From contig CAWIBO010000005.1 in NCBI GenBank assembly GCA_963834385.1, positions 32,001-96,000 of the forward strand: a DNA stretch of 64,000 nt, given 5' to 3'. Of this stretch, positions 1 to 64,000 are shown one piece after another. Numbering within the stretch: the first letter of the stretch is position 1; every line of letters starts with the position of its first letter. This stretch comes from an uncultured Verrucomicrobiae bacterium. GTDB taxonomy: Bacteria; Verrucomicrobiota; Verrucomicrobiia; Chthoniobacterales; UBA10450. A program made the position numbers and the translations under genes. The notes under the pieces are model-generated. The model had not been told where the DNA came from, did not search any database, and saw nothing but the letters and a program-made list of their open reading frames with translations.

Positions 1-1472
1 GCGACATCGTGATCGACATGTATTGCTACCGCAAATACGGGCACAACGAGGGGGACGAACCCGCTTTCACCCAGCCCGATCTCTATGCGCATATCCAGGA
101 GCGGGCCTCGGCCGCCCAGCTTTATCGCCAGAAACTGATCGACACCGGCGCGCTCGGACCGGAGGAAGCGGCGGCGCTGGAGAAGGAGTTTACCGACCGG
201 CTCGAGGCCGTTTTGGCCGAGGTGAAGTCGAACGAAAAACAGCGGGCCGACAAGCTGGCTCGGTTCATGGAATCAACCGCGGTTTTCCAGCCGAAATACC
301 GTCCGGAATCGCCCGAGACCGCGATCACGCCGGAAATGCTCAAGCAACTGGTGGAGGGGCTCACGCGGGTGCCGCCCGATTTCAATGTGCAGCCCAAGGT
401 CAAACGGACGGTGCTGGATCATCGGCGCGATGTGTTTGAGAAGGATGGCCTTTTCGAGTGGCATTATGCCGAGACGCTCGCGTTCGGCTCGCTTCTGCTC
501 GAGGGCACGCCGGTGCGTCTTTCCGGGCAGGACAGCCGCCGGGGCACCTTCAGCACGCGGCACTCGTTCCTTTACGATGCGAAAACGGGAGCGCCTTATC
601 TGCCGCTGATGCACCTCGCCGAGAAACAGGCGCGCATCTGCATTTATAACAGCCTGCTGTCTGAGGCGGCGGTGCTCGGTTTTGATTACGGGTACTCGCT
701 CGATTATCCCGACCTGCTTTGCCTCTGGGAGGCGCAGTTCGGCGATTTCGTGAACGGGGCCCAGACGATCATCGACCAGTTCATCGTCTCGGCGGAATCG
801 AAGTGGCAGCGGCCGAGCGGCATCGTCCTCCTGCTGCCGCACGGCTACGAGGGGCAGGGGCCGGAACATTCCAGCGGACGGCTCGAGCGGTTCCTCCAGC
901 TCTGCGCCGAGGATAACATCCAGGTCTGCAATCTCAGCACCGCGGCCCAGTATTTTCACGTCCTGCGCCGGCAGGTGAAACGCGATTTCGTCAAGCCACT
1001 GGTGATCATGACGCCGAAGAGCCTGCTTCGGGCCGATTTTGCCTCGTCGCCCGCCGCCGCTTTTACCGGCGACAAGTTTCACGAAATTCTGCCGGAAACG
1101 GAGAAGCTGAAAAAGGTGGATCGCGTTATCCTCTGCTCGGGCAAAGTCTTCTACGATCTCGTGGGGCACCGCGCGAAGAAGAAGATCGGGAACGCGGCCG
1201 TGGTCCGGGTGGAACAGTTGTATCCCCTCGCGGAGGAACAGTTGCGCGAGGCCGTCGAGGCGTTCCCGAAACGCGCCGTGCTCGTCTGGTGCCAGGAGGA
1301 ACCGCAGAACATGGGCGCGTGGACCTTTATGGAGCCGCGGCTCCGCAAGCTGTTCGGGCGGGAGATCCGGTATGCCGGGCGGGACGCCGGGGCCAGCCCC
1401 GCGGTGGGGGCGACCGCCGTGCACAAGCGCGAGCAGGCCTGCGTGATCAACGAGGCGTTCACCGTCGCCTGA
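1..1472 (+). CDS. sucA: 2-oxoglutarate dehydrogenase E1 (5' truncated by window edge)
   Basis: Motifs CYRKYGHNEGDEP, LSGQDSRRGTFSTRH, WEAQFGDF, LPHGYEGQGPEHSS; followed by sucB and lpdA. Confidence 0.97.
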   Translation, partial: DIVIDMYCYRKYGHNEGDEPAFTQPDLYAHIQERASAAQLYRQKLIDTGALGPEEAAALEKEFTDRLEAVLAEVKSNEKQRADKLARFMESTAVFQPKYRPESPETAITPEMLKQLVEGLTRVPPDFNVQPKVKRTVLDHRRDVFEKDGLFEWHYAETLAFGSLLLEGTPVRLSGQDSRRGTFSTRHSFLYDAKTGAPYLPLMHLAEKQARICIYNSLLSEAAVLGFDYGYSLDYPDLLCLWEAQFGDFVNGAQTIIDQFIVSAESKWQRPSGIVLLLPHGYEGQGPEHSSGRLERFLQLCAEDNIQVCNLSTAAQYFHVLRRQVKRDFVKPLVIMTPKSLLRADFASSPAAAFTGDKFHEILPETEKLKKVDRVILCSGKVFYDLVGHRAKKKIGNAAVVRVEQLYPLAEEQLREAVEAFPKRAVLVWCQEEPQNMGAWTFMEPRLRKLFGREIRYAGRDAGASPAVGATAVHKREQACVINEAFTVA

Positions 1473-1567
1473 TTGCGCGCCGCGCCGCGCGGTGACCGGG
1501 CCGCTCTGGGCCGATTTCGCTAAATTTGTCGACCAGCTCTGCGACATACGCTTAGTTACGCCAGCCC

Positions 1568-2818
1568 ATGAGCCTTGAAGTCAAAATCCCGCCTGTTGGC
1601 GAATCCATCTCCAGCGGCATCGTTTCCGTCTGGCACAAGAAATCCGGGGAATATGTCAAGGCGGGGGAAGCGCTCTTCACCCTCGAGACCGACAAGGTCT
1701 CGACGGAGATCGTGGCGGAGAAAGCCGGGATCCTGACCACGGAGGTCACGGAAGGCCAGGAGGTCAAGATTGGCGAAGTGGTCGCGACCATCGACGACTC
1801 AGCCGCGGCGCCCGCGGCGGACAAGGCGGCGGACACCACGGAGGGAACAACGAAGCAGGACGTGAAGGAGAAACCCGATCCCAACCGGGCGGCCGCGCCC
1901 AAGGCGGGTGAAAAGAAGTCGGGCGGGGCGGAGGTGGCGTCACCGGCGGTGCGGCGCATCGCGGAAGAGGAAGGCCTCGATCTGCAGGCGATCACCGGCA
2001 GCGGCAAGGGGGGACGCGTGACCAAGGGGGACGCCCTGGCCGCGGCCAGAAACCGGGGAGCGGCCGAGACACCCGCGCCGGAGCCGGAGGAAAACGGCGC
2101 GGAGGAAACGCCCGCCGACGGGCGGTTCACCCGGCGGAAGATGTCGCCGTTGCGCCGCAAGATCGCGGCCCAGCTCGTCATGGCCCAGCAGACGGCGGCC
2201 ATCCTGACGACGTTCAACGAGTGCGACATGAGCGCGGTGCAGAAGCTGCGCAAGGAGAAGCAGGAGGCGTTCACCGGGAAACACGGGCTGAAACTTGGGT
2301 TCATGTCCTTTTTCATCAAGGCGGCGGTGGCGGCGTTGCAGGAGGTGCCTGCGCTCAACGGCCGGATCGAAGGCGACGATTTCATCCATAACAATTTTTT
2401 CGACATCGGCGTGGCCGTCGGGACCGAGCGCGGCCTGGTGGTGCCGGTGATTCGCAACGCGGAAAAGAAATCCTTTGCCGATCTCGAGCGCGACATCGTG
2501 GAGTTCGCGGCGAAAGCGCGCGAGGGGAAGATCAAGATCGAGGATTTGCAGGGGGGCACCTTCACCATCTCCAACGGGGGCGTCTACGGTTCGCTCCTGA
2601 GCACGCCCATTCTGAATCCGCCGCAGAGCGGGATCCTGGGGATGCACAAGATCATGGACCGGGCCGTGGTCATCGACGGCAAAGTGGAGGCGCGCCCGAT
2701 GATGTATCTGGCGCTGAGCTACGATCACCGGGCGGTCGACGGCAAGGAAGCGGTCACGTTCCTGATCAAGGTGAAGGAAGCGATCGAGAACCCGGGGCAG
2801 CTCGGCCTGGAGGCCTGA
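1568..2818 (+). CDS. sucB: Dihydrolipoyllysine succinyltransferase E2
   Basis: Lipoyl motif ETDKV, E3-binding GSGKGGRVTKGD, catalytic SYDHRAVDG. Confidence 0.97.
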   Translation: MSLEVKIPPVGESISSGIVSVWHKKSGEYVKAGEALFTLETDKVSTEIVAEKAGILTTEVTEGQEVKIGEVVATIDDSAAAPAADKAADTTEGTTKQDVKEKPDPNRAAAPKAGEKKSGGAEVASPAVRRIAEEEGLDLQAITGSGKGGRVTKGDALAAARNRGAAETPAPEPEENGAEETPADGRFTRRKMSPLRRKIAAQLVMAQQTAAILTTFNECDMSAVQKLRKEKQEAFTGKHGLKLGFMSFFIKAAVAALQEVPALNGRIEGDDFIHNNFFDIGVAVGTERGLVVPVIRNAEKKSFADLERDIVEFAAKAREGKIKIEDLQGGTFTISNGGVYGSLLSTPILNPPQSGILGMHKIMDRAVVIDGKVEARPMMYLALSYDHRAVDGKEAVTFLIKVKEAIENPGQLGLEA

Positions 2819-2879
2819 GAGGGCCGGCTCGGCGCGAGCAGGCCCGGCCGGGAGCCCGGCTGCGACACATTTTAATCTT

Positions 2880-4290
<1,411 letters not shown>

Positions 4291-4297
4291 GCTGCTT

Positions 4298-5056
4298 CTA
4301 GATTGAAGCCGGACCCGGTGCGAGACCCTGATCGGGGCCGGGCGCCGGCGTTTCCGTCGGGGGCGGGGCGGCCTTTTTCATCGAGGCCGCGGCGGACCGG
4401 CGCGAGACCGCGACTTTCCGCCGTTTGCGCCGGCGGCGGGGCACGGCTTTCAGCCGTTCGCTCCGTTCCTTGAACCGGGCGGGCGCATAATCAAATTTCG
4501 GTTCCCAATCGCCCACGCCGCCGTCGAGCAGGCCAAAAAGATGCCAGACACAGTTGAACGGATCGAAAGGGCCGAAGGAGGCGTGGGCCACGCGGTAGAT
4601 TTTGCGGCCCTCCTTCACGAAGGTGGAAACTCCCGGCTGCGGTTCCTTGCGCGAACCAAAGCCCATGCGCTCGATGAAATCCGTGCCCTGCCCGGAAACC
4701 ATGGGGAACTTCCAGCCGCGCTGGGCGGCGAAACGTTTTTGCGTGCCGGGCGAGTCGTGGGAGATGACGGCGAAAGCCGCGCGGTCGGCCAGGTGGAAAT
4801 AGACGCCATTGAAACCATCGGCCCAAAGGGTGCAATAAGGGCAATGCCGGCCCATGTTATGGATGAGTATGAGATCGCGCTTGGAGCCGAAAAGAGCGGA
4901 GAGCTTCACCGTGCCGCCGGCGGTGCCCAGGGCAACGTCTTCCACCGCTTCACGGGGCCCGCTGCGGCGCGCCTTGGCCAGATCTTTCTGTCGCTTGGCG
5001 GCCTTTTCTTCGCGGCGCGCCATTTTTTTCGCGTGAGACTTTGCCTTGTTCTTCAT
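4298..5056 (-). CDS. DUF899-like thioredoxin-fold protein
   Basis: LSALFGSKRDLILIHNMGRHCPYCTLWADGFNG motif. Confidence 0.75.
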   Translation of the reverse strand: MKNKAKSHAKKMARREEKAAKRQKDLAKARRSGPREAVEDVALGTAGGTVKLSALFGSKRDLILIHNMGRHCPYCTLWADGFNGVYFHLADRAAFAVISHDSPGTQKRFAAQRGWKFPMVSGQGTDFIERMGFGSRKEPQPGVSTFVKEGRKIYRVAHASFGPFDPFNCVWHLFGLLDGGVGDWEPKFDYAPARFKERSERLKAVPRRRRKRRKVAVSRRSAAASMKKAAPPPTETPAPGPDQGLAPGPASI

Positions 5057-5140
5057 AAGGAGGAAGATAAGCGTAGACCCGTCGTCAAGGCGGCGGCAAT
5101 GGCCAAAGTCGCCGGCGGGGGCGGGCCGCTGGGCCGGACC

Positions 5141-5680
5141 ATGAGTACCATCGCGGCCATTCTCCTGCGCAAACGCAAGCTGAGCGACACCAGCCTGATT
5201 GTGCACTGGTGCACCGATTCGCTCGGGGTGATCCAGACCGTGGCCCGCGGCGCGCGCCGCCCGAAGAGCCCGTTCGCGGGCAAGCTCGATCTTTTTTATG
5301 AGGCGGAAATCTCGATCCGGCTCAGCCGCCGGACCAACCTGCACACCCTGGCCGAGGCGGTCCTGCGGAATCCGTTTGCCGGCATTCGCGAGAGTTATGA
5401 GCGGACCCGGGCGGCCTCGTATTTCGTGGAACTGATCGAGCTGTGCACGGAAACCGACCATCGCGAGCCGGGACTCTTCGAGTTGCTGCAACGGGCACTC
5501 GGGTTCCTGGATAAGAACGAGCCAAACCGGCGTGCCCTGCTTCATTTTGAACGGGAACTGGCCCGGCTGGCCGGCGTGCACGACGAACGGGTGCTCCGGG
5601 GCGACCCGGCCGGGGCGTTGCGCGACCTCTTCGGGCGGCTGCCAAAATCGAGGGGCGATCTTCTGGCAGAGAAGAAGTAA
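5141..5680 (+). CDS. recO: DNA repair protein RecO
   Basis: N-terminal ILLRKRKLSDTSLIVHW...VARGARRPKSPFAGKLDLF. Confidence 0.88.
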   Translation: MSTIAAILLRKRKLSDTSLIVHWCTDSLGVIQTVARGARRPKSPFAGKLDLFYEAEISIRLSRRTNLHTLAEAVLRNPFAGIRESYERTRAASYFVELIELCTETDHREPGLFELLQRALGFLDKNEPNRRALLHFERELARLAGVHDERVLRGDPAGALRDLFGRLPKSRGDLLAEKK

Positions 5681-5689
5681 GGGGACGAC

Positions 5690-6172
5690 CTACAGCTTCA
5701 GTTTCTGCCGGATCTCCCGGGCGATGGCGTCCGGGGCGGCGGCGATGCTGACGGTCACGGCCTGCGCCGGTTCCTCCAGCAGGTCGAACTGGCTTTGCAG
5801 GAGGCCGGGATTCATGAAATGGCCGCGCCGCTTGCGCAGCCGCGCCTGCACCAGGTCGAAATCCCCCTGGAGATGGACAAATTCCACGGCCGGCCCGGCC
5901 CGGAGCTGCTCGCGGTGACTCTTCTTCAGGGCGGAACAGGCCAGGACAACGTTTCGTTGCTGCGCCAGCCAGTCGACGATCGCCGCGTGCAGGGCGCGCA
6001 GCCATTGCGCGCGGTCGGTTTCATCGAGCGGTTCGCCCCGCGCCATCTTCTCGCGGCTGGCCGCAGAATGAAAATCATCGGCATCGATAAAGCTCCAGCC
6101 GAGCTCCTCGGCCAGGAGCAAGCCGACGGTGGTTTTGCCGGTGCCGGAAACGCCCATGAGGATGATGACCAC
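5690..6172 (-). CDS. gntK: Gluconokinase
   Basis: P-loop GVSGTGKTT, DADDFH, LACSALK, HFM..LLQSQF. Confidence 0.9.
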   Translation of the reverse strand: MVIILMGVSGTGKTTVGLLLAEELGWSFIDADDFHSAASREKMARGEPLDETDRAQWLRALHAAIVDWLAQQRNVVLACSALKKSHREQLRAGPAVEFVHLQGDFDLVQARLRKRRGHFMNPGLLQSQFDLLEEPAQAVTVSIAAAPDAIAREIRQKLKL

Positions 6173-6272
6173 GCCCGGACCATCGCGCCGGATCGAGGCC
6201 AGTCATGTTTTCATTCTCTTTTTCCGCGTCGCGACCCTGTGCGCGGCGACGCTGCCCGGTATATATGAGGTC

Positions 6273-6966
6273 ATGGAAGTGGTTCCTCTTGGCGACCTGG
6301 CCCTGCTCGTTCGCCTTGAAGCCAGTTTCCCGGATGATCCGGAACAGGCGCTGGCCGAATCTCTCGGCGTCGTGAGCGCCTTGCGCGAGGCCCGGATCCC
6401 GGGCGTGATCGATATCGTCCCGGGCTTCGAGAGCGTGGGCATTTGTTGTGATCCCCGGCTGATTGTTTCGGCGCGGGACCGGTCGAGCGTGTTTGCGCGG
6501 GTGCGCGATCTCCTGGCGAAACAGGATGCGCCCTGGCCGTCGCCGCCCGGCCGGGAGGTGGAAGATCCCGGTTTGTTACGAGGCGGATTTGGGCCCGGAC
6601 CTGCCGGTGGTGGCCGGGCGGAGCGGATTGTCGATCGAGCAGGTGATCGAGCGGCATGCCGGCGCGATCTATCGGGTGCATTGTCTCGGGTTCACCCCGG
6701 GGTTTCCTTTCCTTGGCGGATTGCCTCCTGAGCTGGCGACTCCGCGGCGGGCCGAGCCCCGGCGGGCAGTGCCGGCGGGCTCGGTCGGGATCGGGGGCAG
6801 CCAGACCGGGATTTATCCCATCGCATCGCCCGGCGGCTGGAACCTGATTGGCCGAACACCGCTGCGTTTGTTCGAGGCGGACGCGCCTGAGCCGGCGCGT
6901 TTGCGTCCGGGCGACCGCGTGCGGTTCCGCCGCATCTCGCTCACCGAATTCCAGGAGCACGCATGA
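6273..6966 (+). CDS. pxpB: 5-oxoprolinase subunit B (frameshift near 6560)
   Basis: [10 protein letters not shown]-terminus; [38 protein letters not shown] in second frame. Confidence 0.88.
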
Positions 6967-7922
6967 GCGGCCTCGCGATCACGCGTTGCGGCGGCGTCGC
7001 CATGGTGCAGGATGGCGGCCGGCCCGGTTACCGGCACCTGGGTGTGCCGGCCGGCGGCGCGCTGGATGAGTTCGCCGCGCGCGTGGCGAATATCCTCGTC
7101 GGGAACGAACCGGAAGCCGCCGTGCTCGAGACAACCTTTGGTTCCCTCACCGTGCGTTTCGAGGATGAACGCGTGGTGGCTTGGTGCGGAGGGGCTTTTG
7201 CCGTGCGGCACCAGGGCCGCCTGATCGAGGCGGGACGCGCGGTCCGTGTCTCCGCGGGCGACGAGGTCGCGGTCGGTCTCCCCGACGCCGGCTGCCGGCT
7301 CTGGCTCGCGGTCAGCGGAGGGATTGCGGTGCCGCCCGTCCTGGGCAGCCGGAGCACGGATCTGCGCGGTGGATTTGGCGGCCACGAAGGCCGGATCCTG
7401 CGCCGCGACGACCGTTTGCCGCTCGGCCCGCCGGGCTCTGCCCGTTCTGACGGGATGCGTCCGGGGCAGGGTCCGGCGCGACCCTGGGTCGCACCGACGC
7501 TGATGCGACCGCGCTTGCGCTGTGTGCGCGGGGTGGACTGGGAAGAGTTCAACGGTCCCTTCTTCGGGCGGGCGGGCCGGGTCTCCTCCGAGGCTGATCG
7601 GATGGGAATGCGCCTGGAAGGCCTCGAGGTGGCCCGCCGGCGCGAAGACGATCTTCTTTCCAAGGCGCTGGTGCCGGGAACAGTGCAGGTGTTGCCCGGT
7701 GGCGACCCGATTCTGCTGTTAAGCGATTGCCAGACGATCGGGGGGTATCCGCAACTGGCGCACGTCGTCTCGGTGGATCTGCCGGTGGCCGCGCAGCTGC
7801 GGCCGGGCGACGAAGTGGTCTTCGAGGAAATTTCGCGCGCGTCCGCGCAGGAGATGCTGCTGGAACGTGAGCGCGCCCTGCAAAAGTTTCGCGTGGGCCT
7901 GAGGCTGGCCGGGTCGCCATGA
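6963..7922 (+). CDS. pxpC: 5-oxoprolinase subunit C
   Basis: [28 protein letters not shown]. Confidence 0.9.
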
Positions 7923-8689
7923 AAGCGCGGATCGACCTGAATGCCGACCTGGGCGAGGGGATGGGCCACGACGGCGAGCTGCTCCGGCTCGTTTCCTCGG
8001 CCAACATCGCCACGGGCGCCCACGCGGGCGATCCCGAGATCGCGGCCCGGACCATCCGCGAAGCCATGGCGCGGAACGTGGCCGTGGGAGCGCATCCCGG
8101 GTTCGCGGACCGCGAGAATTTTGGGCGGGTGGAGCTGGCACTGTCGCCGGTCGAGATCATCCGCCTGGTCACGGAACAACTGGCGGGCTTTTGCCGTCTG
8201 GCGGCCTCGCTCGGCGCGCGGGTGAATCATCTGAAGCCGCATGGCGCGCTCTACAACATGGCGGCGCGCGACCCGGCGGTGGCGCGCGCGGTAGCGGCGG
8301 CGACGGCCGCGGTGGACGCGAGCCTGATCGTCTTTGCCCCGGTGCGGAGCCCGCTCGCGCAGGCGGCGGCGGAAGCCGGGCTGGCCGTTGCGCGCGAGGT
8401 GTTTGCCGACCGCAATTACCTTGGAAACGGGGAGCTGGTGCCGCGCACGCGACCGGAAGCCCTGTTGCACGATGCCGGCGAAGCCGCGCAACGCGTTTTG
8501 CGGATGCTGCGGGAGGGCCGGGTGACGGCGATTGACGGCACGGAGGTGGCGGTGGAGGCGGAAACGGTCTGCGTCCATGGCGATACGCCGGACGCGGTCG
8601 CGTTTGCCGGGGAACTCCGCCGGCTGCTTGCGGAAGGTGGCGTGGTGGTCGAGCCGCCACTCCACGGCTCCGCCCGAGCGGAAGCTTGA
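7919..8689 (+). CDS. pxpA: 5-oxoprolinase subunit A (LamB/YcsF family)
   Basis: IDLNADLGEG, GAHPGFADRENFGR, KPHGALYN, CVHGD. Confidence 0.93.
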   Translation: MKARIDLNADLGEGMGHDGELLRLVSSANIATGAHAGDPEIAARTIREAMARNVAVGAHPGFADRENFGRVELALSPVEIIRLVTEQLAGFCRLAASLGARVNHLKPHGALYNMAARDPAVARAVAAATAAVDASLIVFAPVRSPLAQAAAEAGLAVAREVFADRNYLGNGELVPRTRPEALLHDAGEAAQRVLRMLREGRVTAIDGTEVAVEAETVCVHGDTPDAVAFAGELRRLLAEGGVVVEPPLHGSARAEA

Positions 8690-8725
8690 CGGATTGTTTT
8701 TGAAACGACACCAAGAAGCAGCCGG

Positions 8726-10219
8726 ATGACGAAGGGAACCGACAAGAACCAGCTCGTGCGCGGGCTGGGGATGCTGGACGCGACCACGATCGTGGTCGGG
8801 TCGATGATCGGCTCCGGCATCTTCATTGTCTCGGCGGAATCAGCGCGACTGGTTGGCTCGCCCGGCTGGCTGATTGCGGCCTGGGTCCTCGCCGGCGTTT
8901 TGACCATTACCGGCGCGCTTTGTTGCGCCGAGCTGGCGGCCATGATGCCGAAAGCGGGCGGCCAGTACGTTTTCCTGAGCGAAGCCTATAGCCCGCTCTA
9001 CGGTTTTCTTTTCGGCTGGGCCATTTTCCTTGTCATTCAGACGGGCACGATCGCCGCGGTTGCGGTGGCCTTCGCAAAGTTTCTCGGCGTCCTCGTGCCT
9101 TCGGTGGCGACGAATAACTTTTTGGTCGCGCCCATTCATCTCGGCGGCGGCTACGCCATCAGTCTCTCCTCCGAGCAACTGGTGGCAGTCCTGCTCATTG
9201 TTCTCCTGACCTGGACGAACACCCGCGGCCTCCAATTGGGCAAACTGGTGCAGAACGTCTTCACCTTCGCCAAGACCGCCGCGCTTGTCGGGTTGATCGT
9301 GCTCGGCCTGGTCCTCGGCTGGAGCGCGACCAGCGCCGCCCGCTCCGCGGACTGGTGGAACCCGGTCGCGAATGGCTGGGACCCGCAAACGGCGCAACCC
9401 GGTTTTGCCTTTGTCGGCCTGCTCGCCTTCGTCATGCTCCTGGGCAAAGCCATGGTCGGGCCGCTCTTTGCGCAGTCGGCCTGGAACAATGTCACCTTCA
9501 CCGGGAGCGAGGTGCGCGATCCCGGACGAACGCTGCCGCGGGCGCTTCTGCTCGGCTGCGCCATCGTGGTCGTGCTCTATGTCTCGGCCAATCTCGCCTA
9601 CGTGGCCACCCTCTCCCTCCCCGAGATCCAGGGGGCGCCCCAGAATCGCGTGGCGGTCGCGGCCATGGAAAAATTGATCGGGCCTGCCGGCACCATCCTG
9701 ATGGCGATTGCGATTATGGTCTCGACTTTTGGATGCAACAACGGGCTGATCCTGGCGGGCGCGCGCGTTTCCTTTGCCATGGCCCGCGACGGACTCTTCT
9801 TCGCTGCCGCCGGAACGGTGAACCGGAAGCATGCGCCCGCGGTGGCGCTGGCCGCGCAGGGCGTCTGGGCCTCGCTCCTTACCCTCCCGCGCACGGTGGT
9901 GACCGCGGCCGACGGCACCGTGACCTACGGAAACGTCTACACGCAGCTTCTGGAATACATCATTGCGGTGGACCTGGTTTTCTACGTGCTGATGGTGGCG
10001 GCCGTGATCGCGTTGCGGTGGAAACGCCCGGAAGCGGAGCGGCCGTATCGCACCTGGGGTTATCCAGTCGTCCCAATCATCTACATCGTCATCGCCACTC
10101 TCCTGATTCTGGATCTGGCCTATCTGGCGCCAACGACCGCCGGGATCGGCTTTGCCATCGTGCTAACCGGCGTGCCGGTCTATTTCGCCTGGCGAAAAAA
10201 GGCCAGGGCGAAGCCCTGA
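8726..10219 (+). CDS. APC-family amino acid permease
   Basis: GSMIGSGIF motif, many hydrophobic helices, RPYRTWGYP. Confidence 0.9.
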   Translation: MTKGTDKNQLVRGLGMLDATTIVVGSMIGSGIFIVSAESARLVGSPGWLIAAWVLAGVLTITGALCCAELAAMMPKAGGQYVFLSEAYSPLYGFLFGWAIFLVIQTGTIAAVAVAFAKFLGVLVPSVATNNFLVAPIHLGGGYAISLSSEQLVAVLLIVLLTWTNTRGLQLGKLVQNVFTFAKTAALVGLIVLGLVLGWSATSAARSADWWNPVANGWDPQTAQPGFAFVGLLAFVMLLGKAMVGPLFAQSAWNNVTFTGSEVRDPGRTLPRALLLGCAIVVVLYVSANLAYVATLSLPEIQGAPQNRVAVAAMEKLIGPAGTILMAIAIMVSTFGCNNGLILAGARVSFAMARDGLFFAAAGTVNRKHAPAVALAAQGVWASLLTLPRTVVTAADGTVTYGNVYTQLLEYIIAVDLVFYVLMVAAVIALRWKRPEAERPYRTWGYPVVPIIYIVIATLLILDLAYLAPTTAGIGFAIVLTGVPVYFAWRKKARAKP

Positions 10220-10273
10220 CGCCCGGTAGCGGCGAACTCTGACCGCCGCGGAAAGCCGGATTTCCGGCGCAGT

Positions 10274-10398
10274 TCCCGGGTAGGGTGGGCATCCTGCCCG
10301 CCGAGCGCCGCATCCCTGCGGCGCGGTCTTTCGCGCAGAGGAAGTGCGTTCAGGCGAGACGCCTGAACCGGCGGGCGAGACGCCCACCCTACCCGGGA
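10274..10398. repeat. REP-like inverted repeat between convergent genes (possible terminator)
   Basis: cccgggtagggtgggc ... gcccaccctacccggg arms with internal hairpin ttcaggcgagacgcctgaa. Confidence 0.7.
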
Positions 10399-10425
10399 GA
10401 AAAAACCGGCCTCGTAGGATTGCGG

Positions 10426-12762
10426 CTATCCGCGGCGGGCGAGCAGCTTGTCGCGGCCCACCAGATAAAGCAGCGCGGACAGGACGAGGAAAGGAATCAT
10501 GGCCAGCGCGCTGGCATACGGCCCGTTGAAGAACGGATTGTTCGCGGTTGACCATTCTTCCACCCGGCGGCTGAAGAGCGCGAGAGTCGGGACGCCCGCC
10601 ATGAATGCGATCACGATCCCGGCCAGCGCTCCTCCCGCAATGTAACCGGAGGCGAGGAGAACCCCGGGGCTCTTGTCGCCTTCCGCCACCAGTTGTTCCT
10701 CGGTCAGGTCGTGCCCGCGGAATTTTTCGCGGCGCAAATAACGATCGACCAGTCCGCGGATCAGGCCGCCGGCGAGGATGGGGGTGGAAGAGGAGATGGG
10801 CAGGTAAACGCCCACGGCGAACGCGAGGGAGGGAATGCCGCTCATCTCGAGGATGACGGCAATCATGACGCCGAGAAGCACCAGGCCCCAGGGAAGTTCG
10901 CGGCTCAGGATGCCCTTGATGATGTAGGACATGAGGGTGGCCTTGGGCGCGTCGAATTTTTCCACTGCGCTTCCATCTGGCCGGGTCTGGTAGGTGCCGT
11001 TGATGCCGGGATCGACCAGGTAAACCGGGCGGCCGCTGTCGTCGACGAGGAGGCGCTGGGCCGAACCGCCCGAGGCGGGATGGTGATAGAAACCGCGGTA
11101 GGTCGCGTTGTCGTCAGCGGCCTGCGGACCTTTCAAGGTTTCCGGCGGGCCAAGCTGGGCGGGATCGACCCGGAGATCGGCCGGGATGGAGGAGAGTCCG
11201 GCCACCGGGACATAAACCGTGGAAGCGTCATTCAATTTCAGGAGGATGGGGCCAAGCATCAGGGCGGATGCGAGCGCGCCGATGAGGATGGCGATCTGCT
11301 GCGAACGCGGGGTGGCGCCGACGAGGAAGCCGGTCTTGAGGTCCTGCGAGGTGGTGCCGCCGTTGGAAGAGGCGATGCAGACGATGCCGCCGATGGAAAG
11401 GGCGGTGACGAAATAGTTCGGGCCGGTCCAGCCCACGAGAAGGAAGACGAGGCAGGTCAGGAGGAGAGTGGCCACGGTCATGCCGGAGATGGGGTTGGAG
11501 ATGGAACCGATCTCACCGGTCAGGCGCGACGAGACCGTGACAAAGAGAAAGCCGAAGGCGACCACGAGGAACGCCCCGAGGAAATTCCAGTGCAAGCCGA
11601 GCTGCGGCATCGACATCATGATCGCCGATGAGGGCGAGGCAGCCGATCACCACCACTTTCATGGAAAGGTCGCGGTCGGTCCGCGGCGTGTCGGCCTTCG
11701 TCTGCATGGGAGCCCCGCAAATCGCGCAGACCGCCACGGAGCCCGTGCCAGATGGTGGGAAGCGAACGGAAAAGGCTGATGATGCCGCCGGCGGCCACGG
11801 CGCCCGCGCCGATGTAGAGGACGTAGGCGCCGCGGATGTCGTTCGGTCCCATCTCGCTGATCGGCATGGTGCCGGGAGGGACGACGCCGACGACCCGTTC
11901 GCCAAAATATTTGATCATCGGGATGAGGACGAGATAGGCGAGCACGCCGCCCGCGCACATGATGGAGGCGATGCGGGGCCCGATGATGTAACCGACGCCG
12001 AGAAGCGCGGGCGACGCCTCGATCGCGACGGAACCGGCGGTGTAAGGCGCGCCGAAAACTTTTTCCGGGGTGTCTTTCCAGGCCTTGAACGCGCCCATGG
12101 CGCTTTGGTAAAGCAGGCCGATCCCGAACCCGGTGAAGATGGTTTTGCCGCCGCCGCTGATTTCTTTCGTGTCGGCCGCGGCCGGCGCTTCCTCCCGCCC
12201 TTCCGGATCGTGCGCGGCAGCCGCCTTGAGCACCTCGGCGCAGGCCGTCCCTTCGGGATATTTGAGCAGCGCCATGCTGTTCGACAATGAGCGCCCGGCG
12301 CAGCGGCACCATCATGAGGATGCCGAGCAGGCCACCCAGCACCGCCACCAGCATGACCCGGGTAAACTCGAGGTCGAAGCCAAGGATCATGATCGCGGGC
12401 ATGGTCACGCCCACGCCGAAAGCGATCGATTCACCGGCAGACCCGGCCGTCTGGGCGATGTTGTTCTCGAGGATGGTGGCATCGCGGCGCAGGCGCAGCT
12501 TGGAGAAGAGCCGGAAAAGAGTGATGGAAATCACCGCCACGGGAATGGAGGCGCTCACGGTCAGGCCGACCTTGAGGACGAGGTAAAGCGAGGAGGCGCC
12601 GAAGATCATCCCGAGCAGCGTCCCGACAATGACCGGCACCGGGGTCAGCTCGGCGACCCGGCGTCCGGCCGGGATAAAGGGCTTGAAGACGGCGAGGAAA
12701 GGGTTGGACGGCTTGGACCCGACGCGATCGGGATATTCGAAGGGTGGGTTGGTGGGGTTCAC
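10426..12762 (-). CDS. OPT family oligopeptide transporter (apparent frameshifts near 12290 and 11620)
   Basis: [67 protein letters not shown] spread over three frames. Confidence 0.88.
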
Positions 12763-12890
12763 GTGCTTCTTCTTCGTGGGAAGGGCGCATCTTGCGCTGG
12801 TCTGACGGAGGATTGCAATCCCCGCCCGAAAACGTTTTCATCGCATCCGCTCCGGCCGTAGCGTGCGAATCGACTGAGAAGGAAATATTT

Positions 12891-13334
12891 ATGACAGAAA
12901 GCAAACAGGGCGGAAAATTGGACAAGCTTATCGAGAGCCTGAACGGTGACCTGGCCCGCGAATACCAGGCCATCATCACCTATATTCAATACGCGGCCTC
13001 CGTCACCGGCCCCTACCGGCAGGAACTGAAACAGTTTTTCACCGCCGAGATACCGGACGAGACGATGCACGCGCAATTTCTGGCCGACAAGATTTCGGCC
13101 CTGGGCGGCGTGCCCGCGGTGGCGCCGGAGAAGGTGGAGCAGGAGACCGACACCAAGAAGATGTTGGAGAACGTGGCGAAAGCCGAGCGCGCGGCGCGGG
13201 ACAACTATTCCCGGCGCGCGGAAGAGGCCAAGGAAGCCGGCGAACTCGCCCTCGGCACCCGCCTCGAGTCGATGGCCGAGGACGAATCGGGGCACCTCGA
13301 CGAGACGTTGAAGATCCTGCACGGCTGGCGTTAG
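12891..13334 (+). CDS. Ferritin-like / bacterioferritin-type protein
   Basis: E-YQAIITY, DETMHA and DESGH di-iron motifs. Confidence 0.8.
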   Translation: MTESKQGGKLDKLIESLNGDLAREYQAIITYIQYAASVTGPYRQELKQFFTAEIPDETMHAQFLADKISALGGVPAVAPEKVEQETDTKKMLENVAKAERAARDNYSRRAEEAKEAGELALGTRLESMAEDESGHLDETLKILHGWR

Positions 13335-13351
13335 ACAGACCCGCGGGAAAC

Positions 13352-13816
13352 ATGCCCGGGTTCCGCATTTCCGAGGTCAATCACACCGGGATCACGGTCT
13401 CCAATCTCGAGCGTGCGCTCGCTTTCTGGCGGGATGTGCTCGGGTTCGAGCTTTCGCATCGGCCGCACCAGACCGGATCGCTGGCGAGTGAGATCACCGG
13501 TGTGCCAGGGGCGGAGATTGCCATCGCGGTTCTGAAGGGCGGCGGACACCGGATCGAGTTGCTCGAATATCTCGCCCCGCCGGAGCGGAAGCATTACCGA
13601 CCCCGCCCATGCGATGTCGGCTCGGTCCATGTCGCCCTCGTGGTGGACAATCTCGACGCCCTCCTGGCCACCATCGCCGCCGCCGGCTGGCAGGCCGCGG
13701 GGCAACCCCAAACCCTGGCGGCCGGGCCCAACGCCGGGCGGCGGGTCGTCTATGTGCGCGACCCCGACGGGACCACGATCGAATTCATGGAGCTGCCGCC
13801 CGAGCCGACGGATTGA
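13352..13816 (+). CDS. VOC/glyoxalase family protein
   Basis: HTGITVSNLERALAFWRDVLG, IELLEY, YVRDPDGTTIEF. Confidence 0.88.
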   Translation: MPGFRISEVNHTGITVSNLERALAFWRDVLGFELSHRPHQTGSLASEITGVPGAEIAIAVLKGGGHRIELLEYLAPPERKHYRPRPCDVGSVHVALVVDNLDALLATIAAAGWQAAGQPQTLAAGPNAGRRVVYVRDPDGTTIEFMELPPEPTD

Positions 13817-13870
13817 TGTTCCGCCGGCGGCGGATTGTTTCTTTCCTCCGTTCCTGATTCATTCTTCTCC

Positions 13871-15151
13871 ATGGCTGCGCCGCTCACCGATTCGTTTTCC
13901 GCCGAGGAAGAGTTCGCCCGGGAACAGGATCGCGTGGATCCGCTCCGCGCTTTCCGCGAACGTTTCCATCTGCCGTCGGGCGAGAATGGCCAGCCGCTGA
14001 TTTATTTCGTCGGCAATTCCCTCGGGCTGATGCCGAAAACGACGCGGGCCGAGGTGGAACAGGAACTGGAGGATTGGGCCAGGCTCGGGGTCGACGGTCA
14101 TCTGCAGGCGACCACGCCCTGGTATTCCTCGCACGAGACGGTCCGGGAGCCGCTGGCCCGGCTGGCGGGCGCGAAGCCGGCGGAGGTCGTGGCCATGAAC
14201 ACGCTCACGGTCAATCTCCACCTGCTCATGGCCACGTTTTACCGGCCAACGAAAGAGCGCTGGAAGATCCTGATGGAGGAGCCGGCGTTCCCTTCCGACA
14301 CCTACGCGGTCAAATCGCAACTGCGGCATCACGGTTTTGATGAGGAGACCGGCGTGGTCATTGCGCGGTCGGAAGGGGGACAAATTGAGACCGGCGTGTT
14401 CGAGGAGTTGCTGGAACGGCAGGGATCCGAGATCGCGCTTGTTCTGCTGGGAGGCGTCAATTTTTTCACGGGACAATTCTTCGACGTCCCGCGGATCACG
14501 GCAGCGGCCCAACGGCAGGGCTGCGTCGTGGGCGTGGACCTGGCCCACGCCATCGGCAACGTCCCGCTGGCGTTGCACGATTGGAACGTCGATTTCGCCG
14601 CCTGGTGTTCCTACAAGTATCTCAACTCGGGGCCGGGCGCGGTGGCGGGCGCCTTCATCCACGAACGGCATGCGACCAACCGCGAGCTGCCCCGGCTGGC
14701 CGGCTGGTGGGGGAACGACCCGGCGACGCGGTTTCGCATGCAGCTCGAGCCGGAATTCATCCCGGTCGCCTCGGCTGACGCCTGGGCCGTGAGCAATCCG
14801 CCGATCTTCTCGCTCGCGCCCCTGCGTTCCTCCCTGGCCATCTTCGATGCAGCCGGGGGGATGAAAGCGCTCCGCGAAAAATCGGAGAAGCTGACCGGCT
14901 ACCTTCAGTTCCTGCTCGAGCAGGGAGGGGCGACGAATTACGAGGTGATCACGCCGCGCGCGGCAGAGGCGCGCGGGGCCCAGCTCTCCATCGTGGCCCG
15001 GGAACGGCCGCGCGAGTTGTTCGAGGAACTGGAACGAGCCGGGGTCCGCTGCGATTTTCGCGAGCCAAACGTGATCCGGGTGGCGCCCGCGCCGCTCTAC
15101 AACACCTTTCACGAGGTCTGGCGTTTCGCCCGGATCCTCGCCCAACACTGA
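13871..15151 (+). CDS. kynU: Kynureninase
   Basis: YFVGNSLGLMP, MNTLTVNLH, DLAHAIGN, WCSYKYLNSGPG. Confidence 0.95.
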   Translation: MAAPLTDSFSAEEEFAREQDRVDPLRAFRERFHLPSGENGQPLIYFVGNSLGLMPKTTRAEVEQELEDWARLGVDGHLQATTPWYSSHETVREPLARLAGAKPAEVVAMNTLTVNLHLLMATFYRPTKERWKILMEEPAFPSDTYAVKSQLRHHGFDEETGVVIARSEGGQIETGVFEELLERQGSEIALVLLGGVNFFTGQFFDVPRITAAAQRQGCVVGVDLAHAIGNVPLALHDWNVDFAAWCSYKYLNSGPGAVAGAFIHERHATNRELPRLAGWWGNDPATRFRMQLEPEFIPVASADAWAVSNPPIFSLAPLRSSLAIFDAAGGMKALREKSEKLTGYLQFLLEQGGATNYEVITPRAAEARGAQLSIVARERPRELFEELERAGVRCDFREPNVIRVAPAPLYNTFHEVWRFARILAQH

Positions 15152-15158
15152 AAAACCT

Positions 15159-15692
15159 TCAGCGCGGACGGCAAAGCTTGTCGGCCAGCTTCTCGGCTTT
15201 CTCGTTGCCTTCCCTGGCGGAGAGGCTTCCCACCACGCGTGAACCGGCGCCGTCGAGCTTGATGATGATAAAGGTTTCCAGCCGCGTTTGCTTGGCGTCA
15301 TCCGCGCTCGACATCATCCGGTAGATGATCCCGTAGGGGGCAAAACCGGTGGCGGTGCGATAGCCGCGCCATTGCACCACGTTGTTCGCTTTCGCCGGGA
15401 ACTGGCCGGGGCAGCGCGAGAGCGTGTCACTCATCAGGTCGGTCTTTTTTCGTGCGTAAACGAGGTTGATCCAGCTCCGGAGATCGCCGCCCTCGTGGAT
15501 CACTTTGTAGCCGCCGAGCCCGGGAAAATGATGTTCGAACCCATCAATCTCGGCCTCGGGATCCTTCGCGGAATCGTAGACCACCTTTGCCTTCTTCGGA
15601 TCGGTGGTGGTGAACTCGGAGGCCGGTTTCTGGGCCAGGGAGACCACGGCGGAAAGCAGGACAAGCACGCTGGTGGAGAGGAACGGCTTCAT
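15159..15692 (-). CDS. Secreted hypothetical protein
   Basis: Signal-peptide-like N-terminus, 177 aa ORF. Confidence 0.6.
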   Translation of the reverse strand: MKPFLSTSVLVLLSAVVSLAQKPASEFTTTDPKKAKVVYDSAKDPEAEIDGFEHHFPGLGGYKVIHEGGDLRSWINLVYARKKTDLMSDTLSRCPGQFPAKANNVVQWRGYRTATGFAPYGIIYRMMSSADDAKQTRLETFIIIKLDGAGSRVVGSLSAREGNEKAEKLADKLCRPR

Positions 15693-15746
15693 GCCGGTGA
15701 TGTTCCCGGTTTACAAGGCCCGCGGCAATGCTCATCGTGCGGAATC

Positions 15747-16707
15747 GTGGTCACCGGTCGCTTCCTCTCTCTCGGCCTGCTCTTCCTTCTCGGTTTGGGC
15801 GGGGCGAACATGGTCCGGGCCGAGCGCGCCTGGGAAACGTTCGAGAATTGCGCCCTGGACCGGAACGATTCCAACGATGGCGACAGCTTCCACGTGGTCT
15901 GCGGAAAGAAGCGGCTTTATCTCCGCCTTTATTTTGTGGACTCGCCGGAAACCGACGGACGGTATCCCGACCGCGTCGCGGAGCAGGCCAGGGAGTTTGG
16001 TGTCACCTCGGCGGAAGCGATGGAGATCGGGAAGGCGGCCACGATGTTTACCCGGGAAAAACTCGGCGGGCCGTTCCGGGTCATCACTCGATTCGAGAAC
16101 GCGAAGGGGGGAAGCGATGATCGGCGGTCCTTTGCCTTTGTCCTGGGACCGTCGTGGGATCTGGCGGAGGAGCTCGTCGCGAACGGTCTCGCCCGGGTAT
16201 ACGGGAAGGAATCGGAAGCGCCGGGCATGCCGAGCACGCGCGCCTATTGGGCGAAAGCTGGAGCGGATAAGGAACTCAGCACGCGCGCAGAAACTCGGTG
16301 GCTGGGGGATCAAAAGCGGCCGGCTGGCGACGCGGGCCGGCGGTCGCGAACAATTTGATGGCGACGCTTTCGCCAATTTCTTTCGGCCGTCCGCGCGCGC
16401 CACGGGGACGGTCGCAGCCACGCCGGCCGCGGTCATGCAGCCGCGCACGAGCATTGCCGGGATCGGAAATGGCACCTCGGCACCGGCCTCCGCCGGCGAG
16501 ACGGGCCATGCGGCCGCGCCCTCGTCCGGTGGGCGGTTGAATCTGAACACCGCCACGGAGAAGGAGCTGGAAGCGTTGCCGGGCATCGGGCCGGAGCTCG
16601 CCAAAAGGATCGTGGCCGGCCGGCCCTATCGCCGGGTCGAGGAGCTGGGTCGCGTCAAGGGGATCGGCGTGGAGAGGGTGGAAAAGCTCCGCCCGTATTT
16701 CGAGTAG
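15747..16707 (+). CDS. Thermonuclease (SNase-like) domain plus C-terminal ComEA helix-hairpin-helix (frameshift near 16258)
   Basis: NDGDSF, RLYFVDSPE, ELVANGLARVY; LNLNTATEKELEALPGIGPELAKRI...VKGIG. Confidence 0.78.
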
Positions 16708-16710
16708 GCC

Positions 16711-17715
16711 TTAGAAGATCGTGACGGGGGTGTTCACCGTCACCATCTCCTTGATCCGCGCGGCGTCCCAGTTGGCCGTGCGAATGCAACCGTGGCTCCC
16801 GGCGCGCCCGATCGTTTCCGGGTTGTTCGTCCCATGCACGCCGATGCCCGGTTTGTTCAGGCCCATCCAGAGCACACCCACCGGGTTGTTCGGCCCTGGC
16901 GGGATGTTGTGAAAATCCTTGGTGCGCACGCCGTGATTGAGCACGCCCTCGTCGTGCCGGAACCAGGGGAGGGTGGCGATGCCGAGAATCTTCCATTCGC
17001 CCTTGGGCGCCGGTAATGATTCCGAGCCGGGCGTGATCGGAAATTCCGCGATCAATTTGTCGCCTTCATGAATCTCGAGGAAGCGCTCCGTGGTATCGAT
17101 CCGGATGGAGCGGCCGGCCAGCGCGGGATTGGCGGGAATGAATCCCTCGGTCAGCTTCTCGATCTCGAACGGGCGCACATTTGGGACAATGACGGTGTCG
17201 CCGGGCTTGAGCGCGTCGAGGTTCGACTGCCCGTTCAGCTTGCGCAGAAAGTTCTCCGCAGCGTGGAACCGCTCGGCCGTGTACTCGAGCAGGGAGCCGT
17301 AGGGCAGGGCCTTGAGCTTTGCCTGTTCGCTCGGCTCGCCGGGCGAAGGCCCGACAAACTGGAGCGCTTCCTCCGGGATGACGAACTGTACGTAGGCGTG
17401 CGGCACTTCGCGGAGCAACTCCTGGTCGACCGCGCCGGTGAGCGGTTTCCCATGGGCGCGCTTGTAGGCGACGAGCGCTTTCCGGAAAAACTCGCCCATG
17501 CGGCCGTCGATCTTGCCCGGGCCGAAGCCGGCGTTATCGAGAAAGATCTGGAGCCGCACACTGGTTTCCTCGTCGTAATTCGGCAGGGCCACCAGGACCC
17601 GCGGGGTCGGGCGCGGGGTTGGCGCCACGGGCGCCAGCGGCACGGCCCGCCGGATTTCCTGCGCTCCCGCGCCGGTCGCGAGGAGCAGAAGCAGGGCGAA
17701 CGCAAGGCGGTACAT
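16711..17715 (-). CDS. L,D-transpeptidase family protein
   Basis: PGPNNPVG, GVHGT...SHGCIR YkuD motif; signal peptide. Confidence 0.9.
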   Translation of the reverse strand: MYRLAFALLLLLATGAGAQEIRRAVPLAPVAPTPRPTPRVLVALPNYDEETSVRLQIFLDNAGFGPGKIDGRMGEFFRKALVAYKRAHGKPLTGAVDQELLREVPHAYVQFVIPEEALQFVGPSPGEPSEQAKLKALPYGSLLEYTAERFHAAENFLRKLNGQSNLDALKPGDTVIVPNVRPFEIEKLTEGFIPANPALAGRSIRIDTTERFLEIHEGDKLIAEFPITPGSESLPAPKGEWKILGIATLPWFRHDEGVLNHGVRTKDFHNIPPGPNNPVGVLWMGLNKPGIGVHGTNNPETIGRAGSHGCIRTANWDAARIKEMVTVNTPVTIF

Positions 17716-17809
17716 CCACTTTCATCCACTGCCCGGGCGCGATGTGCAAATGCGCTGATCAAAAGTTGGGCCTGACTTCGGCGGCCGGACTCTGTTTAGT
17801 CGCGGGGAG

Positions 17810-18562
17810 ATGGCCCTGAGCACAGACAGCATTCTCGACGCCGCGGTGGGCATGATCCGGCGGCTGGCGCCCGGGCTCCGGGGCGATTTTCTCGATGTCG
17901 GGGCCGGGCACGGACGCCTGATCGAACGGGTGCGTGGGGAGTTCCCGGTCACGGCGCGGGCCTGCGATTACCGGGCGGACCTGATCACGCGCAAGGGCCT
18001 GGGCGAGGGGATCACGGTGGACGTGGTCAACCTGAACGAGAACAGGCTGCCTTATCCCGACGCTTCCTTCGACCTGGTCACCTGCACCGAGGTGATCGAG
18101 CATCTCGAGCAGTATCGCGGGCTCCTGCGCGAGGCTTTCCGGATCCTGAAACCGGGCGGGGTGTTCGTCCTGACCACGCCCAACATCCTCAACCTGAAAT
18201 CGCGCCTGCGCTTTCTTGGCTTCGGTTTCTTCAATCTCTTTGGACCGCTCCGCTTCGACGACGACGATATCGAGAACCCGAGCGGGCACATCAATCCGGT
18301 GGGTTATTTTTACATCGCGCACGCGCTCCGGAACGCCGGGTTCCGGACGATCCGGGCCGGGATCGACCGCCGCCAGCGCCTTTCCCTGGTGGCGCTGATA
18401 ATTCTCTGGCTGCCGCTGCGCCTGGTTTATCACGCCGCCCTGGCCAAGGAACGCCACCAATACCGCACCCTCACGCCGGAAAACCAGCCCTACGTCGAGG
18501 AAGCCAACAGCACCGACCTGCTCCTCGGACGAACCCTCGTGGTCGGCTGCCGCAAGGAATAA
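17810..18562 (+). CDS. Class I SAM-dependent methyltransferase
   Basis: LDVGAGHG, LPYPDASFDLVTCTEVIEHL, LKPGG. Confidence 0.88.
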   Translation: MALSTDSILDAAVGMIRRLAPGLRGDFLDVGAGHGRLIERVRGEFPVTARACDYRADLITRKGLGEGITVDVVNLNENRLPYPDASFDLVTCTEVIEHLEQYRGLLREAFRILKPGGVFVLTTPNILNLKSRLRFLGFGFFNLFGPLRFDDDDIENPSGHINPVGYFYIAHALRNAGFRTIRAGIDRRQRLSLVALIILWLPLRLVYHAALAKERHQYRTLTPENQPYVEEANSTDLLLGRTLVVGCRKE

Positions 18563-18582
18563 CGGCGTGGAGGGTGGTGTTT

Positions 18583-18871
18583 GGGACAGGATTAACAGGA
18601 TTTACAGGATGGATGGAGGAACAGCATCACCCTTCGAATCCTGTCAAATCCTGGTTCCTCCTCTGCGCCCTCAGCGTCTCTGCGGTGAACCTGCGGCCCG
18701 GCCTGCTCCCAGGCTCGACAGAGTCTCGCCCCACCGATATGCGCGCACCCCTGCCTTTCTCCTCAAATCCTGTTCAATCCTGTAAATCCTGTCCCCCCTC
18801 TGTGTCCTCTGCGCCCTCTGTGGTTAATTTCACCGGCCCGGCCTGCTCCCAGGCTCGACAGAGTCTCGCCC
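18583..18871. repeat. Composite intergenic repeat: inverted acaggat 9-mer runs plus 38-bp direct repeat (REP-like)
   Basis: acaggattaacaggatttacaggat versus atcctgttcaatcctgtaaatcctgt; cggcccggcctgctcccaggctcgacagagtctcgccc at 18694-18731 and 18834-18871. Confidence 0.75.
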
Positions 18872-18920
18872 GACCTTTCTTCCCTTTGCCTTTGCCGCGG
18901 AATTCCCTGAAATTGCCGGC

Positions 18921-19589
18921 ATGCTTACCTTCGGACTCACCCGAGACGCGGCCCAGGCGAAGCGGGACAATGTTCTCCTGGTCGATCATCCGCTGGCGGC
19001 GGCAAAGCTTACCGTGCTCCGTTCCAAGTGGACGGAGCCGCGGGAATTCCGGCGGAACCTGCACGAGCTGGCGCTGATCCTTTTCTGGGAAGCAACCCGG
19101 TCGTGGGCGGTTAACCCGGTGGAAGTGCAAACGCCGTTGCGCGAATGCAGCGGCTCCGTTCTCCAGCGCGAAGTGGTCCTTGTTCCCATTCTCCGCGCCG
19201 GCCTTGGCATGCTCGACGGCATCACCCGCGTGGTCTGCGACGCCACCATCGGACATCTCGGGATTTATCGCGACGAAATCACGCTCAAACCGGTCAGCTA
19301 TTTCACCCGCCTGCCGGAATCGCTCGCGGACGCCGAGGTGGTGCTGCTCGACCCGATGCTGGCCACCGGCAACAGCGCGGTGGCGGCGGTGGAATCACTC
19401 AAGGTGCGCGGGGCGCAGTCGATCCAGCTTCTTTCCGTCGTGAGCTGCGGGCCGGGCCTCGACCAGTTGCATGACACCCATCCCGACGTCCGGGTGGTGA
19501 CGTCGGCGATTGATCCCGAGCTGGACGACCGTGGATACATCGTGCCGGGCCTCGGCGATGCGGGCGACCGTTACTTCGGCGTGGTCTGA
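18921..19589 (+). CDS. upp: Uracil phosphoribosyltransferase
   Basis: VPILRAGLGM, LDPMLATGNS, YIVPGLGDAGDRYFG. Confidence 0.96.
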   Translation: MLTFGLTRDAAQAKRDNVLLVDHPLAAAKLTVLRSKWTEPREFRRNLHELALILFWEATRSWAVNPVEVQTPLRECSGSVLQREVVLVPILRAGLGMLDGITRVVCDATIGHLGIYRDEITLKPVSYFTRLPESLADAEVVLLDPMLATGNSAVAAVESLKVRGAQSIQLLSVVSCGPGLDQLHDTHPDVRVVTSAIDPELDDRGYIVPGLGDAGDRYFGVV

Positions 19590-20140
19590 TGACGGGGCTT
19601 CGCGTTCTTCTTATCGTCGTCTGCCTGGCCGGCCTGGCCGTTCCCGCTCAGGCCAAGGATGAGAAATCCATTGCCGGGTTCACCAAGGCCATGCTGGAGA
19701 TGGCGCCCGGGATTGATCCCGCGGAGGCCGCGCAGGTTTCGCTGATCTCGCACCGCGAATCGCGCCGGCTGGCGAAGGAATACCGGGTGGTCGGCCCTTC
19801 CGTTTTCCAGAATTTTCTCATCCACGTCGGCGCCCGTAAGAAAGGTTTCTGTTTCCACTGGGCCCGCGACATCGGCGCCAAACTGCGCGAGCTGCCGCTG
19901 GAGACCCTCGAGCTGCACTGGGGGGCGGCCGATGCCGGGACCCGCCTCGAGCATAACGTCGTCATCGTCACCGCGCGCGGCCAGAGCATCTACCAGGGTT
20001 ACGTGATTGATGGCTGGCGCAACGCCGGCCGCCTCTGCTGGTGGCCGGTCTGGAAGGATCGGTTCCGCTGGAAGGAAGACCGGGCCGAGACCGCCTGGTT
20101 GCAGAAGAGCGGTCCGATTCCCGCGACCGCGGCGCGCTGA
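19589..20140 (+). CDS. Secreted hypothetical protein
   Basis: Signal peptide; GFCFHWA..EHNVV..DGWR pattern (possible Cys-His-Asp triad). Confidence 0.6.
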   Translation: MTGLRVLLIVVCLAGLAVPAQAKDEKSIAGFTKAMLEMAPGIDPAEAAQVSLISHRESRRLAKEYRVVGPSVFQNFLIHVGARKKGFCFHWARDIGAKLRELPLETLELHWGAADAGTRLEHNVVIVTARGQSIYQGYVIDGWRNAGRLCWWPVWKDRFRWKEDRAETAWLQKSGPIPATAAR

Positions 20141-20190
20141 TCCCGCTTTCCGGGCTTGCCTTGCCCGCCCCGGGCCGTTGAAATCGCGGC

Positions 20191-21152
20191 CATGGCCGAC
20201 GAACGCCCGCGCATCCAGATTTTCGAGCCTTTCGGGGAGGCCTTTACGCTGACGAAGCGGATGCTTTTCCAGCCGTTCGATCTCACGAAATGGCTCGTGG
20301 TCGGTTTTGCGGCTTTCCTTGCAAGTTTTCTCGGCGGGCTTGGCGGCGGGGTGAATTTCAAGCGTTCCCGACCTCGATCACCCGGAGATCCGGGCGCGCA
20401 CCGAGAATTTTACCCTGCCCGACGTGCAGGAATGGCTGCCCTGGCTCCTGGTGGCTTTCGTCGTCGGCCTGATCATCCTCGCCGTCCTCGTGACACTCTG
20501 GTGGCTGGGCTCGCGCGGGCAGTTCATTTTCATCGATTGTGTGGTGAAAAATCGCGGCGCCATCCAGGAGCCGTGGCGCGAGTTCAAAACGGAGGGGAAC
20601 AGCTTCTTCCTCTTTCTCCTCGGTCTGATCGGGGTGAGCCTCGTGGCCGCCCTGATGTTTCTCGGGCCGATGATTTTCCTGCTCGTCCGTTTCGTGAAGG
20701 ACAATCCCCTGGTCTGGATTCCGGCCGGGCTGTTGATCCTTCTTTTCCTGCTTTATTGCTTCGCGGTTTTTGTCCTGACGCAGTTCATGACGCCCATCAT
20801 GTACCGGCAGCGGTGCCGTGCCATGACCGCTTTGCGCGAGAACATCGCCCTCGTCTTCCGCCACCCGGGGACGATTCTCCTCTACTGGCTTTTCCTGATG
20901 GTCCTGAGCATCGCCGCCACCATGCTCATTTGCGCCCTGACCTGCCTGACCTGCTGTGTCGCCGCCATTCCCTACATCGGCACGGTTTTGCTCCTGCCGA
21001 TTCACGTTTTTTTCCGGGCCTACCATCTTCTCTTCCTGCGGCAGTTCGGCCCGCAGTTTGACGTCTGGGCCGGGCTCACGCCGCTGCCCGCGCCCGCCCC
21101 GTGGCTCCGGCCCCGCCGACCGACCAGGCGCCGCCTCCGCTCCCGGCCTGAC
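20191..21152 (+). CDS. Multi-pass membrane protein (frameshifted; end approximate)
   Basis: Hydrophobic segments continuous across the 20156 and 20424 ORF frames. Confidence 0.55.
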
Positions 21153-21157
21153 CCGGT

Positions 21158-23551
21158 TCAGCCCGCGGTGGTCGCCCAGAATGCCCGGAAAGCGTTCGGC
21201 CAGCTGCGGTCCACCACTTTTTGCCGCGCCCGCGCCGCCATCTCCCGGCGCCGTGCCGGGTCTTCTGCGAGGGTCCGGATGGCCCGGGCGAAATCGTCCG
21301 CGTCGTGCGCTTTCGTGACGAGCCCGTCCACGCCGTTTTCCACCAGTTCTTTCGGCCCGCCGAGGTCGGAGACAACCGCCGGGAGACCCGAAGCCTGCGC
21401 TTCGAGGATGACGTTGCCGAAGGTGTCGGTGGTGCTGGGAAAGACGAAGATGTCGGCCGAGGCGTAGGCGGTGGCCAGTTTGTCGCCGGTAAGGTAGCCG
21501 GTGAAAATCGCGCCGGGCAGTTGCTGGCTGAGTTCCTGCCGGAACGGGCCGTCCCCCACGAAAAGAAGCGTCGCTTCCAGGCCGCCCGCCTGCAGTTTTT
21601 CGAACGCCTCCGCGAGGATGGCGAGATCTTTCTCCCGCGAGATCCGGCCGACATAGAGGAGCCGGATTCCCGGGGCCTTTTTCCAGAACCCGGGATCGCG
21701 CCGGTCGGGATGGAAAAGCTCCGTGTCGATGCCGCGCGGCAGGATCTTCAATTTTTCCGGGGCAAAACCGCGCTGGACCCAGCTTCGGCGGTATTGCTCG
21801 GAATTGACGTAAACGATATCGAACTGCCCGTAGAACCAGCGCATGTAGGTCCAGGCCAGGCTTTCCAGGAAACTGTCCTCGGTCAGGATGCGGATATACT
21901 CGGGGAAATCGGTGTGATAGATGCCGCTGCTCCGCAGGTTCAACATCCGGGCCGCGAGCGCGCCGGTCAGGCCGACCGGCCCGGGGGTGCTGATGATGAT
22001 TTCGGTGAAGCCCTCGCGCTGGACGTAATCGAGGATCTGGAGAATCGGCGGGAAACTGAGCTTTTGCAGTTCGTACTCCGGGAGCTCGAACTCGCCGATC
22101 GGGCGGAAATTTTTCAACGGGATGTCGGTAATGCCGATTTCCTTGCGTGACGTGACGACGACGAGGGTTTCGCCGGCGGCGGCGCCTTCGGCGGTCATCT
22201 TGCGGATGGTGGTGGCGACACCGTTCACGTCGTCGAGCGTGTCCGTGAACCAGGCGCGCTTATGGTTTTGCAGCGAGGCGGGGATTTTTCCGGAAAGAGC
22301 CGTGCAGATTTCCCGGAGCCAGCGGCGCGAGGGGGCCTGGCTGTGAAAGCCGTAGATGTAAGGGGCGAGGATGACCAGGATCGGGACCACGCCACTGAGG
22401 GCCTGGATGGCCTCGAGCAGGTTGCCGCTGCGGATCTGGATGATGAACTTCTCGAAGAGGCGAAAGGCGAACTGCTCGCTTACGAGGTTGGCCATGAGAA
22501 AGGCGCGGCGCTCCTGTTCGGGAATGGCTTTGACCTCCCGCGCCAGCATCCGCTTCGTCTCCACGCGGGCGAAGTAACCGGAAAGCTCTTTCCAAAGGGA
22601 GACGTTGGCCGGTTTGGCCAGCTCAAAAAGTTTTCCGGAGAGAATGCCCTCGGCGACGAAGGAAGCCTTCTCGCGCAGGCTGAACTCCGTCGGGTCGCGC
22701 CCTTCCATGAACCGGGAAAACATCTGGCTGACGAGGTTCGCTCCCGGGCCCATCTGGCTGGTGAAGCGTGCCTCGATGAAGAGGGAAAGCGTCTTGTAAA
22801 AGCCGTGGGCCAGGGCGACGGGAGTGCCTCCCTCGCCGCGGATTTCGCAGTCCCCCCGCTGGACGGCGGCCAGGAAATCGGCGGGCCGCGTGGCCGGGCC
22901 GGCGGTTTCCGTGAAGGCGGAGGCGAGGAAAACGCCGCCATGGTCGTCCGAGCCGGCGGTGAAGATTTTTCGCCACGGCTCCGGGTGGGTCGGGGCGAAC
23001 CCGTGGCGATTTGCCATTTCCTCGATCTTTTTCTCCGTCAGACCGCCGAGCAGGTCACGGGCGATCTCGCTCAGGAGGGCGTCGCGCAGTCCGTTCAGTC
23101 CCTCGAAATGCTTGAAGAGCAGGATCAGCTTCTCGAGGTGGGCCGCTTCCAGCTTGCCGTTGATGCTGTAGAGGGGATGGGCCACGGCGTGCACGATCCC
23201 TTCCGTCTGCAGATACCCCTGGAGATCGAAGATGTTCTCGCGCAGGCGCGCGATCTCGTTGTGCTGCCCTTCCGTGATCCCCCAGGCAAGGAGGTTGATC
23301 TTGCAGGGGTCCTGCGGGAAAAACGTCGTGATCTGCTCGCTCAGGAAGGTGTCGGGATGTTCTTCCAGACGCAGGCAGCCCTCGATCGAGTCGTGGTCGG
23401 TGATGGTGACGAAATCCATTCCCCGTTCCTTGAGCCGGGCATGGATCTCGGCCGGATCGGTGAAGCTGTCGGGGAAATCGAACCGGCGGAAGAGCCACTC
23501 CTCCGAGCGGGCGCTGTAGCGGGAATGGACCTGGAGATCGCAACGGCTCAT
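21158..23551 (-). CDS. PHP-domain / GT4 glycosyltransferase fusion
   Basis: N-terminal DLQVHS, TITDHD, AHP, GSDDH; C-terminal YVGRISREK, DTFGNVILEAQASGLP. Confidence 0.88.
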   Translation of the reverse strand: MSRCDLQVHSRYSARSEEWLFRRFDFPDSFTDPAEIHARLKERGMDFVTITDHDSIEGCLRLEEHPDTFLSEQITTFFPQDPCKINLLAWGITEGQHNEIARLRENIFDLQGYLQTEGIVHAVAHPLYSINGKLEAAHLEKLILLFKHFEGLNGLRDALLSEIARDLLGGLTEKKIEEMANRHGFAPTHPEPWRKIFTAGSDDHGGVFLASAFTETAGPATRPADFLAAVQRGDCEIRGEGGTPVALAHGFYKTLSLFIEARFTSQMGPGANLVSQMFSRFMEGRDPTEFSLREKASFVAEGILSGKLFELAKPANVSLWKELSGYFARVETKRMLAREVKAIPEQERRAFLMANLVSEQFAFRLFEKFIIQIRSGNLLEAIQALSGVVPILVILAPYIYGFHSQAPSRRWLREICTALSGKIPASLQNHKRAWFTDTLDDVNGVATTIRKMTAEGAAAGETLVVVTSRKEIGITDIPLKNFRPIGEFELPEYELQKLSFPPILQILDYVQREGFTEIIISTPGPVGLTGALAARMLNLRSSGIYHTDFPEYIRILTEDSFLESLAWTYMRWFYGQFDIVYVNSEQYRRSWVQRGFAPEKLKILPRGIDTELFHPDRRDPGFWKKAPGIRLLYVGRISREKDLAILAEAFEKLQAGGLEATLLFVGDGPFRQELSQQLPGAIFTGYLTGDKLATAYASADIFVFPSTTDTFGNVILEAQASGLPAVVSDLGGPKELVENGVDGLVTKAHDADDFARAIRTLAEDPARRREMAARARQKVVDRSWPNAFRAFWATTAG

Positions 23552-23554
23552 GGC

Positions 23555-24355
23555 TCAGTCCGAAAGGAGGCGCTGCTGCTGGATCCATTCGCCATAGGTG
23601 GTGACCTCGCGGCCGCCGGCGGCTTCGTCGATCAACCGGGTGACCTGTTGCCAGACGGGCGGGTGGGCATGGTCGGTGGGATGAAGGCTGATGCGCAGGA
23701 GGGGCCGTGTTTTGGTCACGGTATAAAGGGCGCGGTTCCAGCCGCGGCTGACAACGCGGCGCCAGCCGCTGCGGACGCTGTAGACGAGTGAGGGCGAGGG
23801 GTAATCGCGCCGGGTGCGCAGGTCGCGCACGCTGCCGAGACGCGTGGTGTACTCCATCTCGGCGTCGCGCGCGGCCGCTTCCGCTTCCGTTCCAAGAAGC
23901 CAGGCGGGCGCGATAAAGCCGCGCGGTTCAAAACCGAGCCGGCGAAACTCTTCCCGGGCGGTCGTGATGCGCCGGAACGCCTCCGCATACGAGAGATCGT
24001 AGAACTCCCCCTCGTCGTCGGTGTAAAAGCGGGTGATCAATTTTTGCCAGGGAGTTTCGCCCGGGTGCCGGGCGCGCTCATGAAAGTAGCCGTGAATGAC
24101 CACTTCGTGGCCTTCCTCCTGCAAACTCTGCAGCCAGCTCGCGAAAGCGCGGTCGTCGCTGATGGCGCCGCGGTGATGGTAATTGGGCACCACGAGAAGC
24201 GAGCAGGAGGAGACCCCGCGGCGTTTGAGCTCGCCCAGGATGGTGGCCGCCGTTTCCCGGGTGCCGGGGGCGACGTCATGCAGCGAGACCACCAGGGCTT
24301 CGCCCCGTTCCGCCACGGGCACCGGAAGAACTGCAGTGGCGATGGCGGACGTCAT
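23555..24355 (-). CDS. DUF2334 / polysaccharide deacetylase-like protein
   Basis: VSLHDVAP, HGYFH, GFIAPAW, RISLHP. Confidence 0.8.
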   Translation of the reverse strand: MTSAIATAVLPVPVAERGEALVVSLHDVAPGTRETAATILGELKRRGVSSCSLLVVPNYHHRGAISDDRAFASWLQSLQEEGHEVVIHGYFHERARHPGETPWQKLITRFYTDDEGEFYDLSYAEAFRRITTAREEFRRLGFEPRGFIAPAWLLGTEAEAAARDAEMEYTTRLGSVRDLRTRRDYPSPSLVYSVRSGWRRVVSRGWNRALYTVTKTRPLLRISLHPTDHAHPPVWQQVTRLIDEAAGGREVTTYGEWIQQQRLLSD

Positions 24356-24376
24356 CGGCGCGAATCTCCACGCCGC

Positions 24377-24814
24377 CTACTCGGGCGACAAGCGTAAACG
24401 GACCCGGCCGCCCCCCATCTTCTCAATCTCACGAAATTCCTCCGGCGCGACCGGCTGCACGGAAAGACGGGCCAGGCGAAGCAGGGCCATGCCGCTGAGC
24501 TTCCTGCTGGCCTTGATGGCGTCGAGGGGGACGGCCTCTTTCAGGCCGGCCAAAGGCGCCAGCTCCACCGCGCTCCAGTCGCCCTCGCGGGCGGTGGGAT
24601 CGGGAAAGGCGGGCCGCGCCACCCGGGCAATGCCGACGACCGCCTTCTCGCTGACGCTGTGATAGAAAAGAACATCGTCGCCGCGTTTCATGGCGCGAAG
24701 ATGGTTGCGGGCGGAAAAGTTGCGCACCCCGGTCCAGTCGGTGCGTTTCTCCCGCACCAGGTCGTTCCAGGAGTAGGTTTCCGGTTCCGATTTCACGAGC
24801 CAGCACTGTTTCAC
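24377..24814 (-). CDS. EVE domain protein
   Basis: WLVKSEPETYSW, WTGVRNFSARNHL, LFYHS, RLSVQPV. Confidence 0.9.
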   Translation of the reverse strand: MKQCWLVKSEPETYSWNDLVREKRTDWTGVRNFSARNHLRAMKRGDDVLFYHSVSEKAVVGIARVARPAFPDPTAREGDWSAVELAPLAGLKEAVPLDAIKASRKLSGMALLRLARLSVQPVAPEEFREIEKMGGGRVRLRLSPE

Positions 24815-24886
24815 CGGCCCAGCTTGCCGGGACGCGCGGCCGGAGACAATCCCGGCGATTCGACAAGTGGGCGCTCCTGTTTCAAG

Positions 24887-25558
24887 ATGCCGCAGATGAC
24901 CGCGCCACCATTCATCACCTTTGAAGGCTGTGAAGGCTGCGGCAAATCGACCCAGGTCAAACGGCTGGCCGCGCGTTTGCAGGCGGCGGGGGTGCCGCTT
25001 CTCCTCACCCGGGAGCCCGGCGGGACGCCGCTCGGCGAGGCGATTCGTGAGCTGCTTCTTTTTACGCCAAAAGGAGCCGCCATCTCGGCCGAGGCGGAAA
25101 TTCTTCTGTTCGCCGCCAGCCGGAGCCAGCTTGTCCGGGAAGTGATCGAGCCGGCCCGGGCCCGGGGGGAATGGGTCATCTCCGACCGGTTCCACGATTC
25201 CACCACCGTTTACCAGGGAGCGGCGCGTCGCCTCGCCGGGGAGGCGGTCGCGCGCATCAACGCGTTCGCCGTGGGCGAGTGCGTCCCGGACCTGACGCTT
25301 GTTCTCGATGTCGATGTGCAGACGGCGCGCGCGCGCATGTTGCGGCGGGTGCGCCCGGCCGGCCCGGCCGACCGCATGGAAGAAGAGCCGCTGGCGTTTC
25401 ACGAGGAGGTTCGCCGGGGTTATCACGACCTCGCCACGCAGGAACCGGAACGCGTCCGACTGGTTGACGCCTCGGCCGCGCCCGGCGATATCGAGCACGA
25501 AATCTGGCGGCAGGTCACGGAACGTTTTGCGGTGCCGGCCGGCGCCGCCGGGGTCTGA
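24887..25558 (+). CDS. tmk: Thymidylate kinase
   Basis: FITFEGCEGCGKSTQ, TREPGGT, SDRFHDST..YQG. Confidence 0.95.
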   Translation: MPQMTAPPFITFEGCEGCGKSTQVKRLAARLQAAGVPLLLTREPGGTPLGEAIRELLLFTPKGAAISAEAEILLFAASRSQLVREVIEPARARGEWVISDRFHDSTTVYQGAARRLAGEAVARINAFAVGECVPDLTLVLDVDVQTARARMLRRVRPAGPADRMEEEPLAFHEEVRRGYHDLATQEPERVRLVDASAAPGDIEHEIWRQVTERFAVPAGAAGV

Positions 25559-25559
25559 C

Positions 25560-26531
25560 ATGGCGCTCACCCCGGCCGCGGCTCTCCAGTATCTTTCGCG
25601 CAGTCATGAGCGCGACCGCCTCGGACACGCCTATCTGATCAGCGGTCCGCCCGGGAGCGGGAAGAAGCAGCTCGCGGCCGAGCTGGCCCACGCGCTCAAC
25701 GGCATTTCGCCCGGCACGGTTTTCAATGACAACACCGCCAGCGTTTACGTGGCGGAACCGCAGTCGAAATCACGCAAGATCGTGATTGAACAGATTCGCG
25801 GCCTTGAACATTTCCTCCAGTTGCGCTCGGATTCTGTGCGCAAGCTCGCCATCCTGATTGATGCCGACCGGATGCAGCCGCAGGCGGCCAACGCCTTCCT
25901 GAAGACGCTGGAGGAACCGCCGCGCGGCTCGTTGTTGCTCCTGCTCACGACGCTTCCGGAAGCCTTGCCCGACACGATTGTCTCGCGCTGTCTCGGGTTG
26001 CCGTTGGCGGCGCCGGCCGAACGCCGGCTCAGCGAGGAGGAGCAGGCGCTGGTCGCGTTGCTGGAGGAGGCCACGCGTGAACCGGGCCGCTCGGTGCAGG
26101 GCGCCTACGCGCTCGGCCAGGGGTTCCAACGGCTGCTCGGCGGCATCCGGCAGAACATCCAGGATGAGAACGCGGCGGCGCTGAAGCGGGATGAAACGCG
26201 CTACAAGAACACCACCGATGGCGCCTGGCTGGATGAGCGGGAGGATTACTACAAGGCGCTTTCCGAGAGCGCGTATATCGCCCAGCGAGCCCGGCTGGTG
26301 GAGGTTCTTTTTGCCTGGTGGAGCGACGTGCTCCGGGTCCGGAGCGGGGTGGATCGCCGCGAGCTGGAGGAAGCGCGGAGCGCGACCGAGCGGCTGGCGC
26401 AAACCATGGAGATTCCGGCGATCCTGCGTCGCATCAGACGGCTGGAGGAGTTGCGCGATCATCTCGGCCGCAACATCCAGGAAGCGCTGGCGCTGGAAAC
26501 GGCCTTCCTGCGCGTTTTTGCGGCGGATTAA
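25560..26531 (+). CDS. holB: DNA polymerase III subunit delta'
   Basis: HAYLISGPPGSGK, AANAFLKTLEEPP, TIVSRC; follows tmk. Confidence 0.92.
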   Translation: MALTPAAALQYLSRSHERDRLGHAYLISGPPGSGKKQLAAELAHALNGISPGTVFNDNTASVYVAEPQSKSRKIVIEQIRGLEHFLQLRSDSVRKLAILIDADRMQPQAANAFLKTLEEPPRGSLLLLLTTLPEALPDTIVSRCLGLPLAAPAERRLSEEEQALVALLEEATREPGRSVQGAYALGQGFQRLLGGIRQNIQDENAAALKRDETRYKNTTDGAWLDEREDYYKALSESAYIAQRARLVEVLFAWWSDVLRVRSGVDRRELEEARSATERLAQTMEIPAILRRIRRLEELRDHLGRNIQEALALETAFLRVFAAD

Positions 26532-26914
26532 CCGTCGCGCCCGCTCTTCACCGTGGCCATGGCGCCACCCGACCGTTCCCCGCCAAGGCGCAACGCCGCC
26601 GTGCCGGGAACCGGCAGTCGGTAGGAACGGTCAAACAGATTGGCCCGGCGCCATGTGCGCGAGGCGTGCCAGAGAAGGTAAAGCGCCATCAAGCCGGCCA
26701 GCGTTCCGCCCACGAGGAGCCAGCGCCGGGGAATGCGAATGCCCTCCTCGGTGATCGGCCGGGCGGGCGCGGCCGTGGCCGGCTGCGGCGGGGCGGGGAA
26801 CCGCTGATCGCCCGGCAGGGGCGGCGCCTGCTGCGCCGGCAAAAGGGCGGCCAACCAAAGGAACAGCAAAAGGATCGCCCCGCCCTTTCGCGTCCGGTGA
26901 AGGAAGAGGCTCAT
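26528..26914 (-). CDS. Hypothetical membrane protein
   Basis: Signal-like and TM segments; overlaps TPM gene stop. Confidence 0.5.
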   Translation of the reverse strand: MSLFLHRTRKGGAILLLFLWLAALLPAQQAPPLPGDQRFPAPPQPATAAPARPITEEGIRIPRRWLLVGGTLAGLMALYLLWHASRTWRRANLFDRSYRLPVPGTAALRLGGERSGGAMATVKSGRDG

Positions 26915-27483
26915 GAATTGGTCACCCCGGTTTGCGACCGGCGTTGTTCCTCCAGCTCGAGCGCGATCTGCCGCAGACGCTCGGTCGTGGCGGCGAGACA
27001 GCCGCGGATGGCCTCCGGCCAGCGCGCGGCGGTCACGTCCTCCCGGGCTCCTGCGAGAATGGCCCGGAGGTCTTCTTCCTTCAGATAATCTTCCAGCCCG
27101 TAACCGATCACGAGCGCCGCCTCGCGTTTCCCCGGCGCCAGTACCAGCAGCATATCGAAATTTTCCGGCCCGATGGAGGTCAGGGAACTGAAGCGCACGC
27201 GGTTGACCAGCCAAAAGGCATACTCGGTCACCGAACCGCCGGGCGGCGGATCCGCCACGAAAACCGAGAACACGACCTGCGGGAAACGTTCCTCGAACAG
27301 CTCGAGGTCGCGGCGCAGGCTGGCGATGTCGGCGAGATTCATGGCCTGCGACCGATCGGTCAGATGCGACGCATGCCGGGGGACGGCCCCGAACCGAAGA
27401 TCAAGCGCGCGCAGGGTCAGGCGGCAGTGCGGACATTGCGGTTCGGCCGCGGGAAGAACCTGCGCGCAGGAGGGGCATTTCAT
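26911..27483 (-). CDS. TPM-domain protein with N-terminal zinc ribbon
   Basis: CPSC..CPHC; AALVIGYGLEDYL. Confidence 0.7.
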   Translation of the reverse strand: MKCPSCAQVLPAAEPQCPHCRLTLRALDLRFGAVPRHASHLTDRSQAMNLADIASLRRDLELFEERFPQVVFSVFVADPPPGGSVTEYAFWLVNRVRFSSLTSIGPENFDMLLVLAPGKREAALVIGYGLEDYLKEEDLRAILAGAREDVTAARWPEAIRGCLAATTERLRQIALELEEQRRSQTGVTNS

Positions 27484-27658
27484 GGTGGTGCTCGCGTCGC
27501 TTTCGGGATTGAGCCGTGCGGGGGCGGCGGTCCCTATATAGCGGGAACCGTGCGAGTCTGCATCTTTCCCCGGGAACGCCACGGTGGCCGACCGCAGGAA
27601 TGGTAAAAAGGCGAGCGAGGGGGCCTGCGTTGTCGGGGAAGAGGCCGCGGCGGGAGTC

Positions 27659-28045
27659 TCAGGCCGTCATTTGCTTGCGCAAATGCTCAACCACCGGGCA
27701 ATGCTCCGCCTGCGGACTAAAGAGAATGATCTCGGAATCCGCGCCGGTCCGCACCGAGTGGCCGGGTGGCCAGTAAAAAAGTTCGCCGGCCCGGACTGTT
27801 TCCTCTGATTTGTCTCCAAAGGTCACGGTGATTTCGCCCTCGAGGAGATAACCCCAGTGCGGCGACTGGCAGAGGTCCGACTCCAGGCCTTTCAGGAGGG
27901 GCGCGATGTCGCCTCCCGCCTTGAGCGAGAAATATTCGCCGGCCATTTTGCCGTAGCCGGTGGCGTCGCCGAAATCGAGGACCTGCCGGGCAACCGCGCC
28001 GGGGACGTTGATGCGGGCCGGGATATCATCTTTCGCGATCTTCAT
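27659..28045 (-). CDS. Cupin-domain protein
   Basis: CQSPHWGYLLEG, FYWPPGH. Confidence 0.8.
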   Translation of the reverse strand: MKIAKDDIPARINVPGAVARQVLDFGDATGYGKMAGEYFSLKAGGDIAPLLKGLESDLCQSPHWGYLLEGEITVTFGDKSEETVRAGELFYWPPGHSVRTGADSEIILFSPQAEHCPVVEHLRKQMTA

Positions 28046-28130
28046 ATGTCTCTGGATTCGGATTTGTCGGAGGCGCTGCGTGGGTGACGCAGAAATGAGG
28101 GAGGTCGAGCCGGCTCCCGCTGTCCACGGT

Positions 28131-28997
28131 TCAGGCGGTGGCCACGCCCACGACCATCTCGCATGGGCCGGCAAAGCCGTCTGGTCCTTCGAACTGCCGC
28201 AGTTCCTGCTCGATCTCCCGCCAGGTTTCTTCGCGTTCCGCTTCGCCCAGCCCGCTCATCATCTGGTGCAGGGCGCCGAACGATTCACGCTCGAAACGCA
28301 CACACTCGTCTGCCGACGCAAGGTGAAGCGGCGCCGCCACCGTCCTGACCTCGCAATCGCGGAAACCGGCTTTTTCGTAGGCGGCGGTGAGCGCGCCCGG
28401 GCCACCGAGGCTGAACGGCCCGGGTTGGCCCGGCAACGGCGGCGGGAGGTTGGCCCGGCGGCGAATGATCCCGATGGGAATCGAGAAGAACCGGTTGTTC
28501 TCGGCGGTCGAATAAACGATCGCTCCGATCCGCCCGTCCGGCTTGAGCACACCGCGCATGCCCGTCAGCGCTTTTTGCTGATCGGGAAAATAGATCAGGC
28601 CCACGCGCGAGATGACGGTGTCAAACGAAGTCGGTTCCAGTTCGTCCAGCTTCTCGCCGTCGAGCACGCGCGTCTGCACGTTTTTGAACCCGGCTTTTTC
28701 CGCGTCGCGCGCCGCATATTCCAGGATGGCGGGCGAGATATCGGTGGCCAGGACGTGCCCGGAAGGGCCAACCCGGCGGGCCACCGCCAGGGTCTGTTCC
28801 CCGGCGCCGGCGGCGACGTCGAGCACCCGGCTGCCCTCTCCCACGCCCGCCATGTCCAGCATGGTCTCCGTGGCCGGGCCCAGCCACGCTGCAAGGGTCG
28901 GTCCCCAGCGATGCCAGGCCGCCGCCGCGACCTCCCATTGCTCGCGGGTCGTATTCTTGTATTTGACCGGATCGAACGCTGGCCGTGGATCAGTCAT
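28131..28997 (-). CDS. Class I SAM-dependent methyltransferase
   Basis: VLDVAAGAGE, LATDIS, PGPFSLG. Confidence 0.88.
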   Translation of the reverse strand: MTDPRPAFDPVKYKNTTREQWEVAAAAWHRWGPTLAAWLGPATETMLDMAGVGEGSRVLDVAAGAGEQTLAVARRVGPSGHVLATDISPAILEYAARDAEKAGFKNVQTRVLDGEKLDELEPTSFDTVISRVGLIYFPDQQKALTGMRGVLKPDGRIGAIVYSTAENNRFFSIPIGIIRRRANLPPPLPGQPGPFSLGGPGALTAAYEKAGFRDCEVRTVAAPLHLASADECVRFERESFGALHQMMSGLGEAEREETWREIEQELRQFEGPDGFAGPCEMVVGVATA

Positions 28998-29077
28998 CCT
29001 ACTCCTTCATCGTTTCGGGACGCCCCTCTGCGTGTGGGGCCACGCTGAAGACCTTATCATCCGCCCGCCGGTGGCGT

Positions 29078-29827
29078 TCGGAGGGACCGGCTTCCGTAGA
29101 TCGTCTTGGGAGCTTTAAGTCTTAAGTGTTAAGTTTTAAGCGCGAAATCTGTGGCGTCCGCTCTCCCCGGCGGATCGGGGCCTGACAAATCAAGCGAACG
29201 TCCGGGTCGTTGCCTTAAAGCGCTGCGGTGTGTTCATCGCTTATGGGCAAGTGTGAAGTGGATCGGGACCTTCACCTCGGCCGGGGTGCCAGGCTTGAAT
29301 CGCCACCTCGAAAAGGCTTCCAGCGCGGCGCCATCAAGCAGCTTGTTCCCCGTGCTCTTCAGCATGCGCGCGCCGCGCACTTTTCCCGTTGTCGTATCGA
29401 CGACGAGCAGTACGACACCGCTGCCGGTAATTCCCTTCACCCGGGCCGCATACGGATAGATTGGTCTTGGCAGGCTGTTATCTCTCGCTGCCGCGATGGA
29501 AAGAGTCGCAAGTGAGAGGATCAGCACCAAACGTATGATCGGCGTCGTCATTCACCAGAAGGGACTGCCAACCATGTTGCCAGAATGACGACCCTGTCGC
29601 AAACGTTTGCGGGAGCGAGTGGGAGGCAGAGGTACGCCGCCTCGCCGACGAGGAGAAATGGAGGACATAATGGCTTGAGTGGCACGTGTTCGATCAGCGC
29701 TGCAGGGGATCGGAGGGACCTGCTTCCGCAGGTCCGCGGACGAACGGAAGTCGTCCGTCTTGGGAGCTTTAAGTTTTAAGCTCGAAATCTTTAGCCTCCG
29801 CTGCCCTTAGCGGATCGGTTCCCGACG
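29078..29827. repeat. Imperfect ~110-bp direct repeats (29078-29190 and 29711-29827) flanking the TonB-C gene
   Basis: Shared cggagggacc.gcttccg, cgtcttgggagctttaag..ttaagc.cgaaatct and tccgct..gcggatcgg. Confidence 0.65.
29234..29551 (-). CDS. TonB C-terminal domain protein
   Basis: PIYPYAARVKGITGSG, KSTGNKLLDGAALEAFSRWRFKPG. Confidence 0.8.
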   Translation of the reverse strand: MTTPIIRLVLILSLATLSIAAARDNSLPRPIYPYAARVKGITGSGVVLLVVDTTTGKVRGARMLKSTGNKLLDGAALEAFSRWRFKPGTPAEVKVPIHFTLAHKR

Positions 29828-30164
29828 ATTCACCATTCACCATTCACGTTTGAAAAATCCGCCGGGGCCGGCGCACGCTAACGGCGCTGTCTGGTTTACC
29901 GCGTTGTCCGGCAAATGGACGTGACCAGCGCAGGTCGCGCTGTAGCGTCCGCTGTCCTCAGCGGACCCTCTGCACGGAGTAAAGAACGGGGGATTATATC
30001 GAATGCTTAAAGCATTCGATCGGAATTGGGGGCGGCCATCAGGGAAGCGAGGGTGACAGTGATGAGGTTCCGGGCTGCGATGCGCCGCGAACGCGCCGAA
30101 GGAAGGCAGAAAGGAGGCCGGAGCAGCTCTCGGAAGACCGGACGCGATCGCAGAGGGCACGACG

Positions 30165-30618
30165 TCAGGCTGCACGGTCATCAGGTCTGACCGCGAACCA
30201 ATAGACCCAACCGATCAGGAACAGTTGCAGGGGAAGGCGAACCAGGAGGTAGCCTGGTCCGGCGGCGTGCCCGCCAAAATCGACGCGTTCCCAGGCGGCG
30301 TAAATATTCGAGGGGAAGATCAGCACCAGGAAAACGATCAGAGCCCGGCCGACGTGCCGCGACAGCGGGGTGACGAAAATGAGCACCGCGGCCAGCAACT
30401 CGAGGATCCCCGTGACATAAATCAATGGGAGGCGCGCCGGCACCCAGTCGGGAAGCATCAGCGTCATCTCCTGGGTCTTCAGGAAATGCCCGACGCCTGT
30501 AAACGCGAAAACCAGGGCGATGCCCGCCTTTCCCCTTAAAACTTTCGGAACCTTCAGAAACGCCAGGAGCCAGTAGGGCAACAGGAGCAACGCGAGAATG
30601 ATGGACGATGTTCAGCAT
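30165..30618 (-). CDS. DoxX-like membrane protein (start uncertain)
   Basis: FTGVGHF, YVTGILEL, FPSNIYAA, RLPLQ. Confidence 0.75.
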
Positions 30619-30774
30619 GCCGGGGCTTTATTTCAAAAAACCCGCACAAGCTCTGCCGTCCGCAGGCGGGCGCTTGCTCCGTTGCCTGCCCGGCGGTGAA
30701 GCGTTCATCACGTCAATGTAGCGCGGAGACGATCTGCCACAGAAAGCGGCCAGCGGTTCCGCGGGAGCGCCGGG

Positions 30775-31254
30775 TCAGGCCTGAAACCTGGCCGCTAATG
30801 CCTTGAGCGCTCCGTTCCAGGCGCGGTCAAACCACAGCCGTGCCTTGTCCCACTCCGGCGAATGTCCCCATCCGGTGTGAATGAGATGGACCTCTGTCGT
30901 GCCGTTCGGTTGCCCCGCGAAACTCACCAGGACATGCGTCGCCGGATCAGCTCCATTCATCGAATCGTCAAACATGTTCGGACCGATCCAGTCAAACCCG
31001 AGAAGCTTCTCGGGAACCAAAACGGTGATGCGACAGCCTGTCGTGCCACGATTCGGCGGCGCCGGGGGCGACTTCCAGAAGATCTCGTACTTGCCTCCGA
31101 GTTTGGGCTCAACGTCAGCACTGTCGGCGAGCCACGTGGCCAGCAGCTTCGAATCGGTGAAATGGCGAAACGCTTCGGCCGGCGAACATTTCAGGAGCGC
31201 GACGGCATGAATCACATTGTCCGCGTTTGAGTGCACCGAGGGGTTCTTCTCCAT
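30775..31254 (-). CDS. SRPBCC/AHSA1-like domain protein (start may be further upstream)
   Basis: AFRHFTDSKLLATW, DVEPKLGG, TEVHLIHTGW. Confidence 0.8.
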   Translation of the reverse strand: MEKNPSVHSNADNVIHAVALLKCSPAEAFRHFTDSKLLATWLADSADVEPKLGGKYEIFWKSPPAPPNRGTTGCRITVLVPEKLLGFDWIGPNMFDDSMNGADPATHVLVSFAGQPNGTTEVHLIHTGWGHSPEWDKARLWFDRAWNGALKALAARFQA

Positions 31255-31412
31255 TCGCTCCGAGGCTTCGTTCAGACCAGTCATGCCCGCGAGCACGATC
31301 ATACAGATCAGGCCATTGTTTGAGTAACATAATGTCCTGACGCGATGAAGTTCGGTTATGCCTACCGGGAGAAGGCCATGATGGTTGGTTGGTAGATACT
31401 CCTGCCATGATT

Positions 31413-31637
31413 TCATCTTGAAGCGTCGGTGGTGCCACGTGCGCTTTTTTGACGCCGGGGACGCAGCAGGAGCACGATGGCGCTGAGGCAGGCGAGACCA
31501 ATAACCGCGTAACCGATCTGCCATGGCAGCCGTCTGGCGGCCTCGGGATACTCGTAGCTCGCCATGAACCCGAAGACGCAGAAACCGACGACGGCCAGCA
31601 AGACCAGCGTTCCGAGGACGCGCGGGAGTATTTGCAT
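31413..31637 (-). CDS. Small 2-TM hypothetical protein
   Basis: 74 aa with two hydrophobic segments. Confidence 0.55.
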   Translation of the reverse strand: MQILPRVLGTLVLLAVVGFCVFGFMASYEYPEAARRLPWQIGYAVIGLACLSAIVLLLRPRRQKSARGTTDASR

Positions 31638-31787
31638 GTCAGTGACGAAGCAACGTGGCGCCGGCGCTCATGCTGCCGGCGACATGGATAAGAACAGCCG
31701 CCGGGGGAGATGGCGAGCTAAAATGTTTCGGCAGTTGCGCCGCCGCCCGGAGCCCAAACTTTAAGGAGTGGACCCTGCGGAAACGCC

Positions 31788-32588
31788 TCAAAACTCAGTC
31801 TTCCGCTTTCCCGGCATTGTCAGCTGGCGAAAATGAAATGTATTCGAAGAGTCCTTCTTCTCTTGCGCTGCCCACTGCGCTACCTCCTCAGCCGTCAGTT
31901 GGCTCTTGTAGCACTGCAGCGAAAGCATGGCCGTGCGCTCGTCTTCTTCAGAGAATCCAATGGAGACGTTTAGATACTGAGGAGCCACGGTGTTCAAGCC
32001 GACGCCAATGCTCTTCTTCAATTTCTCGTCGTCCTTCTGCTGCCAACCAAGATAGTAAAGAGGAAAGCGCTCGACCCACCCCTTGCTCAAGATCACCTCA
32101 GTCGTCATGTTCGAGACCATGCGGTGATCCGAGTGACCGGTATCGCCGTCCGGGCCGAAAGTCAGGATGGCATCCGGATTCAGCTCGTCGAATTTTGCCG
32201 CCAGAACGCGTTTCAACTTCGTCGATCGCTCGAAGTAAGCGCGGGTGCCATCCCTGGTATAATCGGTCGTGTCAAAGGCGTCGGTGAAGCCCAGGAAAAT
32301 GGGCGGCTGAATGCCTAGCGCGGCGCAGGCACATTCGCTCTCGGATTGCCTCAGCTTCACCAGCGCGTCTCCTGTTGGGAACCCCGGTTTAACGCCATGT
32401 CTCCCGTCCGTCACGATGATCACGTAAACCTTGTTCGTCCTGCCGTACTTCACCAGCAATTGTGCGATCGCTGCTTCGTCGTCGGGATGAGCGACCACCG
32501 CGACCATGACATTGCGCTTCTCGGCCCCCTGCGTGGCAGAGGCGAGACTCATGCCCAAGGCGAGGGCAGCGATTATCGAAGTATTCAT
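31788..32588 (-). CDS. PIG-L/LmbE family deacetylase (cassette 29 gene)
   Basis: AHPDDE, TDG, GHSDH, YKSQ; follows attC28. Confidence 0.88.
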   Translation of the reverse strand: MNTSIIAALALGMSLASATQGAEKRNVMVAVVAHPDDEAAIAQLLVKYGRTNKVYVIIVTDGRHGVKPGFPTGDALVKLRQSESECACAALGIQPPIFLGFTDAFDTTDYTRDGTRAYFERSTKLKRVLAAKFDELNPDAILTFGPDGDTGHSDHRMVSNMTTEVILSKGWVERFPLYYLGWQQKDDEKLKKSIGVGLNTVAPQYLNVSIGFSEEDERTAMLSLQCYKSQLTAEEVAQWAAQEKKDSSNTFHFRQLTMPGKRKTEF

Positions 32589-32630
32589 CGTGTGACCCTC
32601 CTGCGGGCGCGAACTAGTGTGATGCTGCAG

Positions 32631-32753
32631 GCCTCACGAGAGAGAAATGAGCGACCGCCACCGGGGTTGAGCGGGGCCTGAAGTGAATGCGATTCAGTCA
32701 TCTGAAATACAAAGGCAAAGCGGTGAGCGGTTGCCTCCATCGCCTGGTGAGAT
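32631..32753 (-). other. attC28 (degenerate; both cores GTG-type)
   Basis: gcctcacgagagagaaatgagcgaccgccacc ... ctccatcgcctggtgagat. Confidence 0.75.
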
Positions 32754-32765
32754 GCGTTCTTGCGC

Positions 32766-32981
32766 TCACGATGCGGAAATAAACTCTTCCGGGGAGACTC
32801 CCGCCTGCCTGAGGGCGCCCGCGAGCGTGCCAATTTTGAGCTCACGGTGAGTCGGGATAACGCAACCTGCCGCACCGCGCCGCAGCACAACATGGCTCCC
32901 GCGCTGACGCGCAACCGAAAACCCGAGGCGCTCAAGCCGTCGAACCGCCTCAGCGCCAGAGATCCGCGGAAGTCTAGGCAC
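32766..32981 (-). CDS. hicA: HicA-family toxin (cassette 28)
   Basis: LERLGFSVARQRGSH, IPTHRELKIGTLAGALRQAG. Confidence 0.88.
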   Translation of the reverse strand: MPRLPRISGAEAVRRLERLGFSVARQRGSHVVLRRGAAGCVIPTHRELKIGTLAGALRQAGVSPEEFISAS

Positions 32982-33183
32982 GAGAAGCAGCCACTTCGAA
33001 GGTAGTGACCAGCGGCTGACCGGCCGCCTGCAATGGAAACTCCTCAAGGTAGAGCTCTGTCGCCTCGCGGAGATTTGCAATGGCTTCGGGCACGCTCTCG
33101 CCCTGTGTGGTCGAGCCTGTTTCGGGATTGAGGGCGATGAAGCCGCCCTCCTCCGCCGGAATCAAAACGGCTGTCAGAACCAT
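32974..33183 (-). CDS. hicB: HicB-family antitoxin (cassette 28)
   Basis: EEGGFIALNPE..TQGESVPEAIANLREATELYLE. Confidence 0.88.
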   Translation of the reverse strand: MVLTAVLIPAEEGGFIALNPETGSTTQGESVPEAIANLREATELYLEEFPLQAAGQPLVTTFEVAASRA

Positions 33184-33244
33184 AGTGCAGTGTCGATGGC
33201 GAGATGCTGCGGGTCAAGATCGCGATCTGGCTTCGAGCGTCAGC

Positions 33245-33400
33245 ATCTAAAGAGAACAAGGTGAGCGACGGCGGACGACCGTGCCCGCAGTGTTACAGCG
33301 TTGCAGGCGGGGGGCGCGCGTCGCTCGGCGTGGAAAGGTGGAAGTCATCTCAAAAGTGAAGCGCAGAGCGGTCCGCCGTGCGCCCATGGCATGGTCAGGT
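33245..33400 (-). other. attC27 (family B with 33-bp insert; both cores mutated)
   Basis: atctaaagagaacaagg...gtccgccgtgcgcccatggcatggtcaggt. Confidence 0.75.
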
Positions 33401-33808
33401 CTTCGGCGACGCGACCACAGACTTTTTCAAGCGGTGATTCGCTCCCCAGGCGCCTCCTAGAATGCACACGATAAATAGTATGCCACCGTTGAAGTGCGCC
33501 GCGCCGGAAAGCATACGCAACAGAAAGGCTACACAGAAATACACAAGCAGCGCAACGCCGCAGCCGCGCCAGAAGCCGAACCGCGGCTCATCCTCCATAT
33601 CCACGAAATGAACAGGGTGCTCCGCAAGGATCCGATCGGCCTCGGCTGCGCTTTTCTCGGGCACGCGCAGGAGCACCGCGCACATGCCTGCAGGCGCGAA
33701 AACCGCGGCAGCTTCGTGATCAAGGACCGCCGGGATACCCGCTGCCTCAAGCAGCGACTGCGCGAATCCGGCTTCACCTATGTTTTGGTAGCTGCGGAGC
33801 GTGATCAT
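33395..33808 (-). CDS. DUF2007-like membrane protein (cassette 27)
   Basis: EAGFAQSLLEAAGIPA..LRVPE..AEADRIL plus two TM segments. Confidence 0.7.
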   Translation of the reverse strand: MITLRSYQNIGEAGFAQSLLEAAGIPAVLDHEAAAVFAPAGMCAVLLRVPEKSAAEADRILAEHPVHFVDMEDEPRFGFWRGCGVALLVYFCVAFLLRMLSGAAHFNGGILFIVCILGGAWGANHRLKKSVVASPKT

Positions 33809-33811
33809 AAG

Positions 33812-33917
33812 GCCTAACGAGAAAGAGATGAGCCACCGCGCGAATTACGATTGGTGTTCATATGCAGGAAATCCAAGCATAAGGACGGTGGGCGGGTAGC
33901 TCCATCGCAGGTTTAAA
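33812..33917 (-). other. attC26 (family D)
   Basis: gcctaacgagaaagagatgagccaccgc ... ggtagctccatcgcaggttt. Confidence 0.75.
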
Positions 33918-34677
33918 CGGTCGGGCGGCGCGCAGAGAAACGCTGCTTCTGCGGGTTGTAATAAAGATCTGGCCTGCTGTGCCACTCATGCTCGACGCCA
34001 CGCATGAGGAGAGCACAATCCAGCTCGACGCTGCCTTCGGGGAAGCGCGATCGATCTGAAAAGAAACTCGTGTGCGCATCCTCAACCTCCATCGGATCGA
34101 TACTCCAATCCAGACTCCGTAGCTCCATGCCGTGATAATGTCCCTCCTGTCGCGTAGCTGAGTAGCCGGTTGCTCCCAGCGAGAAGAACGAAGCGGCTTG
34201 CTCCACCGTGTCGAAGAGGCTCGTCTCGGGTAGGGCTTGCCCCAGCCAACCCTTAAAATGTGCTTCCTCGCTGCCGTCCTGACGTCGAATGGTCACGGAG
34301 ATCTCATCGACGGTTTCCTCCGCGACGAAACTGCCCTTGTCGAAAATGCCTGGAAACACGGTGCCACCGAGAAGTTCGTTAAGCGTGGAATTCGTGTCTC
34401 TGCGGGGAATGAAAACACCTTCCCTTATTCCGTCGTCTTGATCCCATTCCACCGCGATTCGGTGCGCCGCATTCTCGGATCCTAAGCCGAGCCATGCTGG
34501 CAGCATCCGCGGGCGTAGCTCGCGGAAGCGTATCATGCAAACTCCTCCAATGCCTTTTCCGCGGAACACCTTCGGGCGGAAACCCGAAGGCAGTGCTTGC
34601 TGCAATACCTCGGGATCGATGTGGTAATTCAGGAGAATACGCCGATCAATAATTCCGTGGATCGTATCGAGTAGCAT
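33913..34677 (-). CDS. DUF2071-like protein (cassette 26)
   Basis: RRILLNYHIDP, SENAAHRIAVEW, GVFIPRRDT. Confidence 0.75.
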   Translation of the reverse strand: MLLDTIHGIIDRRILLNYHIDPEVLQQALPSGFRPKVFRGKGIGGVCMIRFRELRPRMLPAWLGLGSENAAHRIAVEWDQDDGIREGVFIPRRDTNSTLNELLGGTVFPGIFDKGSFVAEETVDEISVTIRRQDGSEEAHFKGWLGQALPETSLFDTVEQAASFFSLGATGYSATRQEGHYHGMELRSLDWSIDPMEVEDAHTSFFSDRSRFPEGSVELDCALLMRGVEHEWHSRPDLYYNPQKQRFSARRPTV

Positions 34678-34694
34678 GAAGCGTGGCTTTTCCA

Positions 34695-34823
34695 GTCCAA
34701 CGAGACATAAGATCAGCTGCCGGGAGTCCGAGGTGCGTGCCACGCAGCATACGCTACAGACGGTAGACGCTCCAAGCGTAAACGGAGGGCTTGCTGGCGG
34801 TCAGCGGCATCGGCTGGTGAGAT
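34695..34823 (-). other. attC25 (distinct family; R'' non-canonical)
   Basis: gtccaacgagacataagatcagctgcc ... ggtcagcggcatcggctggtgagat. Confidence 0.72.
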
Positions 34824-34836
34824 GCGTTGCGCGACA

Positions 34837-35052
34837 TCACAGATCGCGTGGTGTGAGGCCGGTCTTCTTCGCAATGCGCGCCAACATCCGTGGGCCGATC
34901 TCCTCGCTGTCGTGGAACGCGAACACTGTGTCTGGCCAGCCGGGCCTCGACAGAATGCGGTGTGAACCGCCCGCTTCGCGTTTGATCGTCCAGCCGATCC
35001 GCAGGAGCGCGGCCAAAACTCGGCGCGCCTTCGCGGAACCCCACTCGCTCAT
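34837..35052 (-). CDS. hicA: HicA-family toxin (cassette 25)
   Basis: LLRIGWTIKREAGGSH, FAFHDSEEIGPRMLARIAK. Confidence 0.88.
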   Translation of the reverse strand: MSEWGSAKARRVLAALLRIGWTIKREAGGSHRILSRPGWPDTVFAFHDSEEIGPRMLARIAKKTGLTPRDL

Positions 35053-35258
35053 GCCGCCGCAACAGAAAACACCTGCTGAATCTCAGGCGAGCTTTCGCCC
35101 TGCTCGATTCGCTCAGCCAGCACGCGAAGCGCCAGAGCCTCCACGCGTGCGACCGCCTCGTCGCGGGAAGTGCCGTATGACATCGCACCGGGAATCTGCG
35201 CAATCTCTGCGATCCAGCGCCCGTCCGTCTCCTGTTCGACTTCGACCGTGAATGTCAC
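35049..35258 (-). CDS. hicB: HicB-family antitoxin (cassette 25)
   Basis: EQETDGRWIAEIAQIPGAMSYGTSRDEA. Confidence 0.85.
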   Translation of the reverse strand: MTFTVEVEQETDGRWIAEIAQIPGAMSYGTSRDEAVARVEALALRVLAERIEQGESSPEIQQVFSVAAA

Positions 35259-35311
35259 GCCAAGAGGATGCCGCAAATGGACGACGAAGACAAGCGCGGC
35301 ATCAGGAATAG

Positions 35312-35459
35312 CTCTAACGAGAAAAGGATAAACGACGGCGGACGACCGTGCCCGCCGTGCTACAGGCGGGGGCGCGCGTCGCTCGAAGTGGAAGGGTGGA
35401 AATCATCTCAAATGCGGAGCGCACAGCGGTCCGCCGTTCGCTCCATCGCAGGGTTAGAC
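35312..35459 (-). other. attC24 (family B with 24-bp insert)
   Basis: ctctaacgagaaaagg...gtccgccgttcgctccatcgcagggttagac. Confidence 0.88.
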
Positions 35460-35654
35460 GGCGACTTGCTCAAAGGAGATGTTCGGAATGTCCTCTACTC
35501 TCTTCTGAGCGTGCTCCACAGTGATCCCGCAGATGTGCCCATCCGCGTCAAGATCGAGCACCGTGTCCTCGTCGAGGTCGCGCGTCTCTGCGACATGCGC
35601 ACCACGAAACTCGATGTAGAGCGTATCAGTGTCTCGGAAGTAGCGAATCTTCAT
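35454..35654 (-). CDS. DUF2283 family putative antitoxin (cassette 24)
   Basis: MKIRYFRDTDTLYIEF..LDLDADGHICGITVE. Confidence 0.8.
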   Translation of the reverse strand: MKIRYFRDTDTLYIEFRGAHVAETRDLDEDTVLDLDADGHICGITVEHAQKRVEDIPNISFEQVAV

Positions 35655-35887
35655 GGACGAAATGAACGATCGAAAAAGGCGTTGTGCACGGTCTCGGCGT
35701 CGGGAAGAAGTATAACGCGCAAATAACGCCCGTCCATCTCGGCGATAGGCGCCCAACGGCGAATGCGACCGTCCTGCTGAATCTGCTCGCGCACGGGGTG
35801 GGCGACGACACGCTCGATCCACTCGAGACGAATCGCCGTGCGATCTGGCCGCTGCCGCATGACCTCAAAGTAACGCGTGAACTGCAC
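35651..35887 (-). CDS. Putative toxin paired with DUF2283 (DUF4258/RelE-like; cassette 24)
   Basis: EWIERVVAHP..DGRIRRW..YLRVILLPD..VHNAFFDR; ATGA overlap with DUF2283 gene. Confidence 0.7.
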   Translation of the reverse strand: MQFTRYFEVMRQRPDRTAIRLEWIERVVAHPVREQIQQDGRIRRWAPIAEMDGRYLRVILLPDAETVHNAFFDRSFRP

Positions 35888-35930
35888 ATCGCAGAATAGC
35901 GCAGGCGTCGCTCACAGAAAAGACGAAGCC

Positions 35931-36224
35931 GTCTAACGAGAACAGGATAAACGACGGCGGACGACCGTGCCCGCAGTGTTACAGCGTTGCAGGCGGGGGG
36001 CGTGCGTCGCGAGGAATGGAACGGACTGGCAAGCCGTGACATAGACCTGAGGCCGAAGGCTGAACGAGTCGCGCGAGTGAATCAATGGAACGGACTGGCA
36101 AGCCGTGACATAGCCCTCAGGCCGAAGACTGAACGAGTCGCGCGAGTGAATCAATGGAAGTGTGGAAGTCATCTCAAAATATTGACGCAGAGCGGTCCGC
36201 CGTTCGCTCCATCGCCTGTTAGAC
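35931..36224 (-). other. attC23 (294 bp; family B with 33-bp and 2x69-bp inserts)
   Basis: gtctaac...gttagac arms intact; tandem units at 36015-36152. Confidence 0.85.
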
Positions 36225-36641
36225 GTTTGCGGGTGAATCGGAGTCATCGCCAAGAAAGTATAAATCAAGATCGAGCGGGATGCCTAGCGCCGTAATCCGC
36301 TGAAGGATTTCCGGCGAGAGGTGTATGCCGGGAGTAAAATCTTCGTAGTAAATGGTGCAACAGAGTTCGACGGAAAACTCTGCGGCACACTCTCGGATGC
36401 GCGCGGCGTGCGGCTCCAGCAGCGGAAGCAACGCCTCAAGATGCTTTTCAACGTGCGCCTCAAGTGAAAGTGGGCTCTGGAAGCTCCACCGACTGTGATT
36501 TCGGGTCGCTGCAGGATGTGGTGGCATCGGATCGCCGCGTCGCCAAACAGAAGTCGGTGATAAGCCCACGCGCGATGTAACAATCGAAGGATCATCGCCG
36601 AAATCGAGAACCTTCAGAAAAACGTGTGACTTGTCTGGCAC
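36219..36641 (-). CDS. DUF4279-like protein (cassette 23)
   Basis: DPSIVTSRVGLSPT..WRRGD, ILQRITALGIPLDLDLY. Confidence 0.75.
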   Translation of the reverse strand: MPDKSHVFLKVLDFGDDPSIVTSRVGLSPTSVWRRGDPMPPHPAATRNHSRWSFQSPLSLEAHVEKHLEALLPLLEPHAARIRECAAEFSVELCCTIYYEDFTPGIHLSPEILQRITALGIPLDLDLYFLGDDSDSPANV

Positions 36642-36654
36642 GGAGAGCGTTTAC

Positions 36655-36777
36655 GTCTAACGAGAGAGAAGTGAGCGACCGCCACCGGGGGCGAGCGGGG
36701 CTCGAAGTGGAAGGGTGCGAGTCATGGAAAGCCTGGACTTTCGCCGGGTGGCGGTTCGCTCGACTGACGGGTTAGGT
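36655..36777 (-). other. attC22 (family A)
   Basis: gtctaacgagagagaagtgagcgaccgccacc...ggtggcggttcgctcgactgacgggttaggt. Confidence 0.92.
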
Positions 36778-36954
36778 GGTGGACGGTGCGCGCAGGGGCA
36801 GGCCGGAACGGGCAGAGCTGGAAACCAGAGAACGGTCCGCTGCATGCGGAAGATGGAACCAGATGCTCTGGGAAAACGCGATGCCATATTCGCGCGGGTG
36901 ATCCCCTCCTACGGCGCCGCAAAAGCCGCCGCCCGCGAACGAACGCACACAACC

Positions 36955-37076
36955 ATCTAACGAGAAAGAAGTGAGCGACCGCCACCGGGGGCGAGCGGGG
37001 CCGAAGTGGATGGTTCCGGGTCATGGAAAGCGAGGTCTTTCGGCGGGTGGCGGTTCGCTCGACTGGTGGGTTAGGT
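36955..37076 (-). other. attC21 (family A)
   Basis: atctaac...gttaggt with family A arms. Confidence 0.92.
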
Positions 37077-37358
37077 GCTCTGAGTGACATGACACGCGTC
37101 GAAACACATACGATATCCAAGGCAAAGGCTGAGCAGGACAATCTTCGCGGCGGATGTAAGAACGAGAACAGTCACGTCGTCGCGCTCAAGAGAAAGCTCC
37201 ACAGCGGCGAGAGGTTCGAAGTGGGCGCAAACGACGCATGCTGGAACGATAGCGGTCTTCGCGACAGATGGAGGGCAACGAATCGGGTAGGCTGCGAACA
37301 GCAACGGGGAACGACGAGAAGCAGCCAAGTCCAATGTCCGCAGTGCGGGACATAGCGC

Positions 37359-37481
37359 ACCTAACGAGAGAGAAGTGAGCGACCGCCACCGAGGGCGAGC
37401 GGTGCTCGAAGTGGATGGTTGCGAGTCATGGAAAGCGTGGGCTTTCAGCGGGTGGCGGTTCGCTCGACTGACGGGTTAGAT
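37359..37481 (-). other. attC20 (family A)
   Basis: acctaac...gttagat with family A arms. Confidence 0.92.
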
Positions 37482-37763
37482 GTTTCAGCGCCAGGTACCA
37501 TCAAAAAGAGGGTGATCATCGCTCTTCGCTTCTCGCGGCGACGTCTGTCCGGCCGAACGGAGGTGTCAGGCATCGGCTCCGGAAGCGCGAGCCGTAGTTG
37601 TATGCCACTCGAGTTCGAGCGGAGCCAAGGTGCGATATAGCTGCAAATCCCACAGAAGCAGGGTGCCGACGAACGACGGCCGAATTAGGGCCGCGACGCT
37701 GGCAGGCTGTAGGTGGAAGATGCGCATACAGAAAACAGGGCGATTATCAGCGCGCGCGGTGCC

Positions 37764-37888
37764 ATCTAACGAGAAAGAAGTGAGCGACCGCCACCGAGGG
37801 CGAGCGGGGCTCGAAGTGAAAGGTTGCGGGTCATGGAAAAGCGAGGTCTTTCGGCGCGGTGGCGGTTCGCTCGACCGATGGGTTAGAC
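37764..37888 (-). other. attC19 (family A)
   Basis: atctaac...gttagac with family A arms. Confidence 0.92.
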
Positions 37889-38229
37889 GCTGCGGCGTCA
37901 CTCGCTGGACCGCGGACGAAGCTGCACCAAACGACGCGCAACGACTGTAGATAGCCAGTAGCGCATAGGGCCGAAAGATTGCGTCGGGAATCGCTATGAT
38001 GAAAAGCGCCGGGTGCCGAGCGTGCTCCGGCAGCCACAGAAGAGGAACCGCGAGGAAGTGATAAGCGTTCCGACTAACTGGAGGGGTCAATCGTCAGGTA
38101 TGAGTGTCAGCGACACGTCGAAACAGCGAATGACTCCTTCGACCAAGACAGGCTCGCAAATGGACGTAAAGCACTCCGGCAGCTCAGAGCGAAGATGATC
38201 AGTCGATGCGGCATCGCTCGGAGTCAGAC

Positions 38230-38359
38230 GTCTAACGACCCCAAGCTCAGCGACTGCGGAGGCGCGGCGCACCGGCTGCGGAAAGGTGGCTGGGGGCGAA
38301 GGCGGCGGGAGCAGCCGGTGTGACGCGCCGGAGCAGTTCGCTGCAGCGCATGGTTCGGC
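38230..38359 (-). other. attC18 (family C)
   Basis: gtctaacgaccccaagctcagcgac...gttcgctgcagcgcatggttcggc. Confidence 0.85.
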
Positions 38360-38381
38360 GTTGCGGCTGTTGTCTGTGAAG

Positions 38382-38738
38382 TCATCGAGAAGCGAACAAA
38401 TCTCCGGGCAGTAGTTGGGCGGCCGCGAACGTAGCAAGAATGTTGATGAGCGCGACGACGAGCAAAACGACTGGAATCAGTGGAACGCCGACAAGCCACT
38501 CCGGGACGTGCAGACGACCGTAGAGAAAACGGTAAAGTGGTCTGCCAACTGCGATGGCTACCGTAATGTCTGCTGCGAGAAGACAGATGCCGAGGACGCT
38601 AAGCCACGAGCCCTGTGATAGCCAGAAAAGCGGGACGACTGAGGCGGCGGCAAGTGTGATGAGTAACGCCGCGAGACTGCCGACATCGGATAAACCTGCC
38701 GCTGCGAGTAACGCGGAGACAGAAACGCTTTCAGTCAT
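38382..38738 (-). CDS. Membrane hypothetical protein (cassette 18)
   Basis: Hydrophobic ORF bounded by attC17 and attC18. Confidence 0.6.
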   Translation of the reverse strand: MTESVSVSALLAAAGLSDVGSLAALLITLAAASVVPLFWLSQGSWLSVLGICLLAADITVAIAVGRPLYRFLYGRLHVPEWLVGVPLIPVVLLVVALINILATFAAAQLLPGDLFASR

Positions 38739-38755
38739 GGGATGACGCGAGCATC

Positions 38756-38878
38756 GCCGAACGAGAGAGAAGTGAGCGACCGCCACCGAGGGCGAGCGGG
38801 GCTCGAAGTAGAAGGGTACGGGTCATGGAAAGCGAGGTCTTTCGGCGGGTGGCGGTTCGCTCGACTGATGGGTTAGAT
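38756..38878 (-). other. attC17 (family A, R' = GTTCGGC)
   Basis: gccgaacgagagagaagtgagc...gactgatgggttagat. Confidence 0.9.
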
Positions 38879-38897
38879 GTTGCGGCGCCGTAAGAGC

Positions 38898-39110
38898 TCA
38901 TCGACGTGACAGGTGGTTCTGCCGCAGCCGCCATATTCCGAGAGCCGTAATGAGAATGGCGACGATACCAGTAGGGAAAATCCATGCGCTGATCCTCGGT
39001 TCTGTGAAAAAGAGGTAGAAAAGCACAAACAATCCGGGGACTGGGGCAAGTGCAGCGGCCCAAAGCGCTGGCTGACGCGAAGGAGTCTCAGTGGTCGGTG
39101 GCATGCTCAC
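38898..39110 (-). CDS. Small 2-TM protein (cassette 17)
   Basis: 70 aa ORF between attC sites. Confidence 0.6.
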   Translation of the reverse strand: MSMPPTTETPSRQPALWAAALAPVPGLFVLFYLFFTEPRISAWIFPTGIVAILITALGIWRLRQNHLSRR

Positions 39111-39113
39111 TAC

Positions 39114-39236
39114 ATCTAACGAGAGGGAAGTGAGCGACCGCCACCGGGGGCGGGCGTCGCTCGAAGTGGAAGGTTGCGAGTCATGGAAAGCGTAGGCTCT
39201 CGGCGGGTGGCGGTTCGCTCGACTGATGGGTTAGGT
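39114..39236 (-). other. attC16 (family A)
   Basis: atctaac...gttaggt. Confidence 0.92.
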
Positions 39237-39698
39237 GTCTGGACGGTCATTCTCGCAGTGCAAACTATACACGATCGGAATGCGAATATCTTGCGGCGTT
39301 CCCTGCCGCAACCGCCAACGATGAAGAGTGTCTTCAACAGCATGCGTAAGCCAGGCAGGCGCAGTGCTGCGAAGAACCCTAGTCTGGCTCACCGCACCGT
39401 TGGTCGTGACGCGTAGCTGCACAAGCATGGTCGGCTCTAGGTATCGAAGACGCGCCGCATATGGGTAAGGCGGAAGCGGTGCATACTCGGCGTAGGTCGG
39501 CCTCGGAACACGGCGGACATGAGCAGGCGATCGTTGAGGGGGCGGCGCGTAGCCAGGGTCCCCCACTAGCGAGCAATCCAGCGTAGGAACCGCCCGCCCG
39601 CAAACGAATAACGGAGGCATCGTGGCGACGTTGATCGTATTGACGCCGGTGCAGGCACCAATTAGGCACGCGAACATAACAGCCGCGGCGCGTGTCAT
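39231..39698 (-). CDS. Lipoprotein-like protein with TonB-C-like domain (cassette 16)
   Basis: LIGAC lipobox-like; PPYPYAAR..VLRST..LHRWRL. Confidence 0.6.
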   Translation of the reverse strand: MTRAAAVMFACLIGACTGVNTINVATMPPLFVCGRAVPTLDCSLVGDPGYAPPPQRSPAHVRRVPRPTYAEYAPLPPYPYAARLRYLEPTMLVQLRVTTNGAVSQTRVLRSTAPAWLTHAVEDTLHRWRLRQGTPQDIRIPIVYSLHCENDRPDT

Positions 39699-39700
39699 AC

Positions 39701-39824
39701 ACCTAACGAGAAAAAGATGAGCGACGGCGGACGAGGGCGTCCGTCGCTCGCAGTGGGATTGCTGAAGTCATCTCAAAAGTTAATCGCACAGCGGTCCGCC
39801 GTTCGCTCCATCGCATGGTTAGGT
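39701..39824 (-). other. attC15 (family B)
   Basis: acctaacgagaaaaagatgagcgacggcggac...gtccgccgttcgctccatcgcatggttaggt. Confidence 0.92.
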
Positions 39825-39825
39825 C

Positions 39826-40287
39826 TCAGCGAACGGGCTCCGGCTTCCTGGTGAAGGTCGGTAACTGCGCGATCACTTCGAGAAGGCGATCTACGTCCGC
39901 TTGCTGCTTCGCGGCGACCCAAATGTTTGCCTTCCAATAGTCATTGAGCTTGATCACGGCCTCTTGCATTACAGAGCCGTCGCTTGCGACGGCTCTGTGC
40001 CACTCCACCGAAAAAATGCCAAGCTTCCCCGACACGACCTTACTGTCCGGCTCGGGAGTGAAGTCTGGCCAGCCGCCAAGATAGAAGCCAACGTAGCCGA
40101 CAAGCGGAGGATTCGCGTGGCCGTAATAAACGTCGAAGTCAGGTCCTCTCACTTTTGTCCACGTGAATGCTTTCGGCGACACGGGTCCGAGAAACTTGGA
40201 CAGTTCTTTCGGCGCGATCGGCTCGCCGGGTTGCTGAGTGGCCGCAATGCTCGAGACGAAAAGCGATACGAATAGGAGCGCGCGCAT
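39826..40287 (-). CDS. Secreted hypothetical protein (cassette 15)
   Basis: Signal peptide; fills the cassette. Confidence 0.7.
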   Translation of the reverse strand: MRALLFVSLFVSSIAATQQPGEPIAPKELSKFLGPVSPKAFTWTKVRGPDFDVYYGHANPPLVGYVGFYLGGWPDFTPEPDSKVVSGKLGIFSVEWHRAVASDGSVMQEAVIKLNDYWKANIWVAAKQQADVDRLLEVIAQLPTFTRKPEPVR

Positions 40288-40290
40288 AAG

Positions 40291-40413
40291 ACCTAACGAG
40301 ACAGAAGTGAGGTGCCGCCACCGAGAGCGAGCGTGGCTCGAAGTGATAGTGGTTTAGTCATGGAAAACGTGAACGCTCGGCGGGTGGCGGTTACCTCGAC
40401 TGATTGGTTAGAT
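40291..40413 (-). other. attC14 (family A variant)
   Basis: acctaac...gttagat. Confidence 0.88.
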
Positions 40414-40663
40414 CTGACATCACCAGCCCCGCGGTGCCTTCGAGGGTGAAGCTTGGTAACGGAAACAGATCCATTCGTAATTTTACGCCGGGATAATTGA
40501 GAGCGGCGTGGAGATGACCGCGCAAGGCGGCGTCGCTTCGTGTGCGAACTGGGGGGCGGCCGTCCAGGGCGAATATAGAAGCGTTAAAGGTGGGCTCGAT
40601 CCCAAACGCTGTCAGCGATGAGCTTGTAAGCACAACTAGAAAAAGGATGGATGACCAGTGCAT
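40391..40663 (-). CDS. Secreted hypothetical protein (cassette 14)
   Basis: ATG overlaps core GTTAGATG; signal-like N-terminus. Confidence 0.55.
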   Translation of the reverse strand: MHWSSILFLVVLTSSSLTAFGIEPTFNASIFALDGRPPVRTRSDAALRGHLHAALNYPGVKLRMDLFPLPSFTLEGTAGLVMSDLTNQSR

Positions 40664-40784
40664 CTAACGAGAGAGAAGTGAGCGACCGCCACCGAGGGCG
40701 AGCGGGGCTCGAAGTGGATGGTCCCGAGTCATGGAATGCGAGGTCTTTCTGCGGGTGGCGGTTCGCTCGACTGACATGTTAGAC
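40662..40784 (-). other. attC13 (family A)
   Basis: atctaac...gttagac. Confidence 0.92.
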
Positions 40785-41042
40785 CTTCGCGCGTCGCTGA
40801 CCAAACGCCTTCTGGAAAGAAGCTAGGTGCAAGCGAAGCTCCTGCCACTTTCTGGTGCTCCGTTTCGGGGGCACCGGGAGATCCGGCCCGATGAAGACGC
40901 AACGTGCACAACACTGAGGGCACTTAACGCGACCGGCACCGATCGTGCCTACCTGCTCGGGGTAAAGCTGCGTGACTAAGCGAAAGGTCTCGGACCTCAC
41001 TCCAATGCGGCAATCGAAGCACACCCAGTTCCCGCGGCACAT
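40779..41042 (-). CDS. Small CxxC zinc-ribbon-like protein (cassette 13)
   Basis: CFDC, CPQC, G.D..VPPK....W. Confidence 0.65.
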   Translation of the reverse strand: MCRGNWVCFDCRIGVRSETFRLVTQLYPEQVGTIGAGRVKCPQCCARCVFIGPDLPVPPKRSTRKWQELRLHLASFQKAFGQRRAKV

Positions 41043-41046
41043 GTGG

Positions 41047-41169
41047 GTCTAACGAGAGAGAAGTGAGCGACCGCCACCGAGGGCGAACGGTGCTCGAAGT
41101 GAATGGATGCGAGTCATGAAAAGCGTGATCGCAGAGCGGTCCGCGGTTCGCTGCATCGCCTGGTTAGAC
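41047..41169 (-). other. attC12 (A/B chimera)
   Basis: Family A left arm, family B-like right arm; gtctaac...gttagac. Confidence 0.88.
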
Positions 41170-41478
41170 GATTGGGCCTCGCTCATGAATCCAAGCACGC
41201 CACTCCTCCAGGACCTCTACGATCTTCTCTGCGTGTTTGCGCGCATCGTCCACTTGAGAAAGCGCCATCGTCTCAAGCTGTGTGCTGACGAGGAACTCGA
41301 CAATATCGCCGGCTGGTGCGTGTGACTGCAACAGCGAAAAGACACGCGGGAGATACGCATGATACTCGTCGCGCGCCTGCGGCACTTGCGCCACGCCGAT
41401 GGGATCCCACAGATAGTGCAGGACCTCATCCACACGCCGATACAGCTCTCTCTGCTCGGGCGGCAACTTTTGTCCCAT
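41164..41478 (-). CDS. Hypothetical protein, WDPIGV..DEY family (DUF1871-like; cassette 12)
   Basis: EVLHYLWDPIGV..ARDEYHAYLP. Confidence 0.7.
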   Translation of the reverse strand: MGQKLPPEQRELYRRVDEVLHYLWDPIGVAQVPQARDEYHAYLPRVFSLLQSHAPAGDIVEFLVSTQLETMALSQVDDARKHAEKIVEVLEEWRAWIHERGPIV

Positions 41479-41488
41479 GCGCGGAATC

Positions 41489-41614
41489 GTCTAACGACCC
41501 AAGCTCAGCGACAGGCGGAGTGGGCGCGGCTCCTGCCGGTGGGTGGAAGGGCGGCGGTCGTCTGCCGCAGGAGCCGTGACCGCGGAGCCTGTTCGCTGCA
41601 GTGCATGGTTAGGC
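41489..41614 (-). other. attC11 (family C)
   Basis: gtctaacgacccaagctcagcgacaggc...gcctgttcgctgcagtgcatggttaggc. Confidence 0.88.
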
Positions 41615-41648
41615 GATGCGGCCGATTGCAGTGCGATCTTGAAGCCAC

Positions 41649-42035
41649 TCAGCTCTCATACATATGGTAGGTTTTGGCGATGATGCGCCAAGCGCCGTCA
41701 AGTTTGATGAGGGTGTGAAAGTCGGTGTAGTCCGCGCCGATGGCGTCCTTCTCCATGTCCACGCGCACCACTGCCGTCGTGGGCGTGATCGCCAACACGT
41801 CGATCCGCGTCTGAATGTCGGGGGCAGTGCCGTTGGCGGCAACGAAGTCGTAGAGATTCTTGATCGGGCCGCCGAGTAACTCGCCGTTGGTGAAGCCATA
41901 CATCACAGCGTCCTGATGGAAGGCTTCGCCGAGGCCAGCGACGTTTCCGACGCGCAGCCCGTCGACGTATTTGGTGACCGTCGCGACGACGTCTGCATAA
42001 TCTTGAGTGGGCACGGTTTTGATGTTTTTTGTCAT
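41649..42035 (-). CDS. NTF2-like / putative lumazine-binding protein (cassette 11, copy of cassette 6)
   Basis: KYVDGL..AFHQDA, YTDFHTLIKLDGAWRIIAK. Confidence 0.82.
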   Translation of the reverse strand: MTKNIKTVPTQDYADVVATVTKYVDGLRVGNVAGLGEAFHQDAVMYGFTNGELLGGPIKNLYDFVAANGTAPDIQTRIDVLAITPTTAVVRVDMEKDAIGADYTDFHTLIKLDGAWRIIAKTYHMYES

Positions 42036-42113
42036 GAGATTGATTTTGGTGTGATGGTCGGAGAAACTAGAGGGTGGCAAAAATTGGCTTCATGTTCGGT
42101 GAGCGCGAGCAGC

Positions 42114-42236
42114 GCCTAACGAGAACAAGATGAGCGACCGCCACCGGGGGCGAGCGTCGATCGGAGGTGGATTGACTTAGTCATGGAAAATGTGGAGCGA
42201 AGCGGGTAGGCGTTCGCTGCATTGCCTTGGTTAGGC
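42114..42236 (-). other. attC10
   Basis: gcctaac...gttaggc; near-identical to attC5. Confidence 0.88.
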
Positions 42237-42252
42237 GGCATTGAAGTCAAGC

Positions 42253-42666
42253 TTATCGTGGTGGAAATGCGCCGAGCTGCATCATCAGACCGAGGGCATC
42301 CATGATGATGCGCGTGTCTTTGATTTTGCCGGCCTCAAGCCGGTCAATGACCACGCCCCACACCCTGACTGGGCGTCCGGTGGCGGGCACGCCAAAAAAC
42401 TCCGCCTTGTGCGTTCCCGTCCACTCGAAGCGTGTCATCACCTTGTCGCCTTCGGTAATCTGTTCCTCGACCGTCCAGTGCATGTCTGGAAACGCGGCCC
42501 GCATGCCACGCAAGACGTTTTTCAAACCGGCCAAGCCTGGTCCTTGCCCGGGAAGCGGAACGTGCTCCACCATATCCTCCCAAAAGAACTGCCCAGCGGC
42601 GTCGATATTCCCTTGGCTTAAAACTTCCTCAACGAAACTTCGGACAATGTTGCTGTTACTTTGCAT
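42253..42666 (-). CDS. SnoaL-like ester cyclase (cassette 10, copy of cassette 5)
   Basis: AFPDMHWTVEEQI.EGDKV, GTHKAEFFGVPATGR. Confidence 0.88.
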   Translation of the reverse strand: MQSNSNIVRSFVEEVLSQGNIDAAGQFFWEDMVEHVPLPGQGPGLAGLKNVLRGMRAAFPDMHWTVEEQITEGDKVMTRFEWTGTHKAEFFGVPATGRPVRVWGVVIDRLEAGKIKDTRIIMDALGLMMQLGAFPPR

Positions 42667-42682
42667 AAATGGTGGTGTTGCC

Positions 42683-42791
42683 GCCTAACGAGAACAAGAT
42701 GAGCCACCGCGCAAATTACGAGGGGCTTTCGTGATGCAAAAAAATCTGGGCATACGGACGGTCCGCGGTGGGCTCCATCGCACGGTTAGGT
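42683..42791 (-). other. attC9 (family D)
   Basis: gcctaacgagaacaagatgagccaccgc...gcggtgggctccatcgcacggttaggt. Confidence 0.88.
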
Positions 42792-42803
42792 GCACGTGTG
42801 GCT

Positions 42804-43250
42804 TCATCGCAACGGTCGGAATGATGAAACATTAGTAAGCTCGGCCGGCGACAGACCCATGTGACCGAATCCAAGCGCCGTAACGGACTCGAACTCTCGA
42901 CCATCGTCGCGCTTCAGAATCTCGCGACGAATTTCGGGGCGATAATGAAATAGGCCGACGACTCGCACATATCGATTGGAGAGTCGGCTCACTCTCCTCC
43001 ATCCGGGTGAGACCCAAATGCTGCACGAAAATATGCCGCCCGCCGGAGCATGATCGCAATGGCCATCCGGCGAAGTATAAAGGCTGGTCTCTTCCAGGTC
43101 CGATACGTAATAGCCGATGACCGCGATGCGCTTGCCGACGAAATCGCCCGGCCGCGCGAAAAGCTCCGCGACGGTGACGTCGCCCTTCTGACGTTTCGCC
43201 GTGCAACCGGGTAGAAGCAGGACCAGGCTGATGTAGCAAACAAGCCTCAT
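42804..43250 (-). CDS. Putative lipoprotein (cassette 9)
   Basis: LLLPGC lipobox-like; OB-fold-like GKRIAVIGY. Confidence 0.65.
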   Translation of the reverse strand: MRLVCYISLVLLLPGCTAKRQKGDVTVAELFARPGDFVGKRIAVIGYYVSDLEETSLYTSPDGHCDHAPAGGIFSCSIWVSPGWRRVSRLSNRYVRVVGLFHYRPEIRREILKRDDGREFESVTALGFGHMGLSPAELTNVSSFRPLR

Positions 43251-43252
43251 GC

Positions 43253-43369
43253 ACCTAGAGAAGTGATCGACCGCCACCGGGGGCGAGCGGTGCTCGAAGT
43301 GGAAGGTTGTGGGTCATGGAAAGCGAGGTCTTTCGGCGGGTGGCGGTTCGCTCGACTGACAGGTTAGCT
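43253..43369 (-). other. attC8 (family A with 6-bp deletion removing the R' GTT)
   Basis: acctagagaagtga instead of acctaacgagagagaagtga. Confidence 0.85.
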
Positions 43370-43824
43370 CATTCTACGTAGCGTCGGCTCGACAACAGTG
43401 CCGTCAAAATGGCATCAGAATCGACGGTCGCGGATCCGCCTCGGCTAAACCTCGCCCTCAAGGATGGGAGAGACAGATGAACTCATAAAACCACCTTACT
43501 AGAGACCATGGCGCGCCCTCGCCGAGGCTATATCTCTCTGACTTCGCCAGCTCGATCTTGATGATGGCGATATCGTCAGCTTCCGGCGAACGGCGCTTGC
43601 CGGCTGTCCTTTGCGTATCCGTGTGGCGGCTCGTGATCGTGAGCGGTGGATCTTGTGCGCCAGGCGCCCAATCTGGAGTGCGGCTCAGCGTATCGATGTC
43701 CGTCACATACTGGACGCGCTTGCCCCTGGCATCGGTCATATCAGAGAGGACCACCCGCGACGGCCCCTGTTCTTGACGACCACGCAGGCGTAGCGGCGAG
43801 AATCAGGAGCAACAGTGCGCGCAT
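43370..43824 (-). pseudogene. Secreted hypothetical protein, frameshifted (cassette 8)
   Basis: ATG 4 nt after the attC7 TAG, MRALLLLILAA signal; continuation in a different frame (43458-43754). Confidence 0.45.
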
Positions 43825-43826
43825 AG

Positions 43827-43950
43827 AGCTAACGAGAACAAGATGAGCGACGGCGGACGAGGGCGCGCGTCGCTCGGAGTGGAAGGGTGGAAGTCATCTC
43901 AAAAGTGGCGCGCACAGCGGTCCGCCGTTCGCTCCATCGCATGGTTAGGC
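43827..43950 (-). other. attC7 (family B)
   Basis: agctaac...gttaggc. Confidence 0.92.
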
Positions 43951-44278
43951 CTCGCGCGTGACATCGGGTAAATCATCTATAGAATCCGCCGACGCGAAGC
44001 ACGCGACATAGTCAATGTCTTCGACTGGCTCATCGTACCCTTTCGATCTCATAGGCTTCAGCCTCAGCAGGGACCAAAGCAGCCAAATCTGGGGGCATGA
44101 CCCAATACGTATCGTCTCCCTTGCCTTCGACGCGAACCAGCAGTCCGCCGACTTCGGCAGACTCGATGACGCCGCAAAACGCAGTGAATGTCTCTTTGCC
44201 ATCGCCACTGATATCGCGAAGACTGACCAGAACACGCTTGCCAATAAAACGTTCAGCAAGTTGTGGCGTGTATTCCAT
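43945..44278 (-). CDS. Hypothetical protein (cassette 7; probable frameshift near 44045)
   Basis: MEYTPQLAERFIGKRVLVSL..MPPDLAAL; C-terminal EPVEDIDY in another frame ending in R''. Confidence 0.6.
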
Positions 44279-44280
44279 GG

Positions 44281-44572
44281 GCCTAACGAGAACAAGATGA
44301 GCGACGGCGGACGACCGTGCCCGCCGTGTTACAGCGTTGCAGGCGGGGAGCGCGTCGCGAGGAATGGAACGGACTGGCAAGCCGTGACATAGACCTGAGG
44401 CCGAAGGTTGAACGAGTCGCGCGAGTGAATCAATGGAACGGACTGGCAAGCCGTGACATAGACCTGAAGCCCGAAGGCTGAAGGAGTCGCGCGAGTGAAT
44501 CAATGGAGGGTGGAAATCATCTCAAAGTGGCGCGCACGGCGGTCCGCCGTTCGCTCAATCGCATGGTTAGGC
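44281..44572 (-). other. attC6 (292 bp; family B with hairpin insert and 69+70-bp tandem units)
   Basis: gcctaac...gttaggc; tandem units at 44363-44501. Confidence 0.85.
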
Positions 44573-44606
44573 GATGCGGCCGATTGCAGTGCGATCATGA
44601 AGCCAT

Positions 44607-44993
44607 TCAGCCCTCATACATGTGGTAGGTTTTGGCGATGATGCGCCAAGCGCCGTCAAGTTTGATGAGGGTGTGGAAGTCGGTGTAGTCCGCGCCGATG
44701 GCGTCCTTCTCCATGTCCACGCGCACCACTGCCGTCGTGGGCGTGATCGCCAACACGTCGATCCGCGTCTGAATGTCGGGGGCAGTGCCGTTGGCGGCAA
44801 CGAAGTCGTAGAGATTCTTGATCGGGCCGCCGAGTAACTCGCCGTTGGTGAAGCCATACATCACAGCGTCCTGATGGAAGGCTTCGCCGAGGCCAGCGAC
44901 GTTTCCGACGCGCAGCCCGTCGACGTATTTGGTGACCGTCGCGACGACGTCTGCATAATCTTGAGTGGGCACGGTTTTGATGTTTTTTGTCAT
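44607..44993 (-). CDS. NTF2-like / putative lumazine-binding protein (cassette 6)
   Basis: Same motifs as 41649-42035. Confidence 0.82.
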   Translation of the reverse strand: MTKNIKTVPTQDYADVVATVTKYVDGLRVGNVAGLGEAFHQDAVMYGFTNGELLGGPIKNLYDFVAANGTAPDIQTRIDVLAITPTTAVVRVDMEKDAIGADYTDFHTLIKLDGAWRIIAKTYHMYEG

Positions 44994-45071
44994 GAGATTG
45001 ATTTTGGTGTGGTGGTCGGAGAAACTAGAGGGTAGCAAAAATTGGCTTCATGTTCGGTGAGCGCGAGCAGC

Positions 45072-45198
45072 GCCTAACGAGAACAAGAAACGAGCGACCG
45101 CCACCGGGGGCGAGCGTCGATCGGAGGTGAATTGACTTAGTCATGGAAAGTGTGGAGCGAACAGCGGGTAGGCGTTCGCTGCATTGCCTTGGTTAGGC
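45072..45198 (-). other. attC5
   Basis: gcctaac...gttaggc. Confidence 0.88.
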
Positions 45199-45214
45199 GG
45201 CATTGAAGTCAAGC

Positions 45215-45628
45215 TTATCGTGGTGGAAATGCGCCGAGCTGCATCATCAGACCGAGGGCATCCATGATGATGCGCGTGTCTTTAATTTTGCCGGCCTCAA
45301 GCCGGTCAATGACCACGCCCCACACCCTGACTGGGCGTCCGGTGGCGGGCACGCCAAAAAACTCCGCCTTGTGCGTTCCCGTCCACTCGAAACGTGTCAT
45401 CACCTTGTCGCCTTCGGCAATCTGTTCCTCGACCGTCCAGTGCATGTCTGGAAACGCGGCCCGCATGCCACGCAAGACGTCTTTCAAACCGGCCAAGCCT
45501 GGTCCTTGCCCGGGAAGCGGAACGTGCTCCACCATATCCTCCCAAAAGAACTGCCCAGCGGCGTCGATTTTCCCTTGGCTTAGAACTTCCTCAACGAAAC
45601 TTCGGACAATGTTGCTGTTACTTTGCAT
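45215..45628 (-). CDS. SnoaL-like ester cyclase (cassette 5)
   Basis: Same motifs as 42253-42666. Confidence 0.88.
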   Translation of the reverse strand: MQSNSNIVRSFVEEVLSQGKIDAAGQFFWEDMVEHVPLPGQGPGLAGLKDVLRGMRAAFPDMHWTVEEQIAEGDKVMTRFEWTGTHKAEFFGVPATGRPVRVWGVVIDRLEAGKIKDTRIIMDALGLMMQLGAFPPR

Positions 45629-45644
45629 GAATGGTGGTGTTGCC

Positions 45645-45713
45645 GCCTAACGACGAGTGGAGCGATGAGTCGGAGCGAAGCGGAGACTCATTCGCTCACA
45701 CGATTTGTTAGGC
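45645..45713 (-). other. attC4 (short, 69 bp)
   Basis: gcctaacgacgagtggagcgatgagtc...gactcattcgctcacacgatttgttaggc. Confidence 0.88.
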
Positions 45714-46157
45714 CGCGTTCGAGAGGCGCTTGCGAAACACTCGCTGCGTCTTGGTGTGTCGAAAGGATAAACTCTCATAAAACTTGTGGGACTCTGCGCG
45801 CTCCTCACGGCAACGCACAGACAAGTCTACAGCTCCGCGCTCCACCGCCCAACCCTCAACTGACTGAACTAATCGCCGCCCAATGCCACTCCGCCGCCAT
45901 CGCTCGTCGACAATCAAGCCGCCAATCTCCACACGAAAGTCCGACTCCAAAAGCTGGCAAAGATAACCGTGAATCCAGCCTGCTAACTCCCCGCCTGGCA
46001 CTTCGGCCACCATAAGGCGGTCATCTTCCACTCCAAACATCCGCTCCATGCGCACCCGTATCGCCGCCTCGGAGACCGGATAGCCGAGTTGTGAAGTCAA
46101 CCGCGCCAACTCTGCTGCGTCCGATTCAACAGCTTGTCTGATTATCGGCTGGGACAT
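45708..46157 (-). CDS. GNAT family N-acetyltransferase (cassette 4)
   Basis: LIVDERWRRSGIGRRL, SHKFYESLSF. Confidence 0.88.
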   Translation of the reverse strand: MSQPIIRQAVESDAAELARLTSQLGYPVSEAAIRVRMERMFGVEDDRLMVAEVPGGELAGWIHGYLCQLLESDFRVEIGGLIVDERWRRSGIGRRLVQSVEGWAVERGAVDLSVRCREERAESHKFYESLSFRHTKTQRVFRKRLSNAA

Positions 46158-46165
46158 ACGAAGCG

Positions 46166-46289
46166 GCCTAACGAGAACAAGATGAGCGACGGCGGACGAG
46201 GGCGCGCGTCGCTCGGAGTGGAAGGGTGAAAGTCATCTCAAAAGTGGCGCGCACCGCGGTCCGCCGTTCGCTCCATCGCATGGTTAGGC
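46166..46289 (-). other. attC3 (family B)
   Basis: gcctaac...gttaggc. Confidence 0.92.
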
Positions 46290-46298
46290 CTGGGCGTG

Positions 46299-46715
46299 CT
46301 ATCGCGCTGGACGTCGAAGAATATTGTCATAATCGCCGTGCGCGATCTTCTGTGCAATGACCCGCACCTGATCGTCTGACCCGATGCAGCCGATCATCGT
46401 CTCGACGCGGTCCTCGCGGGATGTGAAGGCAGGAAGAGCCTGCGTAAAGGCAGCGGCGTCGCTGAGCCGCAGGCCAAGAAGTGCGTAGAGCTGACCCGCG
46501 GGCGATGCCGAATCGACGAGTCGCCGAAACGTCGCAACACGATCAGCCTGGCCGAGCGCCGCGCGAAGAGCGTGCTCTCCGTCGGAGGTGCGGGCACCAT
46601 CGCTGATGGGACCGACCGCAAAGAATGCGGCCCGCTCCAAGCTCGGCTTCTCCTTAGCGGCAACGTGCAGCACGGCGCAGGTCGTAAGCACGAGTAGAAG
46701 CGCAACGCGGTGCAT
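46299..46715 (-). CDS. Secreted hypothetical protein (cassette 3)
   Basis: Signal peptide; SPAGQLYALLGL..VETMIGC. Confidence 0.7.
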   Translation of the reverse strand: MHRVALLLVLTTCAVLHVAAKEKPSLERAAFFAVGPISDGARTSDGEHALRAALGQADRVATFRRLVDSASPAGQLYALLGLRLSDAAAFTQALPAFTSREDRVETMIGCIGSDDQVRVIAQKIAHGDYDNILRRPAR

Positions 46716-46717
46716 AG

Positions 46718-46841
46718 GCCTAACGAGAACAAGATGAGCGACGGCGGACGGGAGCGCGCGTCGGTCGGATTAAAAGTGTGAAAGTCATCTTAAAAGTGGC
46801 GCGCACCGCGGTCCGCCGTTCGCTCGATCGCTGGGTTAGGT
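46718..46841 (-). other. attC2 (family B)
   Basis: gcctaac...gttaggt. Confidence 0.92.
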
Positions 46842-47272
46842 GACAGCTTCCATAGCTCACGGGCTCTCGAGATATATTCCATTTGGTGCGGATCGCTCTG
46901 CGGCTGGATGAAGGTGAGAAAGTCGAGAAGCGCTTGTCTCTGCGCAGCCGTGTATCCGCCGGTCGGCTGGAAACGAAACTCGTCGCTGAGGGAATAGAGG
47001 AGAAACTGCGTAACGGTAGACTCTGGATCGCGGGCGGCGACTCGCAGGTATGCGGGCAGATAATAACGCTTCGCGTCGTCTGACATGAACACAAGCTGGT
47101 CGAAGCTGCGCTTGACCCAATCGTCTGCAAGCTCCTCTGGCGTGCGACCACGTAAATCGCCTCGCAGCGTGTCGCACTCGTCGCAATGGTGCGGCACCAA
47201 CGCGTCATCTGCGGGAGCGGCCGCACTGGAGAAGGCCTCGCGAATCTGCTGCATGAGGTCGTCGTATGACAT
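46790..47272 (-). CDS. Hypothetical protein, DUF6714-like (cassette 2); reads into attC2
   Basis: IREAF, HCDEC, FMSDDAKRYYLPAYL. Confidence 0.7.
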   Translation of the reverse strand: MSYDDLMQQIREAFSSAAAPADDALVPHHCDECDTLRGDLRGRTPEELADDWVKRSFDQLVFMSDDAKRYYLPAYLRVAARDPESTVTQFLLYSLSDEFRFQPTGGYTAAQRQALLDFLTFIQPQSDPHQMEYISRARELWKLSPNPAIERTADRGARHF

Positions 47273-47284
47273 GACGCGGCTGTC

Positions 47285-47398
47285 ACCTAACGAGAGAGAA
47301 GTGAGCGACCGCCACCGAGGGCGAGCGGTGCTCGAAGTGGAAGGTTTCGAGTCATGGAAAGCGTGGCTTTCGGCGGGTGGCGGTTCGCTCGACTGATA
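47285..47398 (-). other. attC1, main part (interrupted by IS; R'' remnant at 48901-48908)
   Basis: Family A attC ending ...ctcgactgata, resumed by ggttagat after the IS. Confidence 0.9.
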
Positions 47399-47443
47399 GA
47401 TGGCATGAAGAGAAGCGGGTGAGCGGTTTAGACTCACCCGCTT

Positions 47444-48547
47444 ATGCTTAAAACAATCGTTCATCACGAAGGGGTCCGCTCACTCGAGCGAACCGGAACA
47501 AGGATAAAGGGCGCGCCCGCGCAGATCAAGATCGGTCTGGACGTGCACGCGCAGGTGTACGTGGCCGTGGCGCAATACGATCAGCTGCTGCCCAAGGCGG
47601 CGCGACGCTTTGCCCCCAGCGAGTTTGTCCCCTGGGTGGAGGGCCTGCTGCGGGCCGGTCATCAGGTCTACGTCGTCTACGAGGCGTGCGGGTTTGGGTT
47701 CACTCTCTACCGGCAGCTTAAGGCGGCCGGAGCGCACTGCTACGTTATCGCGCCGCGCAAGCTGGACGAGCAATGCACCCGGGTGAAAACCGATCCGCGC
47801 GATGCCACCACGCTGTGCCAGCGTCTTTCGCGTTACTGCGAAGGCAACACGCGCGAGCTGGCCGTCATCCGGGTCCCGAGCGAGGAGGAGGAACAGGCCC
47901 GGCACGTCTCGCGTCAGCGGGAGCAACTGGTGCATCATCGCCAGAAGATGGAAGCGCAGGGGCGCGGCCTCCTGGTCAGTCATGCCTTGCCGGCCCCGGC
48001 GCACTGGTGGAAGAACCAGACCTGGAGCCGGCTGCAAAAGCATCTCCCGGAGTGGGTGGTGGCGCGCCTGGCGGTCTATCGACCGGCGCTTTTGGCGTTG
48101 CAGGATCAGATCAGCCAGCTGGGCGTTGCCCTGGAAGCGGCCGCGCCTGAGTCGATCCCGGTCGGGTTGGGCAAATTGACCACGGTGGTGCTGACCCGCG
48201 AGATCTGTGACTGGCACCGGTTCAACAATCGGCGGGTGATCAGTTCCTATACCGGGCTCTGTCCGGGCGAACGCTCCAGCGGCAGCAAACGGGTGCCGGG
48301 AAGTGTGACCAAGCGGGGCAACCCGCGGGTGCGCGCGGCGCTCGTGGAGTGCGCCTGGCGGATGGTGCGTTTCCAGCCGCAATACCCGCCGGTGGCGAAA
48401 CGACTGGCAATCCTAGCCAAAGGTTCACGGGCCACCGGCGCCGTGCGCAAGAAGGCGATCGTGGCCGTGGCACGCCACCTGGCCGTCGATCTCTGGCGCA
48501 TCCACACCGGCCGCATGACCCCGGAAGCCATCGGACTAAAGATTTGA
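47444..48547 (+). CDS. IS110-family DEDD transposase/recombinase
   Basis: IGLDVH, VYEACGFG, KTDPRDA, YTGLCPGERSSG, TKRGNPRVR. Confidence 0.93.
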   Translation: MLKTIVHHEGVRSLERTGTRIKGAPAQIKIGLDVHAQVYVAVAQYDQLLPKAARRFAPSEFVPWVEGLLRAGHQVYVVYEACGFGFTLYRQLKAAGAHCYVIAPRKLDEQCTRVKTDPRDATTLCQRLSRYCEGNTRELAVIRVPSEEEEQARHVSRQREQLVHHRQKMEAQGRGLLVSHALPAPAHWWKNQTWSRLQKHLPEWVVARLAVYRPALLALQDQISQLGVALEAAAPESIPVGLGKLTTVVLTREICDWHRFNNRRVISSYTGLCPGERSSGSKRVPGSVTKRGNPRVRAALVECAWRMVRFQPQYPPVAKRLAILAKGSRATGAVRKKAIVAVARHLAVDLWRIHTGRMTPEAIGLKI

Positions 48548-48889
48548 TGCTTTCATGAAAGCGAAAGGAACCAAAGTTATTCGAGGGGAACAGTTCATCA
48601 CCGCAGTCGCATAACCCTTTGGAACGTGGCGCGTGTCCGGGATCTAACCTGAACCGTGCTATGACGAGCTTCGTCGCCATAGATTGGGCCGCGCCCACGT
48701 TCCGCTTCAGTTGGACGGCATAAGTCACTTTGCGCTGCGGCAAATATCCCGCATGCGCGGATAGGAGTATCAGCCGCTGAAGAATCTCAGCGCGCAACAA
48801 GAAGCGGAAACGTTCTAAAAGAATCACGCCAACCAACACGCCATCAAACCAATGACTTAATTACCAATTTCCCCACTCACTCGTTGACA
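48548..48889 (+). ncRNA. Candidate bridge/seek RNA of the IS (bounds approximate)
   Basis: Downstream non-coding region with stem ggaacgtgg-cgcg (48621-48633) / cgcg-c-ccacgttcc enclosing gatctaacct, the reverse complement of the target. Confidence 0.6.
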
Positions 48890-48945
48890 CTCTTCATAGG
48901 GGTTAGATCGTTTAGCGTGCGATAACATTCGGCTCGGCAATACTG

Positions 48946-49140
48946 CTACTTCGGCGCCCTCTTGTGGTTGTCTGCTCGGCGAACGCGCCTGGAGCCGTCT
49001 ACGAGCAGCGCGACTCCTACCAGCACAAGCGCAAAAGAGATCGCGGCCTGCTGCCAATATCGCGGAGCCAATGTCGGTAGCAGAAACCCCATCATCAGAA
49101 GCCCGATGAAAAATTCGATAGCGCCTATAAACGTCCTCAT
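48946..49140 (-). CDS. Small 2-TM protein (cassette 1)
   Basis: ATG directly after the attI core; 64 aa. Confidence 0.65.
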   Translation of the reverse strand: MRTFIGAIEFFIGLLMMGFLLPTLAPRYWQQAAISFALVLVGVALLVDGSRRVRRADNHKRAPK

Positions 49141-49141
49141 G

Positions 49142-49200
49142 ATCTAACGAGAAGTAGATTGAATTATTGCGTCTTGTAAGGCGCAATAATTCTGTATAAA
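49142..49200 (-). other. attI site (core GTTAGAT at 49148-49142) with adjacent palindrome
   Basis: Lies between intI start and first cassette; core complementary to the attC1 R''. Confidence 0.8.
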
Positions 49201-49243
49201 ACGATTGCCTACCGGGACAAAAGTCGGATAAAAGCGTGGTGTC

Positions 49244-50266
49244 ATGACAACTCCCGTTCTACCTGACCCAGCGCCGCCTGCCAAGCCGAAAAAGCTTCTC
49301 GACCAGGTCCGCGATGTCCTCCGCCTGCATCATTACAGTCTGCGGACCGAGCGGAGTTACTGCGACTGGATTGAGCGGTTCATCCGGTTCCATGGAAAAC
49401 GGCACCCGGCGGAAATGGGGGAGGCCGAGATCACGGCTTTCCTGACGCATTTGGCCGCGGAGCGCAACGTCGCGGCCGCGACCCAAAACCAGGCCATGAG
49501 CGCCCTGCTGTTTCTCTACAAACAGGTGCTCAAAGCGGAGATCGGCTGGCTCGATGGCGTGGAGCGCGTCTCGCGGCCGCCCCGGCTCCCGGTGGTCTTG
49601 AGCAAGGAGGAGGTGGCGGCGCTTTTCCAGCATCTCACGGGCACGCCCCGGCTCATGGCCGGGTTGCTCTACGGAAGCGGGCTTCGCCTGATGGAATGCG
49701 TGCGATTGCGCGTTAAGGACATCGATTTTGCCTATGCCACGATCATGGTCCGCGACGGCAAAGGGAACAAGGACCGCGTCACGATGTTGCCGGTGAACCT
49801 GGCCCAGCCGCTGGAGCGGCACCTGGCCAAGGTCAAAGCGCAACATGCGGAGGACTTGGCGGAAGGTTTTGGCGAGGTGTATCTCCCGCATGCGTTGGCG
49901 GTCAAATATCCAACCGCCGCCCGCGAATGGTCGTGGCAGTACACGTTTCCGTCGTCGCGGCTTTCGCTCGATCCGCGGGCCGACGCGACCGGGGACGAGG
50001 GACCGGTGAAACGGCGGCGGCATCATCTGGCGGAAAGTTTATTGCAACAGGCGATCAAGAAAGCGGTGCGGGCGGCGGGGCTGACCAAGCCGGCGAGCTG
50101 TCACACCCTGCGGCATTCGTTTGCCACGCATCTGCTGGAGAACGGCTACGACATCCGGACGGTGCAGGAGTTGCTCGGGCACAAGGATGTGAGCACGACG
50201 ATGATTTACACGCACGTGCTCAACCGGCCGGGGATCGGGGTGAGGAGTCCGATGGATGGGCGATGA
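49244..50266 (+). CDS. intI: Integron integrase
   Basis: [26 protein letters not shown], IntI-specific insert [40 protein letters not shown]. Confidence 0.97.
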
Positions 50267-50880
50267 GGTTAAGAATTAAGAGTTAAGAGTTAAGAGTTAA
50301 GAATTAAGAGTTAAGTTTCTGAATGGTTATTGGTTATCAGGGTTCAGTTCCTGAACGGTTATTGGTTATTGGTTATTCGTTATTGGGGGTCAGATCACGG
50401 ATCACTGATCACTGCTTGTTCTTCTCCTGCGTTCCTGGTTTCCTAAGAGGATCAGGATCAAGATCAAGAGCATGAGCAGGAGGGGATTGAGGGGCGCGAT
50501 CCTCCCATCCTCATTCTTTCCTGTTTTCCTGGATTCCTTTAATTCGTTCTTTCCTATTTCAGCTTGTCAGCGTTTCAGTGTTTCAGCTTTTGCCTGGAGG
50601 GGAGCGATTACGATTACGAGCACGAGTAGGAGCACGAGGGGGGCGGTTATCGGTTATCGTTATCGGGTCGATCGATCACGGATCACTGATCACTCTTGTC
50701 TGCCATCTCATCCCCTTCCTGCTTTCCTGGGTTCCTAAGAGGAGCAAGATCAAGATCAAGAGCAAGAGCAGGAGCAGTGAGGGCGGAAGGAGAGGGGAAG
50801 GGGAGCTATTCTCCATTCTCTATCCTCCATTCTCGTCTCAACCTGGTTTCCTAATTCATCTCCTCTCTTCTTCCTTCCTT
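50267..50880 (+). repeat. Modular short-tandem-repeat block 1
   Basis: (ttaagag)n, (ggttatt)n, (gatcacg/t)n, (gatcaa/gagcaa)n, ttcctg, ttcagc, (gattac/gagcac)n. Confidence 0.85.
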
Positions 50881-50927
50881 GGTGGCTGGGGAAAGGCGTA
50901 TGGACTGGGCGGAGGAGAACGCTGCTT

Positions 50928-51374
50928 ATGGAAATCGCCAGGAAGATCCGAGGAACGGAGAATTTGCACATCCTGCTTTGGATCGTGAAAGACACCTGCT
51001 GGGTGCAGGATTACCGGGTGGCGGGGGTGATCATGATCGTGCCCACGATCGGGGTGGCGCTTTTCCTGATGATGATGTCGCGGCCGCAACGGGAGGAGTT
51101 CATCCATAACGTGGCGATCTGTTTCTGGCTGTGCGCCAACAGCGTCTGGATGATCGGCGAGTTTTTTTACAATGATGGGACCCGCCCCTGGGCGATGTTT
51201 TTCTTTGGGCTCGGGCTGGTGACGCTGGCGGTGCATTACCTGCCGAAATGGGCGCGGTATTGGGGGCGGAGCGGTAGATTGGTTATTGGTTATTGGTTAT
51301 TGGTTATTGGGGTTCAGGGTTCGGGGTTCGGGGTTCGGGGTTCGGGGTTCGGGGTTCGGTTCCTGAACGGTTAG
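50928..51374 (+). CDS. Membrane hypothetical protein; C-terminus runs into heptamer repeats
   Basis: ENLHILLWIVKDTCW..NVAICFWLCANSVWMIGEF. Confidence 0.7.
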   Translation: MEIARKIRGTENLHILLWIVKDTCWVQDYRVAGVIMIVPTIGVALFLMMMSRPQREEFIHNVAICFWLCANSVWMIGEFFYNDGTRPWAMFFFGLGLVTLAVHYLPKWARYWGRSGRLVIGYWLLVIGVQGSGFGVRGSGFGVRFLNG

Positions 51375-51710
51375 TTGGTTATTCGGTTATTGGTTCGGAG
51401 TTCGGTAGGTCGGAGGTTCGGAGGTTCGGAGGTCGGAGGTCGGAAGTCGGAGGTCGGAAGTCGGAAGTCGGTCCACGTCACGATCACGGTTTGTTCTCCA
51501 TTTCAGTTTGTCAGCGGTAGCGTTTCAGTGTTTCGAGCTTTTCCCTGAGGGGAGGGGAGCGATTACGATTACGAGCACGAGTAGGAGCACGAGGGGGGCG
51601 GTTATCGGTTATCGGTTATCGGAGTTCTGATCACGGATCACTCTTGTCTGCCATCCTCATTCCCTTCCTGCTTTCCTGGTTTCCTAATTCAATTTCCCTC
51701 TTCTGATTTG
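51279..51710 (+). repeat. Modular short-tandem-repeat block 2
   Basis: (ggttatt)n, (ggggttc)n, (ggaggtc/ggaagtc)n, gatcacg, gattacgagcacgag. Confidence 0.85.
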
Positions 51711-51750
51711 TGAATTGTGCATTGGGGGTTCTGCTGAGAACATGCGCGCC

Positions 51751-52497
51751 ATGAAGCTGCAGGATCAGGTGGCGATTGTGACGGGAGCGGGCCGGGGAAT
51801 CGGGCATGCCATCGCGGTGCGCCTGGCGGAGGAAGGGGCGAAGATCGCCGCGGTCAGCCGGACGGAAGCGAACGCGCAAAAGACCGCGGCCGAGGTGAAC
51901 GCGGCGAGGGCGGATTCAGCGAAGGCTTACGCGGTGGACGTGGCCGATCACGCGGCGGTGCAAAAGGCCGGGGAACAGATTTTCGCCGACTTCGGCAAGG
52001 TGGATATTCTGATCAACAACGCCGGGATCACGCGGGACGGCCTGAGCATGCGGATGCCGGTGGAAGACTGGGACGCGGTCCTGGCGACGAACCTGAAAGG
52101 GGCGTTTAATTTCGTGCAGGCGATCCAGCGGCCGATGTTGAAGCAGCGGAGCGGGCGGATCGTGAACATCAGCTCGGTGATCGGGCTGATGGGGAACGCG
52201 GGCCAGACGAATTACGCGGCGAGCAAAGCCGGGCTGATCGGGTTTTCGAAGTCGCTCGCGCGCGAGGTGGCGAGCAGGGGGATCACGGTGAACGTGATCG
52301 CGCCCGGGTTTATTGTGACCGACATGACGGATGCGCTGCCGGAAGCGGTGCAGAAAGCGATTTTGGAGAAGGTGCCGCTGGGGCGGTTCGGGCAGGTGGC
52401 CGATATCGCGGAGGCGGTGGTGTTTCTGTGTTCACCGGCGGCGGGTTATATTACGGGGCAGACGCTGGCGGTGGATGGCGGGATGGTGATGAGGTGA
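51751..52497 (+). CDS. fabG: 3-oxoacyl-ACP reductase
   Basis: TGAGRGIG, NNAGITRD, GQTNYAASKAG, PGFIVTDMT. Confidence 0.93.
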   Translation: MKLQDQVAIVTGAGRGIGHAIAVRLAEEGAKIAAVSRTEANAQKTAAEVNAARADSAKAYAVDVADHAAVQKAGEQIFADFGKVDILINNAGITRDGLSMRMPVEDWDAVLATNLKGAFNFVQAIQRPMLKQRSGRIVNISSVIGLMGNAGQTNYAASKAGLIGFSKSLAREVASRGITVNVIAPGFIVTDMTDALPEAVQKAILEKVPLGRFGQVADIAEAVVFLCSPAAGYITGQTLAVDGGMVMR

Positions 52498-52499
52498 GC

Positions 52500-52750
52500 A
52501 GTTAAGAATTAAGAATTAAGAGTTAAGTTTCTGAACGGTTATTGGTTATTCGTTATCGGTTATTGGGTTCAGATCACGGATCACGGATCACTCCTGTCCG
52601 CCATCCTCACTTTTGGACGCGCGGAAGCGCGTCCCTCCGGGCTTCTGATTTCAGCTTGTCAGCTTTTCAACGTTTCAGCTTTTGCTCGGGAGGCGGGGGA
52701 CGATTACGAGCACGAGCACGAGCACGAGCACGAGGGGGAGCGCGAAGCGC
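52500..52750 (+). repeat. Modular short-tandem-repeat block 3
   Basis: (ttaagaa)n, ggttatt, (gatcacg)n, ttcagc, (gagcac)n. Confidence 0.85.
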
Positions 52751-52754
52751 GCGC

Positions 52755-53327
52755 TTAGAGGGGGATTTTTAGTTTTAGGGCGAGGTTCTCGGCTACGAGG
52801 GCTTCGAGCTCGGCGACGCGGGCGGTGAGGTTGTCCTGCAGGTCGAGGATGCGGGCACCGACTTTCAGGCGGGCTTGCAGTTCGTCCTTGTCGAAGGGCT
52901 TGACGAGGTAATCGTCGGCGCCGGCTTCGAACCCCTCGACGACGCGGCTTTTATCGGAGCGCGCGGTGACGAGCAAAATATAAACCGACCGGTTCACTTC
53001 GCGCACGCGCCGGCAGATTTCGGGTCCGTCGAGGCCCGGCATCATCCAGTCGAGCACGGCGAGGACGGGGCCGCTCTGGGCGCGCAACGCTTCCATGGCT
53101 TCGCGGCCGTCGTTGGTCAGAATGACGTCGTAACCCCAGCGGGTGAGGAGCCCGTTCATGATTTCGCGGGAAACGGGATCGTCGTCGGCGACAATGACGC
53201 GGCGCTGGGTGTCGCCGGTGGAATGGGCGGGTAACGAGGCGGGATCGGCGGCCTCAGACGGCGACGGGACGGCGGGCGTCGTTTCCCAGTTCGGCGAGAA
53301 CTCGATCAATCTGATATCTGAACTCAT
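52755..53327 (-). CDS. Response regulator (receiver domain; start may be downstream)
   Basis: IVADDD, LDWMMPGLDG, GADDYLVKPF. Confidence 0.9.
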   Translation of the reverse strand: MSSDIRLIEFSPNWETTPAVPSPSEAADPASLPAHSTGDTQRRVIVADDDPVSREIMNGLLTRWGYDVILTNDGREAMEALRAQSGPVLAVLDWMMPGLDGPEICRRVREVNRSVYILLVTARSDKSRVVEGFEAGADDYLVKPFDKDELQARLKVGARILDLQDNLTARVAELEALVAENLALKLKIPL

Positions 53328-55627
53328 GGAGGGTGGCAGGCGTTAATAGCTGGTTTTGCGCCATGCCTTCGATTTCCCGGGCGAGATCGGCCGCGGCGGT
53401 GGCGCCGACGTTGGCGAGAGAGCCGCGGAGGGAGTGAGCGGTCGCGGCTACGGCGGGGAAATCGCCGGCGCTAAGCTGGGTCTCGAGCGTGGCCAGGTGG
53501 GGCGGCGTGTTTTCGAGGAAAAGGCCGAGCACGCGCTGGAAGAGGTCTTCGTCGCCTTCTAGTCGCTGGCGGAGTTCGTCGGCGATCCCGGAAACAGAAT
53601 TGGGAGCTGTGGGAGGAGCGGGGAGCGGTTCCGGGATGGCCCCGGGCGACGACGCGCCGACCATGGTGCCGCGCATCACCCGGTCGAGCGCCTGTTTCAA
53701 TCGGCCGGTGGAGATCGGTTTGGGCACGAAATCGTCCATGCCGGCGGCGAGACAGCGTTCGCGGTCGTCGGCCCCGGCGTGAGCGGTCATGGCGATGATG
53801 GGGATGTGCCGGGCGCGGGTGCGTTCCCATTCGCGGATGCGGCCGGTGGCGGTGAGACCGTCCATGGCGGGCATTTGCACATCCATGAGGATGACGTCGA
53901 ACCGTTCGGTGGTGGCGAAGTGGACGGCCTCGAGTCCGTTCTGGGCGAAGGTGATGGTGTGGCCGGCCTGCTGGAGGATGCCGGCGGCGACGGCCTGGTT
54001 GACGAGATTGTCCTCGGCGACGAGGACGCGCAAAGCGACGGCGTGCGCCGGGGCGGTTGGGAGGGCGGCCAGGGTTTCGGCCAGGGCGGGAAGGCTCGGC
54101 CGCCGGGGCGGCGATGGTGAAATGGAAGGTGCAGCCCTGGCCGGGAACGCTCTCGAGCCAGATCCGCCCGCCCATGAGGTCGGTGAGGGAAGAGCAGATG
54201 GCGAGGCCGAGGCCGGTGCCGCCGAACTGCCGGGTGACGGAGCTGTCGGCCTGGGCGAACGACTCGAAGATGAGAGCTTGTTTTTCCGGGGGGACGCCGC
54301 TGCCGGTGTCACTGATGGCGAAATGGAGGCCGGCGCGCTGGTCGGGGAGTTGGGCGGGCTCGATGGTGAGGGTGACGCCGCCGGAGGCGGTGAACTTAAT
54401 GGCGTTATCGACCAGGTTGATGAGGACCTGGCGCAGCCGGAGTGAATCGCCCGCGATCGCGCGGGGCACTGCGGGGTCGATGGCTTCGCGCAGGAAAAGG
54501 CCTTTGGTGGTGGCCCGGGTGCGCAGGGGGCGGAGTGTTTTCTCGACGTGATCAAAGAGGTCGAAGGGCCGGCTCTCGAGGCTGAGCTTGCCCGCCTCGA
54601 TCTTGGCGAAATCGAGCAGGTCGTTGATCAGGACGAGGAGCGAGTCGGCGGAATGTTTGACCATGTCGAGGTAATCGCGCTGGCTGCTGTTGAGCTCGGT
54701 CTCGAGGGCGAGCTCGGTCAGGCCGATGATGCCGTTGAGCGGGGTGCGAATTTCGTGGCTGATGTTGGCGAGGAAATCGCTTTTGGCCTCGTTGGATTTC
54801 TCGGCGGCGGCCCGGGCCCGGATCAATTCCTCGCGGCGCCGGGCGAGGAGGACGCTGGCATGATGGCAGGCGCGGCCGAGCCGGCCCACTTCGTCGCGTC
54901 CGACCGGGACGTGGGAGAGCGGTTCCTCGCGTTGCAGCGCCTCGGTGTCGTCGACGATGCGGTCGAGGCGGCGGGCGATGCCGCGAGTGAAGAAGAGGAC
55001 GGAGAGAAGGCCGGCGCAAAGGCCGAAGACGCCGGTGCTGACGACGGCGTAGGAGGTGAATTCCTCGACGGCGGCGGCGCGTTCCTGGCGTTGCCGCAGG
55101 AGGCCGTCCTCGACGGCGAGGAGCTGCTGGAAAGCGGCGCGGAGGTTCAACATCGTCTGGCGCCCGCGTTGCAGGGTTTGGAGGAGGGAGGCGTCGCGAC
55201 CGGCCTGATTGAACTTGAGAATGGCCTCGTCCTCCAGGCGGAGGCGTTCGCGCACGAGCGGACGGATGGTTTCCAGAAGGTGCTGCCCCTGAGAAGGGTT
55301 CTCGATGGTCAAGACCTGCAAACGGTCGAGCGCGGCCGGGAGTTCGCGAACGGCGGCGTCGTGCTCGGAGAGGAAGGCGGGCTGGCCGGTGAGAACGAAG
55401 CCGCGCATGCCCGTCTCGCTATCGACCGCGAGGGTGAGGACGCGCTGGGCCTGTTCCTTGACCTCGAAGCTATGCGCGACCCATTTCTCGGCGTCGTCGT
55501 TCTTGGTGATGGCGACGAAGAAGAGGAAAGCGGCGAGGACGGAGGCGAGGACGGGGACGGCCAGGACCAAAAGGCCCTTGGTGCGCAACGAATAATCGCG
55601 CCAGCGAAGGTGGAGAAGCTGTTTCAA
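53254..55627 (-). CDS. Hybrid sensor kinase CHASE3-HisKA-HATPase-REC-HPt (frameshift near 54100)
   Basis: [65 protein letters not shown] in second frame. Confidence 0.9.
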
Positions 55628-55689
55628 GGGGAGAGGGTGGAACGCCTCTAGAGCAGCTTGCGTGCGCGGGGAGGGTGGGGGTGGGGAGG

Positions 55690-56215
55690 GGGAAGGAGCG
55701 TGGATGGGCGTTAAGAATTAAGAATTAAGAATTAAGGATTCAGGGTTCAGGGTTAAGGGTTAGGGTTCAGGGTTCGGTTATTGACGGTTATTGGGTTCAG
55801 GGTTCAGGGGTCCTGAAGGTCGGATTGGAGTCGGGGTCGGGGGTCGGAGGTCACGGATCATCGGATCACTGATCACGGCTTGTTCTTCTCCTGCTTTCCT
55901 GGGTTCCTAATTCAATTTTCTTCTTCCTGATTTCAGTTTGTCAGCGTTTCAGCTTTTTCGGACCAAGCGGGGAGCGATTACGATTACGAGCACGAGTATG
56001 AGCACGAGGGGGGCGGTTATCGGTTATCTCGGGTCAGATCACGGATCGCCGATCACTGCCATCCTCTTTCCTTCCTGTTTTCCTAAGAGGATCAAGATCA
56101 AGATTAAGAGCATGAGCAGGAGGGGGAGGGGGAGGGAGCGATCCTCCATTCTCTACCATCCATCCTCTTTTCCTGCCTGCCTTCCTGGTTTCCTAATTCA
56201 ATCCTTTTCCTGATT
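55690..56215 (+). repeat. Modular short-tandem-repeat block 4
   Basis: (ttaagaa)n, (agggttc)n, gatcact, gattacgagcacgag, gatcaa. Confidence 0.85.
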
Positions 56216-56269
56216 TCGTTTTTTCGGGAGGGTTGCGTTCCGGGTGGGGACGCCGAAAGTTTCGGCCGC

Positions 56270-56728
56270 ATGCTGCGGCTTTTTAGATATTCCCTGGTTA
56301 TCCTGGTGCTGGCGGCGCTTGGCTTTGTCGGGGAACCGGCGCAGGCCGATCCGGTGGGCAATTTTTTCAAGCGGCTGGGCGACAGCATCGTGAACGGACC
56401 GAAACGGCAGGCGGCCCGCCGCGCGACCCGGCAGCGCCAGGCCCGGCAGACGGCACGGAAGGATGACGCCGGGACCGAGACGGCCGTGGCGTCGCCGTCA
56501 CCCGGGCCGCAGGCTTTGATGACCCCGGAGCCGATCCGGCGGGCTTTGCCGGCGCCCGAGATGCGCGGGACAAATGCCGATCTGCGCTACGGCGTGCCCG
56601 TCCCGGACCAGCCGGGCTTTGTCCGGAGCCCATGGGCGCCGACGGAAGGGCTGGTCGATGTGCGCGGTTTTCCCAGCGGCACCGAGGTCAAAGACCCTTA
56701 CACCGGGAAGTTTTTCCTCACCCCTTAG
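56270..56728 (+). CDS. Secreted hypothetical protein
   Basis: Signal peptide; C-terminal PVPDQPGFVRSPW..VDVRGFPSGTEVKDPYTGKFF domain. Confidence 0.7.
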   Translation: MLRLFRYSLVILVLAALGFVGEPAQADPVGNFFKRLGDSIVNGPKRQAARRATRQRQARQTARKDDAGTETAVASPSPGPQALMTPEPIRRALPAPEMRGTNADLRYGVPVPDQPGFVRSPWAPTEGLVDVRGFPSGTEVKDPYTGKFFLTP

Positions 56729-56793
56729 CGGGCGCCCCGTCCACAAAGCGCGGGGTTTTTCTTGCCAATATCCGGGAAAAAAGCCACCCTCGC

Positions 56794-58324
56794 GTGGTGC
56801 GCTTTTCCCCCTTAAAGCGAGTCGTTCCCGCCGTTGCCATTTTCCTGGCCGCGGGAATGGTCGCCGCCGCCCCGGGGCCGAAGGTCGGTTTTGACCGCGC
56901 TTTCGGCCAGAAGTTCAAGGCCCAGAAATCCGCCAAGGCGAAGAGTCATTTTGAGCGGGACCCGGTGCGCCGGTGGAACGCGATCGCGCTCGATGCCACC
57001 GCGCTCGATCATACGCCGCCGGAACCGGGCGACACGCACACCTTTGGCGAGCAGCTCGGGCCGGGCCGGGCCAGCCGGGCGATGGCCATCGTCCATATCG
57101 CGATGTGCGATGCGCTGACGGCGTTGACCCGTCGCTACGAGAGTTTTACCGGGGTGCAGGCCGGGAAAGGCGCGCATTCCTACGAGGCGGCGATTGCGCA
57201 GGCGGCGCGGGACACGCTGGTGGCGCTTTATCCGTCGCAGCAGGCCACTTTTGACCAGGCGCTGGCGGCTGAGCTGGCGGGCGTCTCGAGCAAAAAGGCG
57301 CGCGCCAACGGCGCCGATCTTGGTCGCCGGGTGGCGGCGACGCTCCTCGCCACGCGCGAGGCGGACGGCTCCGAGGTGGCAGAGGTCAGCATCGGCATTG
57401 ATTATTTCACCGACGATGCGGCGGGTCGCTGGCGGCAGGACCCGGTGAGCCTGATCCCGGTGGCGCTGGGCGCCGGGTGGGGCAAATGCCTCCCGTTTGT
57501 GCTGGAGAAAGCGGATCATTTCCGGGTGCCGCCCCCGCCGGCGATGGAGAGCGCGGAGTACGCGGCGGCTTATGAGGAGGCGAAATCGCTCGGGGGCGAC
57601 GGGATCATCACGCCGACCGTGCGCACGCCCGAGCAGACGTTTATCGGGATTTTCTGGGCTTACGATGGAACGCCGAGCCTGTGTGCGCCGCCCCGGCTTT
57701 ACAACCTGGTGGCGTTGCAGATCGCGCAGCAGACCCGGCTTGATACCCACAGCCTGGCTCGGTTGCTGGCGCTGGTGAACGTGGCCATGGCCGATGCCGG
57801 CATGGCGGCGTGGGATTCAAAATATCATTGGGATTTCTGGCGCCCGGTGATTGGCATCCGCGAAGCGGAAGTTGGGCACCGGCCCGAGCGGGACCGGCGA
57901 TGGGAACGCGGCCACGGTGGGCGACCCGACCTTCATGCCGCTGGGCGCGCCCGCGAGCAATTTGCACGGCCCGAATTTCACCCCGCCCTTCCCGGCGTAC
58001 CCGTCGGGGCACGCCGCTTTTGGCGGGGCGTTGTTCCAGACGCTGCGGCGGTTTTACGGGACCGACAATATCGGGTTCACCTTTGTTTCCGATGAGTTCA
58101 ACGGCGAGACGGCGGGGAACGACGGGGTGCTCCGGCCCTATGCGCCGCGGAGTTTCTCCACCCTTTCCCAGGCGGAAGAAGAGAACGGGCAGAGTCGGAT
58201 TTATCTCGGGATCCACTGGTCGTTCGACAAGACCGCGGGGATCGAGCAGGGGCGACAGGTCGCGAACTACGTTTACGATCGCGCTTTTCGGCCGTTACGC
58301 GGGCGGGAGAAGAAGAAGCGGTAG
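56794..58324 (+). CDS. Vanadium-dependent haloperoxidase / PAP2 family (frameshift near 57870)
   Basis: WDSKYHWDFWRP, PPFPAYPSGHA, SRIYLGIHW. Confidence 0.85.
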
Positions 58325-58684
58325 AGCTGGAGCTTGGAGCTTGGAGCTGGGAGTTGGGGAAAGCTGGGGAAAAGCTGACACGCTGAAAGGGATTCGGGGT
58401 TCGGGGTTCAGGGTTCAGATCACTGATCACGGCTTGTTCTCCTTCCTGCCTGCCTGGCTTCCTGAGAGGAGCAGGATCAAGAGGAGAGCGGGATCGGTAT
58501 CGGTGAGCGTGTGGACGTTAGATCCTCCATCCTCATTCCCTTCCTGTTTTCCTGGTTTCCTAATTCGTTCTTCTTCCTGTTTCAGCTTGTCAGCTTTTCA
58601 GTGTTTCAGCTTTTTCGGCTGGATGGGGAGCGATTACGAGCACGAGCACGATTATGATTACGAGTAGGAGTAAGAGGGGAAGCG
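58323..58684 (+). repeat. Modular short-tandem-repeat block 5
   Basis: (ggagctt)n, ggggttc, gatcact, ttcctg, ttcagc, gattacgagcacgag. Confidence 0.85.
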
Positions 58685-58963
58685 TTAAGAGACGGTGACG
58701 CCTTTCCAGAAGGCGACGCGGTCTTTGATCTCGGCGGCGGCTTCTTTTGGTGAAGGATAGTACCAGGCTGCATTCTCGTTTGTCTGGCCGGCCACGGTGA
58801 TGTTGTAGTAATGCGCTTCTCCTTTCCACGGGCAGGAAGTGCGGTGGGAGCTGGCCGAGAAATGCTCTTTCTTCAGGGAGTCGGCGGGGAAGTAGTGGTT
58901 GCCCTCGACGACGACGGTGTCGTCGCTCTCGGCGAGGGTGGTGTTTTGCCAGGATGCGTTCAT
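58685..58963 (-). CDS. DUF427 family protein
   Basis: VEGNHYFP, CPWKGEAHYY, AAWYYP. Confidence 0.9.
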   Translation of the reverse strand: MNASWQNTTLAESDDTVVVEGNHYFPADSLKKEHFSASSHRTSCPWKGEAHYYNITVAGQTNENAAWYYPSPKEAAAEIKDRVAFWKGVTVS

Positions 58964-58964
58964 G

Positions 58965-59395
58965 GGGTGGTTATTGGGGTTGGGGAAAGCTGAAGCTGAA
59001 ATTGGAATGGATTCAGGGTTCGGGTTCAGGGTTCAGGGTTCAGGTTCAGTCACGGATCACGGATCACGATTACGGCTTGGCCTTCTCCGCTTTTGGGTTC
59101 CTGAGAGGAGCAAGAGCAAGATCAGGAGCAAGAGCAGGAGGGGAAAGGGAGGCGTGAATCGTGAATCGTGAATGGTGGGGAGAGAGCGATTCTATCCTCT
59201 ACCTTCAATTTTCGTCTTTCCTGTCTCCTGGTTTCCTAATTCATCCCTTCTTCCTGATTTCAGTTTGTCAGCGTTTTAGCTTTTCCTTGGAGGGGGACGA
59301 GCACGATTAGTATGATTACGAGCACGAGTATGAGCACGAGTAGGAGAAGAGGGAGGCGATCCTCTACTCTCCATCCTCCATCCTCATTCCCCCCC
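58965..59395 (+). repeat. Modular short-tandem-repeat block 6
   Basis: (agggttc)n, (gatcacg)n, (gagcaa)n, (gtgaatc)n, gattacgagcacgag, (catcctc)n. Confidence 0.85.
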
Positions 59396-60323
59396 CCCGG
59401 GAGCACTCGGCGGGAGGGGCGACCGGGGGTTTGCGCTGGAGGGAGATGACGAGGGCGACGGAACCGATGATGAGCGCGGCGGCGAGGCCGGTGCGGGGAC
59501 TGAGGGTTTCACCGGCGAAAAAGGCGCCGAGCGCGATGGCGACGACGGGGTTGACGTAGGCGTAGGTCGCGACGGCGGAGGGTTCGCAATGGCGCAGCAG
59601 CCAGATGTAGGCGGTGAACCCGACGAGCGAGCCGATGACGACAAGATAAACGTAGGCGCCGAATGAGAGCAGGCTTACCGACGCGAGATCGACGCGCGCG
59701 GCTTCGCCGGTGACGAGGCTGGCCAGGACGAGGAGCGCGCCGCCGCAGAGCATTTGCTGGCCGGCCGCGAGGAAAGGGGAGGGCGGGTTGGAAGCGGTGC
59801 GGGAATAGATCGAGCCGGCCGACCAGAGAAAGGAGGAAAAGAGAAGAAGGATCAGTCCGAGGTTCTGCTGGGGGCCGCCGGTGCCGCGCAAAGCCGGGGC
59901 GACGAGGACGAAGACCCCGGCGAAGCCGCCGGCGAGACCGAGCCAGACGATCGGGCGCGGACGCGGGGCGGTGCGCGAGAGCCAGCCGAGCAGGGTCATG
60001 TGGATGGGCACGGTGGCGACCATGACCGAGGCCAGGCCCGAGGCGATGAATTGCTGGGAGAAAGTGACGCCGCCGTTGCCGCAAAAGATCAGACAGGCGC
60101 CGACGATGAAGGAGGCGCGCCAGGTGGCGGGGGCGGGGCGGGGTTCCCCGCGCAGCCGGGCCACGGAGTAGATGATGAGGCCGGCGAGGAAAAAACGGGA
60201 GCCCGCCATGAGAAAGGGCGGGATCGTCTCGATGGCGAAACGGATGCCGAGGTAGGTGGAGCCCCAGATGAGATAAAGGGCGGCGAAAGCCAGGACAATG
60301 GCGGCGCGGCCGGGGCGGGGCAT
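59364..60323 (-). CDS. EamA/DMT family transporter (YedA-like)
   Basis: YLIWGSTYLGI, YAYVNPVVA. Confidence 0.9.
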   Translation of the reverse strand: MPRPGRAAIVLAFAALYLIWGSTYLGIRFAIETIPPFLMAGSRFFLAGLIIYSVARLRGEPRPAPATWRASFIVGACLIFCGNGGVTFSQQFIASGLASVMVATVPIHMTLLGWLSRTAPRPRPIVWLGLAGGFAGVFVLVAPALRGTGGPQQNLGLILLLFSSFLWSAGSIYSRTASNPPSPFLAAGQQMLCGGALLVLASLVTGEAARVDLASVSLLSFGAYVYLVVIGSLVGFTAYIWLLRHCEPSAVATYAYVNPVVAIALGAFFAGETLSPRTGLAAALIIGSVALVISLQRKPPVAPPAECSRGGGMRMEDGE

Positions 60324-60421
60324 GGCCTAGTGGCGCATCACCCGCGCGGGAATGCAAATGACCGGCGCCGGCCGGAGAAGAAAACGATGACAAGCGCAGG
60401 CGACTTTTGTTAAAAGGCCGG

Positions 60422-61843
60422 GTGCTCTTCAACTCGCTCACCTTCGTGATCTTCTTCGCGGTGGTGCTCGCGCTGCACCATCTGCCGTTGCCGTGGCGGG
60501 TGCGGAAGTTCAACCTGCTGATCGCCAGCTACCTGTTTTACGCGGCCTGGTCGCCGCCCTTCGTCATCCTGCTCTGGATCTCGACGCTGGTGGATTGGTG
60601 GGCGGCGAAGAAGATCCACGTGACCGAGGCGCCGGGGCGCCGGCGGCTCTGGCTGTTTCTCTCGATCGGAGCCAACCTCGGCATGCTCGGCTACTTCAAG
60701 TATGGCGGTTTCCTGCTGGAAAACTTCGCGCAGCTCATGGGCTCGTTCGGGGTGGCCTACCAGCCGCCGGCCTGGGACATCGTGCTGCCGGTCGGCATCT
60801 CGTTTTACACCTTCCAGACGATGTCCTACACGCTTGACGTGTATCTGCGCCGGGCGCGCCCGGCGGATTCGAAGCTCGATTTCGCGCTTTTCGTGACCTT
60901 TTTCCCGCAACTGGTGGCGGGCCCGATCGTGCGGCCGACCGATCTGCTGCCGCAATTCAAGACCCCGCACACGGCCACCGGCCCGCAACTGCGCTGGGGC
61001 CTGATGCTGATGGTGGTGGGGTTGTTCCAGAAGATCGTGCTGGCGGACGGGCTGCTGGCGCCGGTGGCGGACAAGGTTTTCGGCACCAAGGACCTGCTCG
61101 CACCGCTGGATGCCTGGGTGGGGACGCTGGCGTTTTCCGGCCAGATCTTTTTCGATTTTGCCGGTTATACCACGACCGCGATCGGCGCCTCGCTCGCCCT
61201 CGGGTTCTCGTTGATCGACAATTTTCGTTATCCGTATGCCGCGATCGGGTTCTCTGATTTCTGGCGGCGCTGGCATATCTCGCTCTCCACCTGGCTGCGG
61301 GATTATCTGTATGTGCCGCTGGGCGGAAACCGGAAGGGAACGGTGCGCACCTACATCAACCTGATGTTGACGATGTTGCTGGGCGGGCTTTGGCACGGCG
61401 CGGCCTGGACGTTTGTTGTCTGGGGCGGGCTGCACGGGATTTATCTGTGCGTGGAACGGGTGTTGCGCGGTCGTTATGCCGAGGTGCCATTCTGGAAAAC
61501 GGTTTCCGGGCGGATCGTGCTCGCGCTGGTGACCTATTTCCTCGTCAACATCACGTGGGTCTTTTTCCGGTCCCAGGATTTCGGGACCGCGGCGCGGCTG
61601 CTGACGAGCATGCTGGGCCTGGACGGGTCGGGCAAACCGGTGCTGACGACGTGGCTGCTGCTGAGCGCGACGGTGACGATCGCGTTGATGCTGGTGGCGC
61701 ACTGGCGCATGCGGCACCGTCTTTTTCACGAGGAAGTGGCGCGCTGGCCCGTGCCGCTGACGGGGTTGGTCTGGGGGACGATGTTGTTCTTGATTGTCAT
61801 CACACAGGGAGGAGGCAATGCCTTTATCTACTTCCAGTTCTGA
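60422..61843 (+). CDS. MBOAT O-acyltransferase (AlgI/DltB-like)
   Basis: LPVGISFYTFQ, FFPQLVAGPI, FWRRWHISLSTWLRDY, GLWHGA. Confidence 0.93.
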   Translation: MLFNSLTFVIFFAVVLALHHLPLPWRVRKFNLLIASYLFYAAWSPPFVILLWISTLVDWWAAKKIHVTEAPGRRRLWLFLSIGANLGMLGYFKYGGFLLENFAQLMGSFGVAYQPPAWDIVLPVGISFYTFQTMSYTLDVYLRRARPADSKLDFALFVTFFPQLVAGPIVRPTDLLPQFKTPHTATGPQLRWGLMLMVVGLFQKIVLADGLLAPVADKVFGTKDLLAPLDAWVGTLAFSGQIFFDFAGYTTTAIGASLALGFSLIDNFRYPYAAIGFSDFWRRWHISLSTWLRDYLYVPLGGNRKGTVRTYINLMLTMLLGGLWHGAAWTFVVWGGLHGIYLCVERVLRGRYAEVPFWKTVSGRIVLALVTYFLVNITWVFFRSQDFGTAARLLTSMLGLDGSGKPVLTTWLLLSATVTIALMLVAHWRMRHRLFHEEVARWPVPLTGLVWGTMLFLIVITQGGGNAFIYFQF

Positions 61844-62913
61844 GCTACCGGGTGCGCCCAACCTGCCTTACCGGCGGGACGTGCCGGAGCGGCGGCTCGG
61901 GCTGGCCTGGGTGATTGCGCTTTTGCTGTTCCTTACCGGCCTCGGCATCTGGGAGGGTTATTGGCGCGCTTTTGGCGCGGGCCCGAGCATTCGGAACAGC
62001 GACGGTCTTTGGGCCATCGAGCGGCGGCGCGTCGCGGAGGAACCCGGCGACAAAACCGTGCTGATCGGGTCATCGCGGATGTTGTTCGACGTGCAGCTTG
62101 ATGTCTGGCAACGGCTCGCCGGCGAAAGACCGATCCAGCTCGCCTTCGAGGGGACCAGTCCGATTTACGCCCTGGAAGATTTGGCCGACGACCCGAAGTT
62201 CACCGGGCGCCTGGTGGTGGGCGTTTCGCCGCCACTCTTTTTCACCGGGTTCGGGCGGCGGCGCGAGGCGGTCGAGAACTGGGACCGTGAGACCCTCTCG
62301 CAGCGGGCCAGCCAGTGGCTTTCCATGCGCCTGATCGAGCCGTTCTTCGCCTTTTACGACGAGGACTTTGCCCTGATGACGATCGCGGAACGCCAGGATT
62401 GGCCGGAGCGTCCCGGCGTCCCGAACGAGAAAGATGTGCGGCGTCTTTCCGTCCAGGAAACGGACCGCAATACGCGGCTCTGGGACAAGCTGGAGCACGA
62501 TGCCGCCTACCAGGCGATCGCAAAGGGCATCTGGGCACGGATGCTTTTCGGTCCGCCGCCGTTTCCTCCAGAGGTCGGACGGAAAATGCAGGAGGAACAG
62601 ATTGGGCGGGCGGCGGCGGCGGTGAAGAAATTGCGGGCCCGCGGGGTGGAGGTGATTTTCGTTCGGTTGCCGTCGGCGGACGAGTTTCTGGCTTTTGAAA
62701 ACAAGGCCTTCCCGCGCGAGCGAAGCTGGGAGGTGCTGCTCGAGAAGACGGGCGCGCCCGGAGTGTATTTCGAGGACCACCCGGAGCTGCAGGGTTACGA
62801 GCTTCCGGAGTGGTCGCACATGTCCGGCGCTGAGGCCGACCGATTCACGGAGCAGCTTTATCGGGTGCTGGAGCGGAAGTTTGGCTGGGGAAAAAGGGCG
62901 GAGCCGGCCGTGA
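61818..62913 (+). CDS. MBOAT-associated SGNH-like hypothetical protein (in frame with pepE in this assembly)
   Basis: N-terminal TM, IGSSR, PEWSHMS; probable true stop in GTGA at 62910-62913. Confidence 0.65.
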
Positions 62914-63614
62914 GCCCGCGCTTGTTGCTCCTGAGCACCTCGACGGTGCACGGGAGCGGTTATCTCGAGTATGCGACGGCGGAGCTGCGCGATTTTCTCG
63001 GTGATGTCCGGCGGATCCTGTTTGTCCCGTTCGCGCTCCAGGATCACCACGCTTATGCGGAGCGGGTCCGGGCGCGCTTCGCCCAGCTTGGGATTGGGGT
63101 TGATTCGCTCCACGAAGCTTCGGACCGGCTGGGAGCGGTAGGCGCGGCCGAGGCGATTTTCGTTGGCGGCGGCAACACTTTTCGTCTTTTGAAAAGGCTG
63201 CACGAAGATGGGCTGCTCGAGGCGATCCGCGCGCGCGTGCGCGGGGGTGCGCCGTATCTTGGTTCGAGCGCGGGCTCGAACGTGGCGGGGCCGACCATTC
63301 GCACGACGAACGACATGCCGATTGTCGAGCCTCCCTCGTTCGCGGCGCTGGGGCTGGTCCCGTTCCAGATCAACCCGCATTATCTCGATGCCGACCCGGG
63401 TTCGACCCACATGGGCGAAACACGGGAGGAGCGTCTCGTGCAATATCTGGAGGAAAACGAAGTGCCGGTGGTGGCGCTGCGCGAAGGCGCGATGCTGCGG
63501 TGCGAAGGGGGCCGGTATCGGCTGCTTGGCCGGAACGGTGGTCTCCTCTTTCAGCGCGGTGCGGCGCCGATCGAGCTCGTGCCCGGGGCGCAGCTCGACG
63601 ATCTCCCGCGCTAG
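62910..63614 (+). CDS. pepE: Dipeptidase E (peptidase S51)
   Basis: LLLLSTST, FVGGGNTF, GSSAG, RTTNDMPI, QINPHY, HMGETRE. Confidence 0.92.
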   Translation: MSPRLLLLSTSTVHGSGYLEYATAELRDFLGDVRRILFVPFALQDHHAYAERVRARFAQLGIGVDSLHEASDRLGAVGAAEAIFVGGGNTFRLLKRLHEDGLLEAIRARVRGGAPYLGSSAGSNVAGPTIRTTNDMPIVEPPSFAALGLVPFQINPHYLDADPGSTHMGETREERLVQYLEENEVPVVALREGAMLRCEGGRYRLLGRNGGLLFQRGAAPIELVPGAQLDDLPR

Positions 63615-63617
63615 CGG

Positions 63618-64000
63618 CTAATCATCGTAATGGCGTGAGGCGTCGCGATAATCGCGGTGGTCCTTGTGCGTGATGTGCGCCGGCGGCTCAGGGGCGTCCG
63701 TCTCGCGCGCTTCGATGCGGTTCTTGAGCCACTCGAACCACTCGCACCAGGTGTCGCGGCCGAGCCGGCGGCGTTCCCCGTCGATATAACGTTCGAGCTT
63801 CTTCCATGAGAGCAGGATTGGGCCGCTGAAAAAATCCTCGACCACCTCGATGGTCAGTTCGCCGGTGAAAACGAGCAGGCCGATGCTCTCCCACGTCCCG
63901 GTGATGTGATAGACATCGTCTTCGCCATTTTCGCCCAGCACCTCCAGGACGGTGGCGCGATCCGCGGCCTCGGGGAGATTGACGACCACGCGGAGCGAGT
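63618..64000 (-). CDS. Hypothetical protein (5' truncated by window edge)
   Basis: WESIGLLV..WKKLERYI..WFEWL ORF. Confidence 0.55.
   Translation of the reverse strand, partial: SLRVVVNLPEAADRATVLEVLGENGEDDVYHITGTWESIGLLVFTGELTIEVVEDFFSGPILLSWKKLERYIDGERRRLGRDTWCEWFEWLKNRIEARETDAPEPPAHITHKDHRDYRDASRHYDD

Follow-up and report, generated by a model that had tools for sequence, protein, structure and literature searches.

The window, i.e. the whole 64,000-nt stretch that was analysed, contained a chromosomal integron with 28 attC sites, belonging to a Chthoniobacterales-type family of soil bacteria. An integron-type tyrosine recombinase adjoined the array, and the matches of its product were annotated integron integrases. 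The anatomy of attC sites was present, namely RYYYAAC and GTTRRRY boxes, paired arms and cassette genes in between. Five of six attC folds had z-scores from -3.3 to -6.0, and a family D site had a z-score of -1.3. An Rfam search returned two weak matches, both below the gathering score, and matched no described RNA family. The R'' box of attC1, which lay alongside an IS110-family transposase, was absent from its usual position.

49244..50266, plus strand: intI integron integrase (Pfam Phage_integrase and SAM_4; 52.5% to IntI1)
47444..48547, plus strand: IS110-family transposase, adjoining attC1

An ATG-initiated ORF that ended at the R' core or ran through it was found in 22 of the 28 attC sites of the window. 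The initial annotation had described an open ATG-to-TAG frame of 69 nt in 14 sites (attC1, 2, 3, 7, 9, 10, 12, 13, 14, 15, 16, 19, 20 and 22), length variants in attC4, 8, 23, 24, 26 and 27, and two ORFs running on past TAG-less cores; all of these were seen again, as was the stop of cassette 2 (ORF ending at 46790) 1 nt before the ATG of attC2 at 46788. Among the exceptions listed there, the ATG-to-TAG distances of attC5, attC6 and attC21 were correct, but the two family C sites did carry ATG ORFs.

47287..47355, minus strand: attC1 mini-ORF, 69 nt
46720..46788, minus strand: attC2 mini-ORF, 69 nt; next start 4 nt downstream
46168..46236, minus strand: attC3 mini-ORF, 69 nt
45647..45691, minus strand: attC4 mini-ORF, 45 nt, in an attC of another type, 69 nt long
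45072..45198, minus strand: attC5, exception; loop ATG to TAG 71 nt, ORF continuing to 45025
44283..44390, minus strand: attC6; loop ATG 238 nt from the TAG and not in its frame; a second, in-frame ATG at 44390 opens a 108-nt ORF from an inserted module
43829..43897, minus strand: attC7 mini-ORF, 69 nt
43255..43317, minus strand: attC8 mini-ORF, 63 nt; core degenerate
42685..42753, minus strand: attC9 mini-ORF, 69 nt, in a family D site of 109 nt
42116..42184, minus strand: attC10 mini-ORF, 69 nt
41505..41606, minus strand: attC11 (family C) ORF; ATG in the 5' arm, stop at a TGA 14 nt upstream of the core TAG
41049..41117, minus strand: attC12 mini-ORF, 69 nt
40664..40732, minus strand: attC13 mini-ORF, 69 nt; stop directly abutting the next ATG at 40663
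40293..40361, minus strand: attC14 mini-ORF, 69 nt
39703..39771, minus strand: attC15 mini-ORF, 69 nt
39116..39184, minus strand: attC16 mini-ORF, 69 nt
38731..38826, minus strand: attC17 run-on mini-ORF, 96 nt, ending in ATGACTGA; stop overlapping the start region of the next gene
38247..38351, minus strand: attC18 (family C) ORF; ATG in the 5' arm, stop at the TGA of the L' box, 15 nt upstream of the core TAG
37766..37834, minus strand: attC19 mini-ORF, 69 nt
37361..37429, minus strand: attC20 mini-ORF, 69 nt
36955..37076, minus strand: attC21, exception; loop ATG to TAG 68 nt
36657..36725, minus strand: attC22 mini-ORF, 69 nt
35933..36172, minus strand: attC23 mini-ORF, 240 nt, two 69-nt modules
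35314..35406, minus strand: attC24 mini-ORF, 93 nt
34691..34823, minus strand: attC25, exception; degenerate site with a non-TAG core
33814..33861, minus strand: attC26 mini-ORF, 48 nt
33247..33348, minus strand: attC27 mini-ORF, 102 nt
32585..32701, minus strand: attC28 run-on mini-ORF, 117 nt; its stop overlaps, as ATGA, the start of the gene at 32588

Since attC families A and B were homologous, the 14 copies of the 69-nt ORF did not represent 14 independent events. The TAG of the core is paired with the R'' CTA and, taken alone, was no evidence. The frame was examined in 880 homologous attC sites from the lineage of the host. In 619 sites the TAG frame held an ATG ORF that stayed open as far as the core, whereas the two other frames had one in 53 and 86. 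The bias was seen in the 120-127-nt sites (493 of 706 vs 28 and 49), in the 96-nt sites, where the ATG stood at a non-homologous place (61 of 68 vs 7 and 12), and in the other sites (65 of 106 vs 18 and 25); all five sites of the 129-nt type had a TAG-frame ATG ORF. Thus, the frame bias was beyond chance.

The predicted depletion of in-frame stops was borne out in comparisons of nearest neighbours restricted to codons with a single difference. No stop-creating substitution was found in the TAG frame, where 34.6 were expected under a global-spectrum null (ratios of 0.73-1.51 in the other five frames) and 20.4 under a site-specific null (0.84-1.06 in the others); 200 disjoint pairs also gave none against 9.9 expected. 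The 96-nt type alone was borderline under the site-specific null (0 vs 2.9 expected, p=0.053). Under the global-spectrum null, the ratio of one control frame went down to 0.50. An ORF running from the loop ATG on the opposite strand was considered as well and rejected: antisense frames of the 123-nt type showed no purging of stops (ratios 0.84-0.91), and the antisense start context was weaker, with a score of 0.30.

The initial annotation had also expected length changes in multiples of three, and this was not observed. Multiples of three accounted for 2 of 43 surviving indels 3' of the ATG and for 6 of 108 indels 5' of it (Fisher p=1.0), and large inserts kept the frame in only 12 of 25 cases. 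Parsimony placed 104 length changes on the 5' side of the ATG and 31 on the 3' side (n=452). The frame signal consisted of fewer frameshifts 3' of the ATG together with the absence of stops. Where a neighbour lacked the ATG, it had GTG (22 of 53 cases), ACG (8) or ATA (6) instead.

These patterns could in principle arise without any function, if an ancestral attC with a chance ATG and open frame had been kept by the constraints of the recombination site or by read-through from upstream genes. The homology of the 120-127-nt sites as one family, the fixation of the TAG by R'' pairing, ATG columns that were merely 80-89% conserved, the low control-frame ratio and the borderline 96-nt result all agree with such an origin. 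It does not account for zero stop gains in one of six frames of sites that otherwise vary freely, and read-through from the upstream gene reached the core TAG in just 20 of 529 cassettes. Moreover, among 38 attC sites examined from sister families, the attC types of one such family had the TAG-frame ORF in 5 of 25, i.e. with little bias. The same frame bias also recurred in unrelated attI sequences, as described below. This explanation was largely refuted, and we give it very little likelihood.

The sequence comparisons strongly supported selection for translation of the attC ORFs. It was very improbable that the peptides themselves were the functional product, for instance as regulatory or stalling peptides. 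Omega for the TAG frame was below one (0.78 and 0.67), and for the other sense frames it exceeded one, as a functional peptide would predict, and the final residues were common to attC and attI peptides. However, the constraint was weak, the lengths ranged from 12 to 88 codons, the loop-encoded part varied freely between subfamilies, and the common end was dictated by the recombination site.

A new finding was that attI carried the same device as attC.

49144..49245, minus strand: attI mini-ORF of 33 codons; its ATG and the start of intI stand back-to-back, its stop is formed by the TAG of the first core

The gene after it started 3 nt later (49140). Among 41 attI sites, the TAG frame was free of stops over 90 nt in 40, vs 7 and 13 in the other frames, and 38 had an in-frame ATG or GTG. 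The ORF was about 32-35 codons long in most sites.

Next, we considered how these ORFs were placed relative to starts and stops of cassette genes. The next gene started within 6 nt in 298 of 549 cassettes and within 20 nt in 421, the usual gaps from the core stop being 0, 4 and 5 nt. In the window, the claim of starts 0-6 nt after the TAG was correct for the seven genes named (gap 0 at 40663; 4 nt at 39698, 43250, 43824 and 46715; 5 nt at 40287; 6 nt at 41042), but other cassettes were 10-44 nt off. The further argument that such gaps leave no room for a ribosome binding site did not hold. Shine-Dalgarno (SD) motifs preceded 56 of 413 host starts, vs 11.0% of 3934 internal ATGs in a genome count. 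The host is thus nearly SD-independent, cassette genes without SD are ordinary there, and lack of room is not evidence. At the attC loop ATGs, an SD was present in 1 of 429. Their start context had a median score of 1.93, compared with 1.19 at host starts and -1.94 at internal ATGs, and opening them cost less than at host starts (6.2 vs 8.7 kcal/mol). A stop lay at the loop ATG as ATGA in 361 of 429 sites and as TGA-N-ATG in 182 of 429.

The most conserved loop columns were a T-tract and this ATGA, which might instead mark an internal promoter or leaderless start; promoters within cassettes are known from the literature, as far as the sources consulted covered them. Yet the column profile showed no conserved TANNNT at -12 to -7 relative to the ATG, and a promoter alone would leave the purging of stops in one frame unexplained. 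We regard this possibility as extremely remote.

Translation, re-initiation and a gain for the downstream gene were deduced from sequence, and the following scheme is a proposal. It is probable, in our judgement, that the short ORFs of attC and attI would form a ribosome relay to the next cassette gene. A ribosome would initiate without SD at the exposed AUG of the attC loop, which in the 96-nt and 129-nt types lies 7 nt past the usual stop of the upstream gene. It would elongate for about 22 codons along the 3' arm, melting the hairpin, terminate at the core UAG or at a UGA 15 nt before it, and re-initiate at the next gene. As the core UAG arrives with the next cassette, termination would occur right ahead of the following gene, whatever the order of the cassettes. 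The relay is supported by the ORFs, the selection on frame and start codon, the weak peptide constraint, the short gaps and the SD-poor host. Serving the next gene would be the purpose of the selected translation, with anti-polarity as the main rival.

According to this rival, the ORFs are translated for protection of the transcript: ribosomes would shield the C-rich, G-poor loop from Rho loading or RNase cleavage, the array would be transcribed further, and re-initiation would be incidental. Every selection signal fits it equally well. The loop was 33% C and 12% G at d45-66, the host had a rho gene, and in class 1 arrays downstream mRNA was lower when translation was poor or a 3' stretch was left untranslated, according to the part of PMC11511950 consulted. 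Occlusion of the next start by the hairpin was rejected as a clear effect, as opening cost 9.8 vs 8.7 kcal/mol at host starts (p=0.053); the next start was only marginally harder to open, so that a block requiring a relay was not apparent. On the other hand, protection of the transcript needs no end at the core TAG, and yet the TAG frame was selected in three attC types and attI. It would also leave about 55 nt uncovered from the upstream stop to the loop ATG in the 123-nt type, unless 5'-arm ATGs were used. We consider transcript protection unlikely, though deserving serious weight.

Several observations count against the relay itself. Starts lay more than 20 nt away in 128 of 549 cassette genes, the loop ATG was 1-2 nt out of frame at 35 of 452 sites, and only the 12 of 25 inserts mentioned above kept the frame. 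ORFs without a core TAG had been thought to stop at the next start. This was the case for 8 of 20 non-TAG cores (stop within -12..+5 nt, four as ATGA overlaps), but not for the remaining 12, which comprised 3 in-frame fusions and 9 uncoupled run-ons. In addition, integron cassettes in general often have short 5' leaders. In class 1 integrons, deletion of attC altered downstream expression in a minority of cassettes only, as given in the consulted part of PMC11511950, and by analogy this may count against a relay. In sum, the selected frame and the fit of a relay to the anatomy stood from the original interpretation, whereas its SD, indel, run-on and first-report arguments did not.

Concerning the last of these, the concept is already known, as far as the reviewed accounts go. 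ORF-11 (also ORF-17 and ORF-18) at attI1 of class 1 integrons terminates at the TAG in the GTTRRRY core of the incoming cassette, its peptide sequence is of little importance, and it is coupled to the next gene (PMC8876359, in the part consulted). Here, in both attC and attI, a short ORF likewise crossed the crossover point to stop at the core TAG, and the attI ORF was laid out like ORF-11. However, ORF-11 is preceded by an SD of its own, comprises 11 codons and acts for the first cassette only, whereas the attI ORFs here were longer, the loop ATGs lacked an SD and the device was repeated in nearly every attC. The integrase identity to IntI1 given above, the ORFs in attC and the different attI also set this system apart from attI1.

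A short attC ORF was proposed by Jacquier et al. 2009 (PMID 19486293), as reported in PMC8876359, to relieve the hairpin barrier and aid downstream translation by termination-reinitiation. In that model the ribosome comes from the stop of the preceding gene; here the start codon stood within the loop, some 50 nt downstream of R''. Those ORFs belonged to a few class 1 cassettes and were termed anecdotal in the consulted part of PMC11511950, whereas here they were a family-wide selected feature. Our literature search, in which Jacquier 2009 was represented by reviews, found no family-wide, selected version of attC ORFs. Termination-reinitiation pairs also have a stop and a start a few nucleotides apart, and the consulted part of PMC10666635 states that coupling is nearly gone by about 20 nt and gives 4 or 1 nt as the overlap of typical pairs. 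In comparison to these pairs, the gaps here were 0, 4 and 5 nt, and the upstream partner was a shuffle-proof adaptor instead of a gene.

In the usual view, attC hairpins are barriers and attC ORFs anecdotes. Our results placed a measurable second layer of selection, an open reading frame, on hundreds of attC sites of a whole bacterial family, and attI added an independent orf11-like ORF. They address how promoterless, leader-poor cassettes are translated deep in a chromosomal integron array. The frame test is simple and applicable to any collection of attC sites, and a few point mutants could separate relay from anti-polarity. More tentatively, at somewhat less than an even chance, attI and nearly every attC would be both recombination sites and selected mini-genes of an order-independent translation system. 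Ribosomes in any frame would be funnelled to the loop AUG by its ATGA and TGA-N-ATG stops and then onward to the next cassette. If so, there would be little decay of expression along the array, contrary to what the distance-to-Pc model holds, and a freshly captured gene could be translated without signals of its own. The findings suggest natural designs of attC in which recombination is combined with the handing on of translation.

The window spans G000:C5:32001-96000, and the integron was laid out in it as follows:

49244-50266, plus strand: integron integrase gene intI (Pfam; 52.5% identity to IntI1)
Down to about 31800, minus strand: cassette array with 28 attC sites (attC1-attC28)

An ATG ORF that ended at or ran through the R' core (GTTRRRY) was found in 22 of the 28 attC sites. 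Twenty of these mini-ORFs stopped at the core TAG, and two passed non-TAG cores and reached stops overlapping the start of the next gene. All coordinates and lengths in the initial annotation, which had proposed that such ORFs deliver ribosomes to the cassette genes, were correct on re-check, and its list of exceptions stood in part. Namely, attC5, attC21 and attC25 had no standard ORF, but attC6 possessed a second, in-frame ATG. The attC sequence type called family C indeed lacked an ORF to the core TAG, although attC11 and attC18 each had an ORF that began in the 5' arm and stopped at a TGA 14-15 nt short of it. Taken alone, the window was weak evidence since families A and B were homologous and the core TAG was fixed by pairing with R''.

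The cassette genes included GNAT, SnoaL, HicA-type and PIG-L members according to Pfam, which matched 14 of 25 proteins, counting the integrase and a transposase. The latter belonged to the IS110 family and adjoined attC1 (47400-48900); unexplained DNA of about 350 nt separated it from the first cassette gene. A two-cassette block (lumazine-binding-like and SnoaL) was present in two copies of 97-99% identity (41590-42690 and 44550-45650), with different attC types ahead of each. The cassettes after attC7, attC19 and attC18 (43458-43824, 37480-37765 and 38090-38230) had no single long ORF from the expected start, perhaps as a result of frameshifts or decay. Three two-gene cassettes at the array's distal end (32766-33183, 34837-35276 and 35454-35887) resembled toxin-antitoxin pairs, with HicA in two, DUF2283 in one and starts at least 29 nt past the core. 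A lone attC belonging to the same family, 160 nt long and with its loop ATG (the ATG in the attC central loop) out of frame, was located far from the integron in the host genome (G000:C5:389324). Intergenic simple repeats of 6-7-nt units were found 3' of intI (50270-52760), and similar purine-rich units took the place of the loop in attC of some relatives (loci L032, L127, L286 and L288).

Of 354 other genomes in the family, 220 contained the attC 3'-arm pattern, a tally that counts three unpublished genomes, none of them used in later analyses; the named records with it were mostly Chthoniobacterales or Verrucomicrobiae MAGs, so the host probably belongs there as well. Loci were gathered by this pattern alone, and attC were called by weight matrices that covered only the arms, without using the loop. 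Among the matches listed, this gave 887 unique attC from 343 loci and two stretches of the host genome, a sample biased to genomes with many matches. Removal of seven fused doubles left 880 sites, of which 706 measured 120-127 nt and 68 about 96 nt, with 106 others.

The frame leading to the core TAG was strongly preferred in this collection. It held an ATG ORF of at least 30 nt, open to the core, in 493 of the 706 sites of 120-127 nt (28 and 49 in the other two frames), in 61 of the 68 sites of about 96 nt (7 and 12) and in 65 of the 106 others (18 and 25). When stops in the last 21 nt were allowed, the first count rose to 613 while the other frames still gave 28 and 49; the L'-box TGA was a stop within these 21 nt in 138 sites. 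A preceding collection, reduced to 108 sites by dereplication at 80%, gave 56 versus 8 and 13. In the 96-nt type the ORF began at another ATG, located 7 nt past the R'' TAA and 81 nt from the TAG end, and a 129-nt type was similar (7 nt past the R'' TAA and 114 nt from the TAG end, 5/5). Loop ATGs located elsewhere than positions 67-71 were in frame in 253 cases versus 22 and 66. Other families of the class were represented by a small sample of 38 sites. In f7, little bias was seen (TAG frame in 5/25 when stops were tolerated in the last 21 nt), and 9 of 11 f11 sites had it, including two 124-nt sites resembling those of this lineage.

The initial annotation had predicted depletion of in-frame stops, and this was clearly observed. 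Single substitutions making or removing a stop 66 to 21 nt from the TAG end were counted in 702 of 753 nearest-neighbour pairs with at least 75% identity, excluding pairs gapped in the region. The TAG frame had none, versus 34.6 expected under a global null (ratios of 0.73-1.51 in the other five frames) and 20.4 under a site-specific null (0.84-1.06). The zero persisted when the host genome was left out and in each of the two identity bins. It also persisted among 200 disjoint pairs (0 versus 9.9), the one test in which pairs did not share sequences. Among the control frames, one in the 5' loop fell as low as 0.50. For the 96-nt type, there were 0 changes versus 10.0 expected under the global null, but two antisense frames were low too, and 0 versus 2.9 under the strict site-specific null.

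The start was also conserved: the ATGA positions varied about half as much as their flanks (50, 35, 40 and 37 versus 94, 86, 98 and 76; 513 pairs), and the codon opposite ATG in the partner was GTG in 22, ACG in 8 and ATA in 6 of 53 cases. Frameshifting length changes numbered 41 on the 3' side of the ATG versus 102 on the 5' side (525 pairs), 31 versus 104 by parsimony, and 27 versus 71 in the loop outside homopolymers. Frameshifts 3' of the ATG did occur, the loop ATG being 1-2 nt off frame in 35 of 452 sites. The anticipated enrichment of indels in multiples of three was absent (large inserts were in frame in 12/25), and amino-acid constraint was weak (omega 0.78 and 0.67). Read-through from the upstream gene was excluded as the cause of the open frame, as upstream genes ended at the core TAG in only 20 of 529 cassettes. 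Judging from the sequences, translation of the mini-ORF was very probably responsible for stop purging in one of six frames and for the ATG-to-GTG exchange, and it was the sole explanation found.

The lack of room for a ribosome-binding site at cassette genes had been taken as evidence, and this argument was abandoned. The host 16S tail carried the anti-SD core, and SD-like 4-mers preceded 13.6% of 413 unambiguous host starts, taken from a simple purpose-made gene finder, versus 11.0% of 3934 internal ATGs. Since host starts barely exceeded internal ATGs, SD-less starts were normal in this host and the scarcity of SD at cassette genes (22/549) was unremarkable. In the available text of PMC10783764, Akkermansia was listed as an SD-scarce organism. 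The start context of the loop ATG was on par with host starts (median score 1.93; held-out host starts 1.19; internal ATGs -1.94). In predicted folds, pairing in the loop that holds it was absent or weak, and its predicted opening cost was 6.2 versus 8.7 kcal/mol for host starts (70 each); the ATG of the next gene, at 9.8 kcal/mol, was marginally above host starts (p=0.053).

One dominant forward ORF was found in 549 of 637 cassettes, and it started within 6 nt of the TAG in 298 and within 20 nt in 421. At sites with a loop ATG (n=429), the other two frames mostly stopped there (ATGA in 361, 1 nt before the ATG in 182, just after it in 67). Twenty of the 23 non-TAG cores had a downstream start: 8 ORFs stopped within -12 to +5 nt of it, including 4 ATGA overlaps, 3 were in-frame fusions and 9 were uncoupled.

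Some attC loops also contained repeat modules. A 69-nt palindromic module was inserted twice each in attC23 (35997-36192) and attC6 (44345-44507), its only locations in the host genome, and occurred in other genomes (L316, L344, L054 and L058) at varied loop positions, 5' as well as 3' of the loop ATG. This module may represent a small mobile repeat that targets attC. Another 69-nt module and one of 84 nt were also recurrent in attC loops (L034, L046, L332, L333, L338; L189, L161, L020, L315), and module stacking enlarged some attC sites to 282-304 nt.

The initial annotation had missed an ORF in attI, the site beside intI. Its ATG at 49245 was back-to-back with the intI start, and its 33 codons ended at the first core TAG. 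Flanking DNA accompanied 61 integrase matches; a core could be recognised in 41 of them, and the other 20 were excluded. Over 90 nt, the TAG frame was free of stops in 40 of the 41 (other frames 7 and 13), with 2 stops in total versus 61 and 43. An in-frame ATG or GTG was present in 38, at 99-108 nt in most of them, and the encoded peptides were highly diverse. Thus, the attI ORF of this lineage had a layout like that of orf11, the short ORF of attI1, and was unrelated in sequence to attC. An inverted repeat with 8-nt arms lay within it (49160-49190), and relatives had similar repeats; these are probably all binding sites of the integrase or a regulator.

The initial annotation knew of no attC-encoded counterpart of orf11, but the concept was already in print. 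According to the available text of PMC8876359, ORF-11 ends at the core TAG, and through termination-reinitiation a short ORF inside attC can aid translation downstream (with reference to Jacquier 2009); such attC ORFs were termed anecdotal in the accessible part of PMC11511950. The parts available of PMC4670013, PMC3375312, PMC8632094 and bioRxiv 2020.08.07.237602 contained nothing on conserved attC ORFs. Among the mainly open-access full texts searched, we found neither a family-wide, selected attC or attI ORF nor a description of the integrons of this lineage in respect of such ORFs. By analogy, the attC mini-ORFs would work like orf11 but were not members of its kind, having no SD and not lying in attI1.

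The attC mini-ORFs are real, are under selection and occur widely across the family. As to why they are kept, the main rival explanation was that their translation protects the transcript from Rho or nucleases. The attC loop was C-rich and G-poor, rho was present in the host (two strong matches, G000:C2:180018 and C2:1256100, one above the family cut-off), and class 1 arrays have less downstream mRNA with untranslated stretches, according to the available text of PMC11511950. We consider this protection unlikely to be the reason, though it can coexist with a termination-reinitiation relay. The relay was the best fit and somewhat favoured as the reason, because the selected frame ended at the one stop codon common to all incoming cassettes, at a distance where coupling is possible (PMC10666635, available text). 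Through termination-reinitiation, ribosomes would pass from the end of the mini-ORF to the next cassette gene.
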